A stretch of DNA of 63,674 bases, from the NCBI RefSeq assembly GCF_004010195.1, contig NC_057749.1, forward strand, positions 19,360,432 through 19,424,105, given 5' to 3'. How positions within the stretch are numbered: position 1 is the stretch's first letter; each line of letters opens with the position of its first letter. A program made the position numbers and the translations under genes. The stretch comes from Chiloscyllium plagiosum. Lineage: Eukaryota. The notes under the pieces were generated by a model. The model searched no databases. It was not told where the DNA came from and worked only from the letters and a program-made list of their open reading frames with translations. This document shows positions 1-63,674 of this stretch, one piece after another.

Positions 1-84
1 GTTCCAGAACTGGGAGGACCTTTTGCTCATCACTGGAGTCTCAAGTTAATAAGAACATTATTGTTGTCTGTGTTGTACTTCCAG

Positions 85-189
85 GGAGACTATTCCTGAC
101 GGCTGCTGTGGGAACCAGTTTGTGTTGTTTGATGATGTTCCTTTATACTGGGATGCATGGGATGTCATGGATTATCATTTAGAGACAAG
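85..189 (+). CDS. MAN2C1: MAN2C1 internal coding exon (first in window): (R)[35 protein letters not shown]
   Basis: cttccag acceptor and AG|gtaatg donor; the translation carries the GH38 motif [25 protein letters not shown], as I recall it in human MAN2C1; phase 2 links to the next exon. Confidence 0.96.
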
Positions 190-467
190 GTAATGTCAGA
201 ATAATCCTTATAATGAATATTTAGGTTTTACATTTCTATGCTCTTGTAATGAGAGAGAAATCATTGTTATTAACCAAAACCTCCCAGGTTTCTGTGTGTA
301 CAGTTAGCTGCTGGGAGCAACAGCTGGAATGACAGGCAGGGCTTTATGTACGAACCAGTGAATGGTGAAGCTTAAACTGATTCTTTAAAACTCCTATTAG
401 AATCTTTCTTTTTTTTATCTTTTCTCCATAAATCATTGAATACATAGGTGTCGAACCTGTGCTGCAA

Positions 468-636
468 TTAGAACATAGAACATTACAGAGCAGTACAGGC
501 CCTTCGGCCCCTGATGTTGCACCGACCTTTGGAACCAATCTGAAGCCCATCTAACCTACACTATTCCTTTATAATCCATTTGTTTATCTAATGACCATTT
601 AAATGCCCTTAAAGTTGGCGAGTCTACTGCTGTTGT
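468..636 (-). mobile_element. CR1-type LINE 3' terminal fragment
   Basis: (tagaaca)n tail and ggcccttcggccc stem-loop typical of CR1/HER1 3' ends, also seen in other copies here. Confidence 0.75.
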
Positions 637-1144
637 AGTGGTTAATCGTTCACTGTACAGTCCATCTGAACAAATACCTCTTTGTATCTATCACATTAAA
701 AACCTTCCTTTTTTTGGTGCTGTAGCTGCCAAGATCTTCTGCAGTTTCCATCTTTTAAGGTTTGCTGATACCACTGCAGAATTCTTGGCTTTGCAGTAAA
801 GTTGAGCTCATATCGATGTTTGTTTGATGAAAAGGCAGGCCGGTGATTTGAGTCCCACTCCAGGACTTGTTGGCCCTGAAAGAAACAAGCCAGTGGTGCA
901 GGCAATCCAGAGTGTAATGGTGTCAGTCCCCAGCCCAGATAAATGAGGAGAGTGTGTGACAGCAAGGGCATCTGGATGTAAAACTACTTAGCATATCCAA
1001 AAGAAAATTGTGGTTTATCAGAAGGAGTGATCCATGAGTATTGTAATGAACCCATGTAACAGGATAGAAGCCAGACAGTGAGAGAAAGATATTTGTTGTA
1101 TAATGGGAGACTAAATTAATCTCATCTGGAAATCTGCTCATCAG

Positions 1145-1301
1145 GAAACCTGTGTCACAAGTTGTGAAATCCCTGGAGGTAGTCTGCCCTGGCGGAGTCA
1201 GGGGAAGTGTAAGATACTCTATCCGTATCAGTGACAGCAGCAAGATCCGCCAAGAGATCATACTGGATGCTTGCTGTCCCTATGTTAAGTTCAAAACAGA
1301 G
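1145..1301 (+). CDS. MAN2C1: MAN2C1 exon: KPVSQVVKSLEVVCPGGVRGSVRYSIRISDSSKIRQEIILDACCPYVKFKTE
   Basis: catcag acceptor and GAG|gtgagt donor; 157 nt keeps the frame; resembles human KPV...GGLRGS...QEVVLDVGCPYVRFHTE. Confidence 0.93.
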
Positions 1302-1388
1302 GTGAGTAGATTTTAGAAATGTCAATATTTTCAGCTTCAAATCACACACTTAATGACCATCTGGCTTTGCTGTGTTTCTCCTCTTCAG

Positions 1389-1532
1389 GTGGAATGGCAT
1401 GAAGCACACAAGTTTCTGAAAGTGGAGTTTCCCACAACAGTGCACAGTCTTAATGCCACGTATGAAATCCAGTTTGGACACCTGCAGCGACCGACACACA
1501 GGAACACTTCATGGGATTGGGCGCGCTTTGAG
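1389..1532 (+). CDS. MAN2C1: MAN2C1 exon: [48 protein letters not shown]
   Basis: ctcttcag acceptor and GAG|gtatgg donor; signature motifs HKFLKVEFP and [25 protein letters not shown]. Confidence 0.97.
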
Positions 1533-2396
1533 GTATGGATGACTTGGAATTGCACAACAGAACAGTCCGGCCAGTGTGAATATTGCATTGTTCAGCGCTT
1601 TTGGGGTTGAGTAAGTGCTTTGTAAGGAATAAGTGGCTTATTACATAAATTTAGTCTGGTACTGATCTGTTTTGCAGTGATGTCAGAAAGCACTTCTGCA
1701 CACACAGCATGGATGAAATCTGAACTTCCTTTTACCCAGAAAGTTGTTGATTCTGAGGTTCAACTGAAAGTTTAACAATTGAAACTGACAGTCCTTTTGT
1801 TAGTTAAGGGGATGAAGAGGCACAGGAGCAAAGAATGTGGACAGCAGTGTCTAATTGAATGGAATAGACTTAAGAGGCTGAATGATCTACCTTTTTCCCT
1901 ATGTTTAGACCAGGATGGTCAGATCCTGGTCAGGGATCTGTTCTGGATTTATTGTTCTTAGTCTTTCAATTTGTCTTCAAAATTGAGGCAGCTCCTTTGA
2001 CTGTTGAACACGAAGGTTGAGTGAAAGATATCATACTGCACGTACAAACAATTGTACATCTTTCAGATAATATTGCCTGCTTATGGCTTTTCGCTGTCAA
2101 AACAATTAAGGTGATAACTGAGATCAGAGGTGAGTAGCAGCACTGACCCAGAAGAAGTTAATGTTTTGTTTGCCAAAAGGTACAGGCCTAACTCAGCACC
2201 ATCTCCTGCTGATGTGCCCCAATCTGTTCAGGTTAGATCAAAACAAAGCTACAGCTGCCTCTGTATCTTCTGCAAACTGAACTGCTTGCTCTGTCAGCAG
2301 ATACTCTCACAAGTAAAACAATAGGACCTTTTAACCAAGGTTCTTCTTTGAATCATTATCTCCAGTGGTAATGTGGACAATATAGGTTAACTTTTA

Positions 2397-3083
2397 GAAT
2401 ATAATATACTTTATTGTCACATGTACTCAAGTAACATTGTTACAATGTTGCCTTTCATGGCGCCATTTTAGGTACAAAGTACCTAGGTACAAATCTTAGA
2501 TACAAAAAGAGGAATAAAAAAGAAAAGTTGCATTACCTTACGGTGATTCATGGTGTAAGTTAGAAATAAGACATAGTTAAAAGGATAAACAATACAGCCA
2601 GATAAACAATTACAGATAAACATTGCATTGCAGTAACTCAGCACAGGGGCTCCCACATGTCTGAACAGTCTCGCAAGCCACTGACCGCCTGTGCTGGTCT
2701 CCAGTCCAACAATTGTCCTCACTCCACATTATGCCTCCAGCCCATTCCACTCCACTCTGGCTCTCAGCTGCCCCATTCCTGGCCACAAGCTCTCACACTC
2801 TGACTCTCAGCCACTCCACCCCTCAGGCCCGCTCCGTTCTGTCTCCCCCAGCTGCTCCACACTGTTACAGTCCTCAGGCCGCTCTGCTCCCGCTCTCAGC
2901 CACTCTGCACCACTCCAGGTCTCCGATCTGCTCTGCTCTGGCTCTCAGCTACTCCAAGGTAAGTTTCTTATCAGAAAAAAATACTATAAAGTCTTAGAAA
3001 AAAAAGAGAGAAAGAAAAGTGGGCAAAAAAAACTATTGGTTGATGAGCCCAAAAGCTGCCGACGCCACCGCCATTTTGAAATC
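2397..3083 (-). mobile_element. Unclassified non-autonomous retroposon, 687 bp
   Basis: Perfect 10-bp direct repeat TTAACTTTTA at 2387-2396 and 3084-3093; on the minus strand it starts with caaaatggcgg and ends with gtgacaataaa plus a simple-repeat tail; no credible ORF. Confidence 0.6.
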
Positions 3084-4540
3084 TTAACTTTTAACTGTAA
3101 GTAACTTCAAGCTTGTTTAAAGTTGTCACTTGAGAGGCTTACCAATTTCTTAACCAGGTGTTCTCATTTAAAGTTAAAACTTTAAATGATATTCACAGTA
3201 ATAGTATGCAAGGTCAACTGCAATCAACAACTTATGCAGTAAACACACATGAAGATGATGGAATTCTAATTTTGGTTTGATAGTGTTCGGTATATATGGT
3301 GGTTGGAGTCCAGCATGTAGAACGCAGAGTATTTGAATTCTGGCTGTGTCTCTCAGTGTGGTCCTCACAAGTTGGCGGGTCCACATGATGTTCCACTCAT
3401 TATTGCAAGGCAAAAAAAACAAGAGCCACTGAGATTAGTCATCCAAAGGGAGAGCAGATTTTGTGTCCTGAGAAACACTGGGGCAGCTAATTGTACACTT
3501 GATGACTTTAAATTTAGTTTGATGATCTTAAATAGCCTGATATCATGGAAATCACCTAGATTATATGAATAGTTTAGGAGTAAGTGAATAAACTGAGGAT
3601 AGCATTCATTCCAATTAACTGCTTTACTGCTGCAAGTAGTAAACATCTGTGCTGCTGCTGTTGAGAAATAGCTCTGTGCCAATTGCCCAGGTTCGGCCAC
3701 AGCTAGTTAAGTGTAAGTTGTGTTCAGCTGCTGAAACTTTATTGCTGGAACAGCACAGCAGGTCAGGCAGCATCTAGGGAACATGTTCAGAGCTAGTGTT
3801 TACTGGTTGAAAATCAGTGACTCCACCGTTCTAATCGATTAGTCCACATTTAAGGAAAAGAGAGTAAGTTTTTGTCAGGGAAAATGTCTAAGTCAGGCCT
3901 GCAGAGTAGAAACTTTATTGTAATCAAACATGGTAATTCCAAAGTAACTGATAGGAACTGTTCAAGCAGAGACTATTTCACTGACTCAGGTTCATTCAAA
4001 AGTGGGGAGACAGATACATACCCATGGGATTTCTGTATGGAAAGCTAACAGGAGCCAGAAGACCAGTAAGGTGTCTGAAATTCTGCTTCAAAGATGTTTG
4101 CAAAGGTGAAGTCAGGGCCCTATATATCAGTTTTTCACATGAGCCAATAAGAGACAACAATGATGACCTCATCTCTGTACCCTCAGGATGGTCCATGGCT
4201 ACATCAGTTTGGCAACAGGAGCTAACTCTGAAAATAATAACCCATAAAGATGCCTGATAACTACCTCACATCGTGGAAGTTATTGTTCAAGTTCCCTATC
4301 CTGATGGATTTGCTACATGTCCATGATCTCCAGTAGCTGGTAGTACCTCAGTGTTTATCCTCATTTGTTTTGCATTATGAAACTGTCACATAACTTTCTC
4401 ATACCCTGCTGACCTGCCTTGCCCTCCACGTCAGCATTTACTCTTGCTCTCATGTTCTGTCCACTCTAGGGTCTAGCTGTCAAATATTGATGAAGGTACT
4501 TATAAAAATCTCACATCACAAGTGAGTGCAAAGTATACAT

Positions 4541-6655
4541 AGTCATAGAGATGTACAGCACAGAAACAGACTCTTCAGTCCAACTCATCCATGCTGACCA
4601 GTTATCCTAAACTAGGAGAAAGTGAAGACTGCAGATGCTGGAGATCAGAGTAAAGAGTGTGGTACTGTAAAAGCACAGCAGGTCAGGCAGCATCTAAGGA
4701 CCAGGAGATTCGATATTTCAGGCATATGCCCTTCATCAGGAACTCTTGACTCAGATATTATAACCTAATGTAGTCCCATTTGCCAGTACTTGGCCCATAT
4801 TGCTCTGAACCCTTCCTATTCAGATGCCTTTTAAATGTTGTAATTGTACCAGTCTCCACCACCTGTTCTGGCAGTTCATTCCATACATGCCCTTTGCGTG
4901 AAAAAGTTGCCCCTTAGGTTCCTTATAAATTTTTCCTCTCACCCTAAACCTATGCCCTCTAGTTCTGGACTCCACCATCCCAGGGAAAAGACCTTGTCTG
5001 TTTATCCAATCCATGCCCCTAATGATTTTATAAACCTCTATAATGTCACCCTTCAGCATCTGATGCTCCTGGGAAAACAGCCTCAGCCTATTCAGCCTCT
5101 CCCTGTAGCTCAAATCCTCCAACCCTTGTAAATCTTCCTGAATCCTTTCAAGTTTCACAACATCCTTCCCATAGGAGGGAGACCAGAACTGCACACAATA
5201 TTCCAAAAGTAGCCTAATCAATGTCTTGTACAGCCGCAACATGACCTCCCAAATCCTATATTCACTGCTCTGTCCAATAAAGGAAAGCATACTAAACACC
5301 TTCTTCACTATCCTGTCTACTTGCGACTCCACTTTCAAGAACTGTGAACCTGCACTCCAAGGTCCCTTTGTTCAGTAACACTCTCCAGGACCTTAATATT
5401 AAGTTTATAAGTCCTGCCCTGATTTACCTTTCCAAATGCAGTACCTCACATTTATCTAAATTAAATTCCATCTGCCACTCTTCAGCTCATTCACCCATTT
5501 GATCAAGATCTTGTATGCTGACGTATCCTTCTTTTCTGTCCACTACACCTCCAATTTTGGTGTCATCTGTAAACTTCCTAACTACACCTCCTATGTTCAC
5601 ATTCCAAATCATTTGTATAAATGACAAAAAAACGGTGGACTCAGCGCCAATCCTTGTAGCACTCCACTGGTCACAAGCCTCCAGTCTGAATAACAACCCT
5701 CCACCAGCACCCTCTGTCTTTTATCTTCAAGCCAGTTCTGTATCCAAATGGCTAACACTCTTTGTATTCCATGAGATCTAACCTTGCTAACCAGTCTACC
5801 ATGACGAACCTTGTCAAACGCCTTACTGAAGTCCATGTAGATCATGTCCACTGCTCTGACGTCTTCAGTCCTCTTTGTTGCTTCTTCAAAAAAACTCAAT
5901 CAAGTCAGTGAGACATGATTTCCCATGCACAAAGCTATGTTGACTATCCCTAATCAGTGCTTGTCTTTCCAAATGCATGTGAATCCTGTCCCTCAGGATT
6001 CCCTCCAACAACTTGCCCACCACCGATGTCTGGCTTACTGGTCTATAGTTCCCTGGCATGTCCTTACCACCTTTATGAAACACACCACAATAGTCAACCT
6101 CCAGTTTTCTGGCACCTCACCTGTGACTATCTATAATACTAATATCTCAGCAAGGGGCCCAGCAATCACTTCCCTGGCTTCCCACAGAGTTCTAGGATAC
6201 ATCTGATCAGGCCCTGGAGATTTATCCACTTTTATCCATTTTAAGACACTCAGCACCACCTCCTCTGTAATATGGACATTTTTCAAGATGTCACCATCTA
6301 TTTCCCCACATTCTATATCTTCTATGTCCTTTTCCACAGTAAGCACTGATGCAAAATACTCATTTAGTATCTCCCCCATCTCCTGTAGTTCCACACATAG
6401 GCCACCTTGCTGATCTTTCAGGGGCCCTATTCTCTCCCTAATTACCCTTTTGTCCTTAATGTATTTATAAAATCTCTTTGGACTCTCCTTAACCCTATTT
6501 GCCGAAGTTATCTCATGTCCCCTTTTTTTCCCTCCTGATTTCCCTCGTATGTATACTCCTACTGCCTTTATACTCTTCTAAGGATACACTCAATCTCTGC
6601 TATTGATACCTGACATATGGTTCCTTCTTTCTCTCAACCAAAACCTCAATTTCCC
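4541..6655 (-). mobile_element. 5'-truncated HER1/CR1 LINE (RT region and 3' end), frameshifted
   Basis: ORF fragments [46 protein letters not shown]; ctatgact tail. Confidence 0.92.
4612..4750 (-). mobile_element. Penelope-derived short element (family A) nested in the LINE 3' end
   Basis: Matches the Penelope 3' terminus at 18500-18635; carries CTGATGA-GGGC/GCCT-GAAATATC; flanked by a diverged duplication of the LINE sequence cagatatcctaaccta. Confidence 0.8.
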
Positions 6656-6743
6656 TCGACTCTAATCTTTTGCCCGAAACGTCAATTTTCCTGCTCCTCG
6701 GATGCTGCCTGACCTGTGCTTTTCCAGCACCACCCTCTTGACT
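6655..6743 (+). mobile_element. Penelope-derived family A fragment
   Basis: gcccgaaacgtc...ggatgctgcctgacctg...ttttccagca matches other copies. Confidence 0.75.
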
Positions 6744-7399
6744 TGAAGATCAGTGGTAAAGTATTAATTTCCCTGGTCAATATTCATCAATTAGCCACCC
6801 TACCAAATATATAGATGCTGTCATCATTTACCTCATTACTGTGTGCAAAATGGTTCGCATGTTTATTTAAAGAAAGAATGACATGCAGTAACTTGAAGCT
6901 TTTCGCAATCATCATACATTGCAGTGTAATCACTGGTGTTTTAAAACAAAGACTGTGCTCTGAAAACAATTCACTGGCTATGAAGAATTTAGAATCATCA
7001 TGAGGGTATGTGCAAAATAAATGCAAAATACTCCTTTGTTTATGATGCTCTAAGAGTATGGAGTTCATTTGCGTTTGTGTGGCCAATCCCACTGATATAG
7101 ACCTCAAGCAGAAACAAATAAATTTAACAGGATCACAAAAACAAATTGGTGAGTTGGTGTTATCTCGAGCTACAAATTAGCAAGCATTAGAGATACCTCA
7201 AAGTTGAAACAGGAGCCTGGCTGAATCTGTGGTCTCTTGCAAGGCTAGGAGTACCACATTTAATTAATCTCAGTGGCCCAGATCTAGGGAAGGAGAGAGA
7301 ATATTCACTTGTAAATTCTCGATAGAGATCTATCACATCAGATCATTGGAGAGACACAAAATTAGAAGACCATCAAAAAAAGGCAAACAAAGCACCATA

Positions 7400-8300
7400 A
7401 AAATAAAACTGAAAAGCAGAAAGTGATGTGAAATATGTAGAGAACCTTGGTACACCACACTTGGAGTACTGTGAATAGCTCTGATCTCCATCATACAAAA
7501 AGGCAATAAGCATCAAAGGAAGTGCAGAAAAGATTCATGACAATGACATAAGAATGCAGAGGATACACTTATCTGAAAAGGTGATACGAAACTTGCTGAG
7601 GTGATAAACAGTGAGGATGGTCTTAGATTACAAGAGGATATAGATGGGCTGCTCAGTGGCAAATGGAATTCAATCTGGATAAGAGTGAGGTGATGCTCTT
7701 GGGCAGGACAAACAAGGTGAGGAATCCATGATGAATGGTCGTACCCTGAGGATCAAAGGGAACAGGGTGTGCAGGTACACTGGTCCCTTAAGGTAGCAGG
7801 ACAGGGAGATAAAGTGGTTAAGAAGACAACAGAAACAGAAAGTGCTTGAAAAACCCAGCAGGTCTAGCAGCTTCTGTGGAGAGAAATCAGAATTAACCAT
7901 TCAGTCAATTTTAGTAATAAAGACAGGTTGGATAAGTGGGGTTGTTTTCCTTGGAACAGAGGAGATGGATTTGCGTAAGAATATGAGGGCACATTCAGGG
8001 CAGACAGGAAGGAACTCTTTCCCCTTGGTAGAGTGATCAATATGGGCATAACTGAAGATAAAGGACAGGAGGTTTCAAGGTGATGTGAGGAAAAGTAATT
8101 TCACTCAGCTGATGGTGGGAATCAGGAACGCATTGCCTGGAAAGGTGTGGAGGCAGAAACCTTCATAACATTTAAGTACTGCAGTATTTAGAAGTGCACT
8201 TGGTCAAAGGCTGGGAAATGGATTAGGATAGTTAGGTATGTGGTTTTGAACATTGCAGGCTGGGTGAGCTGAAGGGTCTTTTTCTGTGTCATAGCTCTCT
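7400..8300 (+). mobile_element. Old degenerate CR1 fragments with a family C Penelope-derived piece at about 7826-7905
   Basis: Decayed LEYC.Q.WSP and W.MEFN-like coding remnants; CR1 3' stem-loop at about 8270. Confidence 0.6.
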
Positions 8301-8520
8301 ACGAGGCAGCAATGGATGATATCCCCAGGTTTGGGCTGACAAGTGACAAGCCCTCATTCACGCCACACGTGTGCCAGGCCATGATCGTCTCTGACAAGAC
8401 AGAATCTGTCACCCTGCGCCATCCAATGGCGATGATTATTGGTGATCATTGAACCCGCCGCACAGTGGGAGCATGCTGGGCCCATAATCCAATAGATCAA
8501 AACCATCTTCTCCTATTTTG

Positions 8521-8742
8521 TTTGCACATTCTCCCAGTGTCTGTGTGGGTTTCCGCCAGGTGCTCTGGTTTCCTTCCACAGTCCAAAGATGAGCAGGTTA
8601 GGTTGTTTGGACATGCTAAATTACCTACAGCATTTACAGGGATGTGTGGTTAGGTGAATTAGCCATGGGAAATGCAAGATAGCAGGATTAGGGTATAGAG
8701 ATGGGTCTGGATGGGATGCTCCTTAGGGGGTCAGTGTGGACT
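8521..8742 (+). mobile_element. 5'-truncated HE1-like V-SINE
   Basis: V-domain tttgcacattctcc...gtgggtttcc...cacagtccaaaga shared with full copies. Confidence 0.75.
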
Positions 8743-8744
8743 TA

Positions 8745-11110
8745 TAGAACAAGAAGAAAATTTACAGCCCAGAAACAGGCCCTTCAGCCCTCCAAACATG
8801 TGCTGATCCAAATCCACTGTCTAAACCTATTGCCCAATTCCTAAGCATCTGTATCTCTCTGCTCCCCACCTACTCATGCATCTGTCCAGACGCACCTTAA
8901 GTGAACCTACTGTGCCTATCTCTACTACCTCTGCTGGCAATGCGTTTGGAACTGAAAGGGGTTGGAAAATGCTGGTTTTTATGCTGAAGACAGAGTGGGG
9001 AGTAAAAGTGAGGGTGATTCCTAATCCACAGTTATTCCAGACACACATCTGTAACATCTAAACCTAAATAGTTAGAAGCACCTCAGCCTGAACTCCCACA
9101 AACTATAGAATGGCTTCAGCACAGAAGGAGCCTGTTCTAATGGAACCACATCTATTCTTAGATTCCACGTTAAGTTTATTATTATATTAATCTGTTATAA
9201 ATGATGATTGTTTTTGAAAGGGACAGAGAGACATGCTTCATCTGGAACCCTACAAGAGGTTTCTGATCACAAATCATACAGTACAGAAAAGGCCCTTCGC
9301 CCCATTAAATCTGTACCATCAAGAATATATTATCACTTACACTAGAGTCATTGAGCTGTACAGCATGGGACCAGACCCTTTGGTGTCCAGAACTAGAGGG
9401 CATAGGTTTAAGGTGAGTGGGGAAGGGGATCTAAGGGGCAACTTTTTCACACAGAGGGTGGTGAATGAGCTGCCAGAATAAGTGGTGGAAGCTGCTACAA
9501 TTACGACATTTCAAAGAGGGTGACACCTACCACCCTCTGTGTAAAGTACTTTCCATGCATGTGCCCCTTAAACTTTTTGCCTCTCACCTTGAACGCGTGA
9601 TCTCTTGTTATTGAATCCCTCACCTTGGGAAAAAGCTTATCTCTATCTATCCTGTCTATACCCTTTTTTTCTAATAAAAACAGTCCTAATCTACTCAACC
9701 CTCTCGTCATAGCTAGCACCTTCCATACAAGGCAACATCCTCGTAAACCTTCTCTGCACCCTCTCCAAAGCGTCCACATCCTTTTGGTAATGTGGTGACC
9801 AGAACTGTACACAGTATTCTAAATTCGGCTGAACCAAAGTCTTGTACAATTTTAACATGACCTGCCAGCTCTTATACTCAATATCCTGCCTGATGAAGGC
9901 AAGCATACCATATGACTTCTTGACCACTCTATCTACCTGTGCAGCCACCTTCAGGGTACAATGGACCTGAACTCCCAGATCTCTCTGCCCATCAACTTTT
10001 CCCAAGGTTCTTCTGTTTACAGTCTAGTTCACTCCAGACTTAGACTTCCCAAAATGCAACCTCACATTTGCCTGGATTGAACTCTATCTGCCACTTCTCC
10101 GCCCAACTCTCCAGTCTATCTGTATTCTCCTGTATTCTTTGACAGTCCCTTATGCTTTCTTCTCCTCCACCAATCTTCGTGTCATCTGCAAACTTACTGA
10201 TCAGACCAACAGTGCCCTCTTCCAGATCATGTATGTATATCACAAACAACAGGGGCCCCAGCACTGACCCCTGTGGAACACCACTGGTCACCTCTCTCCA
10301 TTTTGAGAAACTCCCTTCAATTACTACTCTCTATCTCCTGTTGCTCAACCAGTTCTTTATCCACTTAGCTGCACACCATGTGACTTCACTTTTTCCATTA
10401 GTTTTCCATGGGGAACCTTATTAAATGCCTTACTAAAGTCCATGTATGTAACATCCACAGCCCTTCCTTCACATATCAACTTGGTCACTTAGATTCACAG
10501 AGTCATAGAGATGTACAGACCATTCGGTCCAACCCTTCCACGCCGACCAGATATCCCAACCCAATCTAGTCCCACCTGCCAGCACGCGGCCCATATCCCT
10601 CCAAACCCTTCCTATTCATATACCCATCCAAATATCTTTTAAATGTTGCAATTGTACCAGTCTCCACCACTTCCTCTGGCAGCTCATTCCATGCATGTAC
10701 CACCCTCTGCATGAAAAAGTTGCCCCTTAAGTCTCTTTTATATCTTTCCCCTCTCACCCTCAGTCTATGCCCTCTAGTTCTGGACTCCCCGACCCCAGGG
10801 AAAGACTTTGTCTATTTATCCTCTCCATGTCCCTCATTATTTTGTAAACCTCTATAAGGTCACCCCTCTGCCTCCGACGCTCCAGGGAAAACAGTCCCAG
10901 CCTGTTCAGCCTCTCCTTATAGCTCAAATCCTCTAACCCTGGCAACATCTTTGTAAATCTTTTCTGAACCCTGGTAAGGCATGATCACCCTTGCACAAAA
11001 CCATGTTGCCTATCACTGATAAGCCCATTCGTTTTCCCAAATATAAATAGATTTTATTCCTCAGTACCTTCTCCAGCAACTTTTCCACCATTGACTTGGG
11101 CTAAATGGCC
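8745..11110 (-). mobile_element. Cluster of CR1 fragments, mostly minus: 3' end 8745-8945, RT 9520-10490 and 10973-11110, younger HER1 3' end nested at about 10495-10972
   Basis: ORFs [22 protein letters not shown] and [10 protein letters not shown]; nested 3' tail agtcatagag. Confidence 0.85.
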
Positions 11111-11486
11111 TGTTGCCACACTGTCGGGATTCCATGGACTCCATGGCTAGGGCTTGTCTATTGAGAAAAGAGCAGACGAGAGAGATGAAGGGTAGATATG
11201 GAAAGGATGTTTCCACTTGTGATCAAGAATTAGAGATCACAAATGTAAAACTGCTGACAATAAATCAAATAGGAAATTCCAAAGAAGCTTATTTACCCAA
11301 TGAAGAGAATGTGTTTGAGGTGAGCAGCATAGATGCATTTAAGGAGAAGTTAGTTAAGCACAGAGGAAGGCTGGAATAGGGAAATACATTAATGTAGTTG
11401 GGTAAAGACATGGAAAGAGGACAGCATCAATACTGGTCTGAACCAGTGGAGCTGAATGGCCTGTTTCTGTGCTATAAATAACTCCT

Positions 11487-11931
11487 CCATCGCCAGACCA
11501 CAACAAAACGACGGTTGGAGGAAGAGCGCCTCATCTTCCGCCTAGGAACCCTCCAACCACAAGGGATGAACTCGGATTTCACCAGTTTCCTCATTTTCCC
11601 TCCCCCCACCTTGTCTCAGTCAAATCCATCGAACTCAGCACTGCCTTCCTAACCTGCAATCTTCTTCCTGATCTCTCCGCCCCTACCCCAGTCTGACCTA
11701 TCACCCTCACCTTAACCTCTTTCCACCTATCACATTTCCGACGCCCCTCCCCCAAGTCCCTCCTCCCTACCTTTTATCTTAGCCTGCTGGACAAACTTTC
11801 CTCATTCCTGAAGAAGGGTTTATGCCCGAAACGTCGATTCTCCTGTTCCCTGGATGCTGCCTGACCTGCTGCGCTTTTCCAGCAACACATTTTCAGCTCT
11901 GATCTCTAGCATCTGCAGACCTCACTTTCTC
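11487..11931 (+). mobile_element. 5'-truncated Penelope element 3' end with hammerhead-like core at 11808-11835
   Basis: Encodes the RRLEEERLIFRLGTLQPQGMN C-terminus; perfect 15-bp TSD CTATAAATAACTCCT at 11472-11486 and 11932-11946. Confidence 0.9.
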
Positions 11932-11971
11932 CTATAAATAACTCCTACCAAAGGTAAGCATTTAAAATGTA

Positions 11972-12172
11972 AAGATAAAGTTACCATCGTCCTACTGGAC
12001 CATCAGGGGCTGCTTTCTCATTAGAGAGAGAAGACTGTTGGTGGATTAACCTGAGGGCCACCATGCCTCAGGCACAGGGACAGGTTGATAACCTCAGCTG
12101 GCTTGGCAATTGAACCCACACCGTTAACATCACTTTGAGTCACAAACCAGCCATCCAGCTAAATGAGCTAAC
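11972..12172 (-). mobile_element. tRNA-derived SINE distinct from HE1
   Basis: Minus strand starts ggttagctcatttagctgg (A box) with ggttcaattgcc (B box) and ends in ggtaactttatcttt. Confidence 0.6.
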
Positions 12173-12480
12173 CACAGGAGGAGTGTGAGAGAACATGGAG
12201 GAAAGCTAATGTTGGTACCATTATTCAAGAAGGCTGGTAGGGATAAACTAGGAAACTACAGGCCAATCAGTCATAGGGAAAATATTAGAAAAACTTCTGA
12301 GGAGCAGATTCATCTCCGTTTGGAGGAGCAACAATTAATCAAGGATAGTCATCACATGGGGAGATCATAATCTAACAAATGTGATTGACTTTTTCAATGA
12401 GGTGACTAGGCCTGTTGATAAAGATAATGCAGTTGATGTGGTCTAATTGGTAAGGTTTGTGCATGTCAGACTGGTTAAGA

Positions 12481-15400
12481 ATCTGGGTAATCCAAGATGG
12501 AGGACGGGAAAAATTTCTGGCTGTAAGAGCTGCTCCTTTTTTTGAGGTATTTTAGGTGTTGGAGGTGATTTCCTTGAATTCCAGGAGCAGCAATTACTGT
12601 TTTATATGCTGTTGCATTGTTTTGGAACTTTGGGGAAAAAAAAGTCAAAACAACAGTTTAAAAGGGAGAAGAGCAGACAAAGGAAGCACATGGTGAGGAC
12701 AGTGCTGGAGAGAGAGCGAGAACCTGCACAGTTACCGCCTTTGCTGTTTGAATTTGTGTACCGCTGGACATCGGAATGCATCTGGGAAAATTAACAAACA
12801 GTGAAATTCACAACTAATCTTGGAGGAACTGTTGGGCAAAGTTCACAGCACAGAATTAGATAAGTTAATTGTTGTTTTAAGTCTGTCCAAGAGAAAGGCT
12901 GCAATGGTGAGTATAGTGGATTCTTTCTTGATTATATGTTTTTGGAGATAAGTCTCTTGATTAAACTTAAAATATAAGCCATAGCTATTAATTTAACCTG
13001 GGGCAGTGTTTGTAGAGGAAAAAGACGGTGTTGTTTTCTGGGTCTGTAGATTGTGAAGGAGCAAAAATGGCCTTTGCAGTGATATGTACTTCTTGTCAGA
13101 TGTGGGAGTTTAAAGAGAGTTTGAGGGTTACTGCGGATTATATCTGCCATAAATGCTGTTGGATGCGAATCTTATCAGATCGAGTGGATCGGGTTGGAGA
13201 GACTGATAGAAGCGAAGAGGAATTTGCAACAGCAACAGTACGTGATGGATGGCAGTTATAGGAAGGAGGGATGTCTCAGATACAGTCACATAGATGGGTT
13301 AACTCCAGGAAGGGTAAGAGAGGTAGGCAGCTAGTACAGGAGTCTTTTGTGGATATACCCATTTCAAGCAGGTATGCTGTTTTGGAAAATGTAGGGGGTG
13401 ATGGATTCTCAGGGGACTGTAGCACAAACAGCCAAGTTTCTGGTATTGAGACTGGCTCTAATGCAACAAGGGGTACGTCGGCTTCCAATAGATCAATTGT
13501 TTAGGGGATTCTGTAGTCCGAGGTACAGACAAACGTTTCTGTGGCCAGCAGAGAAAAAACAGAATGATGTGTTGTTTCCCTGGTGCCAGGATCAAGGACG
13601 TCTNNNNNNNNNNNNNNNNNNNNNNNNNNNNNNNNNNNNNNNNNNNNNNNNNNNNNNNNNNNNNNNNNNNNNNNNNNNNNNNNNNNNNNNNNNNNNNNNN
13701 NNNNNNNNNNNNNNNNNNNNNNNNNNNNNNNNNNNNNNNNNNNNNNNNNNNNNNNNNNNNNNNNNNNNNNNNNNNNNNNNNNNNNNNNNNNNNNNNNNNN
13801 NNNNNNNNNNNNNNNNNNNNNNNNNNNNNNNNNNNNNNNNNNNNNNNAGGGCAGGCAGGGACAGGGTAGGACTAATAAATTAAACTGCATTTATTTCAAT
13901 GCAAGGGGCCTAACAGGGAAGGCAGATGAACTCAGGGCATGGTTAGGAACATGGGCCCAGGATATCATAGCAATTACGGAAACATGGCTCAGGGATGGGC
14001 AGGACTGGCAGCTTAATGTTCCAGGATACAAATGCTACAGGAAGGATAGAAAGGGAGGCAAGAGGAGGGGGAGTGGCATTTTTGATAAGGGATAGCATTA
14101 CAGCTGTGCTGAGGGAGGATATTCCCGGAAATATATCCGGGGAAGTTATTCGGGTGGAATTGAGAAATAAGAAAGGGATGGTCACCTTATTGGGATTGTA
14201 TTATAGACCCCCCCCAATAGTCAGAGGGAAATTGAGAAACAAACTTGTAAGGAGATCTCCGCTATCTGTAAGATTAATAGGCTAGTTATGGTAGGGGATT
14301 TTAACTTTCCAAACATCGACTGGGACTGCCATAGTGTTAAAGGTTTAGATGGAGAGGAATTTCTTAAGTGTGTACAAGACAATTTTCTGATTCAGTATGT
14401 GGTTGTACCTACTAGAGAAGGTGCAAAACTTGACCTACTCTTGGGAAATAAGGCAGGGCAGGTGACTGAGGTATCAGTGGGGGGGCACTTTGGGGCCAGC
14501 CACCATAATTCTATTAGTTTTAAAATAGTGATGGAAAAGGATAGACCGGATCTAAAAGTTGAAGTTCTAAATTGGAGAAAGGCCAATTTTGAAGAACTAT
14601 TGAAAGCTGATTGGAGGCAGATGTTCGCAGATAAAGGGATGGCTGGAAAATGGGAAGTCTTCAGAAATGAGATAACAAGACTCCAGAGAAAGTATATTCC
14701 TGTCAGGGTGAAAGGGAAGGCTGGTAGTTATAGGGAATGTTGGATGACTAAAGAAATTGAGGGTTTGGTTAAGAAAAAGAAGGAAGCATATGTCAGGTAT
14801 AGACAGGATAGATCGAGTGAATCCTTAGAGTATAAAGGAAGTAGGAGTATACTTAAGAGGGAAATCAGGAGGGCAAAACTGGGACATGAGATAGTTTTGG
14901 CAAATACAACTAAGGAGAATCCAAAGAGTTTTTACAAATATATTAAGGACAAAAGGGTAACTAGGGAGAGAATCAAAGATCAGCAAGGCGGCCTTTGTGT
15001 GGAGCCACAGAAAATGGGGGCGATACTAAATGAATATGTTGCATCAGTATTTACTGTGGAAAAGGATATGGAAGATATAGACTGTAGGGAAATAGATGGT
15101 GACATCTTGCAAAATGTCCAGATTACAGAGGAGGGAATGCTGGATGTCTTGAAACGGTTAAAGGTGGATAAATCACCAGGACCTGATCAGGTGTACCCGA
15201 GAACTCTATGGGAAGCTAGAGAAGTGATTGCTGGGCCTCTTGCTGAGTTTTTGTATCATCGATAGTCACAGGTGAAGTGCCGGAAGACTGGAGGTTGGCT
15301 AATGTGCCACTGTTTAAGAAAGGCGGTAAAGACAAGTCAGGGAACTATAGACCGATGAGTCTGACATCGGTGGTGGGCAAGTTGTTGGAGGGAATCCTGA

Positions 15401-16703
15401 GGGACAGGATGTACATGTATTTGGAAAGGCAAGGACTGATTCGGGATAGTCAACATAGCTTTGTGTGTGGGAAATCATGTCTCACAAACTTGAGTGAGTT
15501 TTTTGAAGAAGTAACAAAGAAGATTGATGAGGGCAGAGCAGTAGATGTGATCTATATGGACTTCAGTAAGGCGTTCGATGAGGTTCCCCATGGGAGACTG
15601 ATTAGCAAAGTTAGATCTCACGGAATACAGGGAGAACTAGCCATTTGGATACAGAACTGGCTCAAAGGTAGAAGACAGGGCGGTGATGGAGGGTTTTTCA
15701 GACTGGAGGCCTGTGACCAGTGGAGTGCCACAAGGATCGGTGCTGGGCCCTCTACTTTTTGTCATTTACATAAATGATTTGGATGCGAGCATAAGAGGTA
15801 CAGTTAGTAAGTTTGCAGATGACACCAAAATTGGAGGTGTAGTGGACAGCAAAGAGGGTTACCTCAGATTACAACAGGATCTGGACCAAATGGGCCAATG
15901 GGCTGAGAAGTGGCAGATGGAGTTTAATTCAGATAAATGCGAGGTGCTGCATTTTGGGAAAGGAAATCTTAGCATGACTTATACACTTATTGGTAAAGTC
16001 CTAGGGAGTGTTGCTGAACAAAGAGACCTTGGAGTGCAGGTTCATAGCTCCTTGAAAGTGGAATCGCAGGTAGATAGGATACTGAAGAAGGTATTTGGTA
16101 TGCTTTCCTTTATTGGTCAGAGTACTAGTACAGGAATTGGGAGGTCATATTGCAGCTGTACAAGACATTGGTTAGGCCACTGTTGGAATATTGCGTGCAG
16201 TTCTGGTCTCCTTCCTATCGGAAAGATGTTGTGAAACTTGAAAGGGTTCAGAAAAGATTTACAAGGATGTTGCCAGGGTTGGAGGATCTGAGTTATAGCG
16301 AGAGGCTGAGTAGGCTGGGGGTGTTTTCCCTGGAGTGTCGGAGGCTGAGGGTGACCTTATAGAGGTTTACAAAATTATGAGGGGCATGGAAAAGGTAAGT
16401 AGATAAAGTCTTTTCCCTGAGGTCTGGGAGTCCAGAACTAGAGGGGCAACCTAAGAGACCTAAGGGGCAACGTTTTTACGTAGAGGGTGGTACGTGTATG
16501 GAATGAGCTGCCAGAGGATGTGGTGGAGGCTGGTACAATGGCAACATTTAAGAGGCATCTTGATGGGTATATGAATAGGAAGGGTTTGGAGGGATATGGG
16601 CCGGGTGCTGGCAGGTGGGACTGGGTTGGGATATCTGGTCGGCATGGACGGGTTGGACCGAAGGGTCTGTTTCCATGCTGTACATCTCTCTGACTCTATG
16701 ACT
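12481..16703 (+). mobile_element. Near full-length HER1/CR1 LINE (5' UTR, ORF1, ORF2 APE+RT), several frameshifts, N gap at 13604-13847
   Basis: ORF1 from ATG 13067 with CxxC..CxxC and esterase-like GDSVVRG / CFPGARIKDV; ORF2 with [44 protein letters not shown]; 3' ctctatgact tail. Confidence 0.95.
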
Positions 16704-16720
16704 GTAAGTGCCCATGGGAT

Positions 16721-18635
16721 GAGGAGGGTGTGCCAAGCAGGCTAAGATAAAAGATAGGGAGAAGGGACTTGGGGGAGGGGCGTTGGAAATGCGATAGGTG
16801 GAAGGAGGTTAAGGTGAGGGTGAAAGGCCGGAGAGGTCGGGAAGAAGATTGCAGGTCAAGAAGGCGGTGCTGAGTCCGAGGGTTGGGACTGAGAAAAGGT
16901 GGGGGGAGGGGAAATGAGGAAGCTGTAGAAATCTGTATTCATCCCTTGTGGTTGGAGGGTTCCTAGGCGGAAGATGAGTCGCTCTTCCTCCAGGCGTCGT
17001 GTTGCCATGGTCTGCGGATGGAGGAGGCCACGGAACTGCATGTCCTTGGCGGAGTGGGAGGGTGAATTAAAGTGTTCAGCCATGGGGCGGTTGGGTTGAT
17101 TGGTGCGGGTGTCCCAGAGGTTTTTCTGAAACGTTCCGCAAGTAGGCGGCCTGTCTCCGCAATGTATCGGAGGCCACATCGGGTGCAGCGGATGCAGTAA
17201 ATGATGTGTGTGGAGGTGCAGGTGAATTTGTGATGGATATTGAAGGATCCCTTGGGGCCTTGGAGGGAAGTGAGGGGGGAGGTGCGGGTGCAAGTTTTGC
17301 ATTTTTTGCGGTTGCAGGGGAAGGTTGGGAGTGGAGGTTGGGTTGGTCGGAGGTGTGGATCTGACGAGGGAGTCGCGGAGGGAGTGTTCTTTCCGGAACG
17401 CTGATAGGGGTGGGGAGGGAAATATATCCTTGGTGGTGGGGTCCGTTTGGAGGTGGCGGAAATGACGAAGGATGATCCGATGTATCTGGAGGTTGGTGGG
17501 GTGGTAGGTGAGGACTAATGGGGTTCTGTCCTGGTGGCGATTGGAGGGGCGGGGTTCAAGGGCAGAGGTGCAGGAAGTGGAGGAGATGTGGTGGAGAGCA
17601 TCGTCAACCACGTCTGAGGGGAAATTGCGGTCTTTGAAGAAGGAGGCCATCAGGGTTGTTCAGTATTGGAATTGGTCCTCCTCGGAGCAGATGCGGCGAA
17701 GGCGAAGGAATTGGGAATATGGGATGGCGTTTTTACAGGGGGCAGGGTGGGAAGAGGTGTAATCTAGGTAGCTGTGGGAGTCAAGTCGGTTTATAGTATA
17801 CGTCCGTGTTGAGTCGGTCGTCCGAGATAGAGATGGAGTGGTCTAGGAAAGGGAGGGAGGAGTCTGAGACGGTCCAGGTAAATTTGAGGTCAGGGTGGAA
17901 GGTGTTAGTAAAGTGGATGAACTGTTCAACCTCCTCGTGGGAGCACGAGGTCGCGCCGATACAGTCATCAATGTAGTGGAGGAAAAGGTGGGGGTGGTGC
18001 CAGTGTAGCTGCGGAAGATGGACTGTTCCACATACCCTACGAAGAGGCAGGCATAGCTAGGGCCCATGCGGGTGCCCATGGCTCCTCCTTTGGTTTGGAG
18101 GAAGTGGGAGGATTGGAAGGAGAAGTTGTTAAGAGTGAGGACCAGTTCAGTCAGTCGAAGGAGAGTGTCAGTGGAAGGGTACTGGTTGGTTCAACGGGAA
18201 AGGAAAAAGGCCTCAAAGCCCTCCGCTTCTTCCTTTCCCACCTAGGAACCCTCCAACCACAAGGGATGAATACAGATTTCTCCAGCTTCCTCATTTCCCC
18301 TCCCCCCACCTTTTCTCAGTCCCAACCCTCAGACTCAGCACCGCCTTCTTGACTTGCAATCTTCTTCCCGTCCTCTCCGCCTCCACCCCCCCGCCAACCT
18401 ATCACCCTCACCTTAACCTCCTTCCACCTATCGCATTCCCAACGCCCCTCCCTCAAATCTCTCCTCCCTACCTTTTATTTTAGCCTGCTTGGCACATCCT
18501 CCTCATTCCTGAAGAAGGGCTTAAGCCCGAAACGTCGATTCTCCTTCTCCTTTGATGCTGCCTGACCTGCTGCGCTTTTCCAGCAACACATTTTTAAGCT
18601 CTGATCCCCAGCATCTGCAGTCCTCACTGTCTCCT
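16721..18635 (-). mobile_element. Penelope-like element: minus-strand RT C-terminal half plus GIY-YIG endonuclease (16721-18207), joined to an inverted plus-strand 3' terminus (18211-18635)
   Basis: Motifs MGTRMGPSYACLF, YIDD, IYCIRC..CGL.YI.ETGR.L.ERF and AEHFN; perfect 14-bp TSD AGTGCCCATGGGAT at 16707-16720 and 18636-18649. Confidence 0.93.
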
Positions 18636-21064
18636 AGTGCCCATGGGATCCAAGGCTATTTGGCATATTGGATCCAAAACTTGCTTAGTAGCAGAGATTG
18701 ATGGTCGAAGGGTGTTTTTATGACTGTAAATCTGGATTTGTTGTCACAAGACATGGTTTGGTGCTGCGTCCCTTACTGCTTGTAGTGTACATTAATGATC
18801 TATACACAAATGTACCAAATATGATCAATAACGTTACATTTAACAAGAAAACAGATAATGTGGTGAACAGCAAGGAGGAAAGCTTTAGATTACAGGATGA
18901 TATAGTTAGGTGGTCAGATGGATTGAACGGCAGCAAAAGAAATTTAACCCTGAAAAGTGCAAGGTGATCAACTTTGGGAAGACTAACCAGGCAAGGGGAG
19001 TGTACGAATGGGGTCGAACCATAGGAAGTACAGAGAATCAGAGGGACTTTAGTGTGGTCCAGACATTCTGGAAGTCAGTAGATCAGATAGAAAAAGGTGT
19101 TTAAGAAGGCCAAGGGATATTTGCTTTTATTAGTCAAGGTACTGAATACAAGAGTAAGAAGGTTATGATGGTTTTGTCCATAACATTAGTTAGGCTGCAG
19201 TGGAGTACTGCATGCAATTCTGGTGATCACATCATAGGAAGGATGCAATTGCACTAAAGAGGATGCAGAGGAGATTAGCTGGTATGTTATCTGGACTTGA
19301 GCAATTCAGCTATGAAGGTAGACAATATAGGCTGGGTATTTTCTCCTTGAAGCAGAGAAGGTTGAAGGTGGATCTGATTGAGTTGTTCAAAGTTGAGGAG
19401 CATAGATAGGACAGATAGGGAGAAACTTTTCCTTTGAGGAAAAAAAACTTTGCTCAATTTGGCAGGTACTACCTAAAAGGCTGGCAAACGTGGCAACTCC
19501 CAAGAGATGCTTGACAACTAGTGCAGATCCAATCAGCTGAAGGGCCTTTTCTATACCGTAAAAACTGACTGTATCTCCTTAATGCTGTAATACAAAATAC
19601 TATTTGTCCACATACAAAAAAACACCTCAAATATGATCAGTGTACATCAACTGAAGCAATGGACTTAACCATTCAAGACGCGAAGCAGTACTTCCTTTAT
19701 AAAAATATTAACAGTGTCATTTAGATAATGCCATAAAATTCACATGTTCTACCCTATAATCCTCAATATTATACAGAAATTGTGACATCTCCTTACCAGT
19801 ACATATTAGCATGTGTTCCCAATATCTACATATCTATTGGCATCTCTCGTTCTAGAAGCAGCCTGTGAGAAACACTTGGATTTTGAATTCCCTTTGGCCT
19901 AACGTTTTAACTAAAAGCTTTGATTAACAAGAACAGCTTAAGCATTGTAGAGGCACTATTCAATAAAATGTAGCTCTAACAGTTTTATGGAGGTTTGAGA
20001 GACAACACCTTCCCTTGGTAGATACTTTTAATCATCAGATAAATGATCAAATACATCTGACCCAAAGGTAGGGACCACTACCAATGAGCCATAATGCTCC
20101 TCCTCCCCTTGAATACATTCAGAATTATAGAGCACATCACGCTTCCCTTTTAGTATGCAGTGTTAAAAGGACACCAGCGAGCAGGCACTCACACATGGGA
20201 AATATGTGTGGGGGTAATATTTTCTGGAAACTGTGAAAGTTAAGTACTAACTGAGTTAATGTAATTCCGCTGGTAACTTGTAAGAAAAGTATACGCAAAT
20301 GGATTCCCCTCTTCATGGATTCAAACCTCGGCTAAATTTACAAAGCAGCATTTAATATCTGATGATGTTCTATGGGATAGAAAGACAGGGATGGCAGAGG
20401 ATTGAACTCTGTAAAATTGTACTGAAATCTTTGCTTTCACATTTCGAATGTCTGTTTTATTTTGGCCTGAATGGTGAGGGTGATAGCATCCAAATGCTGG
20501 AAAATAGTTTCAGAAATCAACATTTATTTGGCAGAGAGATTGGGGTACTCTTCTGATGATAATGTTTGAAATTCCACTCCTGATGTAATTTTGTGTTCTT
20601 TAGATGTTTTCCATTCTAATGTGGCAGGATGTGGGCGTACTCTTGGAGATTAAGTCACAGACTTGTTTTCATATGTCATATTCACAGTCAGGGCTATTGA
20701 CCTTCGTTGGAACTTCTGGTTAGCTTTTGCAGATTTGAGAGACAGTTGTTGCCTTAGCCTGCTCCATATGTCTGCTGATTGTTTCCCATTTTAACACTGT
20801 ATTCGGCCGTGGCCTTAGTTGATCATTCAGGAACAGTTCAAGCATTTTTGCTCCATTACTTGTTGCTTCATAATTGTGTTGCCATATATGTCTCCCAAAC
20901 AAGTGAGTTCCAATCATTGGTATTCATGAATGTTGGCAAGAAGATGAATTAGATCATGATCTAATTAGGCTGAAGTGTTTCAGCACTGTTGGAAAAAGCT
21001 ACATATTTAGAAGATAAAAGCTGTTCTCGGTCTGCGGCAGGACCCGTTTCCCAGGGCGGGTAGG

Positions 21065-21115
21065 TCACCTGCTGCTATTGCAATCACCTGCTGCTGTTGC
21101 AATCACCTGCAGCTG
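21065..21115. repeat. 19-bp tandem repeat (about 2.5 copies) containing three CACCTG and one CAGCTG
   Basis: tcacctgctgctattgcaa tcacctgctgctgttgcaa tcacctgcagctg read directly. Confidence 0.8.
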
Positions 21116-21205
21116 TACTTTCTCCTTTGCAATGTTGTTATTTTTTAGGGCATTCTCGTTGATCTAGTGAGAGTAGTTGACGTCTTTTGAGAGAAACCAT
21201 TTTAC

Positions 21206-21512
21206 TTAGATTTACTTAACAGTGTGGAAACAGGCCCTTCGGCCCAACAAGTCCACACCGACCCTCCGAAGAGCAACCCACCCAGAACCTCTCCCCTCCA
21301 TTTACCCCTTCACCTAACACTGCGGGCAATTTAGCATGGCCAATTCAACTAACCTGCACATCTTTGGACTGTGGGAGGAGACCGGAGGAAACCCACGCAG
21401 ACACGGGGAGAATGTGCAAACTCCACACACACAATTGCCTGAGCCGGGAATTGAACCCGGGTCTCTGGCGCAGTGAGGCAGCAGTGCTAACCACTGTGCC
21501 ACCGTGCCGCCC
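21206..21512 (-). mobile_element. HE1-like V-SINE, full length
   Basis: tRNA head gggcggcacggtggcacagtggttagc with B box ggttcaattccc, V-domain, and a 3' tail shared with the HER1 LINE. Confidence 0.92.
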
Positions 21513-23232
21513 ATAAACACTGTGAATTAACTTAAATTCACAAAGGGGACAAGATGATAGCATTTCAGTAATTGAGTCCGGAGATAGCAATGAAGGAGAA
21601 TTAGGGTTTCAGCTATGGATGGATTAGTGAAGATCCTAAGCAAAAACTTGAATTTTGAAAATGATCATTTTGAAGAAGTCAGCTGGAAGCAGGGTTGGCT
21701 AGAAGTTGCAGAACAGTAGAACAGTAGAACCATTGCAACCATGAGAGGAGCCTGTTGCAGTTCCATTACTAGCTATCTCATTTTACTAGCATTATGATAA
21801 TTTTTATCTTCAATCCAATTTCCATCCTTCCTGTTGAAATCTGGGTGAATTAGTCTCCAGCCCTCCTCTTACCCCTCATTCTTTCATTGTTCAGCACTGT
21901 TAATACTTCTTTTGAGAATTTAGTTAGTGAGTGCTTACAGGCTGTGGGGACATCACAGCCCAACTCATTCAAACCTGAGTGCCACAACTGTTTGAATAAG
22001 CTTCCTTGGTGTTGCTTTTGCCATCTGGGAGTACATGTCATGTGTTTTTCTTTGTCATTATTCAGCAATTCATGTTCATGACTCCCACAGCTGATAATAA
22101 ATTGCATGCTATTCAGTTTAGTGTCATTCTTTTCCATATGGTGTTGAAATGGGCATTTAGCTGACAGTCCATGAAGGAATGGGAGTGGCACTTTGTCAAA
22201 TTTCTCAGTACAAAGCACTTGCCAAGCAGACTATTTTGGGAAACAGCCACCATTCTCAACAGGGAAGGGGTTAGGAGAATCAGGGAGAGGCGCTCCCCAC
22301 CAAGTTCATTACTACTCAGTTACTGCTTTCTGGTTCTTGCTGATTGACTGGTGCAGCCCCATGCTTTGCCAGTGATGGTCACTCCATGCTGCTAAGTTCT
22401 CAATGTTGCCGTAGAAACTGCACATGTCACTGGGGAAAGGAGATTCAGGGATCACTGCGCATCTCTTGTTAAACATAACGTTCAGCACACAACTGGCCAG
22501 GTGGTCCCACTATTCAGAATCACAGAATAATAGACTTGTTACTGCACAGAAAGAGGCTATTCAGCCGTTGTCAGTACTGGTCCATCCACCCAACCACCTG
22601 ATCTTTGCAGTTGTTTCTCACCTTTCCTATCTCCTGGTGCTTATCCAATTCTCTTTGAAAATTATGATTGAATCTGCCTCCACAATACACTCGGGTGAGT
22701 TTAGCCACTCACTGCGTTTAAAAAATGTTCTTTCTCATGTAACCTTTGCTTCTTTTGCCAGTCGCTTTAAATGTTGTGGTTCTCCCGCCTTGGAAGAATA
22801 GAAACCTTTCCTCTTTTTGTACTCCATCTAAGCACCTCCTGATGTTTATTGGCTGTGAACTTCCTTTTTCATAGCCTCCTATTCCTTTCTTCCTTATGTA
22901 CTCAACCAACTTTCCCTTAAATGAATCTATTGTTCTTGGGGTGAAAGAATTACACTTTGAGGACATTTTTAGAGTTTGAGTTTGTATTCCATTGAATTTC
23001 GAAAGTGACGGGGTGTTCTAATTGAGATGATTACGACCCAGTGATCAACCAGAGTTTCAATCGAGTGAGATATGGAAAAGCATCCTCCTCTTGGACTCTG
23101 ACACAGTAAATCCAGCCTGTCTCTTTTCTTGAATCAAGAGGTTTAGGTTGGAAATTCCAAAAGGGTTTCCAATCCTGAAATAAGGTGCTTTACTCTAGCA
23201 CAGTAGAAAATTATTTTGCTTTTATTTCCTAG

Positions 23233-23342
23233 GTCTGGGGACACAAGTGGGCTGATCTATCGGAGCATGGCTTCGGTGTAGCAATACTCAATGACTGCAA
23301 GTATGGATACTCAGTTCATCGCAACATAATGACACTATCCCT
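23233..23342 (+). CDS. MAN2C1: MAN2C1 exon: [37 protein letters not shown]
   Basis: ttcctag acceptor and CT|gtaagt donor; motifs DLSEHGFG and LNDCKYG; continues the frame after a 21.7 kb intron. Confidence 0.96.
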
Positions 23343-24638
23343 GTAAGTACTTGATAACAATTAGAGATTTTTTGCTGTCAAGGAAGTGGCGCTGTCATAA
23401 TCTGCAGGCATGTTCAGATGAAGAAACAGCTCTTGTTACATAAGTAGGAATCTGATAAAATGCTCCTGTGGTGCAATTGATTGAATAGGTTTGAAAATTA
23501 TCTTAACAGGGGCCTGGGGGTTTAGTTCCACCTCGTATAAGAAATATGAAAGGACTGATGAAGCAATTTGTATTGTTTAAACATGCAAAGAAATTCCTCC
23601 TTAGTAACATTTATAAACAGTCTACATTAGCCATATTTTGCTGTTCCATGCAATATCAACTATAAATCATGGTGAGTTATTTAACATCAGCGTGTGTATG
23701 ATGTATTCCCCACACTATTCACTGTGCAGACACAGCAGTTGGAATGAGGAACTGACTCTGACCCATGCTGATTGTGCAATTTCATGCAGCATTTTAATCA
23801 TCACAAAATCTTTGTAGACTTTCAAACCTGTCAGTACAGCAACCCGATGAGGACTGAGATCTGTACTTTAATGAGTGAATTAAACGAAAACTTTTAAGAC
23901 CCCTCCAGAATTCTCAGATTCTGGGCAAAATCACTCTGAAAACGTCAAGGAGCATTTGTGTTAGTTGTTTCAGGAATAATGGAATCAGGCAGGAAAATCT
24001 TGAATGAACAAGATAGCAAGTCAAAAGTTTCTTTAACAACACAGCGCATATATATAAAAAACCATGAGGGTATGGGCTGAGTAGAGGGGGAAAACAAGAG
24101 TGCACAGGTTTAAAGTAATTGGTAAAAGAAGCCAAAGTATCATGAGGAAAAACCTCTCCATGCAGCTAGTGATTAGGATCTGGAATGCACTTCCTGAGAG
24201 TGTGATGGAGGCAGGTCCGATTGAAGCATTCAAAAAGGGAATTAGATTGTTATCTGTAAAGGAAGAACATGAGAGGTTTTAGGAAGAATGGCACTAAGTA
24301 AATTCAGAGAGTTTATGCAAGCACAATGGGCCAAATGGCCTCTGCACTGTAACAATTCTGTGATAAGTAAATGAGGGGCAGGAATGTTTAATTGAAGCCA
24401 CAGGCATTACCTAGGTCATGACAAGCCACTGTCCTCAATGGCTATGTCCACTGCAGCCATGTAATCTCCTGGGAAAGGCAAAAAAGCATGACATAATAAG
24501 GGAGAAAAAGTAAATTCCACTCTGACTACCTGAGGTGACCAGAACTAGTCCAAGGAAGTTGTATGGGCTGAGCACTACAGTGTAATCTCAGTCCCTGGCA
24601 GGGGCTGCTCCAATTCCCTCTTGCTGGTTTTGCAGAGT

Positions 24639-24761
24639 CAAGATCAGGTGGTGCTGGAAAAGCACAGCAGGTCAGGCAGCATCCGAGGAGCAGGGAAATC
24701 GATGTTTCGGGCAAAAGCCCTTCATCAGGACGATTCCAGCATCTGCAGCACCTACTTCCAC
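24639..24761 (-). mobile_element. Penelope-derived family A element with an inverted short terminus
   Basis: 15-bp TSD CTGGT(T/A)TTGCAGAGT at 24624-24638 and 24762-24776; minus-strand CTGATGAAGGGCTTTTGCCCGAAACATC. Confidence 0.85.
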
Positions 24762-25320
24762 CTGGTATTGCAGAGTGTCAGCACCCATCACAAATTCTAG
24801 CTCACTACTTACTGGGAAAGAAACCATCACTTGACATCAGTCCTTCCCACATTTGAGTACTTTAAACGCATGTCCTAGTCTTCCCTATGCCTTTAACAAA
24901 TGAAATAGTTTTAACAGAAATTGGATTAGTCTGCTGTCAGGGCTGCCTGCGCTATAAATCTCCATCAAACCACCTGTGTCCACACTGCTGGACAGTAAAT
25001 GGTGCCTGTCTGAATAACTAAGGCTCCTGAAGGTAGAAATCATTCTTGAATCTTTCCTCTGAATCTTTTCCAAGTAAAGAGGTCTCAACATGGTGGCCTG
25101 TAAAATCAGAGTTGAGATCTTTGTGAAACTATCACCTGTGGTCAGTCCTGTCACAACCTCAGAACTTGATCCTGTGGTGCCTGAACCTGATTCAGATTTT
25201 TTTCCACTTCCATTAGTCCATTTCCAAAGAAGCAAGAAATGAAAGCTGTCTCTGTGTTGTCTAGTACGTGCACACAGTCTTTATTTCTCCCATGAGACAT
25301 TCTCCATATCCTGTTACCGT

Positions 25321-25635
25321 GGGCGGCACGGTGGCACAGTGATTAGCACTGTTGCCTCACAGCGCCAGAGACCCGAGTTCAATTCCCACCTCAGGCGACT
25401 GACTGTGTGGAGTTTGCACATTCTCCCCGTGTCTGCGTGGGTTTCCTCCGGGTGCTCCGGTTTCCTCCCACAGTCCAAAAAATGTGCAGGTTAGGCGAAT
25501 TGGCCACGCTAAATTGCCCGTAGTGTTAGGTGAAGGGGTAAATGTAGGGGAGTGGGTCTGGGTGGGTTACGCTTCGGCAGGTCGGTGTGGACGTGTTGGG
25601 CAGAAAGGCCTGTTTCCACACTGTAAGTAATCTAA
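25321..25635 (+). mobile_element. HE1-like V-SINE, full length
   Basis: A box tggcacagtgattagc, B box gagttcaattccc, V-domain and LINE-derived tail. Confidence 0.92.
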
Positions 25636-25860
25636 TTAATCCTGGACTCATTGATTAACTGACATAGAGGAGGCAGTGTCAGTGGCTTGACAAATCAAAA
25701 GACTTTGCCAGTGACCAGTTGTACCTGGTTTGTTGGTATGTCAGAGAAAATGTGGACAAAGTTAAAAATTACACTACATCAGATTAAAGTATGATTTTTT
25801 TATATAGCTATTTTTATTGAAAATTTAACATGTTTTTACAAGTTTACAAATTTAAAAAAA

Positions 25861-26066
25861 AGCTGAAAATGTGTTGCTGGAAAAGCGCAGCAGGTCAGGC
25901 AGCATCGAAGGAGCAGGAGAATTGACGTTTCGGGCATGAGCCCTTCTTCAGGAAATTGCCCGAAACGTCGATTCTCCTGCTCCTTGGATGCTGCCTGATC
26001 TGCTGCGCTTTTCCAGCAACACATTTTCAGCTCTGATCTCCAGCATCTGTAGTCCTCATTTTTCCC
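25861..26066. mobile_element. Palindromic Penelope-derived family A element in the L1 3' UTR
   Basis: About 76-bp inverted arms (25861-25936 and 25957-26032); minus-strand core CTGAAGAAGGGCTCATGCCCGAAACGTC. Confidence 0.88.
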
Positions 26067-29000
26067 TACAAATAAAAAAAACCCAAGTATAAACATTGAT
26101 ATACAATTAAATCTTAAATAAATAATAACCAAAATCTATCAGACAGAAAAGAAGAGATACCGAGAAAAAAATGACAAAACTCAATTAACAACTAATCTAA
26201 CCTACAACTAACCAGAGTGTATGATTAAATCTCTTACATTATTCAAGAAAAGAAAAAAAACCAAGGGATAACACAGAAATTGAGTAGTAAAGTACATGCT
26301 CGGAATGTGTTAACATTAGATCGTAACAAAACCTGTATTCGTGCGGGATTCCTCTCCCAAGGGGCCCCGGACCAGCCAGGTTCGCCATCTCAATTAAATA
26401 AAAGCCCTTGTTAGAATGGTTGAAATATCTGTATTTATGTAATTCAAGAAGGGTTGCCATATTTTATGGAATAATTCAGTTTTTTGGTGCACCATGTTTG
26501 TAAGGAAGTCAAGGGGAATACATTCCATGATTAATCTGTGCCAATTCGAAAGTCCAGGAGGGCCCTCAGCCACCCAGTTTACCAAAATATTTTTCCTTGC
26601 ACAGAAAGAGCGAATGGAAAATAATCTCTTCCTGTGCACATCCAGGGAGGGTGAGTTCAAAAAGCCCAAAAGGAGAGATACAGGGTCCACTCTAATTTCC
26701 GTTCCCAAGATTTCTGTCAGAGCATTTGCTACTTTAGTCCAATATCTACAGATCTTATGACAGGTCCATAGCAATGTGCAAGAGTGCTCACCTCTATTTT
26801 ACATTTGGGACACATTGGAGATGCTCCTGCCTTAAATTTTGCCAATCGGTCCGGTGCTATATGGGCCCTATGAAGTATCTTCAATTGAATGGCCTGAGTT
26901 CTGTTGCAGATGGAGATTTTTCTGGCATTTTCCCAAATGTCATTCCACTTTCTATAGAGATTTCCAGTCCCAAACCTGATCCCATGTTTTAAGCAGATTG
27001 TCCATATCTTCTGTTGTCCATATCTTCTGATACTTCATCATGTAATAAATGATAAAGAGTGCTGACCGAAGGTACCCCTATTGGCCATAACACTCTACGT
27101 TCTCTGTCTGATTTATAAAGACTACCTAATAGCGTCGTCTTCTTCTGTATGTAATCTCGAATTTGGAAGTATCAAAAGAGATCTCCATTAGGTAATCCAA
27201 ATTTCTGATGCAGATGTTCAAAAGACATCAGGACCACTTCCTTAAACAGATCTCCTAAACAGAAGATACCCCTGGATCTCCAGAGTTTGAAAGTGGCATC
27301 TGTAAGCCCCCACTATCGGAGTATAAGGGGATGTTTTATGTGAATTGCCTTCATTTTGCCGCATTATATTCCAAGCTTTAATTGTGTTTAGTATTATAGG
27401 GTTTTTACATTGATCCGTGATGATTTTCCTTTTGTCTGAAAATAAGAGGTTAATAAGTGGGCATTTTACTTGAGAAGCCTTGATGTCCAGCCAGATTGAT
27501 TGCGGGTCAGACAAGACCCAATCGGCTATGTAACTTAATAGGGAACTTAACTGATATTTCCTAAAATCTGGGAAATCCAGACCTCCCCTTGCCTGTGGAA
27601 GCTGTAGCTTCTTCAGCTTAATGAGGGGCCGTGTACAATTCCAGATGAAGGAACCCAGCTAGCCACACAATTTACGTAGTGCCAGTCTCTGCATCATCAC
27701 CGGAAGCATTCTCATAGGGTATAGGAGACGGGGCAGGACATTTCATTTTAATTAGTGCTATTCTACCTGACCAGGAAATTGGAAGGCCTCCCCATTGCTG
27801 GAGGTCCTGCCTTATCCTCTCTACTAAATGCACAAAGTTAGCCTTGTATAACTGGCCAAATACTGGGGTGATAAAAATGCCTAAATATAAGAAACCCTCC
27901 AGGGACCACCGAAAGGGAAAGTGGGATCCGTCCGATAGGTGGGATATACCAGCCCATTGGCATAGCCTCTGATTTTGAAAAATTAATTTTATAGCCTGAA
28001 AATGCACTAAATGTATTAATCACTTGGATTAAGCGAGGCACGGACATCAGGGGATTACTGAGGAATAGGAGAACATCATCTGCATTAAGGCTAATTTTAT
28101 GTTTACCTATACCAATCCTCGGGGCCGTTATATTAGGATCAGTCCGTATAGCTTCTGCTAGTGGCTCGATTATTAGCGTAAATAGCAATGGTGAGAGAGG
28201 ACATCCCTGACGGCAGCCCCTACCCACACTGAAGCTATCCGAGCCTAATCATTGGTAATCATAATTGCTTTGGGATCATTATATAGTGTTGAGACCCATT
28301 TGGCAAACACTTTTTCAACGCCAAACCTTTCCAATGTGTAAAACAGATATGAACATTCAACCCTGTCGAATGCCTTTTCTGAGACTATTACTCCTGGTAT
28401 CTTTCCCTGATGGCAGGCTTGAATCACATTCAAAACCCTTCTAACATTATTGGATGATCTACGGCCCTTAATAAACCCTGTCTGATCCTCCTTTATGATG
28501 TATGGCAATACCCTTTCTAGCCTCAATGCTAACGTTTTAGAAAGAATTTTAAAATCTACATTTAACAAGGATATTGGTCTGTATGACGCGCAATCTTCTG
28601 GGTCCTTTCCATTTTTGAGAATGAGAGAGATATTTGCCTCTTTCAGCGAAGACGGGAGACAGCCCTGACTGTATGAGTAGTTATACATGTCCATAAGTGG
28701 ACCAGCCAATATTCCTGTAAATTCTTTATAGAATTCAGCTTGAAAGCCATCTGGGCCAGGGGCCTTACTGCTCTGAAGTTGCCTGATTTTTCAAGTATTT
28801 CTTGGCTTGTTAGGGGAGCATTCAGGACCGATACCTGTTCTTAGGTCCGGAAAGGTCAGATTTTTAAAAAATGACTGCATCCTCCTAGTTCTGTCTTCGC
28901 AATCCTGCGATTTATATAAATCAGAATAAAATTTTCTAAAGATTGCATTAATCCTTTTATGATCATGAGTCAGAGTACCCGTACTTTCCTTGATAGACGT

Positions 29001-29363
29001 GATAGTTTGAGGGGCCTTTTTTCCTTTGTGAGAAATGCTAAGTATCTACCAGGTTTATCGCCAAATTCATACAACCTTTGTTTTGCAAATAATATTTCCC
29101 TCTTAGCCGTGTGTAAGCATGGTGTTCAGAGCTGTCCTAAGGCCCGTAATCCTTTGTAATTTAATAATAGAAGGCCTGTCAGTGTATGCTGTTTCAGCCG
29201 CCGTTAAGCGAGGTTCGAGCAGACGCTGTTGTTCTCCCTTTAATTTTTTCTGGGTCGCTGACTATGAAATGATCAAACCTCGTGCGTAAGCTTTGATGGT
29301 CTCCCACATCATTGATGGTTGCTAGCCGTACCTGAATTAATTTCTAAAAAAAGTTTTAAATTA

Positions 29364-29465
29364 TTATGCCTAAAACGTCGATTCTCCTGCTCATTGGATG
29401 CTCCACTATTCCAGCAACACATTTTCAGCTCTGATCTCCAGCATCTGCAGTCCTCACTTTCTCCC
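29364..29465 (+). mobile_element. Penelope-derived family A fragment at the L1 deletion junction
   Basis: aaacgtcgattctcctgctc...gcatctgcagtcctcactttctcc terminus. Confidence 0.8.
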
Positions 29466-29981
29466 TGTTTAAATTTAGTACAGAGCAATTAATTACATTC
29501 AGTAAAAACAATTTTAAATGATTTGGTAAGTATGGTGAAGGCGGGTGGACCATTTTGCCCAAGTCTTGGGAGGAACACTATAGACTCAGACTTGCTGCGT
29601 CGCCGCCAACTTGGATCTCCAAAGTATGATTTTTAACTTTGTCCACCCCAGTCCAACACTGGCACCTCTGCATCAGAGAGAATGTGGGCACGTCTGTGTT
29701 TTGTATCATTGATTGTTATGCTAAGCAGTTGAATGGCATCAGGAGCCACCACTACAGCACTAGACAACATTGTCTATAAATAAGTAAAAAGAATTGAAAT
29801 AGGCCATTGTTAACCTAATCCATGATTAAGATAGATATTCAAAATTCTTTCACACTGTGATTCACACAATAAGTTTCTTCTGAAGTACTGCTCGAGGATT
29901 CAACAAGGTGAAGCATTATATAAAAGCAAATATTATGTGTCCTGTGTGGGGGTGGTGGGTAAATTCTCATTATCGGTGTGA

Positions 29982-30425
29982 GGTGATACTCTTTATCTGC
30001 CCTGTGCCTGTACAGGCTAATGGCATCTGCTCTGAATCTGTTTGGAATGATGGTATCTGCTCTGAATCTGTTTGGAATGATGGTATCTGCTCTCTGTCTG
30101 TACAGCCTGATGGTATCCACTCTGTATCTGTATAGTATGATGGATCTGTTTTGTATCTATGCAGAGTGATGGAATCTGTTTCTGCATGAGATGATAGTAT
30201 TTTCTCTATTTATATGGGGTTCTAGTTCTCTGTATTTGTCTGGGGTGACAGTATCTGCTCTGTGTCTTTACTGGATAAAGGTATCTGATCTGTGACTGTA
30301 TGGGCTGATAGCATCTGCTCTGTTTCTGTATAGGGTGATGTTATCTTCTCTGTATAACATGGTAGATCTGCTCTAGCTGTACTGGATGATGGTATCTCCT
30401 CTGTAATTGTACAGTGATGGAATCA
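29982..30425. repeat. Minisatellite with a 30-bp unit (about GATGGTATCTGCTCTGTATCTGTACAGGCT), roughly 15 diverged copies
   Basis: Periodic recurrence of gatggtatctgctctg; two near-identical units at about 30020-30080. Confidence 0.88.
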
Positions 30426-30636
30426 GCATTGCATTTATAGAAGTTATTTTAGACATCTGATGTCAGCAGAGGTGTGGGAAAGTAGATAGATGGCTTCAGA
30501 TATCAAACCTAGATTCAGACACCACAAATGGTATGTTCAGTGTTTCAAATGTGTATGCTTCTGTAGTTAATTATTGAGAATGTCCGGTGACTTTCCAATC
30601 CACCAGCTGCCTTCATGCTTTTGTCTTTATTTACAG

Positions 30637-30716
30637 CTTGCGAGCTCCCAAGGCACCAGATGCCACGGCTGATATGGACCATCATCAGTTCACTTATGCC
30701 ATCATGCCTCATGCAG
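30637..30716 (+). CDS. MAN2C1: MAN2C1 exon: [26 protein letters not shown](G)
   Basis: tttacag acceptor and G|gtaaat donor; motif [20 protein letters not shown]. Confidence 0.96.
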
Positions 30717-31415
30717 GTAAATAAGTTGATGTGATCTCAGCTCTTTCACCGGTGAATATACAGATATTATTACAGTATTTGCTGCCTGTATCTCCATTTT
30801 CACAGTAGAGCAGTGAGTTGCACAGTGCCAAGCAAAAATGTTGTTTGTACTTGGGATATTGTCTCAGCTCTCAGAAACATCAAAATAATTCATGACAAAT
30901 GATGAATTATTGTGAATTGTAATGAATGTAACAGTCTAATATTTTCTCTGACAAGGCCACCTTTGGCAATACAATATTGAAGGGCCATCCTAGACAATTC
31001 TGTAATGGGACTTGATCCCACAACTTCTACATTTGGAAGGTTGGAGCTGATGAAGCAGGCAACAGAGGCTCTGCATGTTTGCCTTCCATCTTTCACACTA
31101 TAAATCTGAGCTCAATCCTTAACTCTGCTGCTCGCATGCTTTGCCTTGGTCTTCCGTGATTATTTTAACTCCTGGCTAAGCAGAACCTCACTTTAAAAAT
31201 TCTCATGCTTGTTTTCAAATCCTTCCATTGCCGTACCCCAACTTATTTGTGTAATAATCTCCTGTGTTGCAACTCATCATCTATGACAGCACCTTCCAAA
31301 CCCATAAGCACTTCCCTCTAAAAGGACAGAACAGCATATGTATGGAGACACCAACACCTGCAAGTTTCTGTCAGAGTCACATATCATCCTGATATCGAAA
31401 TATATCACTTTACCT

Positions 31416-34047
31416 TGTTATGAAGGTGTAGAAGTATCCTGTACCTTTTAAGAGAGTTAAAAAGCTAGCAGAACTACCTGGCAGCACCAAGTGTTCTGAG
31501 CAAGATAGAATGTAATCTTTTGGTTCAGCAGTTATAGTAGCTGGTTGCTTGGAGACAAAAACGAATTTGAATGTGGCGAATCGTTTAAATTATACTCCAC
31601 TCCAATCCAGTTTGAATTTAGTATATTGATGATATTAAAAGCCAATGACACAATCCGATGCTTTGAGGTTTAAGACCGGGAGAAGTTGAATAGTTGAGAG
31701 AGAACTGCCAAGCCACCAACATATGCAGACTGCCCGCAGAATAGCTCTCTTAAAGGTACCTTTATCGATCAGTGACCTGTGAAACAGAAATTCCTAAGAA
31801 GAAAAGAAGACCGAGAAAGATATAAAGAGAAGATTTGTCAGCAGGCTGGTTTTGAAATTTGAATATTTGATAAATCTTAATCAGGGGTTTTATCAGTCTA
31901 GTATTGTGGAAGGGGAAGGTAAAAAATAGGTTAGAGAAAGGAGTCGTAAATAGTTGTTAGGGAGGGAGATTATTCTCTGTTATACTTTAAGAAATAAAGT
32001 TGTTAATTTTTACTTTAAATAGTGACACAGAACATAGAACAGTACAGCACAGAATAGGCCCTTCAGCCCACGATGTTGTGCCGACCACTGATCCTCATGT
32101 ATGCACCCTCGAATTTCTGTGACCATATGTATGTCGAGGAGTCTCTTAAATGTCCCCAATGACCTTGCTTGCACAACTGCTGCTGGCAACGCATTCCATG
32201 CTCTCTCAACACTCTGTGTAAAGAACCCGCCTCTGACATCCCCTCTATACTTTCCTCCAACCAGCTTAAAACTATGACCCCTCGTGTTAGTTATTTCTGC
32301 CCTGGGAAATAGTCTCTGGCTATCGACTCTATCTATGCCTCTCATTACCTTGTATACCTCAATTAGGTCCCCTCTTCTCCTCCTTTTCTCCAATGAAAAA
32401 AGTCCGAGCTCAGTCAACCTCTCTTCATAAGATAANNNNNNNNNNNNNNNNNNNNNNNNNNNNNNNNNNNNNNNNNNNNNNNNNNNNNNNNNNNNNNNNN
32501 NNNNNNNNNNNNNNNNNNNNNNNNNNNNNNNNNNNNNNNNNNNNNNNNNNNNNNNNNNNNNNNNNNNNNNNNNNNNNNNNNNNNNNNNNNNNNNNNNNNN
32601 NNNNNNNNNNNNNNNNNNNNNNNNNNNNNNNNNNNNNNNNNNNNNNNNNNNNNNNNNNNNNNNNNNNNNNNNNNNNNNNNNNNNNNNNNNNNNNNNNNNN
32701 NNNNNNNNNNNNNNNNNNNNNNNNNNNNNNNNNNNNNNNNNNNNNNNNNNNNNNNNNNNNNNNNNNNNNNNNNNNNNNNNNNNNNNNNNNNNNNNNNNNN
32801 NNNNNNNNNNNNNNNNNNNNNNNNNNNNNNNNNNNNNNNNNNNNNNNNNNNNNNNNNNNNNNNNNNNNNNNNNNNNNNNNNNNNNNNNNNNNNNNNNNNN
32901 NNNNNNNNNNNNNNNNNNNNNNNNNNNNNNNNNNNNNNNNNNNNNNNNNNNNNNNNNNNNNNNNNNNNNNNNNNNNNNNNNNNNNNNNNNNNNNNNNNNN
33001 NNNNNNNNNNNNNNNNNNNNNNNNNNNNNNNNNNNNNNNNNNNNNNNNNNNNNNNNNNNNNNNNNNNNNNNNNNNNNNNNNNNNNNNNNNNNNNNNNNNN
33101 NNNNNNNNNNNNNNNNNNNNNNNNNNNNNNNNNNNNNNNNNNNNNNNNNNNNNNNNNNNNNNNNNNNNNNNNNNNNNNNNNNNNNNNNNNNNNNNNNNNN
33201 NNNNNNNNNNNNNNNNNNNNNNNNNNNNNNNNNNNNNNNNNNNNNNNNNNNNNNNNNNNNNNNNNNNNNNNNNNNNNNNNNNNNNNNNNNNNNNNNNNNN
33301 NNNNNNNNNNNNNNNNNNNNNNNNNNNNNNNNNNNNNNNNNNNNNNNNNNNNNNNCCATTTTTGTGCTCCTTCCTCGCCTGCCTGTAATCCTCTAGAGCT
33401 GAGCTTGACCCTAGCTTCCTCCACCTTATGTAAGCTACCTTTTTGCTTTTGAGGAGAAGCTCCACCGCTCTCGTCATCCAAGGTTCCTTTATCTTACCAC
33501 TTCTTGCCTGTCTCAGAGGGACATATTTATTCATCACTCGCAACAACTGTTCCTTAAACAGTCTCCACATGTCTATCGTGCCCTTTCCATGGAACAATTG
33601 CTCCCAATCCATGCTTCCTAACTCATGTCTAATCGCATCATAGTTTCCTCTTCCCCAGTTAAATATCCTCCCATTTTGCCTAATCTTCTCCTTCTCCATA
33701 GCTATGTAGAATGTGAGGCAGTTGTGGTCACTATCACCAAAATGCTCTCCCACCACAAGATCTGATACCTGCCCCGGCTCATTGCCGAGCACCGTCTAGA
33801 ATGGCCTCTCCCCTCGTCGGCCTGTCAACGTACTGAGTTAGGAACCCTCCTGAACACACCTTAGAAAAACAGCTCCATTCAAATCTTCTGCTCGAAGGAG
33901 GTTCCAATCAATATTTGGAAAGTTAAAGTCCCCCATTACAACAACCCTACTACGTCCACACTTTTCCACACTTATCCCACACATTTGGGATAGTTCTTGG
34001 CCTCTCAAATTTTCACAGATTCCAGTGATGCTCCCTGTGTCATAACA
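31416..34047 (+). mobile_element. Solo LTR (about 670 bp) interrupted by a CR1 insertion
   Basis: Inverted termini TGTTATGA...TCATAACA; flanks ACCT/AGCT (4-bp TSD with one mismatch); internal AATAAA at 31993-31998; splits an older LINE 3' fragment (about 31280-31415 and 34048-34210). Confidence 0.7.
32024..33989 (-). mobile_element. 5'-truncated CR1 LINE spanning the N gap 32436-33355
   Basis: GDFNFP, LGNEPGQV..GEHFGDSDHN, EPWMT, LSYEERL..LGLFSLEKRR; ATAGT duplicated at both ends. Confidence 0.9.
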
Positions 34048-34211
34048 AGCTTCACCGCTTAAATCTCCCCACTGTGGGCATACCTACACCCCAAGGATTG
34101 TAATGATTCAAGATGGTAGCTCACCCGCATATTCTCCAGGGTAATTAGTGATGGGCAGTAAATGTTGGCCCAGCGACACCCACACCCCCGAATGAATTAA
34201 AACAAAAACAT

Positions 34212-34453
34212 AAAAACCCAAAGAACTGTGGATACTGAAAATCTGAAACTAACACAGAAATTGCTGGAAAAACTCAGAGGAGATGGCAGCATCTGTGGAA
34301 GGAAAGCAGAATTAACATTTTGGGTACAGTGACCCTTCTTCAGTTCTTCACTTCAGAGTTCTGAAGAAATGTCTTTGGACGTGAAAGATTAACTCTGCTT
34401 TCTGTTTACAGATGCTCCCAGGTTTGCTGACTTTTTCCAGCAATTTCTGTTTT
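34212..34453. mobile_element. Older palindromic Penelope-derived element (family C) with hammerhead-like cores
   Basis: Inverted arms acagaaattgctggaaaaa... / ...tttttccagcaatttctgt; CTGAAGA cores on both strands; related partial copies at about 7826, 36520, 53890 and 55820. Confidence 0.7.
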
Positions 34454-34619
34454 TGAGTTCTTCCAATTCTGGACACTTGTATTTCCCAGTTTTTATTCAC
34501 TGCATGATTGGCTGCCATGCCTTCAGCCATCTAGGTTATAAGTCCTGACTGTCTTCCCTCCATACTTCAGCCTCTTTTTCCTTCTATGACATGCTCTTTA
34601 TGTAGCTCAGTGTCACACT

Positions 34620-36200
34620 GTAACTGTGACAGACATTTACTCTTGTAACTTTAATCTTGTCCTTCCTGACTTGTCTGCAGCCTTTAACACATTTTCCTCC
34701 TCCAGTGCCTGTCCACTGTCTTCTACCTAAGTGTGACTGCTCTCATATGGTTCCATTCTTACCTACCTAACCATAGACAGGTAGTCACCAGCAATGGCTT
34801 CTACTGGTGACCCTGAGGATTAGTCTCTGCTTCATCTCCATACTGCCTGTTGTGACATCACCTGAAAGCACAAAACTGGTCTTCATGTATCTGCTGATGA
34901 TCCCCAGCTCTACCTTACTGCCATCTCTCTCAAGTCCTCCACTGTTGCTAAGTTATCGGATTGCTTACCCAGTGTTCAGTACAGGATGAACAGAAATTGC
35001 TTCCACTTGAATATTGAGCAAAAAACATTGAGAAGGCAAATAAAAGTGAGTGAGCAGAAACCTTGGCAAATGGGGGAAAATGTAAGATTATGCATTTTGT
35101 GCCAATGGAGAAAGATACAGCAGAGAGGGATTTAGATGTCCTTGTGCATGAAACACAAACTCAGCATCCGAGTTCGGTAGGCAACAGGAGGCAAATGGAC
35201 TGTTGGTCTTTATTAGTGATTATTCATTGGAATTCAGAAGAATGAGAGAAGACCATATTGAAACATGAAGGTTCTTGGGGATTTGATGTGGTAGATTTGG
35301 ACAGGTGGTTTCCCCTTGTGGAAGAGTCTAGCACCAGAGGCTATATTCACAGAGTAAGAGATCACCTTTAGGAAAGAGATGAAGAGGAATTTTTTCTCAG
35401 AAGGTAGTGAATCTGAGGGATTCTTTATGACAGAGTGCTGTTGAGTACATTCAAAGCTAAGATAGACAGGTTTGTAATCAGTAAGGGCAGCAAGGGTTAT
35501 AGGGAAAAGGCAGCAAAGTGGAGTTGAGGATTATTATCGTCCATGATCATATTGAATGATGGAGCAGACGCAATAGGCTGAATACCTCAGTCTTATGGCC
35601 TCATAACCTTGATGTCATATTGACCTTGTAAAGAGTTTCCAATCACAAGTGTGTGCCCTAACTGAGATCACCTATTTCCAGTTTTGTAACATTGCTCTTC
35701 TCGGCTCAAACCTGCTGAAACCCATCATTTATGTCTTTGTTACCCTTAGATGTGACTATTCCAATGTTAGTTGGTCTTCCATATTCTACTGTCTGTAACC
35801 TAGGACATCCAAAATCCTGTTGCCCATTTCCTAAATTGCGGCAAGTCTTAGCACCACTGACCTACATCGGCTTCCAGTCAAGCTTGTTTTTAAAATTCTC
35901 ATTGTTGTTTTTAAAGCCCTTCATGATCTCCCCCTTCCTGTGTATGCAATTTCCTCCAACCCCATAACCCTCAAACTCTCTGCTTGATTCTAATTCTGGA
36001 AGATCGCTGATTTTAATTGCTGCATCATTGGCAGACATAGTTCCCGTTGCCTAAGTCCCTGCACTCTGAAATTCTCTCTCTCACTTTCCTCGTTTAAACA
36101 GTCTGTAAAACCTTCCTGTTTGACCAAGCCTTTCATCATCTAATCTGTCATCTACTTGTATGGTCCAGTGTTATACTGTTTTGTGAAGCTCTTGTAAACT
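34620..36200 (+). mobile_element. Degenerate L2-like LINE remnants interrupted by an old CR1 3' fragment (about 35030-35600)
   Basis: Decayed DLSAAF and YADD.QL-like sequence (ctgctgatgatccccagctc) plus an L2-type 3' region. Confidence 0.5.
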
Positions 36201-36941
36201 GCCTTAGGGTGTTTTACTACCTCCAAATCCGAAAAGATCACGTCAAATTGTTATTACAATTTCTGACAGTCTTTTAAATATACATGCAAAGTGACATCTC
36301 CATTAAATTTCACACTTTCACATACTCAGTTTGCTCTTCTGTTGAGTTTACCTTTTGGGTTGTATATATAGTTAGACTGGAGGGATGATATTGGCTTGGA
36401 ATAGTTTGTTATCACTCATGTTATAAATACAGTTGTTGGATTTTCTGTCCATCCCAACTCATTGTACACCCGTCCTGATACAGGCAGACTGGAGAAATGG
36501 GTAAGTAAAAGCAAACTACCATGGGTTTGGGAGATCGGAAATAAAAACAGTAAGTGCTGGAGAAACTCAGCAGGGCTGGTCACATCTATGAAGAGAGAAA
36601 CATTTTGACGCTGGTATGTAGGGTAATCACACTTTGGCAGTGCAGACACATATCATGTAACAGCACCTAAAACATTGTCCATGTAAGCAGCCTGTAAGAT
36701 ATACCAAGCTGTAGCTGATGGGTGGTAGACTGTACACTGGTCTGTACCTGGGAGTATGTGAATCTGCCTGCTGATACCTAATGAAACTTAGTTGCCCCTG
36801 TAGTAGTGCAAACTACATTCTGGGGAACTGGATCTCTTGTGGCATATGTGTTTACCAGATCTTGTGTGGATGTAGGGCAAGAAGGGCTAGGGTACTGGCA
36901 CAGGGATGAGCTTGTGATATTGTGTCACAGTATATGAAACT

Positions 36942-37149
36942 AGGAGAAAGCGAGGACTGCAGGTGCTGGAGCCCAGTGTCGAGAGTGTGATGCTGGAAAA
37001 GCACAGCTGGTCATGCAGCATCCGAGGAGCAGGAGAGTCGACGTTTCAGGCATAAACCATTTCCTAATGAAGGGTTTATGCCCAAACGTCGGTTCTCTGC
37101 TCCTTGGATGCTGCCTGGCCTGCTGTGCTTTTCCAGCATCACACTCTTG
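36942..37149. mobile_element. Palindromic Penelope-derived family A element
   Basis: Perfect 15-bp TSD ACAGTATATGAAACT at 36927-36941 and 37150-37164; inverted arms of about 80 bp. Confidence 0.9.
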
Positions 37150-37336
37150 ACAGTATATGAAACTGCAGAACATTTGTGCTTTTGTCAAAATCTGTGACTC
37201 TTTGCAAACATCAGTCCTGTACTGACCAGGAGTTAATTATTTCTGACCTTGCATGACTGATTTGAGTTTTGGGGTGCCTGATAGTGATTTTGACCTGGCT
37301 GAGAACATGGTGGTGTCTGTTTGCTTTCCCCAACAG

Positions 37337-37488
37337 GTTCTTTCCAAGAGGCCAATGTGATTCAGTTTGCTTACAACATTAACTACCCATTACATATTGT
37401 GCCTGCTGAACCCAGTGTCAGTGCTTCCAGTTTCTGGAGTGCTTTCTCGATCCAGTCTCCTGCTGTTGTTCTGGAAACTATTAAACAG
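37337..37488 (+). CDS. MAN2C1: MAN2C1 exon: (G)[50 protein letters not shown]
   Basis: cccaacag acceptor and CAG|gtaaat donor; motifs GSFQ.A.VIQ.AY and [14 protein letters not shown]. Confidence 0.95.
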
Positions 37489-37866
37489 GTAAATATTGGA
37501 AAAGGACTAGCTGATCATGTTTTAAAAAAATAATTCATTAATGACATTGTAGTGTACAATTTACTGTAAAATAATCTTCAAATGTGGCATCGATTCAAAA
37601 CCAAAGTGTTTGTGTTTACTCCATCACCCTAACAGCTTCTTTCAGCTTGTTTAGTGATTGTGGTTTGAGCAATAAACTTCACGAATTTTGTCAGTGTTAC
37701 TATGTGGTGGTAACACACTTTGGGGGCTTAAATAGATTTTTTTAACCTGGTAAGTGAGAAGATCTGTCGGTGAAATACAGTGGGCACACCCACACAATGG
37801 ATGCTTTAACCCAGTGAGGGAAATGAATAGTTTGTACACTGAACCATGGATGTTTCTCCCCACTAG

Positions 37867-37970
37867 GCAGAAGACCGACAGAATGCTTTGGTAGCTCGGT
37901 TGTATGAGTCACATGGTAGCACCGTGGTCACATGGTTGCATACTTCACTGCCTGTTAAACAAGCAATCTG
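37867..37970 (+). CDS. MAN2C1: MAN2C1 penultimate exon: AEDRQNALVARLYESHGSTVVTWLHTSLPVKQAI(W)
   Basis: ctccccactag acceptor and TG|gtaagt donor; motif RLYE.HGS. Confidence 0.94.
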
Positions 37971-38053
37971 GTAAGTGGCTCTCCCAGTGCTCATGAGTCT
38001 AGTGTGTGAATGTTGTACTTTGAAGATTTTGGTGCAGACACCCATTAGAAATA

Positions 38054-38261
38054 CAGGTAGTTATTCTATAACGCAATGGTTACATTCTTGTGCAACACCA
38101 TATGATAGAAAAATCGCACTTAGAAACAGCACTTAAAGTATTGGCAATGTAATCGTGTTATAGCCAACACACATTTTAAAAGATCGCTATTTAGAAACAG
38201 TGTCCCCAATTTGTCACTCATGTTACAGTGAATTCATGTTAACGATGGACGTGTTACAGCA
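38054..38261. mobile_element. Probable Tigger/pogo-like MITE with its right end cut by a LINE
   Basis: TA followed by CAGGTAGTTATTCTATAACGC; partial reverse complement cgtgttacagca just before the LINE tail; internal subterminal repeats. Confidence 0.45.
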
Positions 38262-39357
38262 CATAGTGTCCTACAGCAGGGAAGACAGGCCCTTCAGCCC
38301 AAACTGGTCCATGCTGACCAAAATGTCCGTCTATGCTAATGCCATTTCCCTGCACTTGGCCCATATCCTTCTAAACCTTTCCTATCCTTGAATTTGTCCA
38401 AATGCCTTTTAAATGTTGTTAAGTACCTCGCGTCACCACTTCTGCTGGCAGCTCATTCCATATGTGTACCACTCTGAGTAAAAAGGTTGCCCCTCAGGTT
38501 TCCCTTTCATTCTTTCCGTCCTAACCTTAAACTGATTCCCTCTAGTCTTCGATTCCCCAATTTTGGGAAAAAGACTGAGTGCATTCACCCTATCCCTACC
38601 TCTCATGATCTTATATACTTCTATTAGATTCCCCCCCCTGCTCTCCCCCAACCCTTGAGTCCTGACAACATCCTCGTAAATTTCTTCTGCACTCATTCCA
38701 GTTTAATAAGATCCTTCCTATAGCAAGGTGACCAAAAGTGAATACAATACTCCAAAGTGCGGACTCACCAATGTCCTGTACAAATGCAATGTAACTTCCC
38801 AACGTCTATACTCAGTGCCTTGACTGATGAAGATCAGTGTGCCAGAAGCTTTCTTCATTTCCCTGTCTACCTGTGACTCCACTTTCAAAGAACTGTCCGT
38901 CTGAATTTCAAGGTCTCTCTGTTCCACTATACTCATTAAGGCCCTAACATTCACCAAGGAGCTCCTCTGTTGATTTGACTTTCCAAAATGCAAGACCTCA
39001 CACTTATCTATATTAAACTCCATTTGCCATTTCTCTGCCCACTTCCTCAGCTGATCATGGTCCTGCAATTTCTGATAGCCTTCCTCACTGGGCATGATAC
39101 TGCCTCTTTTAGTGTCATCAGCAACCTTACTAATCATGCCTTGTACATTCTCATCCAAATCATTGATATAGATAACAAACAGCAATGGGCCGAGCACCGA
39201 CCCCTGAGGGACACCACTAATCACTGCAGCCCTTCTTGAATGAGGGTATAACATTTGCTACTCTCCAGTCTTCCTATGGTTAACAATGATGCAAAAATAT
39301 CAGCCAGGGCCCCCGCAATTTCTTCTCTAGCCTCTTGCAGTGTTCTTGGATCTATCT
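38262..39357 (-). mobile_element. CR1/HER1 LINE fragment
   Basis: SGVPQGSVLGPLLF, ADDTK and PRTL.EAREEIAG; 3' stem-loop. Confidence 0.88.
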
Positions 39358-39359
39358 GG

Positions 39360-39511
39360 ATTTGTATATCTTCATTTAATAAAGGACCTTTTGTGACCTC
39401 AGGACATTCCAAAGCACTTTGCAGCCCCGGAAGCACGTTCGGTTGAAATGTTGTTGTTAATGTAACATGGGACATGTAGCAGCCAGTTTTGGCAAAGCAA
39501 GCTCCCACAAA
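39360..39511 (-). mobile_element. DeuSINE-like (SacSINE1/AmnSINE-type) fragment
   Basis: gacctcaggacattccaaagcacttt...gcagcca...agcaagctcccacaaac resembles the Deu-domain as I recall it. Confidence 0.5.
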
Positions 39512-40772
39512 CATGGCCACAGGTGAGGTGCTGGAACAGTGGAGGTTGGTTAATGGTGTGCCATTATTTAAGAAAGGTCTGCAAGGAAAGGCCAGCGCCC
39601 AAAGACTAGTGATCCTAATGTCAGTGGTGGGTAATATGTTGGAGGAGATTCTGAGAGACAAGATCTACGTTCATTTGGAAAGGCAAGCATGACTTTGTGT
39701 GTGGGAAATTGTGTCTCACAAATTTGAGTTTTTTTGAGAAGGTAACCAAAAAGATAGATGAAGACAGAGCAGTAGGCGTTATGCACGTGGACTTTAGCAA
39801 GGCCTTCAGCAATGTTCCGCATGGTAGACTGATTAGTAAGGTTAGATCATATGGAGTCCAGAGAGAGCTTGCCAGTTAGATACAAAATTGGCTTGCTGGT
39901 AGGAGATAGGGGATTGTTGTTCAGAGTGGATGTCTGTGACCAGTGGTGTGCCACAAGGATTAACGCTAGGTCCACTGCTTGTCATTTATTTTCTCATCCA
40001 AATTGTTTATATAAGAAGCATGCTTAGTAAGTATTTGGATGACACCAAACTTGGTGGTATAATGAAAAAAAAAAATCGAAGAGTACAACGGGATCTTAAT
40101 GAAATAGGCTGAAGAATGGCAGTTGGAGTTTAATACAGATAAATACGAGGTAATCAGGGTAAGACTTACACAGTTAATGGTAGGATCCTGGGGAATGTTC
40201 TAGAACACAGAGACCTAGAGGGTCAGATGCATACTTCATTGAAAGTGGTGTCACAGAGAGACAGGGTGGTGAAGGTGGTGTTTGGCACACTTGCCTTCAC
40301 TGGTCAGAGCACTGAGTACAGGAGTCGGGATGTCATTTTATGGCTGTACAAGGCCACATTTGGAGTACTGCGTGCAGTTCTGGTTGCCTTGCTATAGGAA
40401 GGATATATAGAGGCTGGATAGGTTGAGTTTTTTTTCCCCTCCAAGAGTGTGAAGGGTGACATTAGCGAGGTTTGTAAAATCATGAGGGGCATAGATAAGG
40501 TGTTTTCTCCAGGATAGGGGAATCCAAAACCAGAGGGCATAGATTTAAGGTGAGGGGAAAAGATTTAAAAGGGGCAACACACAGAGGGAAACATATTTGG
40601 AATGAGCTGCCAGAGCAAGTGGTAGAGGCGAGTACAATTAAACATTTAAAAGACATTTGGATTAGTACATGGATAGGAAAGGTTTAGCTGGATATGGGAT
40701 TAGTTCAGTTTAGGACACCTGGTCAATGTGGAAGCTGGGCCAAAGGGTCTGTTTCTGTGCTGCATGACTCTG
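39512..40772 (+). mobile_element. Degenerate HER1/CR1 LINE RT to 3' end
   Basis: W..ANVVPLFKKG-like, DFSKAF, SGVPQG and DDTK remnants; 3' tail. Confidence 0.85.
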
Positions 40773-40800
40773 CAACAGCAGGTTTTAGATTCTGAGTGGG

Positions 40801-41480
40801 TAAGAATCACACAACATCACGTTATAGTCCGACAGGTTTACTTGGAAGGATTAGCTTTTGGAGCGCTGCTCCTTCATCAGATGGTTGTGGAGTCTAAGAT
40901 CGTAGGACACAGAATTTATAGCAAAAGTGATGTAACTGAAATTATACATCGAAAATGACCAGGATTGTTTGTTAAGTCTCTCATCTTTTAGAATGTGTAA
41001 ATTTGTACTTATGAAATGACATTTTATTTTGCTAAAAACTACAAGAGTCCATGTAAATTTCTGTAAATCCCTTTTTTTAGATTAGATCAGTCTGAACATT
41101 GGGTCACAGACAGTCTCACACCTTCAGTGCAATATCTGAGTCAACATGGCACCTATTGTTAAATTTCACTTGAGAATGTAACTTAAAGAAAGTTCTGCAA
41201 TTTACATATGAAAGAATTGAAACCAACATACCCATTCTAAAAGTTGAGAGACTTAACACCTCAATCCAGGTCTTTTTTCAATATATATTTGCAGTTACAT
41301 CACACTGTAAATTTTTGCTATAAATTCTGTGTCCTATGATCTTAGACTCCACAACCACCTGATGGAAGGAGCAGCGCTCCGACAGCTAGTGCTTCCAATT
41401 AAACCTGTTGGATTATAACCTGGTGTTGTGTGATTTTTAACTTTATACACCCCAGTCCAACACTGGCACCTCCAAATCAT
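40801..41480. mobile_element. Long inverted-arm Penelope-derived element (family B)
   Basis: About 200-bp inverted arms, each with CTGATG(G)AAGGAGC..GCTCC..AGCTA; terminus ccccagtccaacactggcacctccaaatca shared with the copies at 29640 and 47414. Confidence 0.8.
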
Positions 41481-41801
41481 AAGAATAGAATGTTTGTTAT
41501 ACTAAATGAATTTGTTTTGTTTTGACCATCTACCAGACTATAGGATATTCTAATCAAACAACATGGTATATTAGCATCCTGTCACCCAGACTAAGCACGT
41601 AACTGCAACCAGTTCAGATTGATATAGTGAAAAAAAGTTTGCAAATTCATAATTCTCACCTTTATTCTTATGCAGTTTATGCAACTGACCCTGCATTTTA
41701 ATTCCAAACCTGTCATTATTAATGAATATGCTGCTTACTCCATGGGCTCCCCTTGCTGTCTGATAACTGAAGACTGAACGGTTATTTCTGCTGTCTTGCA
41801 G

Positions 41802-41913
41802 GTGTGATCTCCTGGAACAACCCATGACAACCAAGCCTCTCTCCATCACTGACTTTCAGATCCAGCTTTCCTTCACTCCATTCCAGATCCGTTCCCTACT
41901 GCTCACGTTCTGA
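41802..41913 (+). CDS. MAN2C1: MAN2C1 terminal coding exon: CDLLEQPMTTKPLSITDFQIQLSFTPFQIRSLLLTF*
   Basis: gtcttgcag acceptor; CDLLE and F.PFQ..SLLL C-terminal motifs; TGA stop at 41911-41913. Confidence 0.94.
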
Positions 41914-42069
41914 GCTATCCTTGTCAAAACTGGGCCTCATACAGGATTGCTATTAATAAGTTTCTTTTTAAATTATCATTGTGTTGTATTTAGGAACTAT
42001 TTCAATCAAGCATACTGTAGCAAATGAAGTGTGTTATTTAATGAAATTACCAACACAAAACACTACTGA

Positions 42070-42075
42070 ATTAAA
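42070..42075 (+). terminator. Candidate MAN2C1 polyadenylation signal (ATTAAA)
   Basis: ATTAAA about 160 nt after the stop, with UGUA motifs upstream; an alternative AATAAA lies at about 43138. Confidence 0.35.
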
Positions 42076-42644
42076 AGGTATTTCTTGATCATTCCTTACA
42101 CTGTTTACACTAGAGTGCGAGTTGCTAGTTTTCACATATGACTGAAGGTAGAATGTTAGGGTCTCAGCAGCAGCAACAACAGATATTATACAGCAGTTTT
42201 GACATCGTAAATTGGATCAAGCTGCCATCAAAAACTAGTGAGAGACTCGGAAGGGTGAACAAAACGTTGTTCTAAGGTGAACTTTAAGCAGTATTTTGAT
42301 GAAGAAATTTAGAAAGGGAATGATAGAGTGTAGGGCCTGAAGGCAACGGCCACAGATGGAAGGCACAGAGTATTTGACGTAAAACACCAGAATGGGTGAA
42401 GCACATCGGGTTGTGGAGCATTGTAGAAGATTGCAGGGACAGGGAGAGACTTTAATAGCAGAATGGAAATGTTAAATTCATGGCCAGCAAGCCTGGGAGT
42501 GAGATATGACTGGGACTGATGAGAGTTAAAATTTGGCTTCCCATATTTTATGTAAATTTACAGAGGGTATAAAATGGAAGACTGGCTAGGGGAATGTTGC
42601 AAGAGTCCAGTCTGCGCTTAACAGTATGTGGATTTCAGCAGCAG

Positions 42645-42861
42645 TTGTGTTTGTTGTGAGAAAAGCACTGCAGGTCAGGCAGCATCCGAGGAGCAGGAAA
42701 ATCCACATTTTGGGCCGGAGTCCTTCATCGGGAATGATGAAGGGCTCAAGTCTGAGATGTCGATTCTCCTGTTCCTCAGATGCTGCCTGACCTGCTGTGC
42801 TTTTCCAACAACACATACTTGACTCTGATTTCCAGCAGTTGCAGTCTTCACTGTCTCCTAA
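42645..42861. mobile_element. Palindromic Penelope-derived family A element
   Basis: 14-bp TSD GATTT(C/T)AGCAGCAG at 42631-42644 and 42862-42875; inverted arms. Confidence 0.85.
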
Positions 42862-43729
42862 GATTTTAGCAGCAGACAGGCTGGGGTAGAGATGGGTGAT
42901 AAGGCACAATCCATAAACTGTTCCTTTATTTTAGCTGTTGACCACATCTCAATGATCAGAACAAATACATGGGAAATACTTTCTATTAGAAAATATTTGT
43001 ACAATTCACCAGACCGGGACAAAAGTCTGCCATCAGGAGACTTCCCTCCAGTTTGTTAAAACATACACATGGCAAACTGGTTTCTAAAGATCTATTTAAA
43101 GTCAGTAAATACAAACCCTGTTCAGAATGATTAGTGGAATAAACATTTTTTTGTAATTATGCAAAATGAATGAGTAAATACACTTTGCCAAAAATCAAGA
43201 TTGTATAGAGAAGAATGCATCAACAATCCCCATTCTCAAGGAGACATCATGGTGCACTTAATCTGCTCAAGACTTGTAATTTGCACTTGATTCACATACC
43301 CTATCACAAATATATTAGGGTACACTGATCAAATATGTCTCTACAGTGAGGGAAAACAAGTCATTTTAGCCTCCTAGTTGGAATATATTGAGTCACAGAA
43401 CCTGTTTCACACAAGCTAGGGGAATATCAGGAGATAACTCAACAAAGCAGGAAAAAAAAGGTGGAAGAAAATTGGTGTGTTCCGAAAAACCCAACTTATT
43501 CCATGCAACAGACTGTGTTATCATTGAGATTAATCAGGTCAATTCCAATCACTGACTGTTTGCTGGAATTAACAAATTATTAAGTTGGGCAATGAAGGAA
43601 AAGGCTTCTCTGCTCTAGGCCTAGGTAAAAGGAATAAATTTAACTGCTGGTACGTCATTTCCCTTATTTACATTTAGCTTGTATAGTTAGTACTGCAACC
43701 AGCTAGAGATATGGAAATCAATGCAGGTA

Positions 43730-44070
43730 AACCAGGTTTGATACAGCATAAATAAGGTTAACAGCAAAGGTCTTTTCCCAAGGTGGATGTGTACAAAACC
43801 ACAGGCTGTATTTTTAAGGGCAGAGGAGAAAGATTTAGTAGGGATCTGTGGGGCAACTTTTTCACACACAGGGTGGTTTGTGTGTGGAATGAACTGCCAG
43901 AGGAAGTGGTGGATGCACTTACAACATTTAAAAGACATTTGGATAGATGCATGAATAGGAAAGGTTTGGAGGGATAAGGGCCTAACTCAGGCAGGTGGGA
44001 TTAGTTTGGGAAACCTGGTCAGTACAGATGAATTGGACCGAAGGGTCTGTTTCTGTGCTGTATGACTCTT
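43730..44070 (+). mobile_element. CR1/HER1 3' fragment
   Basis: FFTHRVVCVWNELPEEVV and 3' stem-loop tail. Confidence 0.85.
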
Positions 44071-45354
44071 TGGTCCATTCCTGACATTTCTTTCCTGAAA
44101 TAAATGTTGATTTGACTGGGGTTTTACCAACTAGTTATTACTTCTGCTAAATTGGAGCGATGGCAAACCACTTCATGTAGCCTGCATGTTAGTGGTGTAC
44201 AATGCAGTGTTACATAAACATTGCATGGTCGCCAATGTGGCGATACTGCAGTTGTTTCCATTTCATTGTACAGATTACCGCAAAGAAAACAAGCTGAAAT
44301 CTCAAAGACTGCTGTGAGCTGGCCAAGATCCATCAGGGGAGTTGCAACTCAGTTTTTAAAAAGTCAAAGTATAATGTTAAAATAACTTTTATCCAGAGAG
44401 GCCACATTAGCTGCCAGACACTTTAAGGCCCAGATTTAGATAAGTACACACAAACACGTAGACTTGATGATGACATGATGTTTGGTTTTACTGCTACCAT
44501 GACTAACTGCAGCAGTCATTGCTCTTTTACAAACGAAGTCAGGGGCACATCTTCGGGCATTAAAGGATTTATGAAACAAGTTACTCAAAGCCAATGGAAT
44601 AACTGGGCCAAGAACATCAGTGTATTTATGGTGTTATGCTATCAAAATATGTGTAAAATGGTCATTAATTTTTGACCAAATCCAATGGAAAAGGCACATT
44701 TTTGGAATACACCATTTCTTTAAGGTAATGAAACATAACAGCCTCTTTGACAACACTCATATGCTCCACTTAATTGGCATAAATGAAAGCTCAGGAAACA
44801 ACAGCATAAGAAGAATTATGGTTGTCAGAAATCCCAAGTGCCCTGTGTCATGGGTGATGGATGCCCCTAAACCACAGAGAGCGAACAGGAGCATAACAAA
44901 AACAGACAGTTGTCCATCAACCACAGGCAAGTAATCAAAGAGATGGGGCATGAAGTAAAGCCATAGATAACATTTATAAATAAGAGTTTTGTGTATAAAA
45001 GATATACACACAAAACAAGCCAGATTGAAAAATCTAAAAAGCTGAAAGGATTAGTGGTTTAAACAGTGGGGGAACATTTACAGTACAAGCCAATTTGCCA
45101 TAAAATGCAACAGGTTAAAGATGAACTCTCTCCAATTAATTACAAGTGCTTTAAGTTGACGAAATGCCTCGACTATAAACCAGTGTTACTCTGACAGCCA
45201 GCTGTTGCAGGTTTGTTCAGTGGGTAAATGATCAGAAAACTGTTGGGGGGCAGTTTTGTTACTAAAGGCAGGCTGTAGTGAATAGGTGCAATAGATCCTG
45301 ATATGGGTCAATTTGGGTGGAAATAAGGAATGGCAAGTGAAAGTCATCACATTT

Positions 45355-45600
45355 GGGGGTTGGGGCTTTCCTCCGGATGCTCCAATTTTCTCCCACAGTC
45401 CAAAAATGTGCAGGTTAGGTGAACTGGACATGCTAAATTGTCCATAGTGTTGAGGGATATGTAGACAAGGTGCATTAGTCAGGGGTAAATGTAGAGAAAT
45501 AATAGGGTAGGGGAATGGGTCTGGGTGGGATACTCTTCAGGGGTCAGTGTGGACTTGTTGGGCCAAAGGGCACGCTTCCACACGTAGGGATTCTATGATA
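45355..45600 (+). mobile_element. 5'-truncated HE1-like SINE
   Basis: V-domain and 3' tail match the other copies. Confidence 0.8.
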
Positions 45601-47413
45601 TAATAAAATGTGAAATAGGATTGATAAGCAACCTCATATCAGTATCCTCAACTTAAATGTGGACAATTATACATATGAAGAAAGAGTTGTCTAAAGCTAA
45701 CTATGAAATTAGGGGAAGGTTAGTGGAAAAACAATGCAGACCTTTAAATGAAATGTTCATAATGGTCAGCAAAAATTATGGTCAAAAAAGGATCTGACGA
45801 GAAGGATGAACCAGCTGTGGTTAACAAAAATGGTTAAGGAGAGTAACCAATCAAACACAAGTGCATACAAAGTGATGGAAAACAGTGGTAGGCCAGAAGA
45901 TTGGGAATTTATTTTTTTTAGGAACCAGCAGTGAATAACTAAAAAGATACCAAAACACAAATTGATTAGGAAAGTAAATTGGCAAGAAATATGAAAATAA
46001 ATTGTGTTTCTACAAGTATATAAAACAAGCAGCTAAAATGAATGTTGGACCCTTGGAGGATGGGACTGGGGAATGGATAGTGAGGGGAAAACAGGAAAAT
46101 GGCAGTAATTTAAACTGATATTTGCACTGTTTTGAATGGTGGTGGACTCTTATAAACACCCCAATGCACTGATGGGAGGAAAGATTTTGTAGCAGCCTCG
46201 GTCACAAAGGGCAAAGTATTTTGAAACTAAGGGGATTGAAAGGAGGAGTGTTGCCACAACTTAATGGCCTACAGCCACAAGCTTTAAAAGGACATAACTG
46301 TAGGGATTGGCCAAAATATTCTACAACTCATTGGATTCTAGGAGGGGTTCTAGACTATTGGAAAACTACAAATGTAATGCTCCCACTCAAGAAGTGAAAG
46401 AACAGAAAGCAGTGCCAGTTAGACTGTTCAGAGTCAGATGTACAGCATGGAAACAGAGCCTTCAGTGCAACCCATCTATGCCAACCAGACATCACCAACC
46501 CAATGTAGTCCCACCTGCCCACATCCCTCCAAACCCTTCCTGTTCAGATGTCCATCCAGCTGCCTTCTGAATGTTGCAATTGTACCACCCTCTACCACTT
46601 CCTCTGGCAGCCCATTCCACATGTGCATCACCCTCTACATGAAAATGTTGCCCCTTAGGTCTCTTATTTTCCCCCTCGCATCACCCCTGGGAAAAGAATC
46701 ATCTATTTACCCCATTCATGCCCCTCATAAACCTCTATAGGGTCATCCCTCAGTCTCCAACGCTCCAGGGAAAACAGTCACAGCCTATTCAACCTCTCCT
46801 TAAAGCTCAAATCGTCCAACCCTGGTAACATCCTTGTAAACCTTTTCTGAATCCTTTCAAGTTTCACAACATCCTTCTGATAGGAGGGAGACTAGAATTG
46901 AACAAAATATTCTAAAAGTGGCCTAACCAATGTCCTGTACAGCTGCAACATGTCCTCCCAACTCACGTACTCAATACTCTGACCAATAAAGGTAAGCATA
47001 CCAAACACCTTCTTCATTATCCTATCTACCTGCAACTCTACTTCCAAAGAGCTATGACCCTGCACTCCAATGTCTCTTTGTTCAGCAATACTCCCTAGGA
47101 TCATTAGCAGCAAGAATAGGCTATTCAGTAACTCAAACCTACCTTACTCTTCTTTAAGATAATGCTGGATTTGCCCAAGGTCTCAACTCTTCTTCCACAC
47201 CAGCTCCACGTAATTCCTAACTCCTTAATGTTTCTTAAACATTGTGATATAGCCCACAACTCTGAGGTAAAACATTCCAGACATTCACTCCACAGGAAAT
47301 CTTTCACATCTCAGTTACAAAATAAGGGACATGCATTTAAAACTATATTACTTAATTCAAGATTTCCCCAAGAGTAGAAATAAATGCTAATGAATAAAGG
47401 CTTCATTTGTTTA

Positions 47414-47616
47414 TGATTTGGAGATGCCGGTGTTGGACTGGGGTGTACAAAGTTAAGAATCACAACACCAGGTTATAGTCCAACAGGTTTAATTGGAAGC
47501 ACACTAGCTTTCGGAGCGACGCTCCTTCATCACCTGATGAAGGAGCGTCGCTCTGAAAGCTAGTGTGCTTCCAATTAAACCTGTTGGACTATAACCTGGT
47601 GTTGTGTGATTCTTAA
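47414..47616. mobile_element. Near-perfect palindromic Penelope-derived element (family B)
   Basis: Perfect 13-bp TSD CTTCATTTGTTTA at 47401-47413 and 47617-47629; arms of about 82 bp around a 2-3 nt centre. Confidence 0.92.
47531..47565 (+). ncRNA. Minimal type I hammerhead ribozyme motif
   Basis: CAC-CUGAUGA-A-GGAGC(GUC)GCUCU-GAAA-GC-UA-GUG: stem I CAC/GUG, stem II, conserved core, palindromic AGCU in place of helix III, and a CUA cleavage triplet. Confidence 0.65.
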
Positions 47617-49529
47617 CTTCATTTGTTTAGTCATTCTTGTCAATTCAGTCCCTTCATCCCAGGAATGAGCCTAGCTAATCTCTTTTGAACCACCTCCAAT
47701 ACTATTATATCTTAAAAACGAAGATCAAAACTCTAGACAACTCAATGTGTAGCCTCTCCAACATCTGGCATAATTATAATATTCCAAATTTTGTTTCACA
47801 GACAAAAAAAACACCTAGATGCCTCCATGTTAAACTTTCTTTTTCAAAGAAGTCTTTCCATTAAATAATGGTTTGGCTTTGATGTTTCCTGCTTTCTGGC
47901 AAATATTTGCCCATTCACTCAACCTCTCTCTCCCTTTGCAGATACCTTACATCCTCACCACAACATGCCCTCCTTCCTATTTTTGTCATGGACCAATTTG
48001 GTCAGATCTTAGAGTCTACTCCCTCAAAATTATTAATGTTGATAGATATTGATACAGTACTAAATAGTTGAGGCCCAAGAATGGATTTTTGTGGCACTCT
48101 ACTAGTTACACCTATCTAAGCTGAAAAAGACCAATTACCTTTGATCCACTGTCCATGCTGATACAGAATACAAAAATTTTAATAGCAGACCATCTGGAAA
48201 ATAGCAACAGGGTTGGACATATGAAAAGAAAGTTCTGCTTGATGATTGCTAGCAGAATTGAGTACAAGAGTGATAAGGATGTTTCTGACTTGGACAGAGT
48301 GCAAAGGTTTACCAAGTTTGCCAGGACTAACAAATGAAAACAGCCTGGATTAGATTAAGAATATATTAACTGGAGTTTAGAAAAATGGGGTGTGTGTGTT
48401 TGTGCACGTGCGTTTGTGGGGGTAGGGGAGTCACATAGAACTCCATGAACTTCTAACAGACCTAGACAGGGCAAATGCAGGAAGGACGTTTCTGAAGACT
48501 GGGGAGTTCAGAACTAGGGTTCACAGTCTAAGGTAAAGGAATGAGCCATTTTGAACAGAGAAATTCCTTCACTTAACAGAGTGATATATCGGTGAAACTT
48601 TCTTCTACAGAAATCAGGCTAAAATGTTAAAGTCTAATGATGCTCAGAAAAATATAATGACAGAATGGGTATCCCAAAGAGAAATGATCAACAGGGAAAT
48701 GTCACTATCTTCACTTGAAGGTATTTAATCTAAAGGTACAGATCACCTTGAAAAGTTGAATAAAGTAGCATGAATTTTTGAATAGCCAGAAAATGAGTAA
48801 AATCAGGAGTGTCAATCTGCACAATTCTTGATAAGGTTTCAAGCAACATATTGAGATTCAATGAAACAAATCAATGGGACAAATTTATTTTCAGAAATTT
48901 TAATCTTTGACCCTAAATTCCTTTAACTTCAAGGACTTGCTCCTGTATTTTGCAACCAAGGAGTTCGGTTCACATCATCTTGTACCACCAAGTGCTTTTG
49001 AAGGACTTCCCAACTGATGACAGGAGAATTCTTCTTGAAACGTTGTAACCATCACCATTTTGGGTCAAGTATAGCAAATGATTGCAGCACTGTATCACAA
49101 TGTGACTACAAACAGGATATTAAACATGAGGGGGGAACTTGACAGTCGTTGATCTTCAGATTGGAACATCTCAAATGGTCCTGGTGTCCAACGCACAACC
49201 AGTCACTATTTATCAAATACAATGAGTTACCTTTTCATCAACCAAAAATGATGAATATGTGTCTCAAGTATGTAAATAATCAAGTACTGACACTACTTTA
49301 TTCACTTCTGTATGAGATGTGTGCCTTGTCACTACTGAGAGAAAGTATTATGAGTCTCACAAATGTCTAACACTAGCCGATAATAGTTCGGATAGTTGTA
49401 CCATTCAATAATATCTGGAAGTTATGCATTTGCTTCTTTAGAATTATAATCAAAAATTGTTTCCCCAAACCACCAGGCACCAACCACTATGCTAGAACCA
49501 CACTGGGGAATTATCTTTGTTTGTAAATG

Positions 49530-52500
49530 TCAGAAATACACACTTTTTCCATTTATTTAGAAGAATGTTAAAGATATTACATTACTGCAAATGACAGAAA
49601 CTACTCTTCTAGGCTGTTCACTGATTAGAATGAGAAATGGCAGTGATTAGAAAATGACTGGTTCGATGAACCAATTTACAATAATGGAATGGACACAGTC
49701 CAAAGTGACAATGCACTGACCCCTTAAAGAAATGGGTATACCTTTTTACTGGCTTTCTTTTAATGAAGAATCAAGTTTGTGCAATCTTTCAGTGATTTGC
49801 TATAGTCCAAGAATTGCTCATGCCCTCCCCACCCCTCAGGGATTTGCATGATAGTAAGTGTACCTCAAAATTATTGAACCCAATGATTCAGTTTACAATT
49901 TATCTTGACATTGGCTTATTTTGGTTTTCACTGAGCATCTGACCCACACACAAATCCAATTGGGTTCATTCGTCAATACACATCACTGAGGAATCACAAC
50001 ATTCTGAATAGAAGAAAATCTGAATTTCTGAAATAAAAGCAATTGTGGAAATGAAGATGTAAACCTGAAATAGGCCAATCCCAGTTTAACACTCAACGTC
50101 CCATCAATGAACTATTTCACCTGGTCTTATATCAGACACGGTCCAGAGTAGAGTAGTTCTTCACTGTTCTTGTATGGGACACTAGTAATTTGTTGCCTAC
50201 CCCTAATTATTCTTGAATTCAGTTGCTTGATGAACTATCGCAGAGGGGCGAGAAGAATCAACCACACTGATATCGATCTGCAGTCACATGTAGACCAGAT
50301 CAGGTAAGGATGGCAGATTTCTTTCCCTAAAAGGCATTTGTGAACCAGATCAATTTCAACAGCAATTGAAGCTAGTTTCATTATCACTGTTACTGACACA
50401 GCTTTTCAATTCCAGATTTACATCAATTGAATTTAGATTCCTTGCCATGGTGGGATTTGAACCCTTGTCCCTGGATTATTACACCAATATCATTACGACA
50501 CCATCATCCTCCCTATCTATCCCCAAGGGTGTAATGGATATGCAGCTAGATTTCAAATTTTTGTTGCAGACCTCCAGCATTTCAGAGCTCATGAGATCCC
50601 CCAAAACAATTTCAGCTTCTACCCTCAATCCTCCTCACCGAAGATGGATCGCCACAGATTAATAACAAATTTGTTTTGGAAGTAACACCTCTGGATTACT
50701 TGGTTTTTTCCCGGTTTTCAACATCAAACAAAATAAAGCCTTCAAGAACAAAGTTACTTTTCCAACCATCCTAGCTTCTACACTTTCCCCAACATCCCAA
50801 TTTGATTATTATGGTTCATAAACAAGACCTTGCTGAGGGGGCAACAGTAAATCGACTCAATTACAATGACAGCATGTTACACAAACCAGTCGCCACCTTT
50901 AATATGGATCTATAAATAATTACATTGCAGCTTTAACACTGATGCTTTCAAGAAATTACATGGTAATTTTGCGAAGACTAGTTTTTCTTTATACAAAACA
51001 AATGCTTCCTTTCACAGTCAGCCTCTGACAAGCAGTAGTGTGTCCTTATGCTTTTGCCTGGGTATACTGAACCTAATACAAATACACAACCTACCAGTTT
51101 TCTGTGAAAAGACTTTCAGATCCTAGTGCAACATTTCTGTTCTCAGAACTCGCTGTGAGCTCCACAATCAGAAAGCTTGATGTTGACTTTCAAACTGATC
51201 TCAGTCAGTGTTGCTCGGTTGCTCCCGTGTAAAGGAGATTTGCTGATTGAAAACATTGAATGTCATACAATCAGCCTCTTGTTCCTTCAATCACATTGGC
51301 CTAGTTGGTTTCTCCCATACCCAGCTGTGAATTTCGAGGAAGCCACAATACCAAAAAAGACGGAGCCAGGGAATTAAGATAAATCATCTCAAAGGTGTTC
51401 GCACCAGTGATTCCTTGCTTTCAAGTAAATTCCCCACTTCCCAAAGTACAAGATGAACTTTGTACAGATCAACATCACTGCCAGAGAGTAATACAAGCCC
51501 CACAATGTCCAACACTGATGACTAGCCCTAGCCTATAACAGAGTTTGAATAGTTGTGTTATTAAGCAGTATGTCAAGGTTGTGTAACTGCTCATTTCAGA
51601 AACAGCTCACAACACAAAGCACATTGGAAATACTTTTCCAAGTAGTGTATATATACCATTTATAGTTCAAGTGACTGGCCTGAATCAGTCCCCACAGAAT
51701 GGGCTAAAAACATTATGAATGTAAAGGATTAATTAAAATCTGGCTTCCTATTGAACACCGAAGGTTTCAACATTTCCCATTCCTTGTCAATTCACTTCAC
51801 CATCATAACACAGAAGTATAAAAGGTGGATGTTTCCTTTGCAGCTTTGGAGAGATTTTGGAGAGATCAGTAGCAACAACTTATTGGATGGCGTAATACTT
51901 AACACCCCCCCCCCTCCCCATTTAAGAAAACCCAAAAACGCAAGAGCCCCATTTAAATGTGTTTGCACTGCCTTTAACACAGCATATTAGCTACTAATAC
52001 AATTATCCCTTCTAATTTTTAACACAGCACAAAAAGGAAGGCTTTTTGTAAGTTTAAAAAGCAGCTTCCACCCAGGTTCTTACACTTTCCCTCCTATTAT
52101 ATGCCCCTGAATCACAATACTGTACATGCTGTATGCCAGAAATCATACAGCAAGAAGCTCTTTACTATCCCATTGGCAGGTTTGCAGAAAAGGAGCTTAC
52201 AGACAGGAAAACTTGATTTTCAGGTGTTGAAACAAAATGACACTCTGGTCCAGTGCTGAAAATACGTTCCAAGTGATATCTAGTTAGTTTGGAGTCTGAA
52301 CGTTCACCTGAACAAAACTCTTTAATACTCAGTATTTAATTATGTTTGTGTGGGCAGTCTAGTCATTAGGTTGGGAATGGAGATCCTGGCCAAGATATAG
52401 TGTTCAACCCCTCACCCAGTGGTCCCAGCTAACAATTCAGGGCAGGCAAGCTCTAGCCTCACGCACTCAATCACAGGCTACAGTCAGTCCTTCTGGTTAG

Positions 52501-52764
52501 GAAGGTTACATCCCAGCGTCCTGCACTGTCCAATAAGAAAGTTACTCCTTGATCACTTAGAGGCAGCTATGAGTGGCAACATTACAACAGTGAAGGATGT
52601 GATGAAATGAGGAATGGACTACTTGAAGACTGTTTTGATGTCACAGCTACAGTGAGGAAAGTTTTTAGCTGCTCCAAGCCTCCCCACTGCCCCAATGTCA
52701 AAGGTCCAATTGCTTCAGTTTTCATGCTAAGGTGCTGAGATGCTACAGAGAATGAGGTCTCCCC
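49530..52764 (-). other. Probable SNX27-family 3' UTR, at least to the AATAAA at 49557-49552
   Basis: Repeat-poor AT-rich sequence after the stop; minus-strand AATAAA followed by a GU-rich tract; the true end is not established. Confidence 0.4.
50185..50510 (-). mobile_element. Old tRNA-derived SINE (a second copy lies at about 56855-57155)
   Basis: Two homologous copies (gtcacatgtag.ccaga..ggtaagga; gccatggtgggat.tgaac) with a B-box-like ggttcaaatccc on the minus strand. Confidence 0.6.
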
Positions 52765-52815
52765 TCAGGACAGCGAACCTCCACTACTTCTTGCTGCTGC
52801 TGCATGAAAAATATT
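52765..52815 (-). CDS. SNX27: SNX27-family terminal coding exon: NIFHAAAARSSGGSLS*
   Basis: ctccttttatctcttgcag acceptor; starts NIF...ARS like the human SNX27a tail NIFQMARS; TGA stop at 52767-52765; followed by repeat-poor UTR-like sequence. Confidence 0.75.
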   Translation of the reverse strand, partial: NIFHAAAARSSGGSLS

Positions 52816-54982
52816 CTGCAAGAGATAAAAGGAGAGTCTATGTTAACTGGCTGAACACGATTGACATTACTCATAAAGCTAATGTCAAGGAGTTTGATTT
52901 TATGCTGAAAGATACAGGCTTTTAATGATAAGACCTCCCAAAGCACAATGTAAAATAACACTAAGATCTTGGAATCTATATCCAAACCATTTTAATCAGC
53001 AACTCGCCCCGCACCCTCCACCCAAGCTGCTGAACCTTAATGGGGGTAGTTTGATGGACAATGGAAATTGTCCACTGCCCTACCCAAGTAGGCAAGTCCC
53101 ATGCGAGAGCCAAATAGTAACATTATTTCAATGGAGGATGCTATAAAAGAAATGGTCATGTTTTCTACTAATAGCCAGCCCAAAAACTAAGCGACTCAAC
53201 TTGAGACAACTATCCCATTACAAACAAAAGAGGGATTGGATTTGGATTAGCTGAAGGTGAATTCCTGTAATTTATTGATGCCAGCGCTTCAGAAAAGCTA
53301 AACTCAGAGACCGACAGTAAAGCAGATTCCTGAAATACCCATGAGGCAGACACTGGACCTCGCAACAGCAAGGCGACCAGACGTGACCAGATAATTTAAT
53401 TCTAAGTGAGTCATATGTTGCACTGGAAATCTAATCCCAGAATGAGCCAGTAGATAATGCACAGGCCAGGCCTATCTGACACCAGAGCTCCCAACTAAAC
53501 AGGCGAAGTCAAGAGTTCGATGAGGTTTGGTTATGCCGGAGAGGTGATTAGGTGCGGAAAGAGTGGGATAGGAAGTGAAAAGAAAAACTTCTTCCAGATG
53601 TTCAATCAGGTTCCCTTTAACAATCCGTGCACAGGACAATCAAACAAAACTTACCGCTTGACATCTGCCCTCTGTTTCTCTAGTATTCTCTTTAGCCCCA
53701 CCCTACAACGGTGTCTTGATTTACTTTGCCCTCAGAGGAGACACATTTTCTCTTTTTCATAACCTAATTCATACCTATTTACATCATTTATATTTCTTTC
53801 ACTTCAATTAGCAACTCCTCTGGCTCGTGCTCTGGGCCTCCATACCAAATGTCCCCCTCACTCCTCCTCTGTCTCCGTCAACAGCTTACAGTTCTGAAGT
53901 CATATCAGACTTGAAACACTAACTCGTTTCTCTCTCAACAAATGTTGCCAGACTCGCCAAGTTTCTCCAGTATTTTGTATTTGTTTCTGATTTTCAGGAT
54001 CCCAATATTTTGCTTTTATAAAAAATTCCTTGTTGCCTCGCTGAAAAAAGTTTGGAAGTTGCATCATTGTGACATTACACTGTTCAATCTTACCTGCTCA
54101 CTTTAAGATTCACGTCAATTGGATAAACTACCATAGGTACACTTTTATACTTCCTAATTTATCTCAGGAGACTTGCTCACATAATAAACACCTTAACATC
54201 TAGTGCTCAAATGCATTTCAAGGAATGGAAAAACAGATCACTGCAGGTGGATAAAATCAGCTGCGGATATGACAGACAATTAACAGATTAAAAGATTAAG
54301 ATGAGAATTGGCAGTAGGTACAACACTCAAGTACAAAGGCAGTCGGCTCAATTTAGCAAGGTTGTGGTTTTTCTGTGAATATTATTTACAGATGGAGCCC
54401 AGTGCATGAGGGGAAGGAATGATTAGCAGTTTATTCTGGCTCTCAGGGTGGACCAGCATGGGAGGAATTTGAAAAGGAAAATGAAATCATCTTTACAGAT
54501 TTTCAACTGGAACCAACAGTTGAAGGCTGCTGCTTGGAGCTGCTTCTGCCAGGTGACCTGCTATCTTGGTGCCACACTATCTTGTGCCATCCTCACATAG
54601 CCACAATAGCCACTTTTGATATCTGTCATCCAGCTACATCCAAGTTGAACCTTTTCTCTATCTTGCTCTCTAACAAAGATTTCTGCAGCTTCTCAGCTCT
54701 GATCAAACATCCAAAATATTGACACACTTTTCTGATCGTCACTGTTGAGTTTTTTTTTAAAAGCTCTTAGAATTTCAATCATCATCTTTCATGGCCTCAG
54801 TGTGCGATTTTTAACATCCGTCTTATCATCCACATTTCAAGGCCTCTATAGTTTTGGTTAGATATGTCACCGGCATCATCATCATGGGTTACTTTGCTGG
54901 AGATGCAGGTCCAGAACATCAACAATTCGTTCAAAAAACTACCGGGATCACATTAGACAAAAGCTCCTCAGTTCCTGATTCT

Positions 54983-55299
54983 TAGAGTCATGGAATCCTT
55001 GCAGTGTAGGAACAGGTCCTTCGGCCCAACAAGTCCACACCGACCTTCCGAAGAGTAACCCACCCAGACCCATTCCCCTACCCTATTACTCTACATTTAC
55101 CCCTGACTACTGCACCTAACCTGCACACCCCTGAACACTATGGGCAATTTAGCATGTCCAGTTTACCTAACCAGCACATCTTTGGATTGTGGGAGGAAAC
55201 CCACGCAGACATGGGGAGAATGTGCAAACTCCGCACAGAACTCACAAGGCCTGGATTGAACCCGGGTCCCTGGGCCCGTGAGGCAGCAGTGCTAACCAC
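54983..55299 (-). mobile_element. HE1-like V-SINE
   Basis: tRNA head remnant, V-domain and LINE-like tail. Confidence 0.88.
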
Positions 55300-56519
55300 C
55301 AACTCAGATCGAACAGTTGGGCCCAAACCGGAGGTTGAGGGCCACTTGGTCAAAGCCGCTGGTAAACGCAGGCTCTAAGCTGAAACAAGCCTATCCGAGT
55401 CTATTTCTGAGGCAACACTCAATTTTGTTTGATTAAGAGGACTTAAAGGCTGTTCACTCAATTGTGGCAATTCCTAAAGTCTAACACCAGTAACTCAAAG
55501 TATATGCAAAATCATTGAGAGAGATTTAAAGAACAAATTTATTTTGTTTTAAATCCGTTAGCTGGAGGTGGCTATTGCTAGCTGGGCTAGTATTCATTGC
55601 TAATCCACAATTACAATTGAGAAGGTGATGATGAGCTGCCTTCTTGAACTGTTGCAGGGAGACCAACAGTGTTGGGTAGAAAGGAGATCCATCTCATTTT
55701 CAGAAATATATGTGGGCAGGAAGAATTATGATACTTTTATACACGAACGATATTAGGCAGGATTTAAGCATGAGACGGTCTATCGGAGTTGTTCAACTGG
55801 AACAAGTTGAAACCCAATGAAACAAACCAAAGAACTATGGATGCTGGAAATCAGAAACAAGAACAGAAATTGCCGGAAAAAACTCTGGCAGCATCTGTGG
55901 AGAGAAAACATGTGCACAAAAGCAGGGAACTATCGTGCACAACCAACATTCCCTTTAAAGGTGCATATGTGGCAATGCAGCAATCTTAAAGGGACCATCC
56001 AGTACAACAAACAGACCACATCCAACAAAGATTAAAGGGAACATTGTGATCGATATCCCCATCAATAAAAACCTGCCAATTTCAGTCTTGAAAGCTTCCA
56101 CTGACCCCCCAGTATTGAATCTTTGGGGAGAGATTTCTATTACTCTTGCAAGTGTTTCCTGATTTCACTCCTGAATGGTTTGACTCTGATTTTCAGACTG
56201 TAACACTTGTCATTGATTTCTCCACCAGAAGAGACTATTTACCAGTGTTGAACCAAAGAAAATTCATTCCATTGATCTGATCACCAGCATATCTCCTCCA
56301 AGAGGCAGAAAAGGGCCTCTTCAGAATTACAAGAGACTAATGGAGAACATGGCAGATCATTTGAAAGGCATCACAATCAATAACCTATTATTAATTAAAT
56401 TGATGACGTTAATATTGGCCACTGGTTAGAAGGGTAACTGAACTCAGAGCCACTGACAGTAATATTTGCTCTTCAGTGGAGAGTCCCAAGCATGCTTGTT
56501 AAGGGGCAAATCGGTAACT

Positions 56520-56581
56520 GGACAACCCTGGGACAGTTTGGGACAACCCTGGGACAGTTTGGGACAACCCTGGGACAGTTT
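56520..56581. repeat. Perfect 21-bp tandem repeat, about 3 copies (GGACAACCCTGGGACAGTTTG)
   Basis: Units start at 56520, 56541 and 56562. Confidence 0.92.
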
Positions 56582-56645
56582 CATGCCAGCCTCACCAGCG
56601 ACATCTAAGTATTTGTACGCACTCCTCCAGCCCCCATGTCCATAC

Positions 56646-56696
56646 CATGTGGTTGGTGCTATTCCTATTATCTTCATCATTGCCAACGTCTTCCAT
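56646..56696 (-). CDS. SNX27: Putative additional or cassette SNX27-family exon: MEDVGNDEDNRNSTNHM
   Basis: Strong polypyrimidine acceptor (ctctcactttgtttctgcttctcccacag) and ATG|gtatgg donor; 51 nt, phase 0/0, no stop; fits in frame between flanking exons. Confidence 0.65.
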
Positions 56697-57385
56697 CTGT
56701 GGGAGAAGCAGAAACAAAGTGAGAGTGACAGGATGGGCAGTGGGAGATAGAGGGTGGTGAAGACAGAGGTTAAAACACTCATTACTTTAAAAACTGTCAA
56801 GGATGATAAACCGGGCAATTACAGGCAAGTCAGTATTATGTCAGTGGTGAGGCCAGCATTATTGCCAACCCCTAAATGCCCATGAACCTACTGGCTCTCC
56901 AGGCAATTTCCGAGGGCAGTGAAAAGTCAAGTACATTGTTGTGGGTGTGGAGTCACAAGTCAGTCAGACTGGGTAAGGATATATGTCCTTCCCTCAAGGA
57001 TGTTAGTTCACCAGATGGTAGTTTTGGCATCTAGTTGAGACTAGCTTTCAATTCCAAATTTTTTACAACTGAACAGCTGCCATGGTGGGATATGAACTCT
57101 CACTGATCAGAGCTGCTGGATTAATTATCCAGTGACATTACCACTACCCTACCATCTCTCCACATCTGTACGAGGGATATCAGAGTTGCAGTCAAAACAA
57201 AGAATATCTTCACTTCAGCCAAAACAGAGACACTCTGGCCTACTGGCTGAAGATAAAGATGCCAGTTCTTAATGGGAGCGAAGCTTGTTCCATGTACTCT
57301 TATTACATGATCAGGCAAATCTTGGGGCAAAGGACAAATCAATAGCACAGTCTGTTTAGACAAACAAGTACCTAATATGGCTTAC

Positions 57386-57445
57386 CTCTTTCCTCCATCT
57401 CAGCTCACACAGAACACGCTCAAAACATTCGTGCATGTAGTTAAA
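57386..57445 (-). CDS. SNX27: SNX27-family exon: [20 protein letters not shown]
   Basis: tttccatttgtag acceptor and GAG|gtaagc donor; 60 nt; matches SNX27 [20 protein letters not shown]. Confidence 0.93.
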
Positions 57446-58224
57446 CTACAAATGGAAACAAAAAATACAGTATCACAGAAACATGCCAGAGCACTCAACC
57501 AGCAGTCAAATAGTTTACAGAAGTGCAGTTGCTAAAAGTGTGTTTAAAAGTGGCAATTCCAGCCCCACCTGCCCACGTCCTCAAAGGAACAGTGAGGGGA
57601 GGGGATACAGTGGGTCAGGTTACCACATCCTAAGCCAGGCCCAGGACATCCCTAGTACGTTCTACCTGAGGTACATGACAGACAACAGCATAGATGAATT
57701 AAACATCTCACTGTTCAACTGTTCAGCATTTGCACTGCACACTTAAGGACTTGTCCTGAATTCCTTCCTGTTTTGAGCAATGCAGCGGCACTGCATCAGC
57801 CCATACCTGTGAAATGCTCCACATCCCTCCAGGTCAGAGAGAAGAACTTTTTAACAGCAACTCAGATTCCAAAATAAAGGAATTGGATTTACATTTGAAA
57901 AGGAGAAGCTGGGAAGGGCTCTGAAGCAAGCGCAGAGGTCCAAACCTTAGTGGACAATTCTCAAAGACCCACAATGGTCATCTTCAGTGCTGTGTAAATC
58001 TAAAGGAACAAACATCAGTAGATAAAGTACACTTCCTAACATCAGTACCTCCCCACGTGGCTTACAGCTAATGCAACATGGTAATAAAAACCTGGTCATT
58101 TTATTTTTTAAATGTGGTATCAGTTACAGATAAACATTGGCTCAGACACTGGAGCAGACCCCTCCGCTTTTCTTCGGACTTGGGTCTTTTACCAATTCCT
58201 GAGAGGGTATACAGATTTGATATC

Positions 58225-58368
58225 TTGCTCAAAAGGCAGCACCCTTACTGCAGCATTCCCACAGAACATCACAAAAGGGTCACCCCAGTCTTAATTTTCA
58301 AGTTTCTGAATTGGGGCTTGAATCCTTCAGTCCCAAATCAGATGAGAGCTTCACTCACTAAACCCTGG
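58225..58368 (-). mobile_element. Old DeuSINE-like 5' (tRNA) fragment
   Basis: gcagcattccc...ggggcttgaatcc resembles the SacSINE1-type head; heavily diverged. Confidence 0.4.
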
Positions 58369-58422
58369 CAGATTCCAACTAAACCACCCAATGAAGAAAC
58401 AGCTTTGTGTTGCCAATGGCAA

Positions 58423-59345
58423 TAGAGTCAGAGTCATAGAGATGTACAGCATGGGAACAAACCCTTCGGTCCAACCCATCCACACCGACCAGATATCCCA
58501 ACCCAATCTAGTCCCACCTGCCAGCACCCAACCCATATCCCTCCNNNNNNNNNNNNGTCTATTTATCCTATCCATGCCCCTCATAATTTTGTAAACCTCT
58601 ATAAGGTCACCCCTCAGCCTCCGACGCTCCAGGGAAAACAGCCCCAGCCTGTTCAGCCTCTCCCTGTAGCTCAAATCCTCCAACCCTAGCAACGTCCTTG
58701 TAAATCTTTTCTGAACCCTTTCATGTTTCACAACGTCTTTCCGATAGGAAGGAGACCAGAATTGCATGCAATATTCCAACAGTGGCCTAACCAATGTCCT
58801 GTACAGCCGCAACATGACCTTCCAACTCCTGTACTCAATACTCTGACCAATAAAGGAAAGCATACCAAACCCCTTCTTCACCATCCTATCTACCTGCGAC
58901 TCCACTTTCAAGGAGTATGAACCTGCACTCCAAGGTCTCTTTGTTCAGCAACAGTCCCTAGGACCTTACCATTAAGTGTATAAGTCATGCTAAGATTTGC
59001 TTTCCCAAAATGCAGTACCTCACATTTATCTGAATTCCACTACATCTACGACTTCTCAGCCCATTGGCCCAGATCCTGTTGTAATCTGAGGTAACCTTCT
59101 TCGCTGTCCACTACACCTCCAATTTTGGTGTCATCTGCAAACTTACTGACTGTACCTCTTATGCTCGCATCCAAATCATTTATGTAAATGACAAAAAGTT
59201 GTGGGCCCAGCACCAATCCTTGTGGTACTCCACTGGTCACAGGCCTCCAGTCTGAAAAACAACCCTCCACCACCACCCTCTGTCTTCTTCCTTTGAGCCA
59301 GTTCTGTATCCAAATGGCTAGTTCTCCCTGTATTCCATGAGATCA
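58423..59345 (-). mobile_element. Young 5'-truncated HER1/CR1 LINE ending about 70 nt from the SNX27 exon donor
   Basis: High similarity to 15620-16700; SKFADDTK and LEYCMQFWSP. Confidence 0.93.
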
Positions 59346-59414
59346 ATAGTTCTGCCTGCCCCTCCTGCAGGAAGTACTAAAGTCAGCCGAGAAATGCAAG
59401 ACAGAGTTACTCAC

Positions 59415-59543
59415 GTAAGGAGTGAAGATTTTCACCCAGCGAGGTTTCTTTTCACCACGGATGTACTCAAAGCAGAATGCCATCCCCTCCTCATCTGTAT
59501 CCCACTGGTGCATCTCATCCCATTCAAACATGATTACCTGGTT
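59415..59543 (-). CDS. SNX27: SNX27-family exon (FERM-like domain): [43 protein letters not shown]
   Basis: ttttgttttaaaag acceptor and TAC|gtgagt donor; 129 nt, phase 0; near-identical to SNX27 [35 protein letters not shown]; orthologue versus paralogue is unresolved. Confidence 0.93.
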
Positions 59544-61501
59544 CTTTTAAAACAAAAGGATAAACAAATCCTCAGTACTTTTTCCACAAAGAAAAGTAAG
59601 AAATGACAAACCGATTCAGTTCAAGTAGTTCAGGAGGCATTCAAACCTCCGTTTTTCAATCCAAATACATAGCATTTAAAACAATTCAATGAGGAAATTA
59701 CTTGAAAGGATGTGAGTAGCAAAGAGTTGCCTTAGAATGGTGGTGGTCCAGGAGGAGAGAAACACTTGTACAGACTTTAGGGCGGATGGATTATGTGGTG
59801 CTGTCTAATTTGAGATTGGATTCATTCCTGGTGATTTGGGCAAATGGAAATCAGTGGGATATAATTAATATAGAAATTAAAAGGCAGTTTGTAGTGTCAG
59901 AGAGCAAGTTCAAGCTCTCACTCTATTACACTCATAATTTCACCTCAGCTGCATTGGAAGAGAAGAGATTGAGAAAGTAATTTTCACCCAACTATTGAAG
60001 TATGCCTCTCAGCTAACTATACAGAAGCATATACTTCCACACAAATTAAAACTCTGTCCCCTGTGGATGCAGGCATAATCAAAACTTTCAAGTCAAATCA
60101 AGACACTGCTTTTGATGGGGTTACATACTAAAAGATATAGAGCAAAGTTGGGGAAATCAGGTTGAAATGCAGTGCAGGACCCCATGACCCAAACATCATT
60201 GGCCGGATTCTTACTGGATCAATGGTCTCAGGACCAGGCCCTGAGACATGACAGAATGAACAACTTTATTGGGAGTTTTCTATAGACTCCCAATAGCAAC
60301 AGAGACATAGAAGAGCAGATTGGGAGGTAGATTTTTGGAAATGTGCAAAGGTAACAGGGTTGTTGTTTTGGGTGACTTCAACTTCCCTAATATTGATTGG
60401 AACTTTTGTCAGGTGTGTCCAGGAAGGATTCCTGATTCAATATGTAGACAGGCTGACTAGAGGGGAGGCCATATTGGATTTGGTGCTTGGCAACGAACCA
60501 GGTCAGGTGTCAGAGTGCTTGGTGGGAAAGCATTTCGGTGACAGTGATCACAACTCCCTGACCTTTATTATACTCATGGAGAGGGATATCAGCAGACAGT
60601 ATGGGGAAAGTATTTAATTGGGGAAGGAGGATTTACAATACTATTTAGCAGGAAATGTGGAGCATAAATTGGGAACAGATATTCTCAGGGAAATGCACAA
60701 CAGAAATTCGGAAGTTGTTTAGGGAGCATTTGAAAGTGCTGGATAGGTTTGTCCCACGAGGCAAGGAAGGGATGGCAGGCTGAAGGAACCTTGGATGACG
60801 AGAGATGTGGAACATCTAGTCAAGAGGAAGAAGGAAGCTTACTTAAGGTTGAGGAAGCAAGGATCAGACAGGGCTCTAGACGGTTACAGAGTAGCCAGGA
60901 AGGAACTGAAGAATGGACTTAGGAGAGCTAGAAGGGGGCATGAATAAGCCTTGGCGGGAAGGAGTAAGGAAAACCCCAACGCGTTCTACACTTATGTAAA
61001 GAGAGAAGAGGATGGCCAGAGTGAGGGTAGGGCCGATCAGGGATAGTGGGGGAAACTTGTGCCTGGAGTTGGAGATGGTAGGGGAGGTCCTGAATGAATA
61101 CATTGCTCAGTTATCACTAGTGAGAGGGACTTCTTCATTTGTGAGGATAGCATGAAACAGGCTGATACACTCGAGCAGGTTGATGTTGAGGAGTAGGATG
61201 TGCTGGAAACTTTGAGAAACTGGAGGATAAATAAGTCTCCTAGGCCAGACAAGATATACCCAAGGTTACTCTGGGAAATGAGGGAAGAGATTGCAGCATC
61301 TTTGGTGATGATCTTTGCATCCTCACTGACCACTGGAGTAGCACCAGACGATTGCAGGGTGGCAAATGTTCAGGAAAGGGAAGAAGGATAATCGTGGGAA
61401 TTACAGACCAGTCAGTCTTAGGTCAGTGGTAAACAAAGTATTGGAGAGCATTCTGAGAGACAGGTTTTTTTTATATTATTTGTAAAAGCATAGTTTGATT
61501 A

Positions 61502-61806
61502 GGTTAAATTCCCTACAGTATGGAAACAGGCCCTTCTGCCCAACAAGTCCACACCGACCCTCCGAAGAGTAACCTGCCCAGACCCATCGCCCTCTGATTA
61601 ACGCACCTAACACTATGGGCAATTTAGCATGGCCAATTCACCTAACTTGCACATCTTTGGACTGAGGGAGGAAACCGGAGTACCCGGAGAAAACCCACAC
61701 AGACACAAGGAGAATGTGCAAACTCCACACAGACAATTGCCAGAGGCTAGAATTGAACCTGGGATCCTGGAACTGTGAGGCAGCAGTGCTAACCACTGGG
61801 CCGCCC
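61502..61806 (-). mobile_element. HE1-like V-SINE nested in CR1
   Basis: Full SINE interrupting the LINE sequence gattag|agatagtcagcatgg. Confidence 0.9.
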
Positions 61807-62502
61807 TAGAGATAGTCAGCATGGCTTTGAGGGGGGCAGGTCATGCCTCACAAGCCTTATTGAGTTCTCTGAGGATTTGACAAATCACGTTGATGAAGGT
61901 AGAACAGTGGATGTGGTGTATAAGATTCTTCATGGTAGGCTCATTCAGAAAGTAAGATGACAATGGCATTCGGGAGATTTGGCTATCTGGATACAGAATT
62001 GGCTGGTAGTAGAAGATGTAAAGTATTCAGCCTGGAGCTTGGTGACTAATGGTGTTTCACAAGGATCTGTTCTGGGATCTCTGCTCTTTGTGGTTTTTAT
62101 AAATGACTTGGATAAGGACGTGGAACGGTGGGTTAGTACTTTTACCGATGACACAAAGGTTGGTGGAGTTGTAGATTGTGTGGAGGGCTGTTGTAGGTTG
62201 CAATGGGACATTGACAGGATGCAGAGCTGGCCTGAGAAGTGGCAGATTGAGTTCAACCTGGAAAAGTGTGAAGTGATTCATTTTGGAAGGTCAAATTTGA
62301 ATACAGATTACAGGTTAAAGGCTGGATTCTTGGCAGTGTGGAGGAACCCAGGGATCTTGGATTCCATGTCCACAGATCCCTCAAAGTTGCCACCCAAACT
62401 GATAGTGTTGTTAAGAAGGCATATGGTGTGTTGGCTTTCATGAGTAGGGGGATTGAGTTTAAGACCACGAGGTTCCTGGACGAGCCCTGGCTATCATTCC
62501 CT

Positions 62503-62822
62503 TGAGCGGCACAGTGGCTCAGTCATTAGCACTGCTGCCTCACAGCACCAGGGTCCCAGCTTCAATTCCAGCCTCAGGCGACTGTCTGCGTGGAGTTTAT
62601 CATTCTCCCAGTGTCTGTGTGGGTTTCCTTCGGGTGCTCCAGTTTCCTCCCACATTCCAAAGATGTGCAGGTTAGGTGAATTGGCCATGCTAAATTGCCC
62701 ATAGAGTTTGGTGCATTAATCAGAGGGAAATGGGTCTGGGTGGGTTACTCTTCGGAGGGTCGGTGTGGACTGGTTGGGCCGAAGGGTCTGTTTCCACACT
62801 GTAGGGCATCTGATCTAATCTA
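62503..62822 (+). mobile_element. HE1-like V-SINE nested in CR1
   Basis: A and B boxes, V-domain, (tctaa)n tail; AGGTT duplicated around the insertion. Confidence 0.9.
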
Positions 62823-63674
62823 GGTTATGTTGTAGCTTTATAAAGCCCAGGTTAGACCACATTTGGAATAGTGTTCAATTCTGGTTGCCTCATGATAGGT
62901 AGGGTGTGGAAGCTTTAGAGAGAGTGCGCAGAGGAGATTTACCAGGATGCCACCTGGACTGGAGGGTGTGTCGTATGAAGAAAGATTGAGAGAGCTAGGG
63001 CTTTTCTCATAAGAGCGAAGAAAGATGAAAGGTGACTTGATTGAGGTGTACAGGATGATGAGAGGCATAGAGAGTGGATCGGCAGAGAGTTTTTCCCAAG
63101 GTGGAAACGGCCATCATGCAGGGATATAATTTTAAAGTGATTGGAGGAAGGTTTAGAGGGGATGTCAGAGTTAGGTTCTTTAGGAGGCTGAGGGGTGACC
63201 TTATAGAGGTTTACAAAATTATGAGGGGCATGAATAGGGTAAATAGGCAAAGTCTTTTCTCTGGGATTGGGGAGTCGAGAACTAGAGGGCATAGGTTTGA
63301 GGTGAGAGGGGAAAATATATAAGAGACCTAAGAGGCAGCTTTTTCACGCAGATGGTGGTACGTGTATGGAATGAGCTGCCAGAGAAAGTGGTGGAGGCTG
63401 GTACAATTGCAAGATTTAAGAGGCATTTGGATGGCTACTCTATGATGGGTGCGTGGAATGCACTGCCAGCAGAGGTAGTAGAATCAGATACATTAGGGAC
63501 ATTTAAGTGACTCTTTGACCGGCATATGGATGATGGTAAATCGTAGGGCATGTAGGTTAGTTTGATCTTAGAGTAGGATAAAAGGTCGGCACAACATCGA
63601 AGGCCAAAGGGCCTGTACTGTGCTGAAGGAAAAGTAGTTAACACCTTCAGAAGGATGACAACATTCGGGGGGAA

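Follow-up and report, generated by a model that had tools for sequence, protein, structure and literature searches.

Most short insertions of a Penelope-like retrotransposon in a shark genome begin just before their hammerhead motif

Ten insertions in a 63,674-nucleotide stretch of the genome of the shark Chiloscyllium plagiosum (contig NC_057749.1, positions 19,360,432 to 19,424,105; the window) were found by blastn and alignment to belong to one Penelope-like element (PLE) family, here called family A, and comprise 14 arms of at least 40 nt. They are almost certainly the end module of a shark Neptune-type Penelope-like retrotransposon. This element type and its ribozyme have already been described, and the observation is real and largely known. 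The less ordinary point is that most of the short copies (stubs) begin just before the hammerhead and not at its cut site, as if this were where the copied RNA starts. The best reading is that the stubs are made anew from the autonomous element and not by a separate non-autonomous family, and we consider it somewhat probable that they are cDNAs primed about 95 or 130 nt into an uncleaved RNA and running off its 5' end.

The initial annotation had placed a family member at ten sites, all of which were borne out by blastn and alignment, and the high density that it reported stands: 39.1 kb carries the ten insertions, one per 6.2 kb of non-N window, and together with the long copies they occupy 5.6% of the window. 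The system can however not be called active as suggested there, since the window holds no intact ORF and the insertions are about 77–96% alike. In the following list and throughout, positions are those of the window, and reference positions within family A are those of the copy 11482-11934 on the plus strand.

3730-3783, minus: short arm without hammerhead and without tail (blastn, alignment), starting at reference 11844; no convincing TSD
4613-4742, minus: single arm of subfamily b with intact core (4739-4712) and tail, starting 3 nt before C3; TSD not found
6668-6745, plus: single arm of subfamily b with half a hammerhead (starting in loop II), without tail; no convincing TSD
11482-11934, plus: 5'-truncated copy of subfamily a with hammerhead and tail, containing the last 56 codons of the endonuclease frame, a stop at 11650-11652 and a spacer of about 150 nt; exact 15-bp TSD at 11472-11486 and 11932-11946
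16716-18636, both strands: insertion of the next two arms; exact 14-bp TSD at 16707-16720 and 18636-18649
16716-18213, minus: long inverted arm of broken PLE coding sequence and 3' spacer, ending at reference 11807, with RT motifs B-E, thumb, CX4CX2C linker and GIY-YIG-type endonuclease, 4 frameshifts, 2 premature stops and no N-terminal part; 4/5 microhomology with its TSD
18214-18636, plus: direct arm with an RT-region piece of about 25 nt, the end of the endonuclease frame and spacer before the hammerhead (intact core 18509-18536), and tail
24640-24730, minus: arm of subfamily b with intact core (24728), without tail (alignment, strict motif)
24732-24761, plus: inverted tail-only piece (30 nt) of the same insertion, read from the sequence; 15-bp TSD with 1 mismatch at 24624 and 24762
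25861-26068, both strands: head-to-head pair of subfamily a, minus arm 25861-25954 (intact core, without tail) and plus arm 25957-26068 (starting in loop II, with tail); 15-bp TSD with 2 mismatches at 25845 and 26067
29364-29464, plus: single arm of subfamily a starting in loop II, with tail and a 12-nt internal deletion; the flanks share only an 8-bp AT-rich repeat
36941-37151, both strands: head-to-head pair of subfamily b, in which the minus arm 36941-37061 has a tail and lacks the CUGA half and the plus arm 37061-37151 has a mutated core and no tail; exact 15-bp TSD at 36927 and 37150
42645-42860, both strands: older head-to-head pair with a mutated core in both arms, the minus arm 42652-42741 being tailless and the plus arm 42735-42860 carrying a tail; 14-bp TSD with 1 mismatch at 42631 and 42862

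The same 3' terminus had been assigned to nine places. The family is present at each of them, but the terminus is complete, with intact core and tail on one arm, at three only (4613-4742 on the minus strand, 11805-11934 and 18506-18636). In addition, the positions given for arms on the minus strand mark their far ends; this concerns 3743, 4612 and 24639 as well as a single arm in each of 25861, 36942 and 42645. The head-to-head pairs at the last three places and the inverted tail piece at 24639 had gone unreported. TSDs of 14–15 bp flank six of the ten insertions; none was found for three, and a fourth has a weak one of 8 bp. Half of the insertions are inverted, four of these being short head-to-head pairs. 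There are two sites of 3' ends, separated by about 37 nt, which delimit the PLE 'tail', and in all four short pairs exactly one arm carries this tail, while the pair centres all differ. The TSDs, the head-to-head pairs and the two 3'-end sites are described PLE traits.

A Penelope-like origin is supported by the coding remnant, whose nearest relatives are carpet-shark proteins. It aligns to the shark proteins P0001 and P0002 (tblastn, E 3e-123 and 3e-118), homology to which indicates a single ORF with a PLE-type RT and, C-terminal to it, a GIY-YIG endonuclease; GIY-YIG and RVT_1 matches were obtained on P0001, and a Pfam scan of the three broken PLE pieces of the window returned 0 families. 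IIYCIRCTRCGLRYIA is present in the remnant, the last G of YIG being A in the dead copy. Its linker CNRKKCKTC, a pattern shared by 40 of 50 long homologues, is of the CX2-5CxxC type, which according to the accessible text of PMC8557442 precedes the endonuclease in Neptune and Nematis and is absent from Penelope and Poseidon. Neptune is preferred over Nematis because Neptune and Poseidon are the vertebrate PLE groups in the accessible part of Li 2026 (10.64898/2026.07.22.740005). Family A also shows the pLTR with inverted adjacent copy, optional tail of 30–40 bp and TSD expected of a PLE. A metagenome scan with P0004 yielded no relative (95 pattern matches, 0 confirmed). In the literature covered, with most subscription journals and Repbase outside its scope, neither a paper on this shark family nor a shared 5' edge at a PLE hammerhead was found, and the accessible parts of PMC12602865 and PMC8782182 held nothing further on it.

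Direct attachment of the terminus to PLE coding sequence holds at 11482-11934 and 16716-18636 (tblastn), but the arm layout of the latter has to be corrected: its 1.5-kb coding arm is on the minus strand and stops at the hammerhead 5' edge, and the hammerhead lies on the inverted plus-strand arm together with about 110 nt of coding sequence. Given the missing N-terminal part, the frameshifts and the premature stops, this coding copy is a 5'-truncated dead sibling of the short copies rather than their parent, and an intact full-length PLE ORF, as autonomy would demand, is absent from the window.

The motif itself is a minimal hammerhead as described for PLE pseudo-LTRs, in agreement with the initial annotation. 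In the reference copy, the features on the plus strand are:

11802-11808: initiator-like TCATTCC, a putative function; A11804 is the common 5' edge of short copies
11804-11839: minimal type I hammerhead motif with weak helix I, predicted to cleave; core CUGAAGA 11808-11814, extra A 11815, helix II 11816-11827, GAAA, palindromic ACGU 11831-11834, predicted cut between 11835 and 11836
11854-11933: open frame that begins at a conserved ATG and continues across the tail, the putative start of the next unit's ORF
11898-11934: optional tail of about 37 nt between two 3'-end classes, with loose ends at 11933/11934

The strict motif CTGANGANGGGYNNNNGCCYGAAA matched five times in the window against 0.00 in 100 shuffles. 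All 11 core nucleotides are kept in 5 of 13 motif-bearing arms, and the minimal-hammerhead core C3-A9, G12-A15.1, U16.1 and H17 is likewise complete in 5 of 13; the CUGA half is missing from the arms 6668, 25957, 29364 and 37061(-), and the arm 3783 is without the motif. The extra nucleotide before helix II, a minimal-hammerhead trait, and a 2-nt loop III occur in 8/8 descriptor matches in the window, and family A has the G10.1-C11.1 pair and the palindromic helix III position of PLE hammerheads. The latter reads ACGT in 8 of 12 arms and otherwise ATAT, ACAT or ATGT (twice), which are products of CpG decay, as had been suspected. The varying stem II loops reported before (TTAT, TTAA, TCAT, TTTT, ATAT) were all recovered, plus TCCG and TCAA, and stem I is indeed weak, with 0–4 consecutive pairs in the five intact arms.

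Covariation of the stems, the check named in the initial annotation, was negative within family A: with eight arms, 277 of 500 shuffles scored as high for the percentage paired and 233 of 500 for the covariation score, and changes in helix II are one-sided or pair-breaking. The families B, C and D in the window combine different helix I/II sequences with the same hammerhead architecture, differences that would fit covariation between masters. Non-CpG changes hit 3/96 core positions versus 50/578 downstream, which is not significant (p = 0.07); helix II changes equal those downstream (6/72, p = 1), and loop II is more variable than downstream (10/45, p = 0.007), partly through junction edges and old arms. 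The monomer folds without the active hammerhead form, with a helix I pairing probability of 0–0.45. The helix-III dimer was absent from the minimum-energy dimer folds of 5/5 arms, the 4-bp duplex contributing only -1.7 kcal/mol. CUGAAGA was also predicted to pair with the short 3' end, but this was rejected because the subfamily b alignment shows no counterpart. Rfam gave no hammerhead match at E up to 1 and five matches of miRNA models on hairpins, all below gathering score, and in annotation the related palindromes come up as false miRNA precursors. The dead copies of family A carry the hammerhead as a passenger; in master elements it was probably kept as a dimer- or protein-assisted ribozyme.

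Ten of the 11 short arms start within 20 nt of the hammerhead 5' edge (reference 11805-11823), and none starts at 11836. In detail, 5/10 insertions start at 11805-11806, for which the chance is at most 2e-4 under uniform truncation over 100–405 nt, and 5/11 short arms start 4–18 nt further in. Public runs, which may stem from related species and not from that of the window (word shares 0.61 and 0.29), point to the same place: 11804 is the only 5' loose-end site listed for all three runs with data (X1 299, X21 206 reads, X15 82); a further run, X22, contributed 0 reads. The flanks at these loose ends are unlike (agreement 0.31–0.40), and depth past 11804 rises about 8-fold in DNA contigs and about 17-fold in RNA reads. 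Self-cleavage by the hammerhead could have been a source of short template, given the full core in five arms and the same architecture in three other families of the window, but the copy ends already contradict it: 10/11 short arms carry sequence 5' of the cut site, and the listed 5' loose ends lie at 11804 and at 11823, those close to the cut site (11834, X15) numbering only 6. We give this explanation next to no probability. RNA ends at the predicted site, which the initial annotation had called for, did not appear as a pile-up of starts or ends in one polyA single-cell run, which is a weak test.

Initiators conform to YYANWYY or TCAKTY. A11804 belongs to such a sequence, a match noticed after the fact; the 453 nt of the reference contain 8 YYANWYY and 3 TCAKTY matches, a base rate of about 2% per position and about 5% within one base. 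A DPE at the usual spacing from 11804 is absent. The RNA runs list no site where many molecules begin, and 93% of 3,427 RNA reads continue into dissimilar sequence, and do so on both strands; these reads are passenger transcription. None of the splice joints listed uses the acceptor-like AG near 11782, and A-to-I editing, RNA versus DNA, was not significant (67/54 vs 32/33, p = 0.44). The ATG frame 11854-11933 had no homologue and, against 124 proteins, did not exceed its shuffles (best score 40, shuffled maxima 33–44), so an ORF start there is unproven.

According to the explanation that we favour, the element RNA would start at or within 1–2 bases of A11804, before the hammerhead. The PLE protein nicks the target with the 14–15 nt stagger shown by the TSDs, and reverse transcription begins at either of two internal positions, about 95 or 130 nt further downstream; the two 3'-end classes show this, and in vitro work has demonstrated it for the anole PLE. 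Since the copies span the cut site, the template is uncleaved RNA. If the module copy at the RNA 5' end is used, the cDNA would run off after 95–130 nt and be inserted as a stub; use of the 3' copy in tandem read-through RNA would yield an ordinary longer 5'-truncated copy, and priming by both nicked strands may join two cDNAs head to head with a new palindrome centre each time. The accessible text on the anole element (Frangieh 2024, PMC11167929) reports that the tail is delimited by two internal positions at which RT begins, that both strands are cut and extended, and that hammerhead mutants still insert. In support there is also the internal promoter in the pLTR of D. virilis Penelope (PMC2377424). 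Against this explanation, the D. virilis start lies about 120 nt upstream of hammerhead helix I with an intron between (PMC2377424 and a second source), and a pair of family-B copies reach far beyond the 5' side of their hammerhead. In the long arm 16716 it is the 3' end and not the 5' end that lies at the edge, contrary to what simple run-off would lead one to expect. The lack of a visible start in the RNA runs, the base rate of the initiator match, the missing DPE and the short arms that start further in count against it as well.

The sharp common 5' edge, and the fact that short sequence outweighs long, could also result from a true non-autonomous family. Its master would be either a short RNA of about 130 nt, consisting of hammerhead and RT-binding module, or a palindrome; it would have its own transcription and be mobilised in trans by the PLE protein, in line with proposals for animal retrozymes. 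PLE-derived non-autonomous retrozymes are reported for the one chondrichthyan genome in the accessible part of Li et al. 2026 (10.64898/2026.07.22.740005), and no coding-linked copy of subfamily b exists in the window, so subfamily b may represent a short lineage of its own. In subfamily a, the stubs 25954(-), 25957 and 29364 are however 88–94% like the coding-linked copies, share their diagnostic bases and have no common private bases against them. Together with palindrome centres that differ in 4/4 pairs, this argues against a separate self-propagating family as put forward initially; in addition, there is no head-to-tail tandem among the ten insertions, unlike in retrozymes, and, as a weak point, no discrete short RNA in the RNA reads. 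Such a family appears unlikely.

The end of the long arm 16716, primed at the hammerhead edge with its microhomology, would instead suit a truncation hot spot, in which RT on a long RNA is stopped, or the cDNA or target is cut or primed, at this edge owing to a bound protein, RNA structure or an endonuclease preference for ATT. The sequence at the edge, A-TT, is the one at which the anole enzyme cuts most frequently according to the accessible text of PMC11167929, and pair centres of families B and C also lie at the hammerhead 5' edge, with no strict initiator match as read from their letters. Against this, a structural block would be expected 3' of helix II and most ends lie 5' of it, and helix I pairs in the monomer with a probability of only 0–0.45; we regard this explanation as rather unlikely. 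Self-priming on an antisense template, which the accessible text of Arkhipova et al. 2013 (PMC3846280) proposes for head-to-head PLE repeats, would account for the hairpin-like centres of the four pairs, and RNA reads are found on both strands, but by itself it does not explain single-arm stubs with the same 5' edge, and both outer ends match sense-strand RT start sites shown in vitro (PMC11167929, accessible text). As a source of palindromes and stubs it is very doubtful.

Returning to run-off from uncleaved RNA, the stubs may tentatively be likened to retroviral strong-stop DNA: with priming by the PLE protein some 95 or 130 nt inside its own capped mRNA, the 5' leader would be inserted singly or, when both nicked strands contribute, as two leaders head to head. 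If true, the genome would hold a very large fossil map of the transcription start and both RT start sites, the hammerhead would sit uncut at the mRNA 5' end during transposition, and long hairpins scattered through the genome could supply RNA silencing directed at the element. How PLEs transpose is poorly understood, including the formation of inverted repeats and tails and the role of the hammerhead, and family A provides many clean integration products with fixed ends, which makes the run-off idea cheaply testable.

Among known systems, the accessible parts of which are compared here, the metazoan PLE hammerheads (Cervera and De la Pena 2014, PMC4209133) share with family A the type I core with an extra nucleotide between A9 and G10.1, the G10.1-C11.1 pair, palindromic helix III position and short helix I, and the prevalence of solo copies from truncated PLEs with close opposite-strand pairs. 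Family A differs in its 2-nt loop III and, with a helix II of 4 bp, from the schistosome example (7–8 bp); those parts of PMC4209133 report neither sharks nor a common 5' edge of solo copies. Like endonuclease-bearing PLEs (Arkhipova 2013, PMC3846280; Craig 2021, PMC8557442), family A shows 5' truncation, an adjacent inverted copy, a 30–40 bp tail at one end only, TSDs, palindromic head-to-head junctions and a pLTR that putatively reaches into the first ORF codons, but its TSDs are 14–15 bp and not 8–10 bp as in the rotifer examples, and most insertions are only the last 95–130 nt. With Poseidon_Ac of Anolis (PMC11167929) it has in common that RT begins at two internal positions 3' of the hammerhead, that the RNA template is uncleaved and that RNA-seq ends are lacking at the cut site; Poseidon_Ac belongs to a different clade without the CX2-5CxxC linker, and its ORF starts at helix II, whereas the first in-frame ATG candidate of family A lies 19 nt past the cut site. 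Finally, the non-LTR retrozymes (Li et al. 2026, 10.64898/2026.07.22.740005) are likewise short, hammerhead-bearing, PLE-related and non-coding, but they are defined as tandem arrays in which two or more successive units each contain a complete hammerhead, whereas family A copies stand singly or head to head and are flanked by TSDs.

A blastn search of the window with 11470-11950 as query matched 14 arms (oriented copies) of family A, a Penelope-like element (PLE) family with hammerhead-bearing ends, and these were grouped by their junctions into 10 insertions, namely five single arms, three head-to-head pairs, one arm with an inverted tail piece and one 1.9-kb inverted structure. Arms of less than about 40 nt would escape detection. 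The shared 3' terminus which the initial annotation had listed at nine places is real insofar as arms were found, but it is complete on one arm at only three of the nine.

Family-A insertions in the window (blastn and junctions)
3730-3783, minus strand, single arm
4613-4742, minus strand, single arm
6668-6745, single arm
11482-11934, single arm, reference copy
16716-18636, 1.9-kb inverted structure
24640-24761, arm plus 30-nt inverted tail piece
25861-26068, head-to-head pair
29364-29464, single arm
36941-37151, head-to-head pair
42645-42860, head-to-head pair

The minus strand of 16716-18213 codes for reverse transcriptase (RT) motifs, thumb, a CX4CX2C linker and a GIY-YIG-type domain, and the coding strand carries the hammerhead about 155 nt past the stop codon. 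When this remnant was searched among longer proteins, four of five matches were named for Rhincodon, Chiloscyllium and Stegostoma, which makes a carpet shark the probable source of the window. P0001, a homologous shark PLE protein, has GIY-YIG and RVT_1 matches. A linker before the endonuclease marks Neptune and Nematis, whereas Penelope and Poseidon are without it, according to Craig 2021 (PMC8557442). Family A is recognised as an endonuclease-bearing PLE from its domain, its CCHH cysteines, its tail and inversion and its target-site duplication (TSD). The remnant lacks the N-terminal part and contains four frameshifts and two premature stops, so that this copy cannot be the coding parent it had been taken for, and no copy within the window qualifies as an autonomous endonuclease-bearing PLE.

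At the junction of the long inverted insertion (18205-18245) a short sense-oriented piece of the RT region bridges both arms via pyrimidine microhomology, which is a template-switch signature. The left TSD of this insertion is also exactly where a LINE remnant several kb long (~13400-16707) ends, which matches AP-endonuclease and RT and which we take to be CR1-like, and the right flank (18637-18900) is likewise LINE-like, indicating that the long PLE inserted into nested LINE debris.

Exact TSDs surround 11482-11934 (15 bp), 16716-18636 (14 bp) and 36941-37151 (15 bp). Three further insertions have TSDs of 14-15 bp with one or two mismatches and one has an 8-bp flanking repeat only; flank comparison found no TSD for three of the ten. 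Two kinds of 3' end occur, one near 11898 and the other at 11934 (here and below in positions of the reference copy), separated by a 37-nt tail that is present on a single arm in all four short pairs. This matches the optional tail of known PLEs, given as 30-40 bp in Craig 2021 (PMC8557442) and Arkhipova 2013 (PMC3846280) and shown by Frangieh 2024 (PMC11167929) to run from one internal RT start site to another. Subfamily a, one of two family-A groups (a and b) defined by diagnostic bases, has CAACACATT (11883-11891) at its short 3' end, and the RT-start stem-loop printed in supplement 1 of PMC11167929 contains these 9 nt too; a match of this length may be due to chance.

The short arms share a 5' edge: ten of eleven begin at 11805-11823, including five at 11805-11806, and one begins at 11844. 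Counted per insertion, 5/10 begin at 11805-11806, with a chance of at most 2e-4 under uniform truncation. The predicted cut, 11835|11836, marks the 5' end of none of the eleven, and a short template made by ribozyme cleavage is scarcely credible. The sequence TCATTCC, whose A is at 11804, fits the initiator consensus; eight initiator-type matches in 453 nt give the base rate. A polypyrimidine tract ending in TTAG (11763-11782), 22 nt upstream of the edge, is splice-acceptor-like, and no splice joint matching it near 11782 is among the joints listed from the sequencing runs. In D. virilis Penelope an intron ends at the hammerhead, according to PMC2377424 and Cervera 2014 (PMC4209133).

Four of 24 public runs were compared with 11440-11980 at 80% likeness, a cut at which diverged upstream parts may have been lost, and related species may be the source of the runs; one of the four, X22, yielded no reads. 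The main listed 5' loose end is 11804 in all three runs with data (299, 206 and 82), the flanks at these ends disagree (agreement 0.31-0.40), and the listed 3' loose ends are 11933-11934 and 11888-11893. Depth past the 5' edge is ~8x that upstream in DNA contigs, where contig depth is no copy number, and ~17x in RNA reads. In the RNA run, reads cover both strands, 93% of the 3,427 matched ones run on into unlike sequence, and neither starts nor ends pile up at the positions listed, RNA ends being poorly tested by a polyA single-cell library; together, these observations indicate that passenger transcription was seen.

The insertion products show that the nicks were staggered, that there were two start sites, that the template was uncleaved and that the 5' edge is sharp. 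We suggest that this edge would be the 5' end of the element RNA, that priming at the module's 5' copy would give run-off stubs of 95-130 nt and priming at the 3' copy in tandem RNA long copies, and that priming by both strands would produce head-to-head pairs, a scheme which as a whole we rate slightly better than even. For the anole enzyme, Frangieh 2024 (PMC11167929) describes cutting and extension of both strands with no requirement for cleavage by the hammerhead. A separate non-autonomous master producing the short copies, which would agree with subfamily b having no long copy in the window, seems unlikely as the diagnostic bases of subfamily a are shared with coding-linked copies and the pair centres differ in four of four. 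A stop or priming hot spot at the 5' edge on a longer template, suggested by the primed end of the long arm at 16716 at the same edge, appears quite unlikely, and antisense self-priming, as in Arkhipova 2013 (PMC3846280), highly improbable; the latter and ribozyme cleavage fit worse than run-off, separate master or hot spot. If the run-off reading, which we hold tentatively, is true, it opens both the start site of the PLE and the hammerhead's role to direct testing.

Thirteen arms extend into the region past the hammerhead and five keep all 11 core nucleotides. The strict motif has five matches in the window vs 0.00 in 100 shuffles. A relaxed descriptor finds eight motifs, five from family A and one each from three other families, all with an extra nucleotide and a 2-nt loop III and six with at least two helix I pairs, vs one such match in 30 shuffles.

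Other hammerhead families and repeats in the window
47411-47622; 40801-41006 (minus strand); 41220-41482; 29627-29668: family B, second PLE hammerhead family
34251-34453: family C, third family, head-to-head pair centred at the motif
near 7822-7903, 36543-36596, 55858-55910: family C fragments
49014-49045: lone minimal-hammerhead-like motif, 5-bp helix II, ACGU
26394-28790, minus strand: broken RT-bearing non-LTR element of another family, RVT_1 match
29972-30415: degenerate 30-bp tandem repeat

Family B includes a nearly perfect palindrome that is flanked by a 13-bp repeat and has its centre at the 5' edge of the hammerhead. Two nearby opposite-strand copies share >100 nt upstream of the motif, and in Rfam the family scores as plant miRNA precursors, below gathering score. 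Family C is kin to family A downstream of the hammerhead (helix I 6 bp, helix II 5 bp). No further copy of the lone motif was found within the window.

The stem covariation to which the initial annotation had looked is not seen above shuffles among eight family-A arms, no helix II pair having changed on both sides; its suspicion of CpG decay in the palindrome holds, since departures from ACGT at the helix III position are CpG decay products. Changes are more frequent in loop II (10/45) than downstream (50/578; p = 0.007), and core conservation above downstream sequence is not significant (p = 0.07), a pattern that weakly fits constraint in masters and neutral decay in copies. Folding yielded helix II without the active hammerhead fold, in monomer or dimer. 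The pair transcript 25861-26068 is predicted to form a long hairpin (-157 kcal/mol), and such hairpins would bury the motif.

A literature search, with Repbase and most subscription journals outside its scope, found no paper on the family-A shark PLE or the shared 5' edge. Each architectural trait of family A is already known from other PLEs, solo minimal hammerheads and those on opposite strands among them. Retrozymes, in contrast, need tandem units, which family A does not show. Its motif is like the minimal hammerheads of PLE pseudo-LTRs in Cervera 2014 (PMC4209133), with which it shares the extra nucleotide after A9, the G10.1-C11.1 pair, the palindromic helix III position and a short helix I.

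Follow-up and report, generated by a model that had tools for sequence, protein, structure and literature searches.

In the genome of the shark Chiloscyllium plagiosum, a 203-bp insert reads as a near-perfect palindrome that carries hammerhead ribozyme motifs head-to-head, and this raises the question of what kind of element made it, how the palindrome arose, and whether the ribozyme works in this setting. We analyzed the whole stretch of DNA around it, hereafter the window (63,674 nucleotides; contig NC_057749.1, positions 19,360,432 to 19,424,105 of the forward strand; coordinates below count from its first letter), together with copies retrieved from the 3.56-Gb genome assembly. The insert is very probably a minimal Penelope-like element (PLE) insertion, consisting of two 5′-truncated 3′ UTR copies placed head-to-head with their 3′ ends outward, the hammerhead motif being inherited.

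The insert occupies 47414–47616 and, as the first-pass annotation of this DNA had described, has a perfect 13-bp target-site duplication (TSD) and near-perfect inverted arms, here about 83 bp long. Its features are as follows.

47401–47413, no strand: left TSD copy, CTTCATTTGTTTA, 100% identical to the right copy.
47414–47452, sense on the − strand: PLE "tail," a 39-nt piece of the 3′ UTR bounded by the proximal and the distal start site of reverse transcription, present on the left arm only.
47453–47532, sense on the − strand: left arm, PLE 3′ UTR from the hammerhead box (GGUGAUGA, with G at core position 3) to the proximal site.
47502–47536, − strand: mirror motif, CAG GUGAUGA A GGAGC GUC GCUCC GAA AGCU A GUG, with G replacing C3.
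47531–47565, + strand: minimal hammerhead, CAC (helix I), CUGAUGA, bulged A, GGAGC-GUC-GCUCU (helix II), GAA, AGCU palindrome, A17, GUG; predicted cut after 47562.
47533–47534, no strand: CC, central dinucleotide of the palindrome (flip/flop position).
47535–47616, sense on the + strand: right arm, the same PLE 3′ UTR segment without the tail, ending at the proximal reverse-transcription start site (..GATTCTTAA).
47617–47629, no strand: right TSD copy, CTTCATTTGTTTA, 100% identical to the left copy.

Aligned with each other, the arms match over 47461–47532/47535–47606 (72 nt, 99%) and over 47450–47464/47605–47619 (15 nt, 100%) with a 2-nt indel between, and the 39-nt tail is the nonpalindromic portion of the insert. 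Because the right arm shares its final 3 nt (CTT) with the TSD, the duplication can be read as 10 to 13 bp. Folded as RNA, the + strand forms a single hairpin of −157.5 kcal/mol (z = −24.7 versus 200 shuffles).

The element had also been placed between the 3′ ends of two convergent genes, and for this we obtained no support, as open reading frames (ORFs) at 43.5 to 51.5 kb do not exceed 122 aa. The sole ORF recognizable by eye in that interval is a LINE-like reverse transcriptase (RT) fragment at 46892–47143 (−). A Pfam scan of the 19 window ORFs of at least 130 aa, all of which are more than about 8 kb away from the element, gave matches to LINE RT (RVT_1) or endonuclease exclusively. The RT fragment, a C-terminal ORF, is contained in a very high-copy repeat at 46800–47128, just upstream of the element, whose depth range resembled that of the element in all three contig runs. 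Farther away, positions 32001–34000 have a G+C content of 24.7% and open frames of more than 300 aa in all six frames (32010–33795); this is presumably an AT-rich simple or satellite repeat.

The source of the arms was evident from longer copies of the same sequence. Judged by sequence similarity, each arm in all probability represents the final ~85 to 125 nt of a 3′ UTR belonging to a very abundant shark PLE of the RT plus GIY-YIG type, and the two are joined at the 5′ border of that UTR's hammerhead box. The left unit also forms the end of longer copies, several of which extend upstream into the end of an ORF. This 76-aa ORF end, which lies beside the family UTR, had 33 database relatives, with 64 to 98% identity to shark proteins, several of them carrying RVT_1, which is present in the full-length relatives; the closest named relatives were from Chiloscyllium punctatum (95 to 98% identity), followed by Heptranchias, Scyliorhinus, Mustelus, and Hemiscyllium. 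Pfam identified GIY-YIG on the matching C terminus of one full-length homologue (24.7 bits versus a cut-off of 22.6) and named nothing, GIY-YIG included, on the 76-aa fragment of the window genome itself. In a language-model atlas, the full-length homologue was placed among RT/GIY-YIG/HTH_animal clusters. Because this ORF end, with its RT and GIY-YIG relatives, precedes the same UTR in longer copies, we regard the arms as the sense 3′ UTR end of an EN+ PLE.

On its sense strand the parent reads ..CAAUCAC CUGAUGA A GGAGC GUC GCUCC GAA AGCU A GUGUGCUUCC.., with ~50 nt to ..GAUUUUUAAC and ~40 more to ..CUCCRAAUCAUG. The motif lay 315 to 696 nt downstream of the ORF stop, on the same strand, at 10 of the 15 loci with a located stop (the starting locus is among the 10), and the proximal site ended 83 nt after the motif start in all 10 ORF-linked copies. 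These matches uphold the link to Penelope elements proposed from the motif; of the two origins considered earlier for the termini, a DNA transposon or a Penelope 3′ end, the ends agree with the latter, since they coincide with the start sites in the PLE 3′ UTR. When the genome was searched with the 76 aa, 26,213 first-look candidates appeared. The same 76 aa were also found at 72 to 96% identity in several annotated shark host proteins (PPP1R12A-like, XRCC5, septin 5a, and GPCR-like), where they are probably transposon sequence taken into gene models.

Searching the genome with the 203 bp yielded 2,703 first-look candidates, the 40 best scored of which were all 96 to 100% identical over essentially the full length, in keeping with the fairly young multicopy family that had been suspected. 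TSDs of 8 to 16 nt abutted the element in 28 of 30 aligned sister copies, with 13 nt in 12 and 11 to 15 nt in 24 of the 30; the unrelated PLE described below likewise has a 13-bp duplication. Left ends began with TCATGATT.., ATGATT.., TGATT.., or ATT.., and right ends ran to ..TTTTTAA plus 0 to 6 further nt; overall, the ends varied by 1 to 7 nt, and both often shared microhomology with the target. Variable ends combined with TSDs of varying length are as expected for target-primed reverse transcription and not for cut-and-paste transposition. The proposal that the family is retrotransposed is thus sustained, while the notion of a separate MITE-like family is better replaced by that of a minimal PLE insertion, that is, an inverted 5′-truncated pair plus one tail. 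Among 27 longer family copies, the tail was present in 11 and the sequence stopped at the proximal site in 16. Among 40 copies sampled by the central 26-mer only, 39 had exactly one tail, none had two, and one had none. Contig runs X1, X15, and X17 showed massive repeat depth with breaks at repeat edges, and no contig spanning an empty site was seen among the joints listed. At 40801–41479 the window holds another inverted pair from this PLE-derived family, of greater age; its tail-bearing copy, sense on the + strand, ends at 41479 (89% to the young unit), its tail-less partner begins at 40801 (84%), and its hammerhead boxes have decayed (CUGAUGGA..GACA and ..CAAAA).

We then considered the center of the palindrome. 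The same 26-nt junction occurred at 167 places, and among the 50 listed, 48 read CC/GG and 2 were one step away. With the tail set on the left (n = 40), the center was GG in 23 copies (plus one AG) and CC in 14 (plus one CT), a ratio of 24:15, and the two isomers had no other majority difference among the 42 of 50 copies that were usable. The 2-nt indel was found in both arms of 6 copies and in one arm of 2, both isomers occurred with and without it, and 8 private substitutions were symmetric between the arms. Other head-to-head pairs had different junctions and one tail each, and in one of these (L098) the arms stem from two different variants. Precisely where the junction falls, the parent UTR carries ATCA-GG-TGAT, an imperfect palindrome.

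Homology to the PLE UTR, TSDs, variable ends, and a one-tail rule are all observed in these copies; for the origin of the palindrome we infer, at about an even chance, a double-priming route, which is our preferred reading. The PLE protein would nick both target strands ~13 bp apart, and reverse transcription would be primed on both nicked strands, as the anole PLE does in vitro. One arm would start at the distal site and so carry the 39-nt tail, and the other would start at the proximal site. The two cDNAs would then join at ATCA-GG-TGAT, a stretch shared in part with helix I and C3 of the hammerhead, and the GG/GG mismatch left after cDNA annealing could be resolved either way, giving two mirror isomers. 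A putative RNA 5′ end at the junction would explain why it is constant. Recurrent formation is suggested because other one-tailed junctions exist, L098 mixes variants, and both isomers occur in both indel variants. That 39 of 40 copies have exactly one tail is unexpected under independent use of the start sites, so some coupling must be assumed.

The identical junction at 167 places and the variants shared by the arms can also be explained by a palindromic master or by one arm being copied from the other. An ancestral inverted PLE stub might have been copied whole by the PLE machinery as a nonautonomous, MITE-looking retroelement, with arm-to-arm recombination or gene conversion after insertion producing the flip/flop and the symmetry. 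We consider this a substantial possibility, short of an even chance. It would account well for the recurrent junction, for the 96 to 100% full-length identity of the 40 best copies, and for the shared variants, the 8 private symmetric ones included, as arm-to-arm conversion would yield them. However, both outer ends match the two RT start sites of the parent, whereas in a copy of one RNA one of the two ends should be a ragged 5′ end; a faithful copy would keep the orientation of the center with respect to the tail, but the two isomers are both common, otherwise indistinguishable, and present in both indel variants; and head-to-head pairs with other junctions exist.

The double-priming route can be given a more specific form, which we offer tentatively and regard as rather unlikely. 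A dimeric PLE complex would prime both nicked strands from one RNA or RNA pair, always from the distal site on one of them and from the proximal site on its partner, which would yield the one-tail rule (39 of 40), and the mini-elements would be in vivo footprints of integration. If so, the hammerhead region would have a role distinct from self-cleavage, marking where cDNAs preferentially end or pair, and the hundreds of 205-bp products would be a natural record of the still undefined second-strand step of PLEs. Two further copies differ at the junction or center. An older palindromic copy at L010:2667–2810 has a different junction, and its short arm ends 3 to 5 nt past the predicted cleavage site (..GCTAGGG, then the TSD); as a single case, this may be coincidence. 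A long nonpalindromic copy at L002:2373–2500 reads CACCTG versus CAGGTG in 27 other long copies, a flipped center that fits none of the models considered here.

As for the hammerhead motif, the 32-nt string CTGATGAAGGAGCGTCGCTCTGAAAGCTAGTG was found with 0 mismatches at 47534–47565 (+), directly preceded by CAC at 47531–47533, and its mirror at 47502–47533 (−) differed at 2 positions, the first C being G and the T ahead of GAAA being C; in 100 shuffles, no string of this type was expected by chance. The core boxes CUGANGA and GAAA plus U16.1-H17 were correctly spaced over 47534–47562 (+) in a descriptor that also matched sister copies. The bulged A after A9 is at 47541 and was A in 58 of 61 descriptor matches, the other 3 having C or T, and the palindromic AGCU at 47558–47561 replaces helix III. 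Helix I, CAC/GUG, had 3 contiguous base pairs in 79 of 90 family motifs, 6 in 2, and fewer than 3 in 9. The family consensus keeps G10.1-C11.1 as the pair closing helix II (GGAGC...GCUCC), and position 11.1 in the + arm of the window copy is U, a CpG-to-TpG change at 47554, which gives G·U instead. The complete minimal core reported for the + arm and the mirror with G in place of the first core C on the − arm were thereby recovered, the former with this G·U qualification, and the cut predicted after GCUA at 47562 agrees with the position given before.

The folding models suggest that the hammerhead in this hairpin is most likely an inherited passenger and not an active ribozyme. In a 52-nt piece, the hammerhead-like fold reached −6.9 kcal/mol versus −16.7 kcal/mol for a local alternative, and the motif would be inert here because its two copies lie on opposite strands and the −157.5 kcal/mol hairpin buries the core. 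A working ribozyme cassette, in which the hammerhead self-cleaves transcripts either by itself or through dimerization of the two motifs, would make sense of the intact core boxes on the + arm and of a motif class whose conservation at the master level spans subfamilies that have 14 different loop-2 sequences between them. It would also have precedents in published PLE minimal hammerheads, which cleave weakly as dimers (PMC4209133; dimer cleavage is likewise attributed to PLE hammerheads by Lunse et al. 2016/17, as relayed through PMC6765202), and in the anole PLE hammerhead, which cleaves with protein help (PMC11167929). We nevertheless judge it improbable, since one RNA holds one sense copy already paired to antisense and favors the folds given above over the hammerhead-like one. 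Moreover, C3 is G in the mirror copy, a substitution that abolished cleavage in the anole hammerhead, and hammerhead cleavage is unnecessary for PLE insertion in vitro (both PMC11167929). Two expectations voiced at first sight are accordingly unsupported or overstated. Head-to-head motifs could hardly dimerize, because no single transcript has two sense copies and each sense box pairs with its own antisense; and delivery of a ribozyme motif from either strand says too much, as only one arm has an intact CUGAUGA, and that arm has G·U at 10.1-11.1.

The distribution of the motif beyond this locus was examined with a hammerhead descriptor of our own, run over 260,258 bases of retrieved sequence with 20 shuffles as the control. 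It gave 61 matches and 0 in the shuffles; 49 belonged to this PLE family and 10 to a second one, whose motif is CUGA(U/A)GA A GGGC NNNN GCCC GAA ACGU C, CpG-decayed copies included. The second family has the same architecture with other helix II pairs (GGGC/GCCC) and ACGU with an inverted 15.2-16.2 pair. The descriptor search proposed in the first-pass annotation thus located the motif in sister copies and in a second PLE family with differing helix II pairs. Rfam did not: at gathering thresholds it gave 0 matches in the whole window, and its hammerhead models (Hammerhead_1, _3, _II, HH9, and HH10) gave no hammerhead match over 47300–47750 at an E value of ≤10. This is a weak test, because in a control on the motif of the second PLE (L031:3118–3460), a copy with CAAAA for CGAAA, no hammerhead was reported either, so that these models cover forms lacking helix III poorly. 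At the same E value, the matches over 47300–47750 were 11 to microRNA precursors and a weak one to a plastid 3′ UTR, none of which reached threshold. A microRNA precursor (MIR860, MIR845_1, bantam, mir-143, and others) was rejected, as scores stayed below gathering thresholds (69.6 bits versus 89 and 50.5 versus 81) and reflect generic matches of long-hairpin models.

Such silence of the hammerhead models, and the fact that the box adjoins the symmetry center, might be taken to mean that CUGAUGA...GAAA is a by-product of that center (TCATCA/TGATGA) and no hammerhead relic. The parent copies already contradict such a chance resemblance by their sequence, however, and we hold it very improbable: nonpalindromic parents bear the full CAC-CUGAUGA...GCUA-GUG on the sense strand, the exact motif string with any loop 2 occurs 16,625 times genome-wide versus 0 for a reversed control, and the descriptor matches include an independent PLE family with compensating changes. 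Within-family conservation (core, 0.65%, versus flank, 3.2% mismatches) was discarded as evidence, because inserted copies decay neutrally and the sample was biased; of the 42 copies compared, 20 had been picked by an exact junction pattern overlapping the core, and 8 of 50 had been dropped by a regular expression.

The second, unrelated PLE is nested in a long copy of the first family at L031:412–3340 (equal to L002 from about 2712 onward), where it is flanked by a 13-bp TSD, ATATGTTGAAGGT; it has an ORF plus its own minimal hammerhead ~95 nt from its 3′ end, and Pfam found nothing on its 138-aa N terminus. Two more hammerhead boxes of the second family lie in the window at 11808 (+) and 58936 (−), reading CUGAAGA/CUGAUGA A GGGY....GCCY GAA AYRU C GAWUCUCC, and a descriptor match at 49014 (+) fits neither PLE family. 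In a subfamily represented by L101:100–700, two tandem copies have a perfect 6-bp helix I (AACCAC/GUGGUU), an indication that the hammerhead was more canonical in older lineages.

Minimal hammerheads with a short helix I have been described in metazoan PLEs by Cervera and de la Peña 2014 (PMC4209133), who also noted pairs of motifs on opposite strands. By sequence comparison, the shark family motif appears to have all four features listed there, with G10.1-C11.1 lost in the + arm of the window copy. It shares with the PLE class the core boxes, the bulged A after A9, and a palindromic 15.1-16.1 in place of helix III, so that the earlier assignment to PLE-type hammerheads with a 4-nt palindrome in this position is consistent with the published list. 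As in other PLEs, the motif lies on the sense strand in a noncoding flank of an RT plus GIY-YIG element (the 10 of 15 loci above). In contrast to the Schistosoma families, which have a helix II of 7 to 8 bp, helix II here has 5 bp with a 3-nt loop; helix I has 3 bp, versus 4 to 5 bp in Schistosoma and 2 in D. virilis (PMC4209133). H17 is A (GCUA) and not the usual C, and the host is a shark, none being named in the main text of PMC4209133.

The insertion itself resembles known PLE insertions. Craig et al. 2021 (PMC8557442) describe PLEs with a high level of 5′ truncation, an adjoining inverted 5′-truncated copy, and a 30- to 40-bp tail that is often confined to one end, and Frangieh et al. 2024 (PMC11167929) reported that with the anole PLE protein, cleavage and extension take place on both target strands and that reverse transcription starts at two adjacent internal sites, the interval being the tail. 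Like this canonical insertion, the shark element has inverted copies that meet head-to-head and point their 3′ ends outward, a 39-nt tail at one end only, two alternative 3′ ends ~40 nt apart, and joins that are microhomology free or have short microhomology. It differs in that both copies are cut to ~85 to 125 nt, leaving only the hammerhead-to-tail segment, and in that one junction recurs at 167 places as two mirror isomers. Animal non-LTR retrozymes (Cervera and de la Peña 2020, PMC7229834; Li et al. 2026, 10.64898/2026.07.22.740005) are likewise short nonautonomous PLE-related sequences with type I hammerheads; unlike the present inverted pair, which has no tandem repeat, they are direct tandem repeats in which sense hammerheads can dimerize and release circular RNA.

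MITEs are similar in size, long inverted arms, flanking direct repeats, and potential hairpin RNA. We nonetheless rejected a class II MITE, a DNA transposon derivative with TIRs and an incidental hammerhead-like string, and give it next to no credence, because the inverted repeat stops short of the left terminus (39 unpaired nt, and so no TIR at that end), the ends vary, TSD length ranges over 8 to 16 nt, and the arms derive from the sense 3′ UTR of an RT plus GIY-YIG retroelement. A literature search found no description of this shark element; it may appear in PMC4209133 (supplementary Fig. S1 to S7) or in figures of the 2026 preprint, in which one chondrichthyan was sampled.

The element is of a known kind, a PLE with a minimal hammerhead, and no new kind of ribozyme or mobile element. 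The new details are the constant junction at 167 places, the 24:15 flip/flop of the central dinucleotide, and the arm-symmetric variants. For shark repeat annotation, it is relevant that a MITE-looking hairpin can be a pure retroelement product. The PLE family is enormous in this shark genome, with 26,213 first-look ORF-end candidates and 16,625 exact matches to the hammerhead box, and its AGCU/A17 variant brings a shark lineage into the class of PLE minimal hammerheads. Integration of PLEs is poorly understood, and the recurrent junction, the strict asymmetry of the tail, and the flip/flop of the center provide cheap natural data on it, with a bearing on both-strand extension and on the use of two RT start sites.

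What the first reader, a model, noticed from the sequence alone, without database searches (positions are those of the whole stretch)
52765..59543. SNX27-like gene tail-to-tail with MAN2C1: possible retained ohnologue lost in mammals
Seen: SNX27-type exons converge on MAN2C1, with about 10.9 kb between the stop codons and no NEIL1-like exons recognisable in between. Known, from recall: human MAN2C1 is at 15q24 with NEIL1 at its 3' end, SNX27 is at 1q21, and 1q21-23 and 15q22-26 share paralogue pairs (ARNT/ARNT2, RORC/RORA, CELF3/CELF6, CLK2/CLK3). The peptide differs from human at normally well-conserved sites (QR>HQ, A>I, F>L, K>R). Inference: this could be a second SNX27 from vertebrate genome duplication that cartilaginous fish kept.
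Basis: partly seen in the sequence, partly recalled or inferred. Interest (0 to 1): 0.75.

Follow-up and report, generated by a model that had tools for sequence, protein, structure and literature searches.

The report
Shark-only second SNX27 gene
Sharks, rays and chimaeras keep a second, intact copy of the endosomal recycling gene SNX27, left over from the jawed-vertebrate genome doubling and apparently lost in bony vertebrates; it is a clear new example of a known kind of shark-retained duplicate.

Summary
Confirmed. Four clean exons (59543-52765, minus strand) encode the last 96 residues of a bamboo-shark 'SNX27-like' protein, converging on MAN2C1 with 10,851 gap-free bases between the stops. 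The two genes share a contig in 12 of 14 comparable chondrichthyan assemblies, so this is no scaffolding error. Six sharks and rays carry both this copy and a second SNX27 that groups with bony-vertebrate SNX27 (100/100). A shark-only duplication and simple orthology are rejected (AU p=0.0001, 0.001). Published source data class the congeneric gene as CLG-C alpha1, gar and chicken SNX27 as beta1, and lamprey SNX27 as 1R copy 1. It is therefore the 2R alpha ohnologue, absent from all 188 bony-vertebrate rows retrieved, not only mammals. Retromer- and ESCPE-1-binding residues are all kept, so it probably works as an ordinary SNX27 adaptor. The kind is known (19 and 135 shark-retained ohnologues reported), and both copies sit in published tables, but no searched text discusses them. 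Twists: bony vertebrates kept the beta copy, and the elephant-shark 'SNX27' is this paralogue. The scan had not noted it on other DNA.

The parts
59415..59543 (-). SNX27-alpha coding exon, FERM F3 lobe, 43 codons. It carries the ESCPE-1-binding surface (human I467, F469, Y490, K495, K496, R498, V500, K501).
   Evidence: upstream exons lie beyond the window end (no further tblastn hit)
57386..57445 (-). SNX27-alpha coding exon, last FERM helix, 20 codons
56646..56696 (-). SNX27-alpha acidic tail exon, 17 codons; RefSeq isoform X2 runs on past this donor
52765..52815 (-). SNX27-alpha last coding exon, 16 codons and TGA; homologous to the long-isoform tail exon of bony SNX27
41914..52764 (.). Interval between the two stop codons, 10,851 bases. 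It has no N, about 1.65 kb of repeats shared with the rest of the window, and no recognisable coding exon; it holds both 3' UTRs (ends not mapped).
83..41913 (+). 3' part of MAN2C1 (residues about 710-1030). Exon stretches at about 83-190, 1143-1304, 1389-1535, 23236-23343, 30638-30718, 37336-37488, 37867-37971 and 41802-41913 (TGA).

Best explanation
The window holds the 3' end of an intact SNX27 ohnologue made by the jawed-vertebrate genome doubling (2R). It is the alpha copy on the chicken-chr10/human-15q-type chromosome (CLG C alpha1). The familiar SNX27 of mammals, birds, gar and teleosts is the beta copy on the chicken-chr25/1q21-type microchromosome. Sharks and rays kept both copies, and bony vertebrates lost alpha early. 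The protein most likely works as an ordinary SNX27 adaptor: PDZ binds cargo tails and VPS26 of Retromer, PX binds endosomal membrane, and FERM F3 binds the aDLF motifs of SNX1/2 to hand cargo to recycling tubules. Shown: exon structure, two copies, tree, linkage, conserved residues. Taken from published tables: alpha1/beta1 labels. Inferred: loss in bony vertebrates (absence from databases) and function (from residues).
For: Two copies in 6 named species (Hemitrygon, Hypanus, Cetorhinus, Heptranchias, Leucoraja, Amblyraja), 73-77% identical over the core in the 4 pairs measured. FastTree of 234 rows: the window-type clade has 18 rows, all chondrichthyan, with 0 of 188 bony rows. IQ-TREE with invertebrate outgroups gives lamprey,(alpha,(shark beta, bony)); shark beta + bony 100/100, gnathostome node 92/95 (quick C20 tree 99 and 90). 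AU rejects alpha+shark-beta (p=0.00014) and alpha+bony (p=0.0011). PMC10972751 source data, OG_6027: C. punctatum Chipu0012038 is alpha1 on chr40, gar (LG24) and chicken (chr25) are beta1, lamprey is 1R copy 1, and no gar, chicken or Xenopus alpha row appears. chiPu_0012038 is the window-type protein and follows MAN2C1 chiPu_0012037. PMC10115646 tables: Snx27-1 on Leri_36C (classed C 1alpha = GGA10) near Snupn, Furin, Scamp2; Snx27-2 among Tdrkh, Cdc42se1, Tmem79, Ssr2; both expressed in fins, baseMean 784 and 950. Alpha evolves more slowly: 97-98% versus 83-91% identity in 6 of 6 same-species pairs. L67, L74 and all 11 FERM-surface residues named in PMC9038204 are kept in 8 of 8 alpha rows.
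Against: The gene tree alone does not exclude a 1R origin: lamprey+alpha p=0.051 and alpha outside lamprey p=0.108. Outgroups were partial protostome or unnamed proteins, with no amphioxus or hagfish. The careful mixture-model tree did not finish. The beta copy was not shown in the window's own species (no genome held; none among retrieved proteins). Absence in bony vertebrates rests on listed protein hits (best 120 of 860; best 120 of 348; best 150), not on genome searches, and no lungfish row was seen. Which skate table gene equals which RefSeq protein was inferred from neighbours, not aligned. The hagfish table labels gar man2c1 CLG O 'beta2', so the MAN2C1 neighbour does not itself mark the alpha1 segment. 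Transcription in this species was not observed directly.
Confidence: 0.88

Rival explanations
1. It is an ohnologue from the first, pan-vertebrate doubling (1R), or an equally old small-scale duplicate, rather than from 2R.
For: AU does not reject lamprey+alpha (p=0.051) or alpha outside lamprey (p=0.108). 14 of 54 diagnostic columns are shared by lamprey and alpha.
Against: The best tree puts lamprey outside both copies (92/95), and 18 of 54 columns side lamprey with beta. Published labels give alpha1 and beta1, both from 1R copy 1, the copy lamprey also holds.
Confidence: 0.08
2. It is a duplicate that arose within cartilaginous fishes and was moved next to MAN2C1.
For: It is found only in chondrichthyans.
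Against: AU p=0.00014. The other shark copy is closer to mammalian SNX27 (81-88%) than to this copy (73-77%). Intact introns exclude a retrocopy.
Confidence: 0.02
3. It is the single shark SNX27, rearranged, or the adjacency is a scaffolding error.
For: RefSeq names the elephant-shark member plain 'sorting nexin-27'. The second copy was not seen in the window's own species.
Against: A second copy exists in 10 named species and lies on a different contig from MAN2C1 in 10 of 10. AU p=0.0011 for alpha+bony. No N between the stops. Same contig as MAN2C1 in 12 of 14 assemblies, with consecutive accessions or locus tags in 5.
Confidence: 0.01

Closest known systems
SNX27 of bony vertebrates (human 1q21.3 recalled; chicken chr25, gar LG24; CLG C beta1)
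   Same: PDZ-PX-FERM architecture, Retromer hairpin and ESCPE-1 surface, homologous tail exons; about 79% core identity.
   Different: It is a paralogue, not the orthologue, and lies on the alpha1 chromosome. FERM is only 76% identical against 93% for PDZ. Two of four basic RA-lobe residues tested for Ras coupling in PMC3607560 differ: R288 is T and K305 is H.
Chondrichthyan-retained ohnologues (19 cases in PMC10115646, e.g. wnt6b, cspg5; 135 shark-only ohnologues in PMC13450315)
   Same: A WGD duplicate kept in cartilaginous fishes and single-copy in other jawed vertebrates.
   Different: Here the copy lost in bony vertebrates is the alpha one, although beta segments usually lose more genes. 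Whether SNX27 is on either list could not be seen.
Teleost snx27a/snx27b
   Same: Two SNX27 genes in one genome.
   Different: Both teleost copies nest inside the bony-vertebrate (beta) clade, so they come from a later duplication (teleost WGD, recalled) and are unrelated to this pair.
SNX17/SNX31 (PX-FERM family)
   Same: PX and FERM domains.
   Different: They lack the PDZ domain (recalled); this protein has it and matches SNX27 structures at E 2e-24.

Membership tests
SNX27 subfamily | PDZ + PX + FERM(RA) domain order | tested here: met
   Pfam on the full-length RefSeq protein whose last 96 residues equal the window's; only the F3 end lies in the window
SNX27 subfamily | VPS26-binding PDZ hairpin (human 67-79, L67, L74) | tested here: met
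   identical in 8 of 8 alpha rows (residues from PMC9038204)
SNX27 subfamily | FERM F3 surface for SNX1/2 aDLF motifs (R437, R438, K439, I467, F469, Y490, K495, K496, R498, V500, K501) | tested here: met
   11 of 11 kept in 8 of 8 alpha rows; 8 of them are encoded in the window
SNX27 subfamily | Actual binding of Retromer, ESCPE-1 and PDZ cargo; endosomal location | not testable with these tools
   needs biochemistry or cell work
2R ohnologue pair | Duplication older than the shark/bony split | tested here: met
   AU rejects the later-duplication and orthology trees
2R ohnologue pair | Duplication younger than the cyclostome split | tested here: inconclusive
   best tree supports it (92/95) but AU keeps the 1R trees (p=0.051, 0.108)
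2R ohnologue pair | Copies on alpha and beta segments of one ancestral linkage group | tested here: met
   read from published tables, not recomputed: CLG C alpha1 versus beta1; skate neighbours fit
Orthologues of human SNX27 | Groups with bony-vertebrate SNX27 to the exclusion of the other shark copy | tested here: not met
   AU p=0.0011; the other shark copy holds that place
Shark-retained ohnologues lost in bony vertebrates | No alpha copy in any bony-vertebrate genome | tested here: inconclusive
   0 of 188 bony rows and no alpha row for gar, chicken or Xenopus; no genome-level search and no lungfish row

The most novel reading that the evidence does not exclude
The alpha copy is the main, constrained SNX27 of cartilaginous fishes, while their orthologue of human SNX27 is drifting and has been lost in chimaeras. 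That would be a reciprocal loss between chimaeras and bony vertebrates. The alpha copy would also have a changed RA lobe (T for R288, H for K305) that uncouples cargo recycling from Ras, so that sharks run two SNX27-Retromer adaptors with different regulation.
Probability: 0.2. Interest if true: 0.55.

Novelty: new member of a known kind. Interest (0 to 1): 0.37.

Why it matters
SNX27 is treated as a single-copy gene outside teleosts; the SNX27 evolution section of PMC9038204 reports vertebrate duplications for VPS26 and SNX1/2 but none for SNX27. Sharks show that the gnathostome ancestor had two, so this piece of the endosomal recycling machinery also doubled. Bony vertebrates then kept the copy from the loss-prone beta subgenome. 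In practice, the gene that RefSeq calls SNX27 in the elephant shark is the paralogue, a hidden-paralogy trap for phylogenies and for comparisons of shark and human SNX27. The pair offers a natural test of which SNX27 surfaces are dispensable. It does not overturn any model.

Tried and rejected
The window's own genome is not held, so a second locus in this species stays untested. Sequencing runs: 24 listed, no RNA holder listed, which is no evidence either way. No reads were laid on the exons, so splicing and 3' ends in this species remain unobserved. The MAN2C1 last exon found nothing in the PDB; a more conserved exon did. The careful LG+C20 tree did not finish; the quick tree and an LG+F+G4 bootstrap tree on 25 of the 39 rows were used. 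A best-BLAST-hit sorting of 434 proteins was not used as a test, because invertebrate proteins often score best against the slow alpha copy. The attempt to read the length of skate Leri_36C from the tables found nothing. Literature searches for a described shark SNX27 duplicate found none: 0 papers; no listed paper joins SNX27 with sharks. Supplement searches were blank for PMC8455134 (12 of 24 files) and PMC11406177 (2 files); that of PMC11979771 was unreadable. Rejected: retrocopy (introns present), pseudogene (open frames, canonical splice sites, 92-97% identity across chondrichthyans), teleost-type a/b duplicate, and NEIL1 in the interval (skate Neil1 lies about 8 Mb from Snx27-1 on the same chromosome). 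Earlier scan notes by sequence and by words: none.
Full report
Observation. Four minus-strand exons at 59543-59415, 57445-57386, 56696-56646 and 52815-52765 have canonical splice sites, stay in frame and end in TGA. Together they give 96 residues identical to the C-terminus of the RefSeq 'sorting nexin-27-like isoform X1' of Chiloscyllium plagiosum and C. punctatum, with 82-93 of 96 identical in five other sharks and rays. The first exon matches solved SNX27 FERM structures at E 2e-24. The plus strand carries the 3' part of MAN2C1: 324 of 324 residues match C. plagiosum, against 322-323 for C. punctatum and Hemiscyllium, with GH38 Pfam and Ams1 hits. The window is therefore from a bamboo shark, most likely C. 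plagiosum. The stops lie 10,851 bases apart, and the three N runs of the window all fall outside that interval. None of 106 non-repeat ORFs of 38 aa or more in the interval hits Pfam (27 repeat-overlapping ORFs left out).

The adjacency is old. I compared contig lengths and accession numbers of MAN2C1 and the window-type SNX27 in the 14 assemblies where both were retrieved. In the other two (C. plagiosum, Hypanus) the SNX27 contig was not displayed, but the accessions lie within 10 of each other. Five have consecutive accessions or locus tags. None was discordant. Rhincodon, Narcine and Callorhinchus could not be compared, and only 15 of 41 members of the main cluster were listed.

There is a second copy. 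Searching with the full-length protein returned shark and ray proteins only 71-73% identical to it. Their clusters name 10 species, six of which also have the window-type copy. This second copy lies on a different contig from MAN2C1 in 10 of 10 species, often a small or unplaced one (0.13-9 Mb in six species; 170-252 Mb chromosomes in four rays). It was not retrieved for Chiloscyllium, and the window's genome is not held.

Phylogeny. A FastTree of all 234 retrieved proteins of 430-720 aa puts 18 chondrichthyan rows, Callorhinchus included, in a window-type clade. That clade is sister to 15 rows of the second shark copy plus 188 bony-vertebrate rows (coelacanth, amphibians, amniotes, bichir, sturgeons, gar, teleost a and b), and no bony row joins it. 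With partial invertebrate outgroups from the representative search, IQ-TREE gives lamprey,(window copy,(second shark copy, bony)): SH-aLRT 90 and 99 in the quick C20 tree of 39 rows, and 92/95 and 100/100 in an LG+F+G4 tree of 25 of them. AU tests on those 25 rows reject a shark-only duplication (p=0.00014) and orthology of the window copy to bony SNX27 (p=0.0011). They do not reject the two 1R placements (p=0.051, 0.108). Of 54 columns that separate the copies, lamprey sides with the window copy at 14, with the other at 18 and with neither at 22.

Synteny settles the timing better than the tree, through published tables. In the source data of the hagfish genome paper (PMC10972751; passages, supplement search and one part of file 6 seen), orthogroup OG_6027 belongs to CLG C. 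C. punctatum Chipu0012038 is alpha1 on chr40, gar snx27b (LG24) and chicken SNX27 (chr25) are beta1, sea-lamprey SNX27 is 1R copy 1, and two more bamboo-shark pieces lie on unplaced scaffolds. chiPu_0012038 is the window-type protein next to MAN2C1 chiPu_0012037. The skate paper (PMC10115646; passages, part 1 and searches of supplementary file 2, which was cut when stored) lists CLG C 1alpha as skate 33+36 (= chicken 10) and 1beta as chicken 25 = gar 24. It names Snx27-1 on Leri_36C, 0.5 Mb from Snupn and about 8 Mb from Neil1, with gene-ID neighbours Rccd1, Furin, Lactb, Scamp2 and Cd276. It names Snx27-2 among Lingo2-2, Bnip2, Cdc42se1, Tmem79, Tdrkh and Ssr2. That these sets match human 15q and 1q21-22 is recalled knowledge. 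One caution: the hagfish table gives MAN2C1 to CLG O and labels the gar gene beta2, so MAN2C1 marks the neighbourhood but is not itself part of the paralogy argument.

How it works. The full-length protein has PDZ, PX and FERM domains. The Retromer-binding hairpin (67-79) and all 11 residues of the ESCPE-1 surface named in PMC9038204 (passages and section 12 seen) are unchanged in 8 of 8 window-type rows. Both skate copies are expressed in fins at similar levels (baseMean 784 and 950), and two unnamed Logan proteins on 2-kb contigs carry the spliced tail. The window-type copy is the more constrained one, 97-98% against 83-91% identity in 6 of 6 species pairs, which fits the slower evolution reported for alpha segments. 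I infer a working endosomal cargo adaptor, probably overlapping the beta copy. The best lead for a difference is the RA lobe. Of four basic residues tested in PMC3607560 (passages seen), R288 is T and K305 is H here; K305A cut H-Ras binding by about 75% in that study. The second shark copy (Q) and lamprey (E) also lack K305, so this may not separate the two shark copies.

Comparison with what is known. The kind is established. PMC10115646 reports 19 ohnologues kept in chondrichthyans and lost in bony fishes (the list was not in the table as held, and the preprint's table could not be seen). PMC13450315 reports 135 shark-only ohnologues (passages only; supplements not seen). SNX27 may be on these lists. 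The gene is annotated in RefSeq, numbered in the skate tables and labelled alpha1 in the hagfish data. No searched text discusses it (supplement searches), though subscription papers are not covered.

Verdict. It is a new member of a known kind. Two features lift it a little: bony vertebrates kept the beta copy, and the elephant-shark 'SNX27' is the paralogue. Interest 0.37.

Noticed in passing
P0130 (Callorhinchus milii XP_042198895.1): The elephant-shark protein named plain 'sorting nexin-27' falls in the window-type (alpha) clade; no chimaera beta copy was among the retrieved proteins.
   Followed up: partly
P0296 (Leucoraja beta copy): The skate orthologue of human SNX27 is on the longest gnathostome branch and has changes inside the otherwise invariant Retromer hairpin (positions 69 and 73).
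   Followed up: no
window 56696-56592, minus strand: The acidic tail exon can run on past its donor to give a second C-terminus. RefSeq lists such an isoform in several sharks, the skate and the chimaera, with a partly conserved start.
   Followed up: partly
window 47450-47619: A near-perfect palindrome (95% self-complementary) lies between the two genes; an earlier scan note calls it a Penelope-like mini element.
   Followed up: no
window 14207-16231: A long, nearly open LINE (CR1-like, label recalled) reverse-transcriptase frame, split by frame changes, lies in the 21-kb MAN2C1 intron; 84-91% similar pieces lie elsewhere in the window, including the SNX27 intron at 58558-59344.
   Followed up: no
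PMC10972751 file 6, OG_1506: MAN2C1 is assigned to ancestral linkage group O but lies in a CLG C context in vertebrates, which suggests an early move into this region.
   Followed up: no
skate Leri_36C: Neil1 lies about 8 Mb from Snx27-1 in the skate, so the NEIL1-MAN2C1 tail-to-tail pair recalled for human is probably not present in elasmobranchs.
   Followed up: partly
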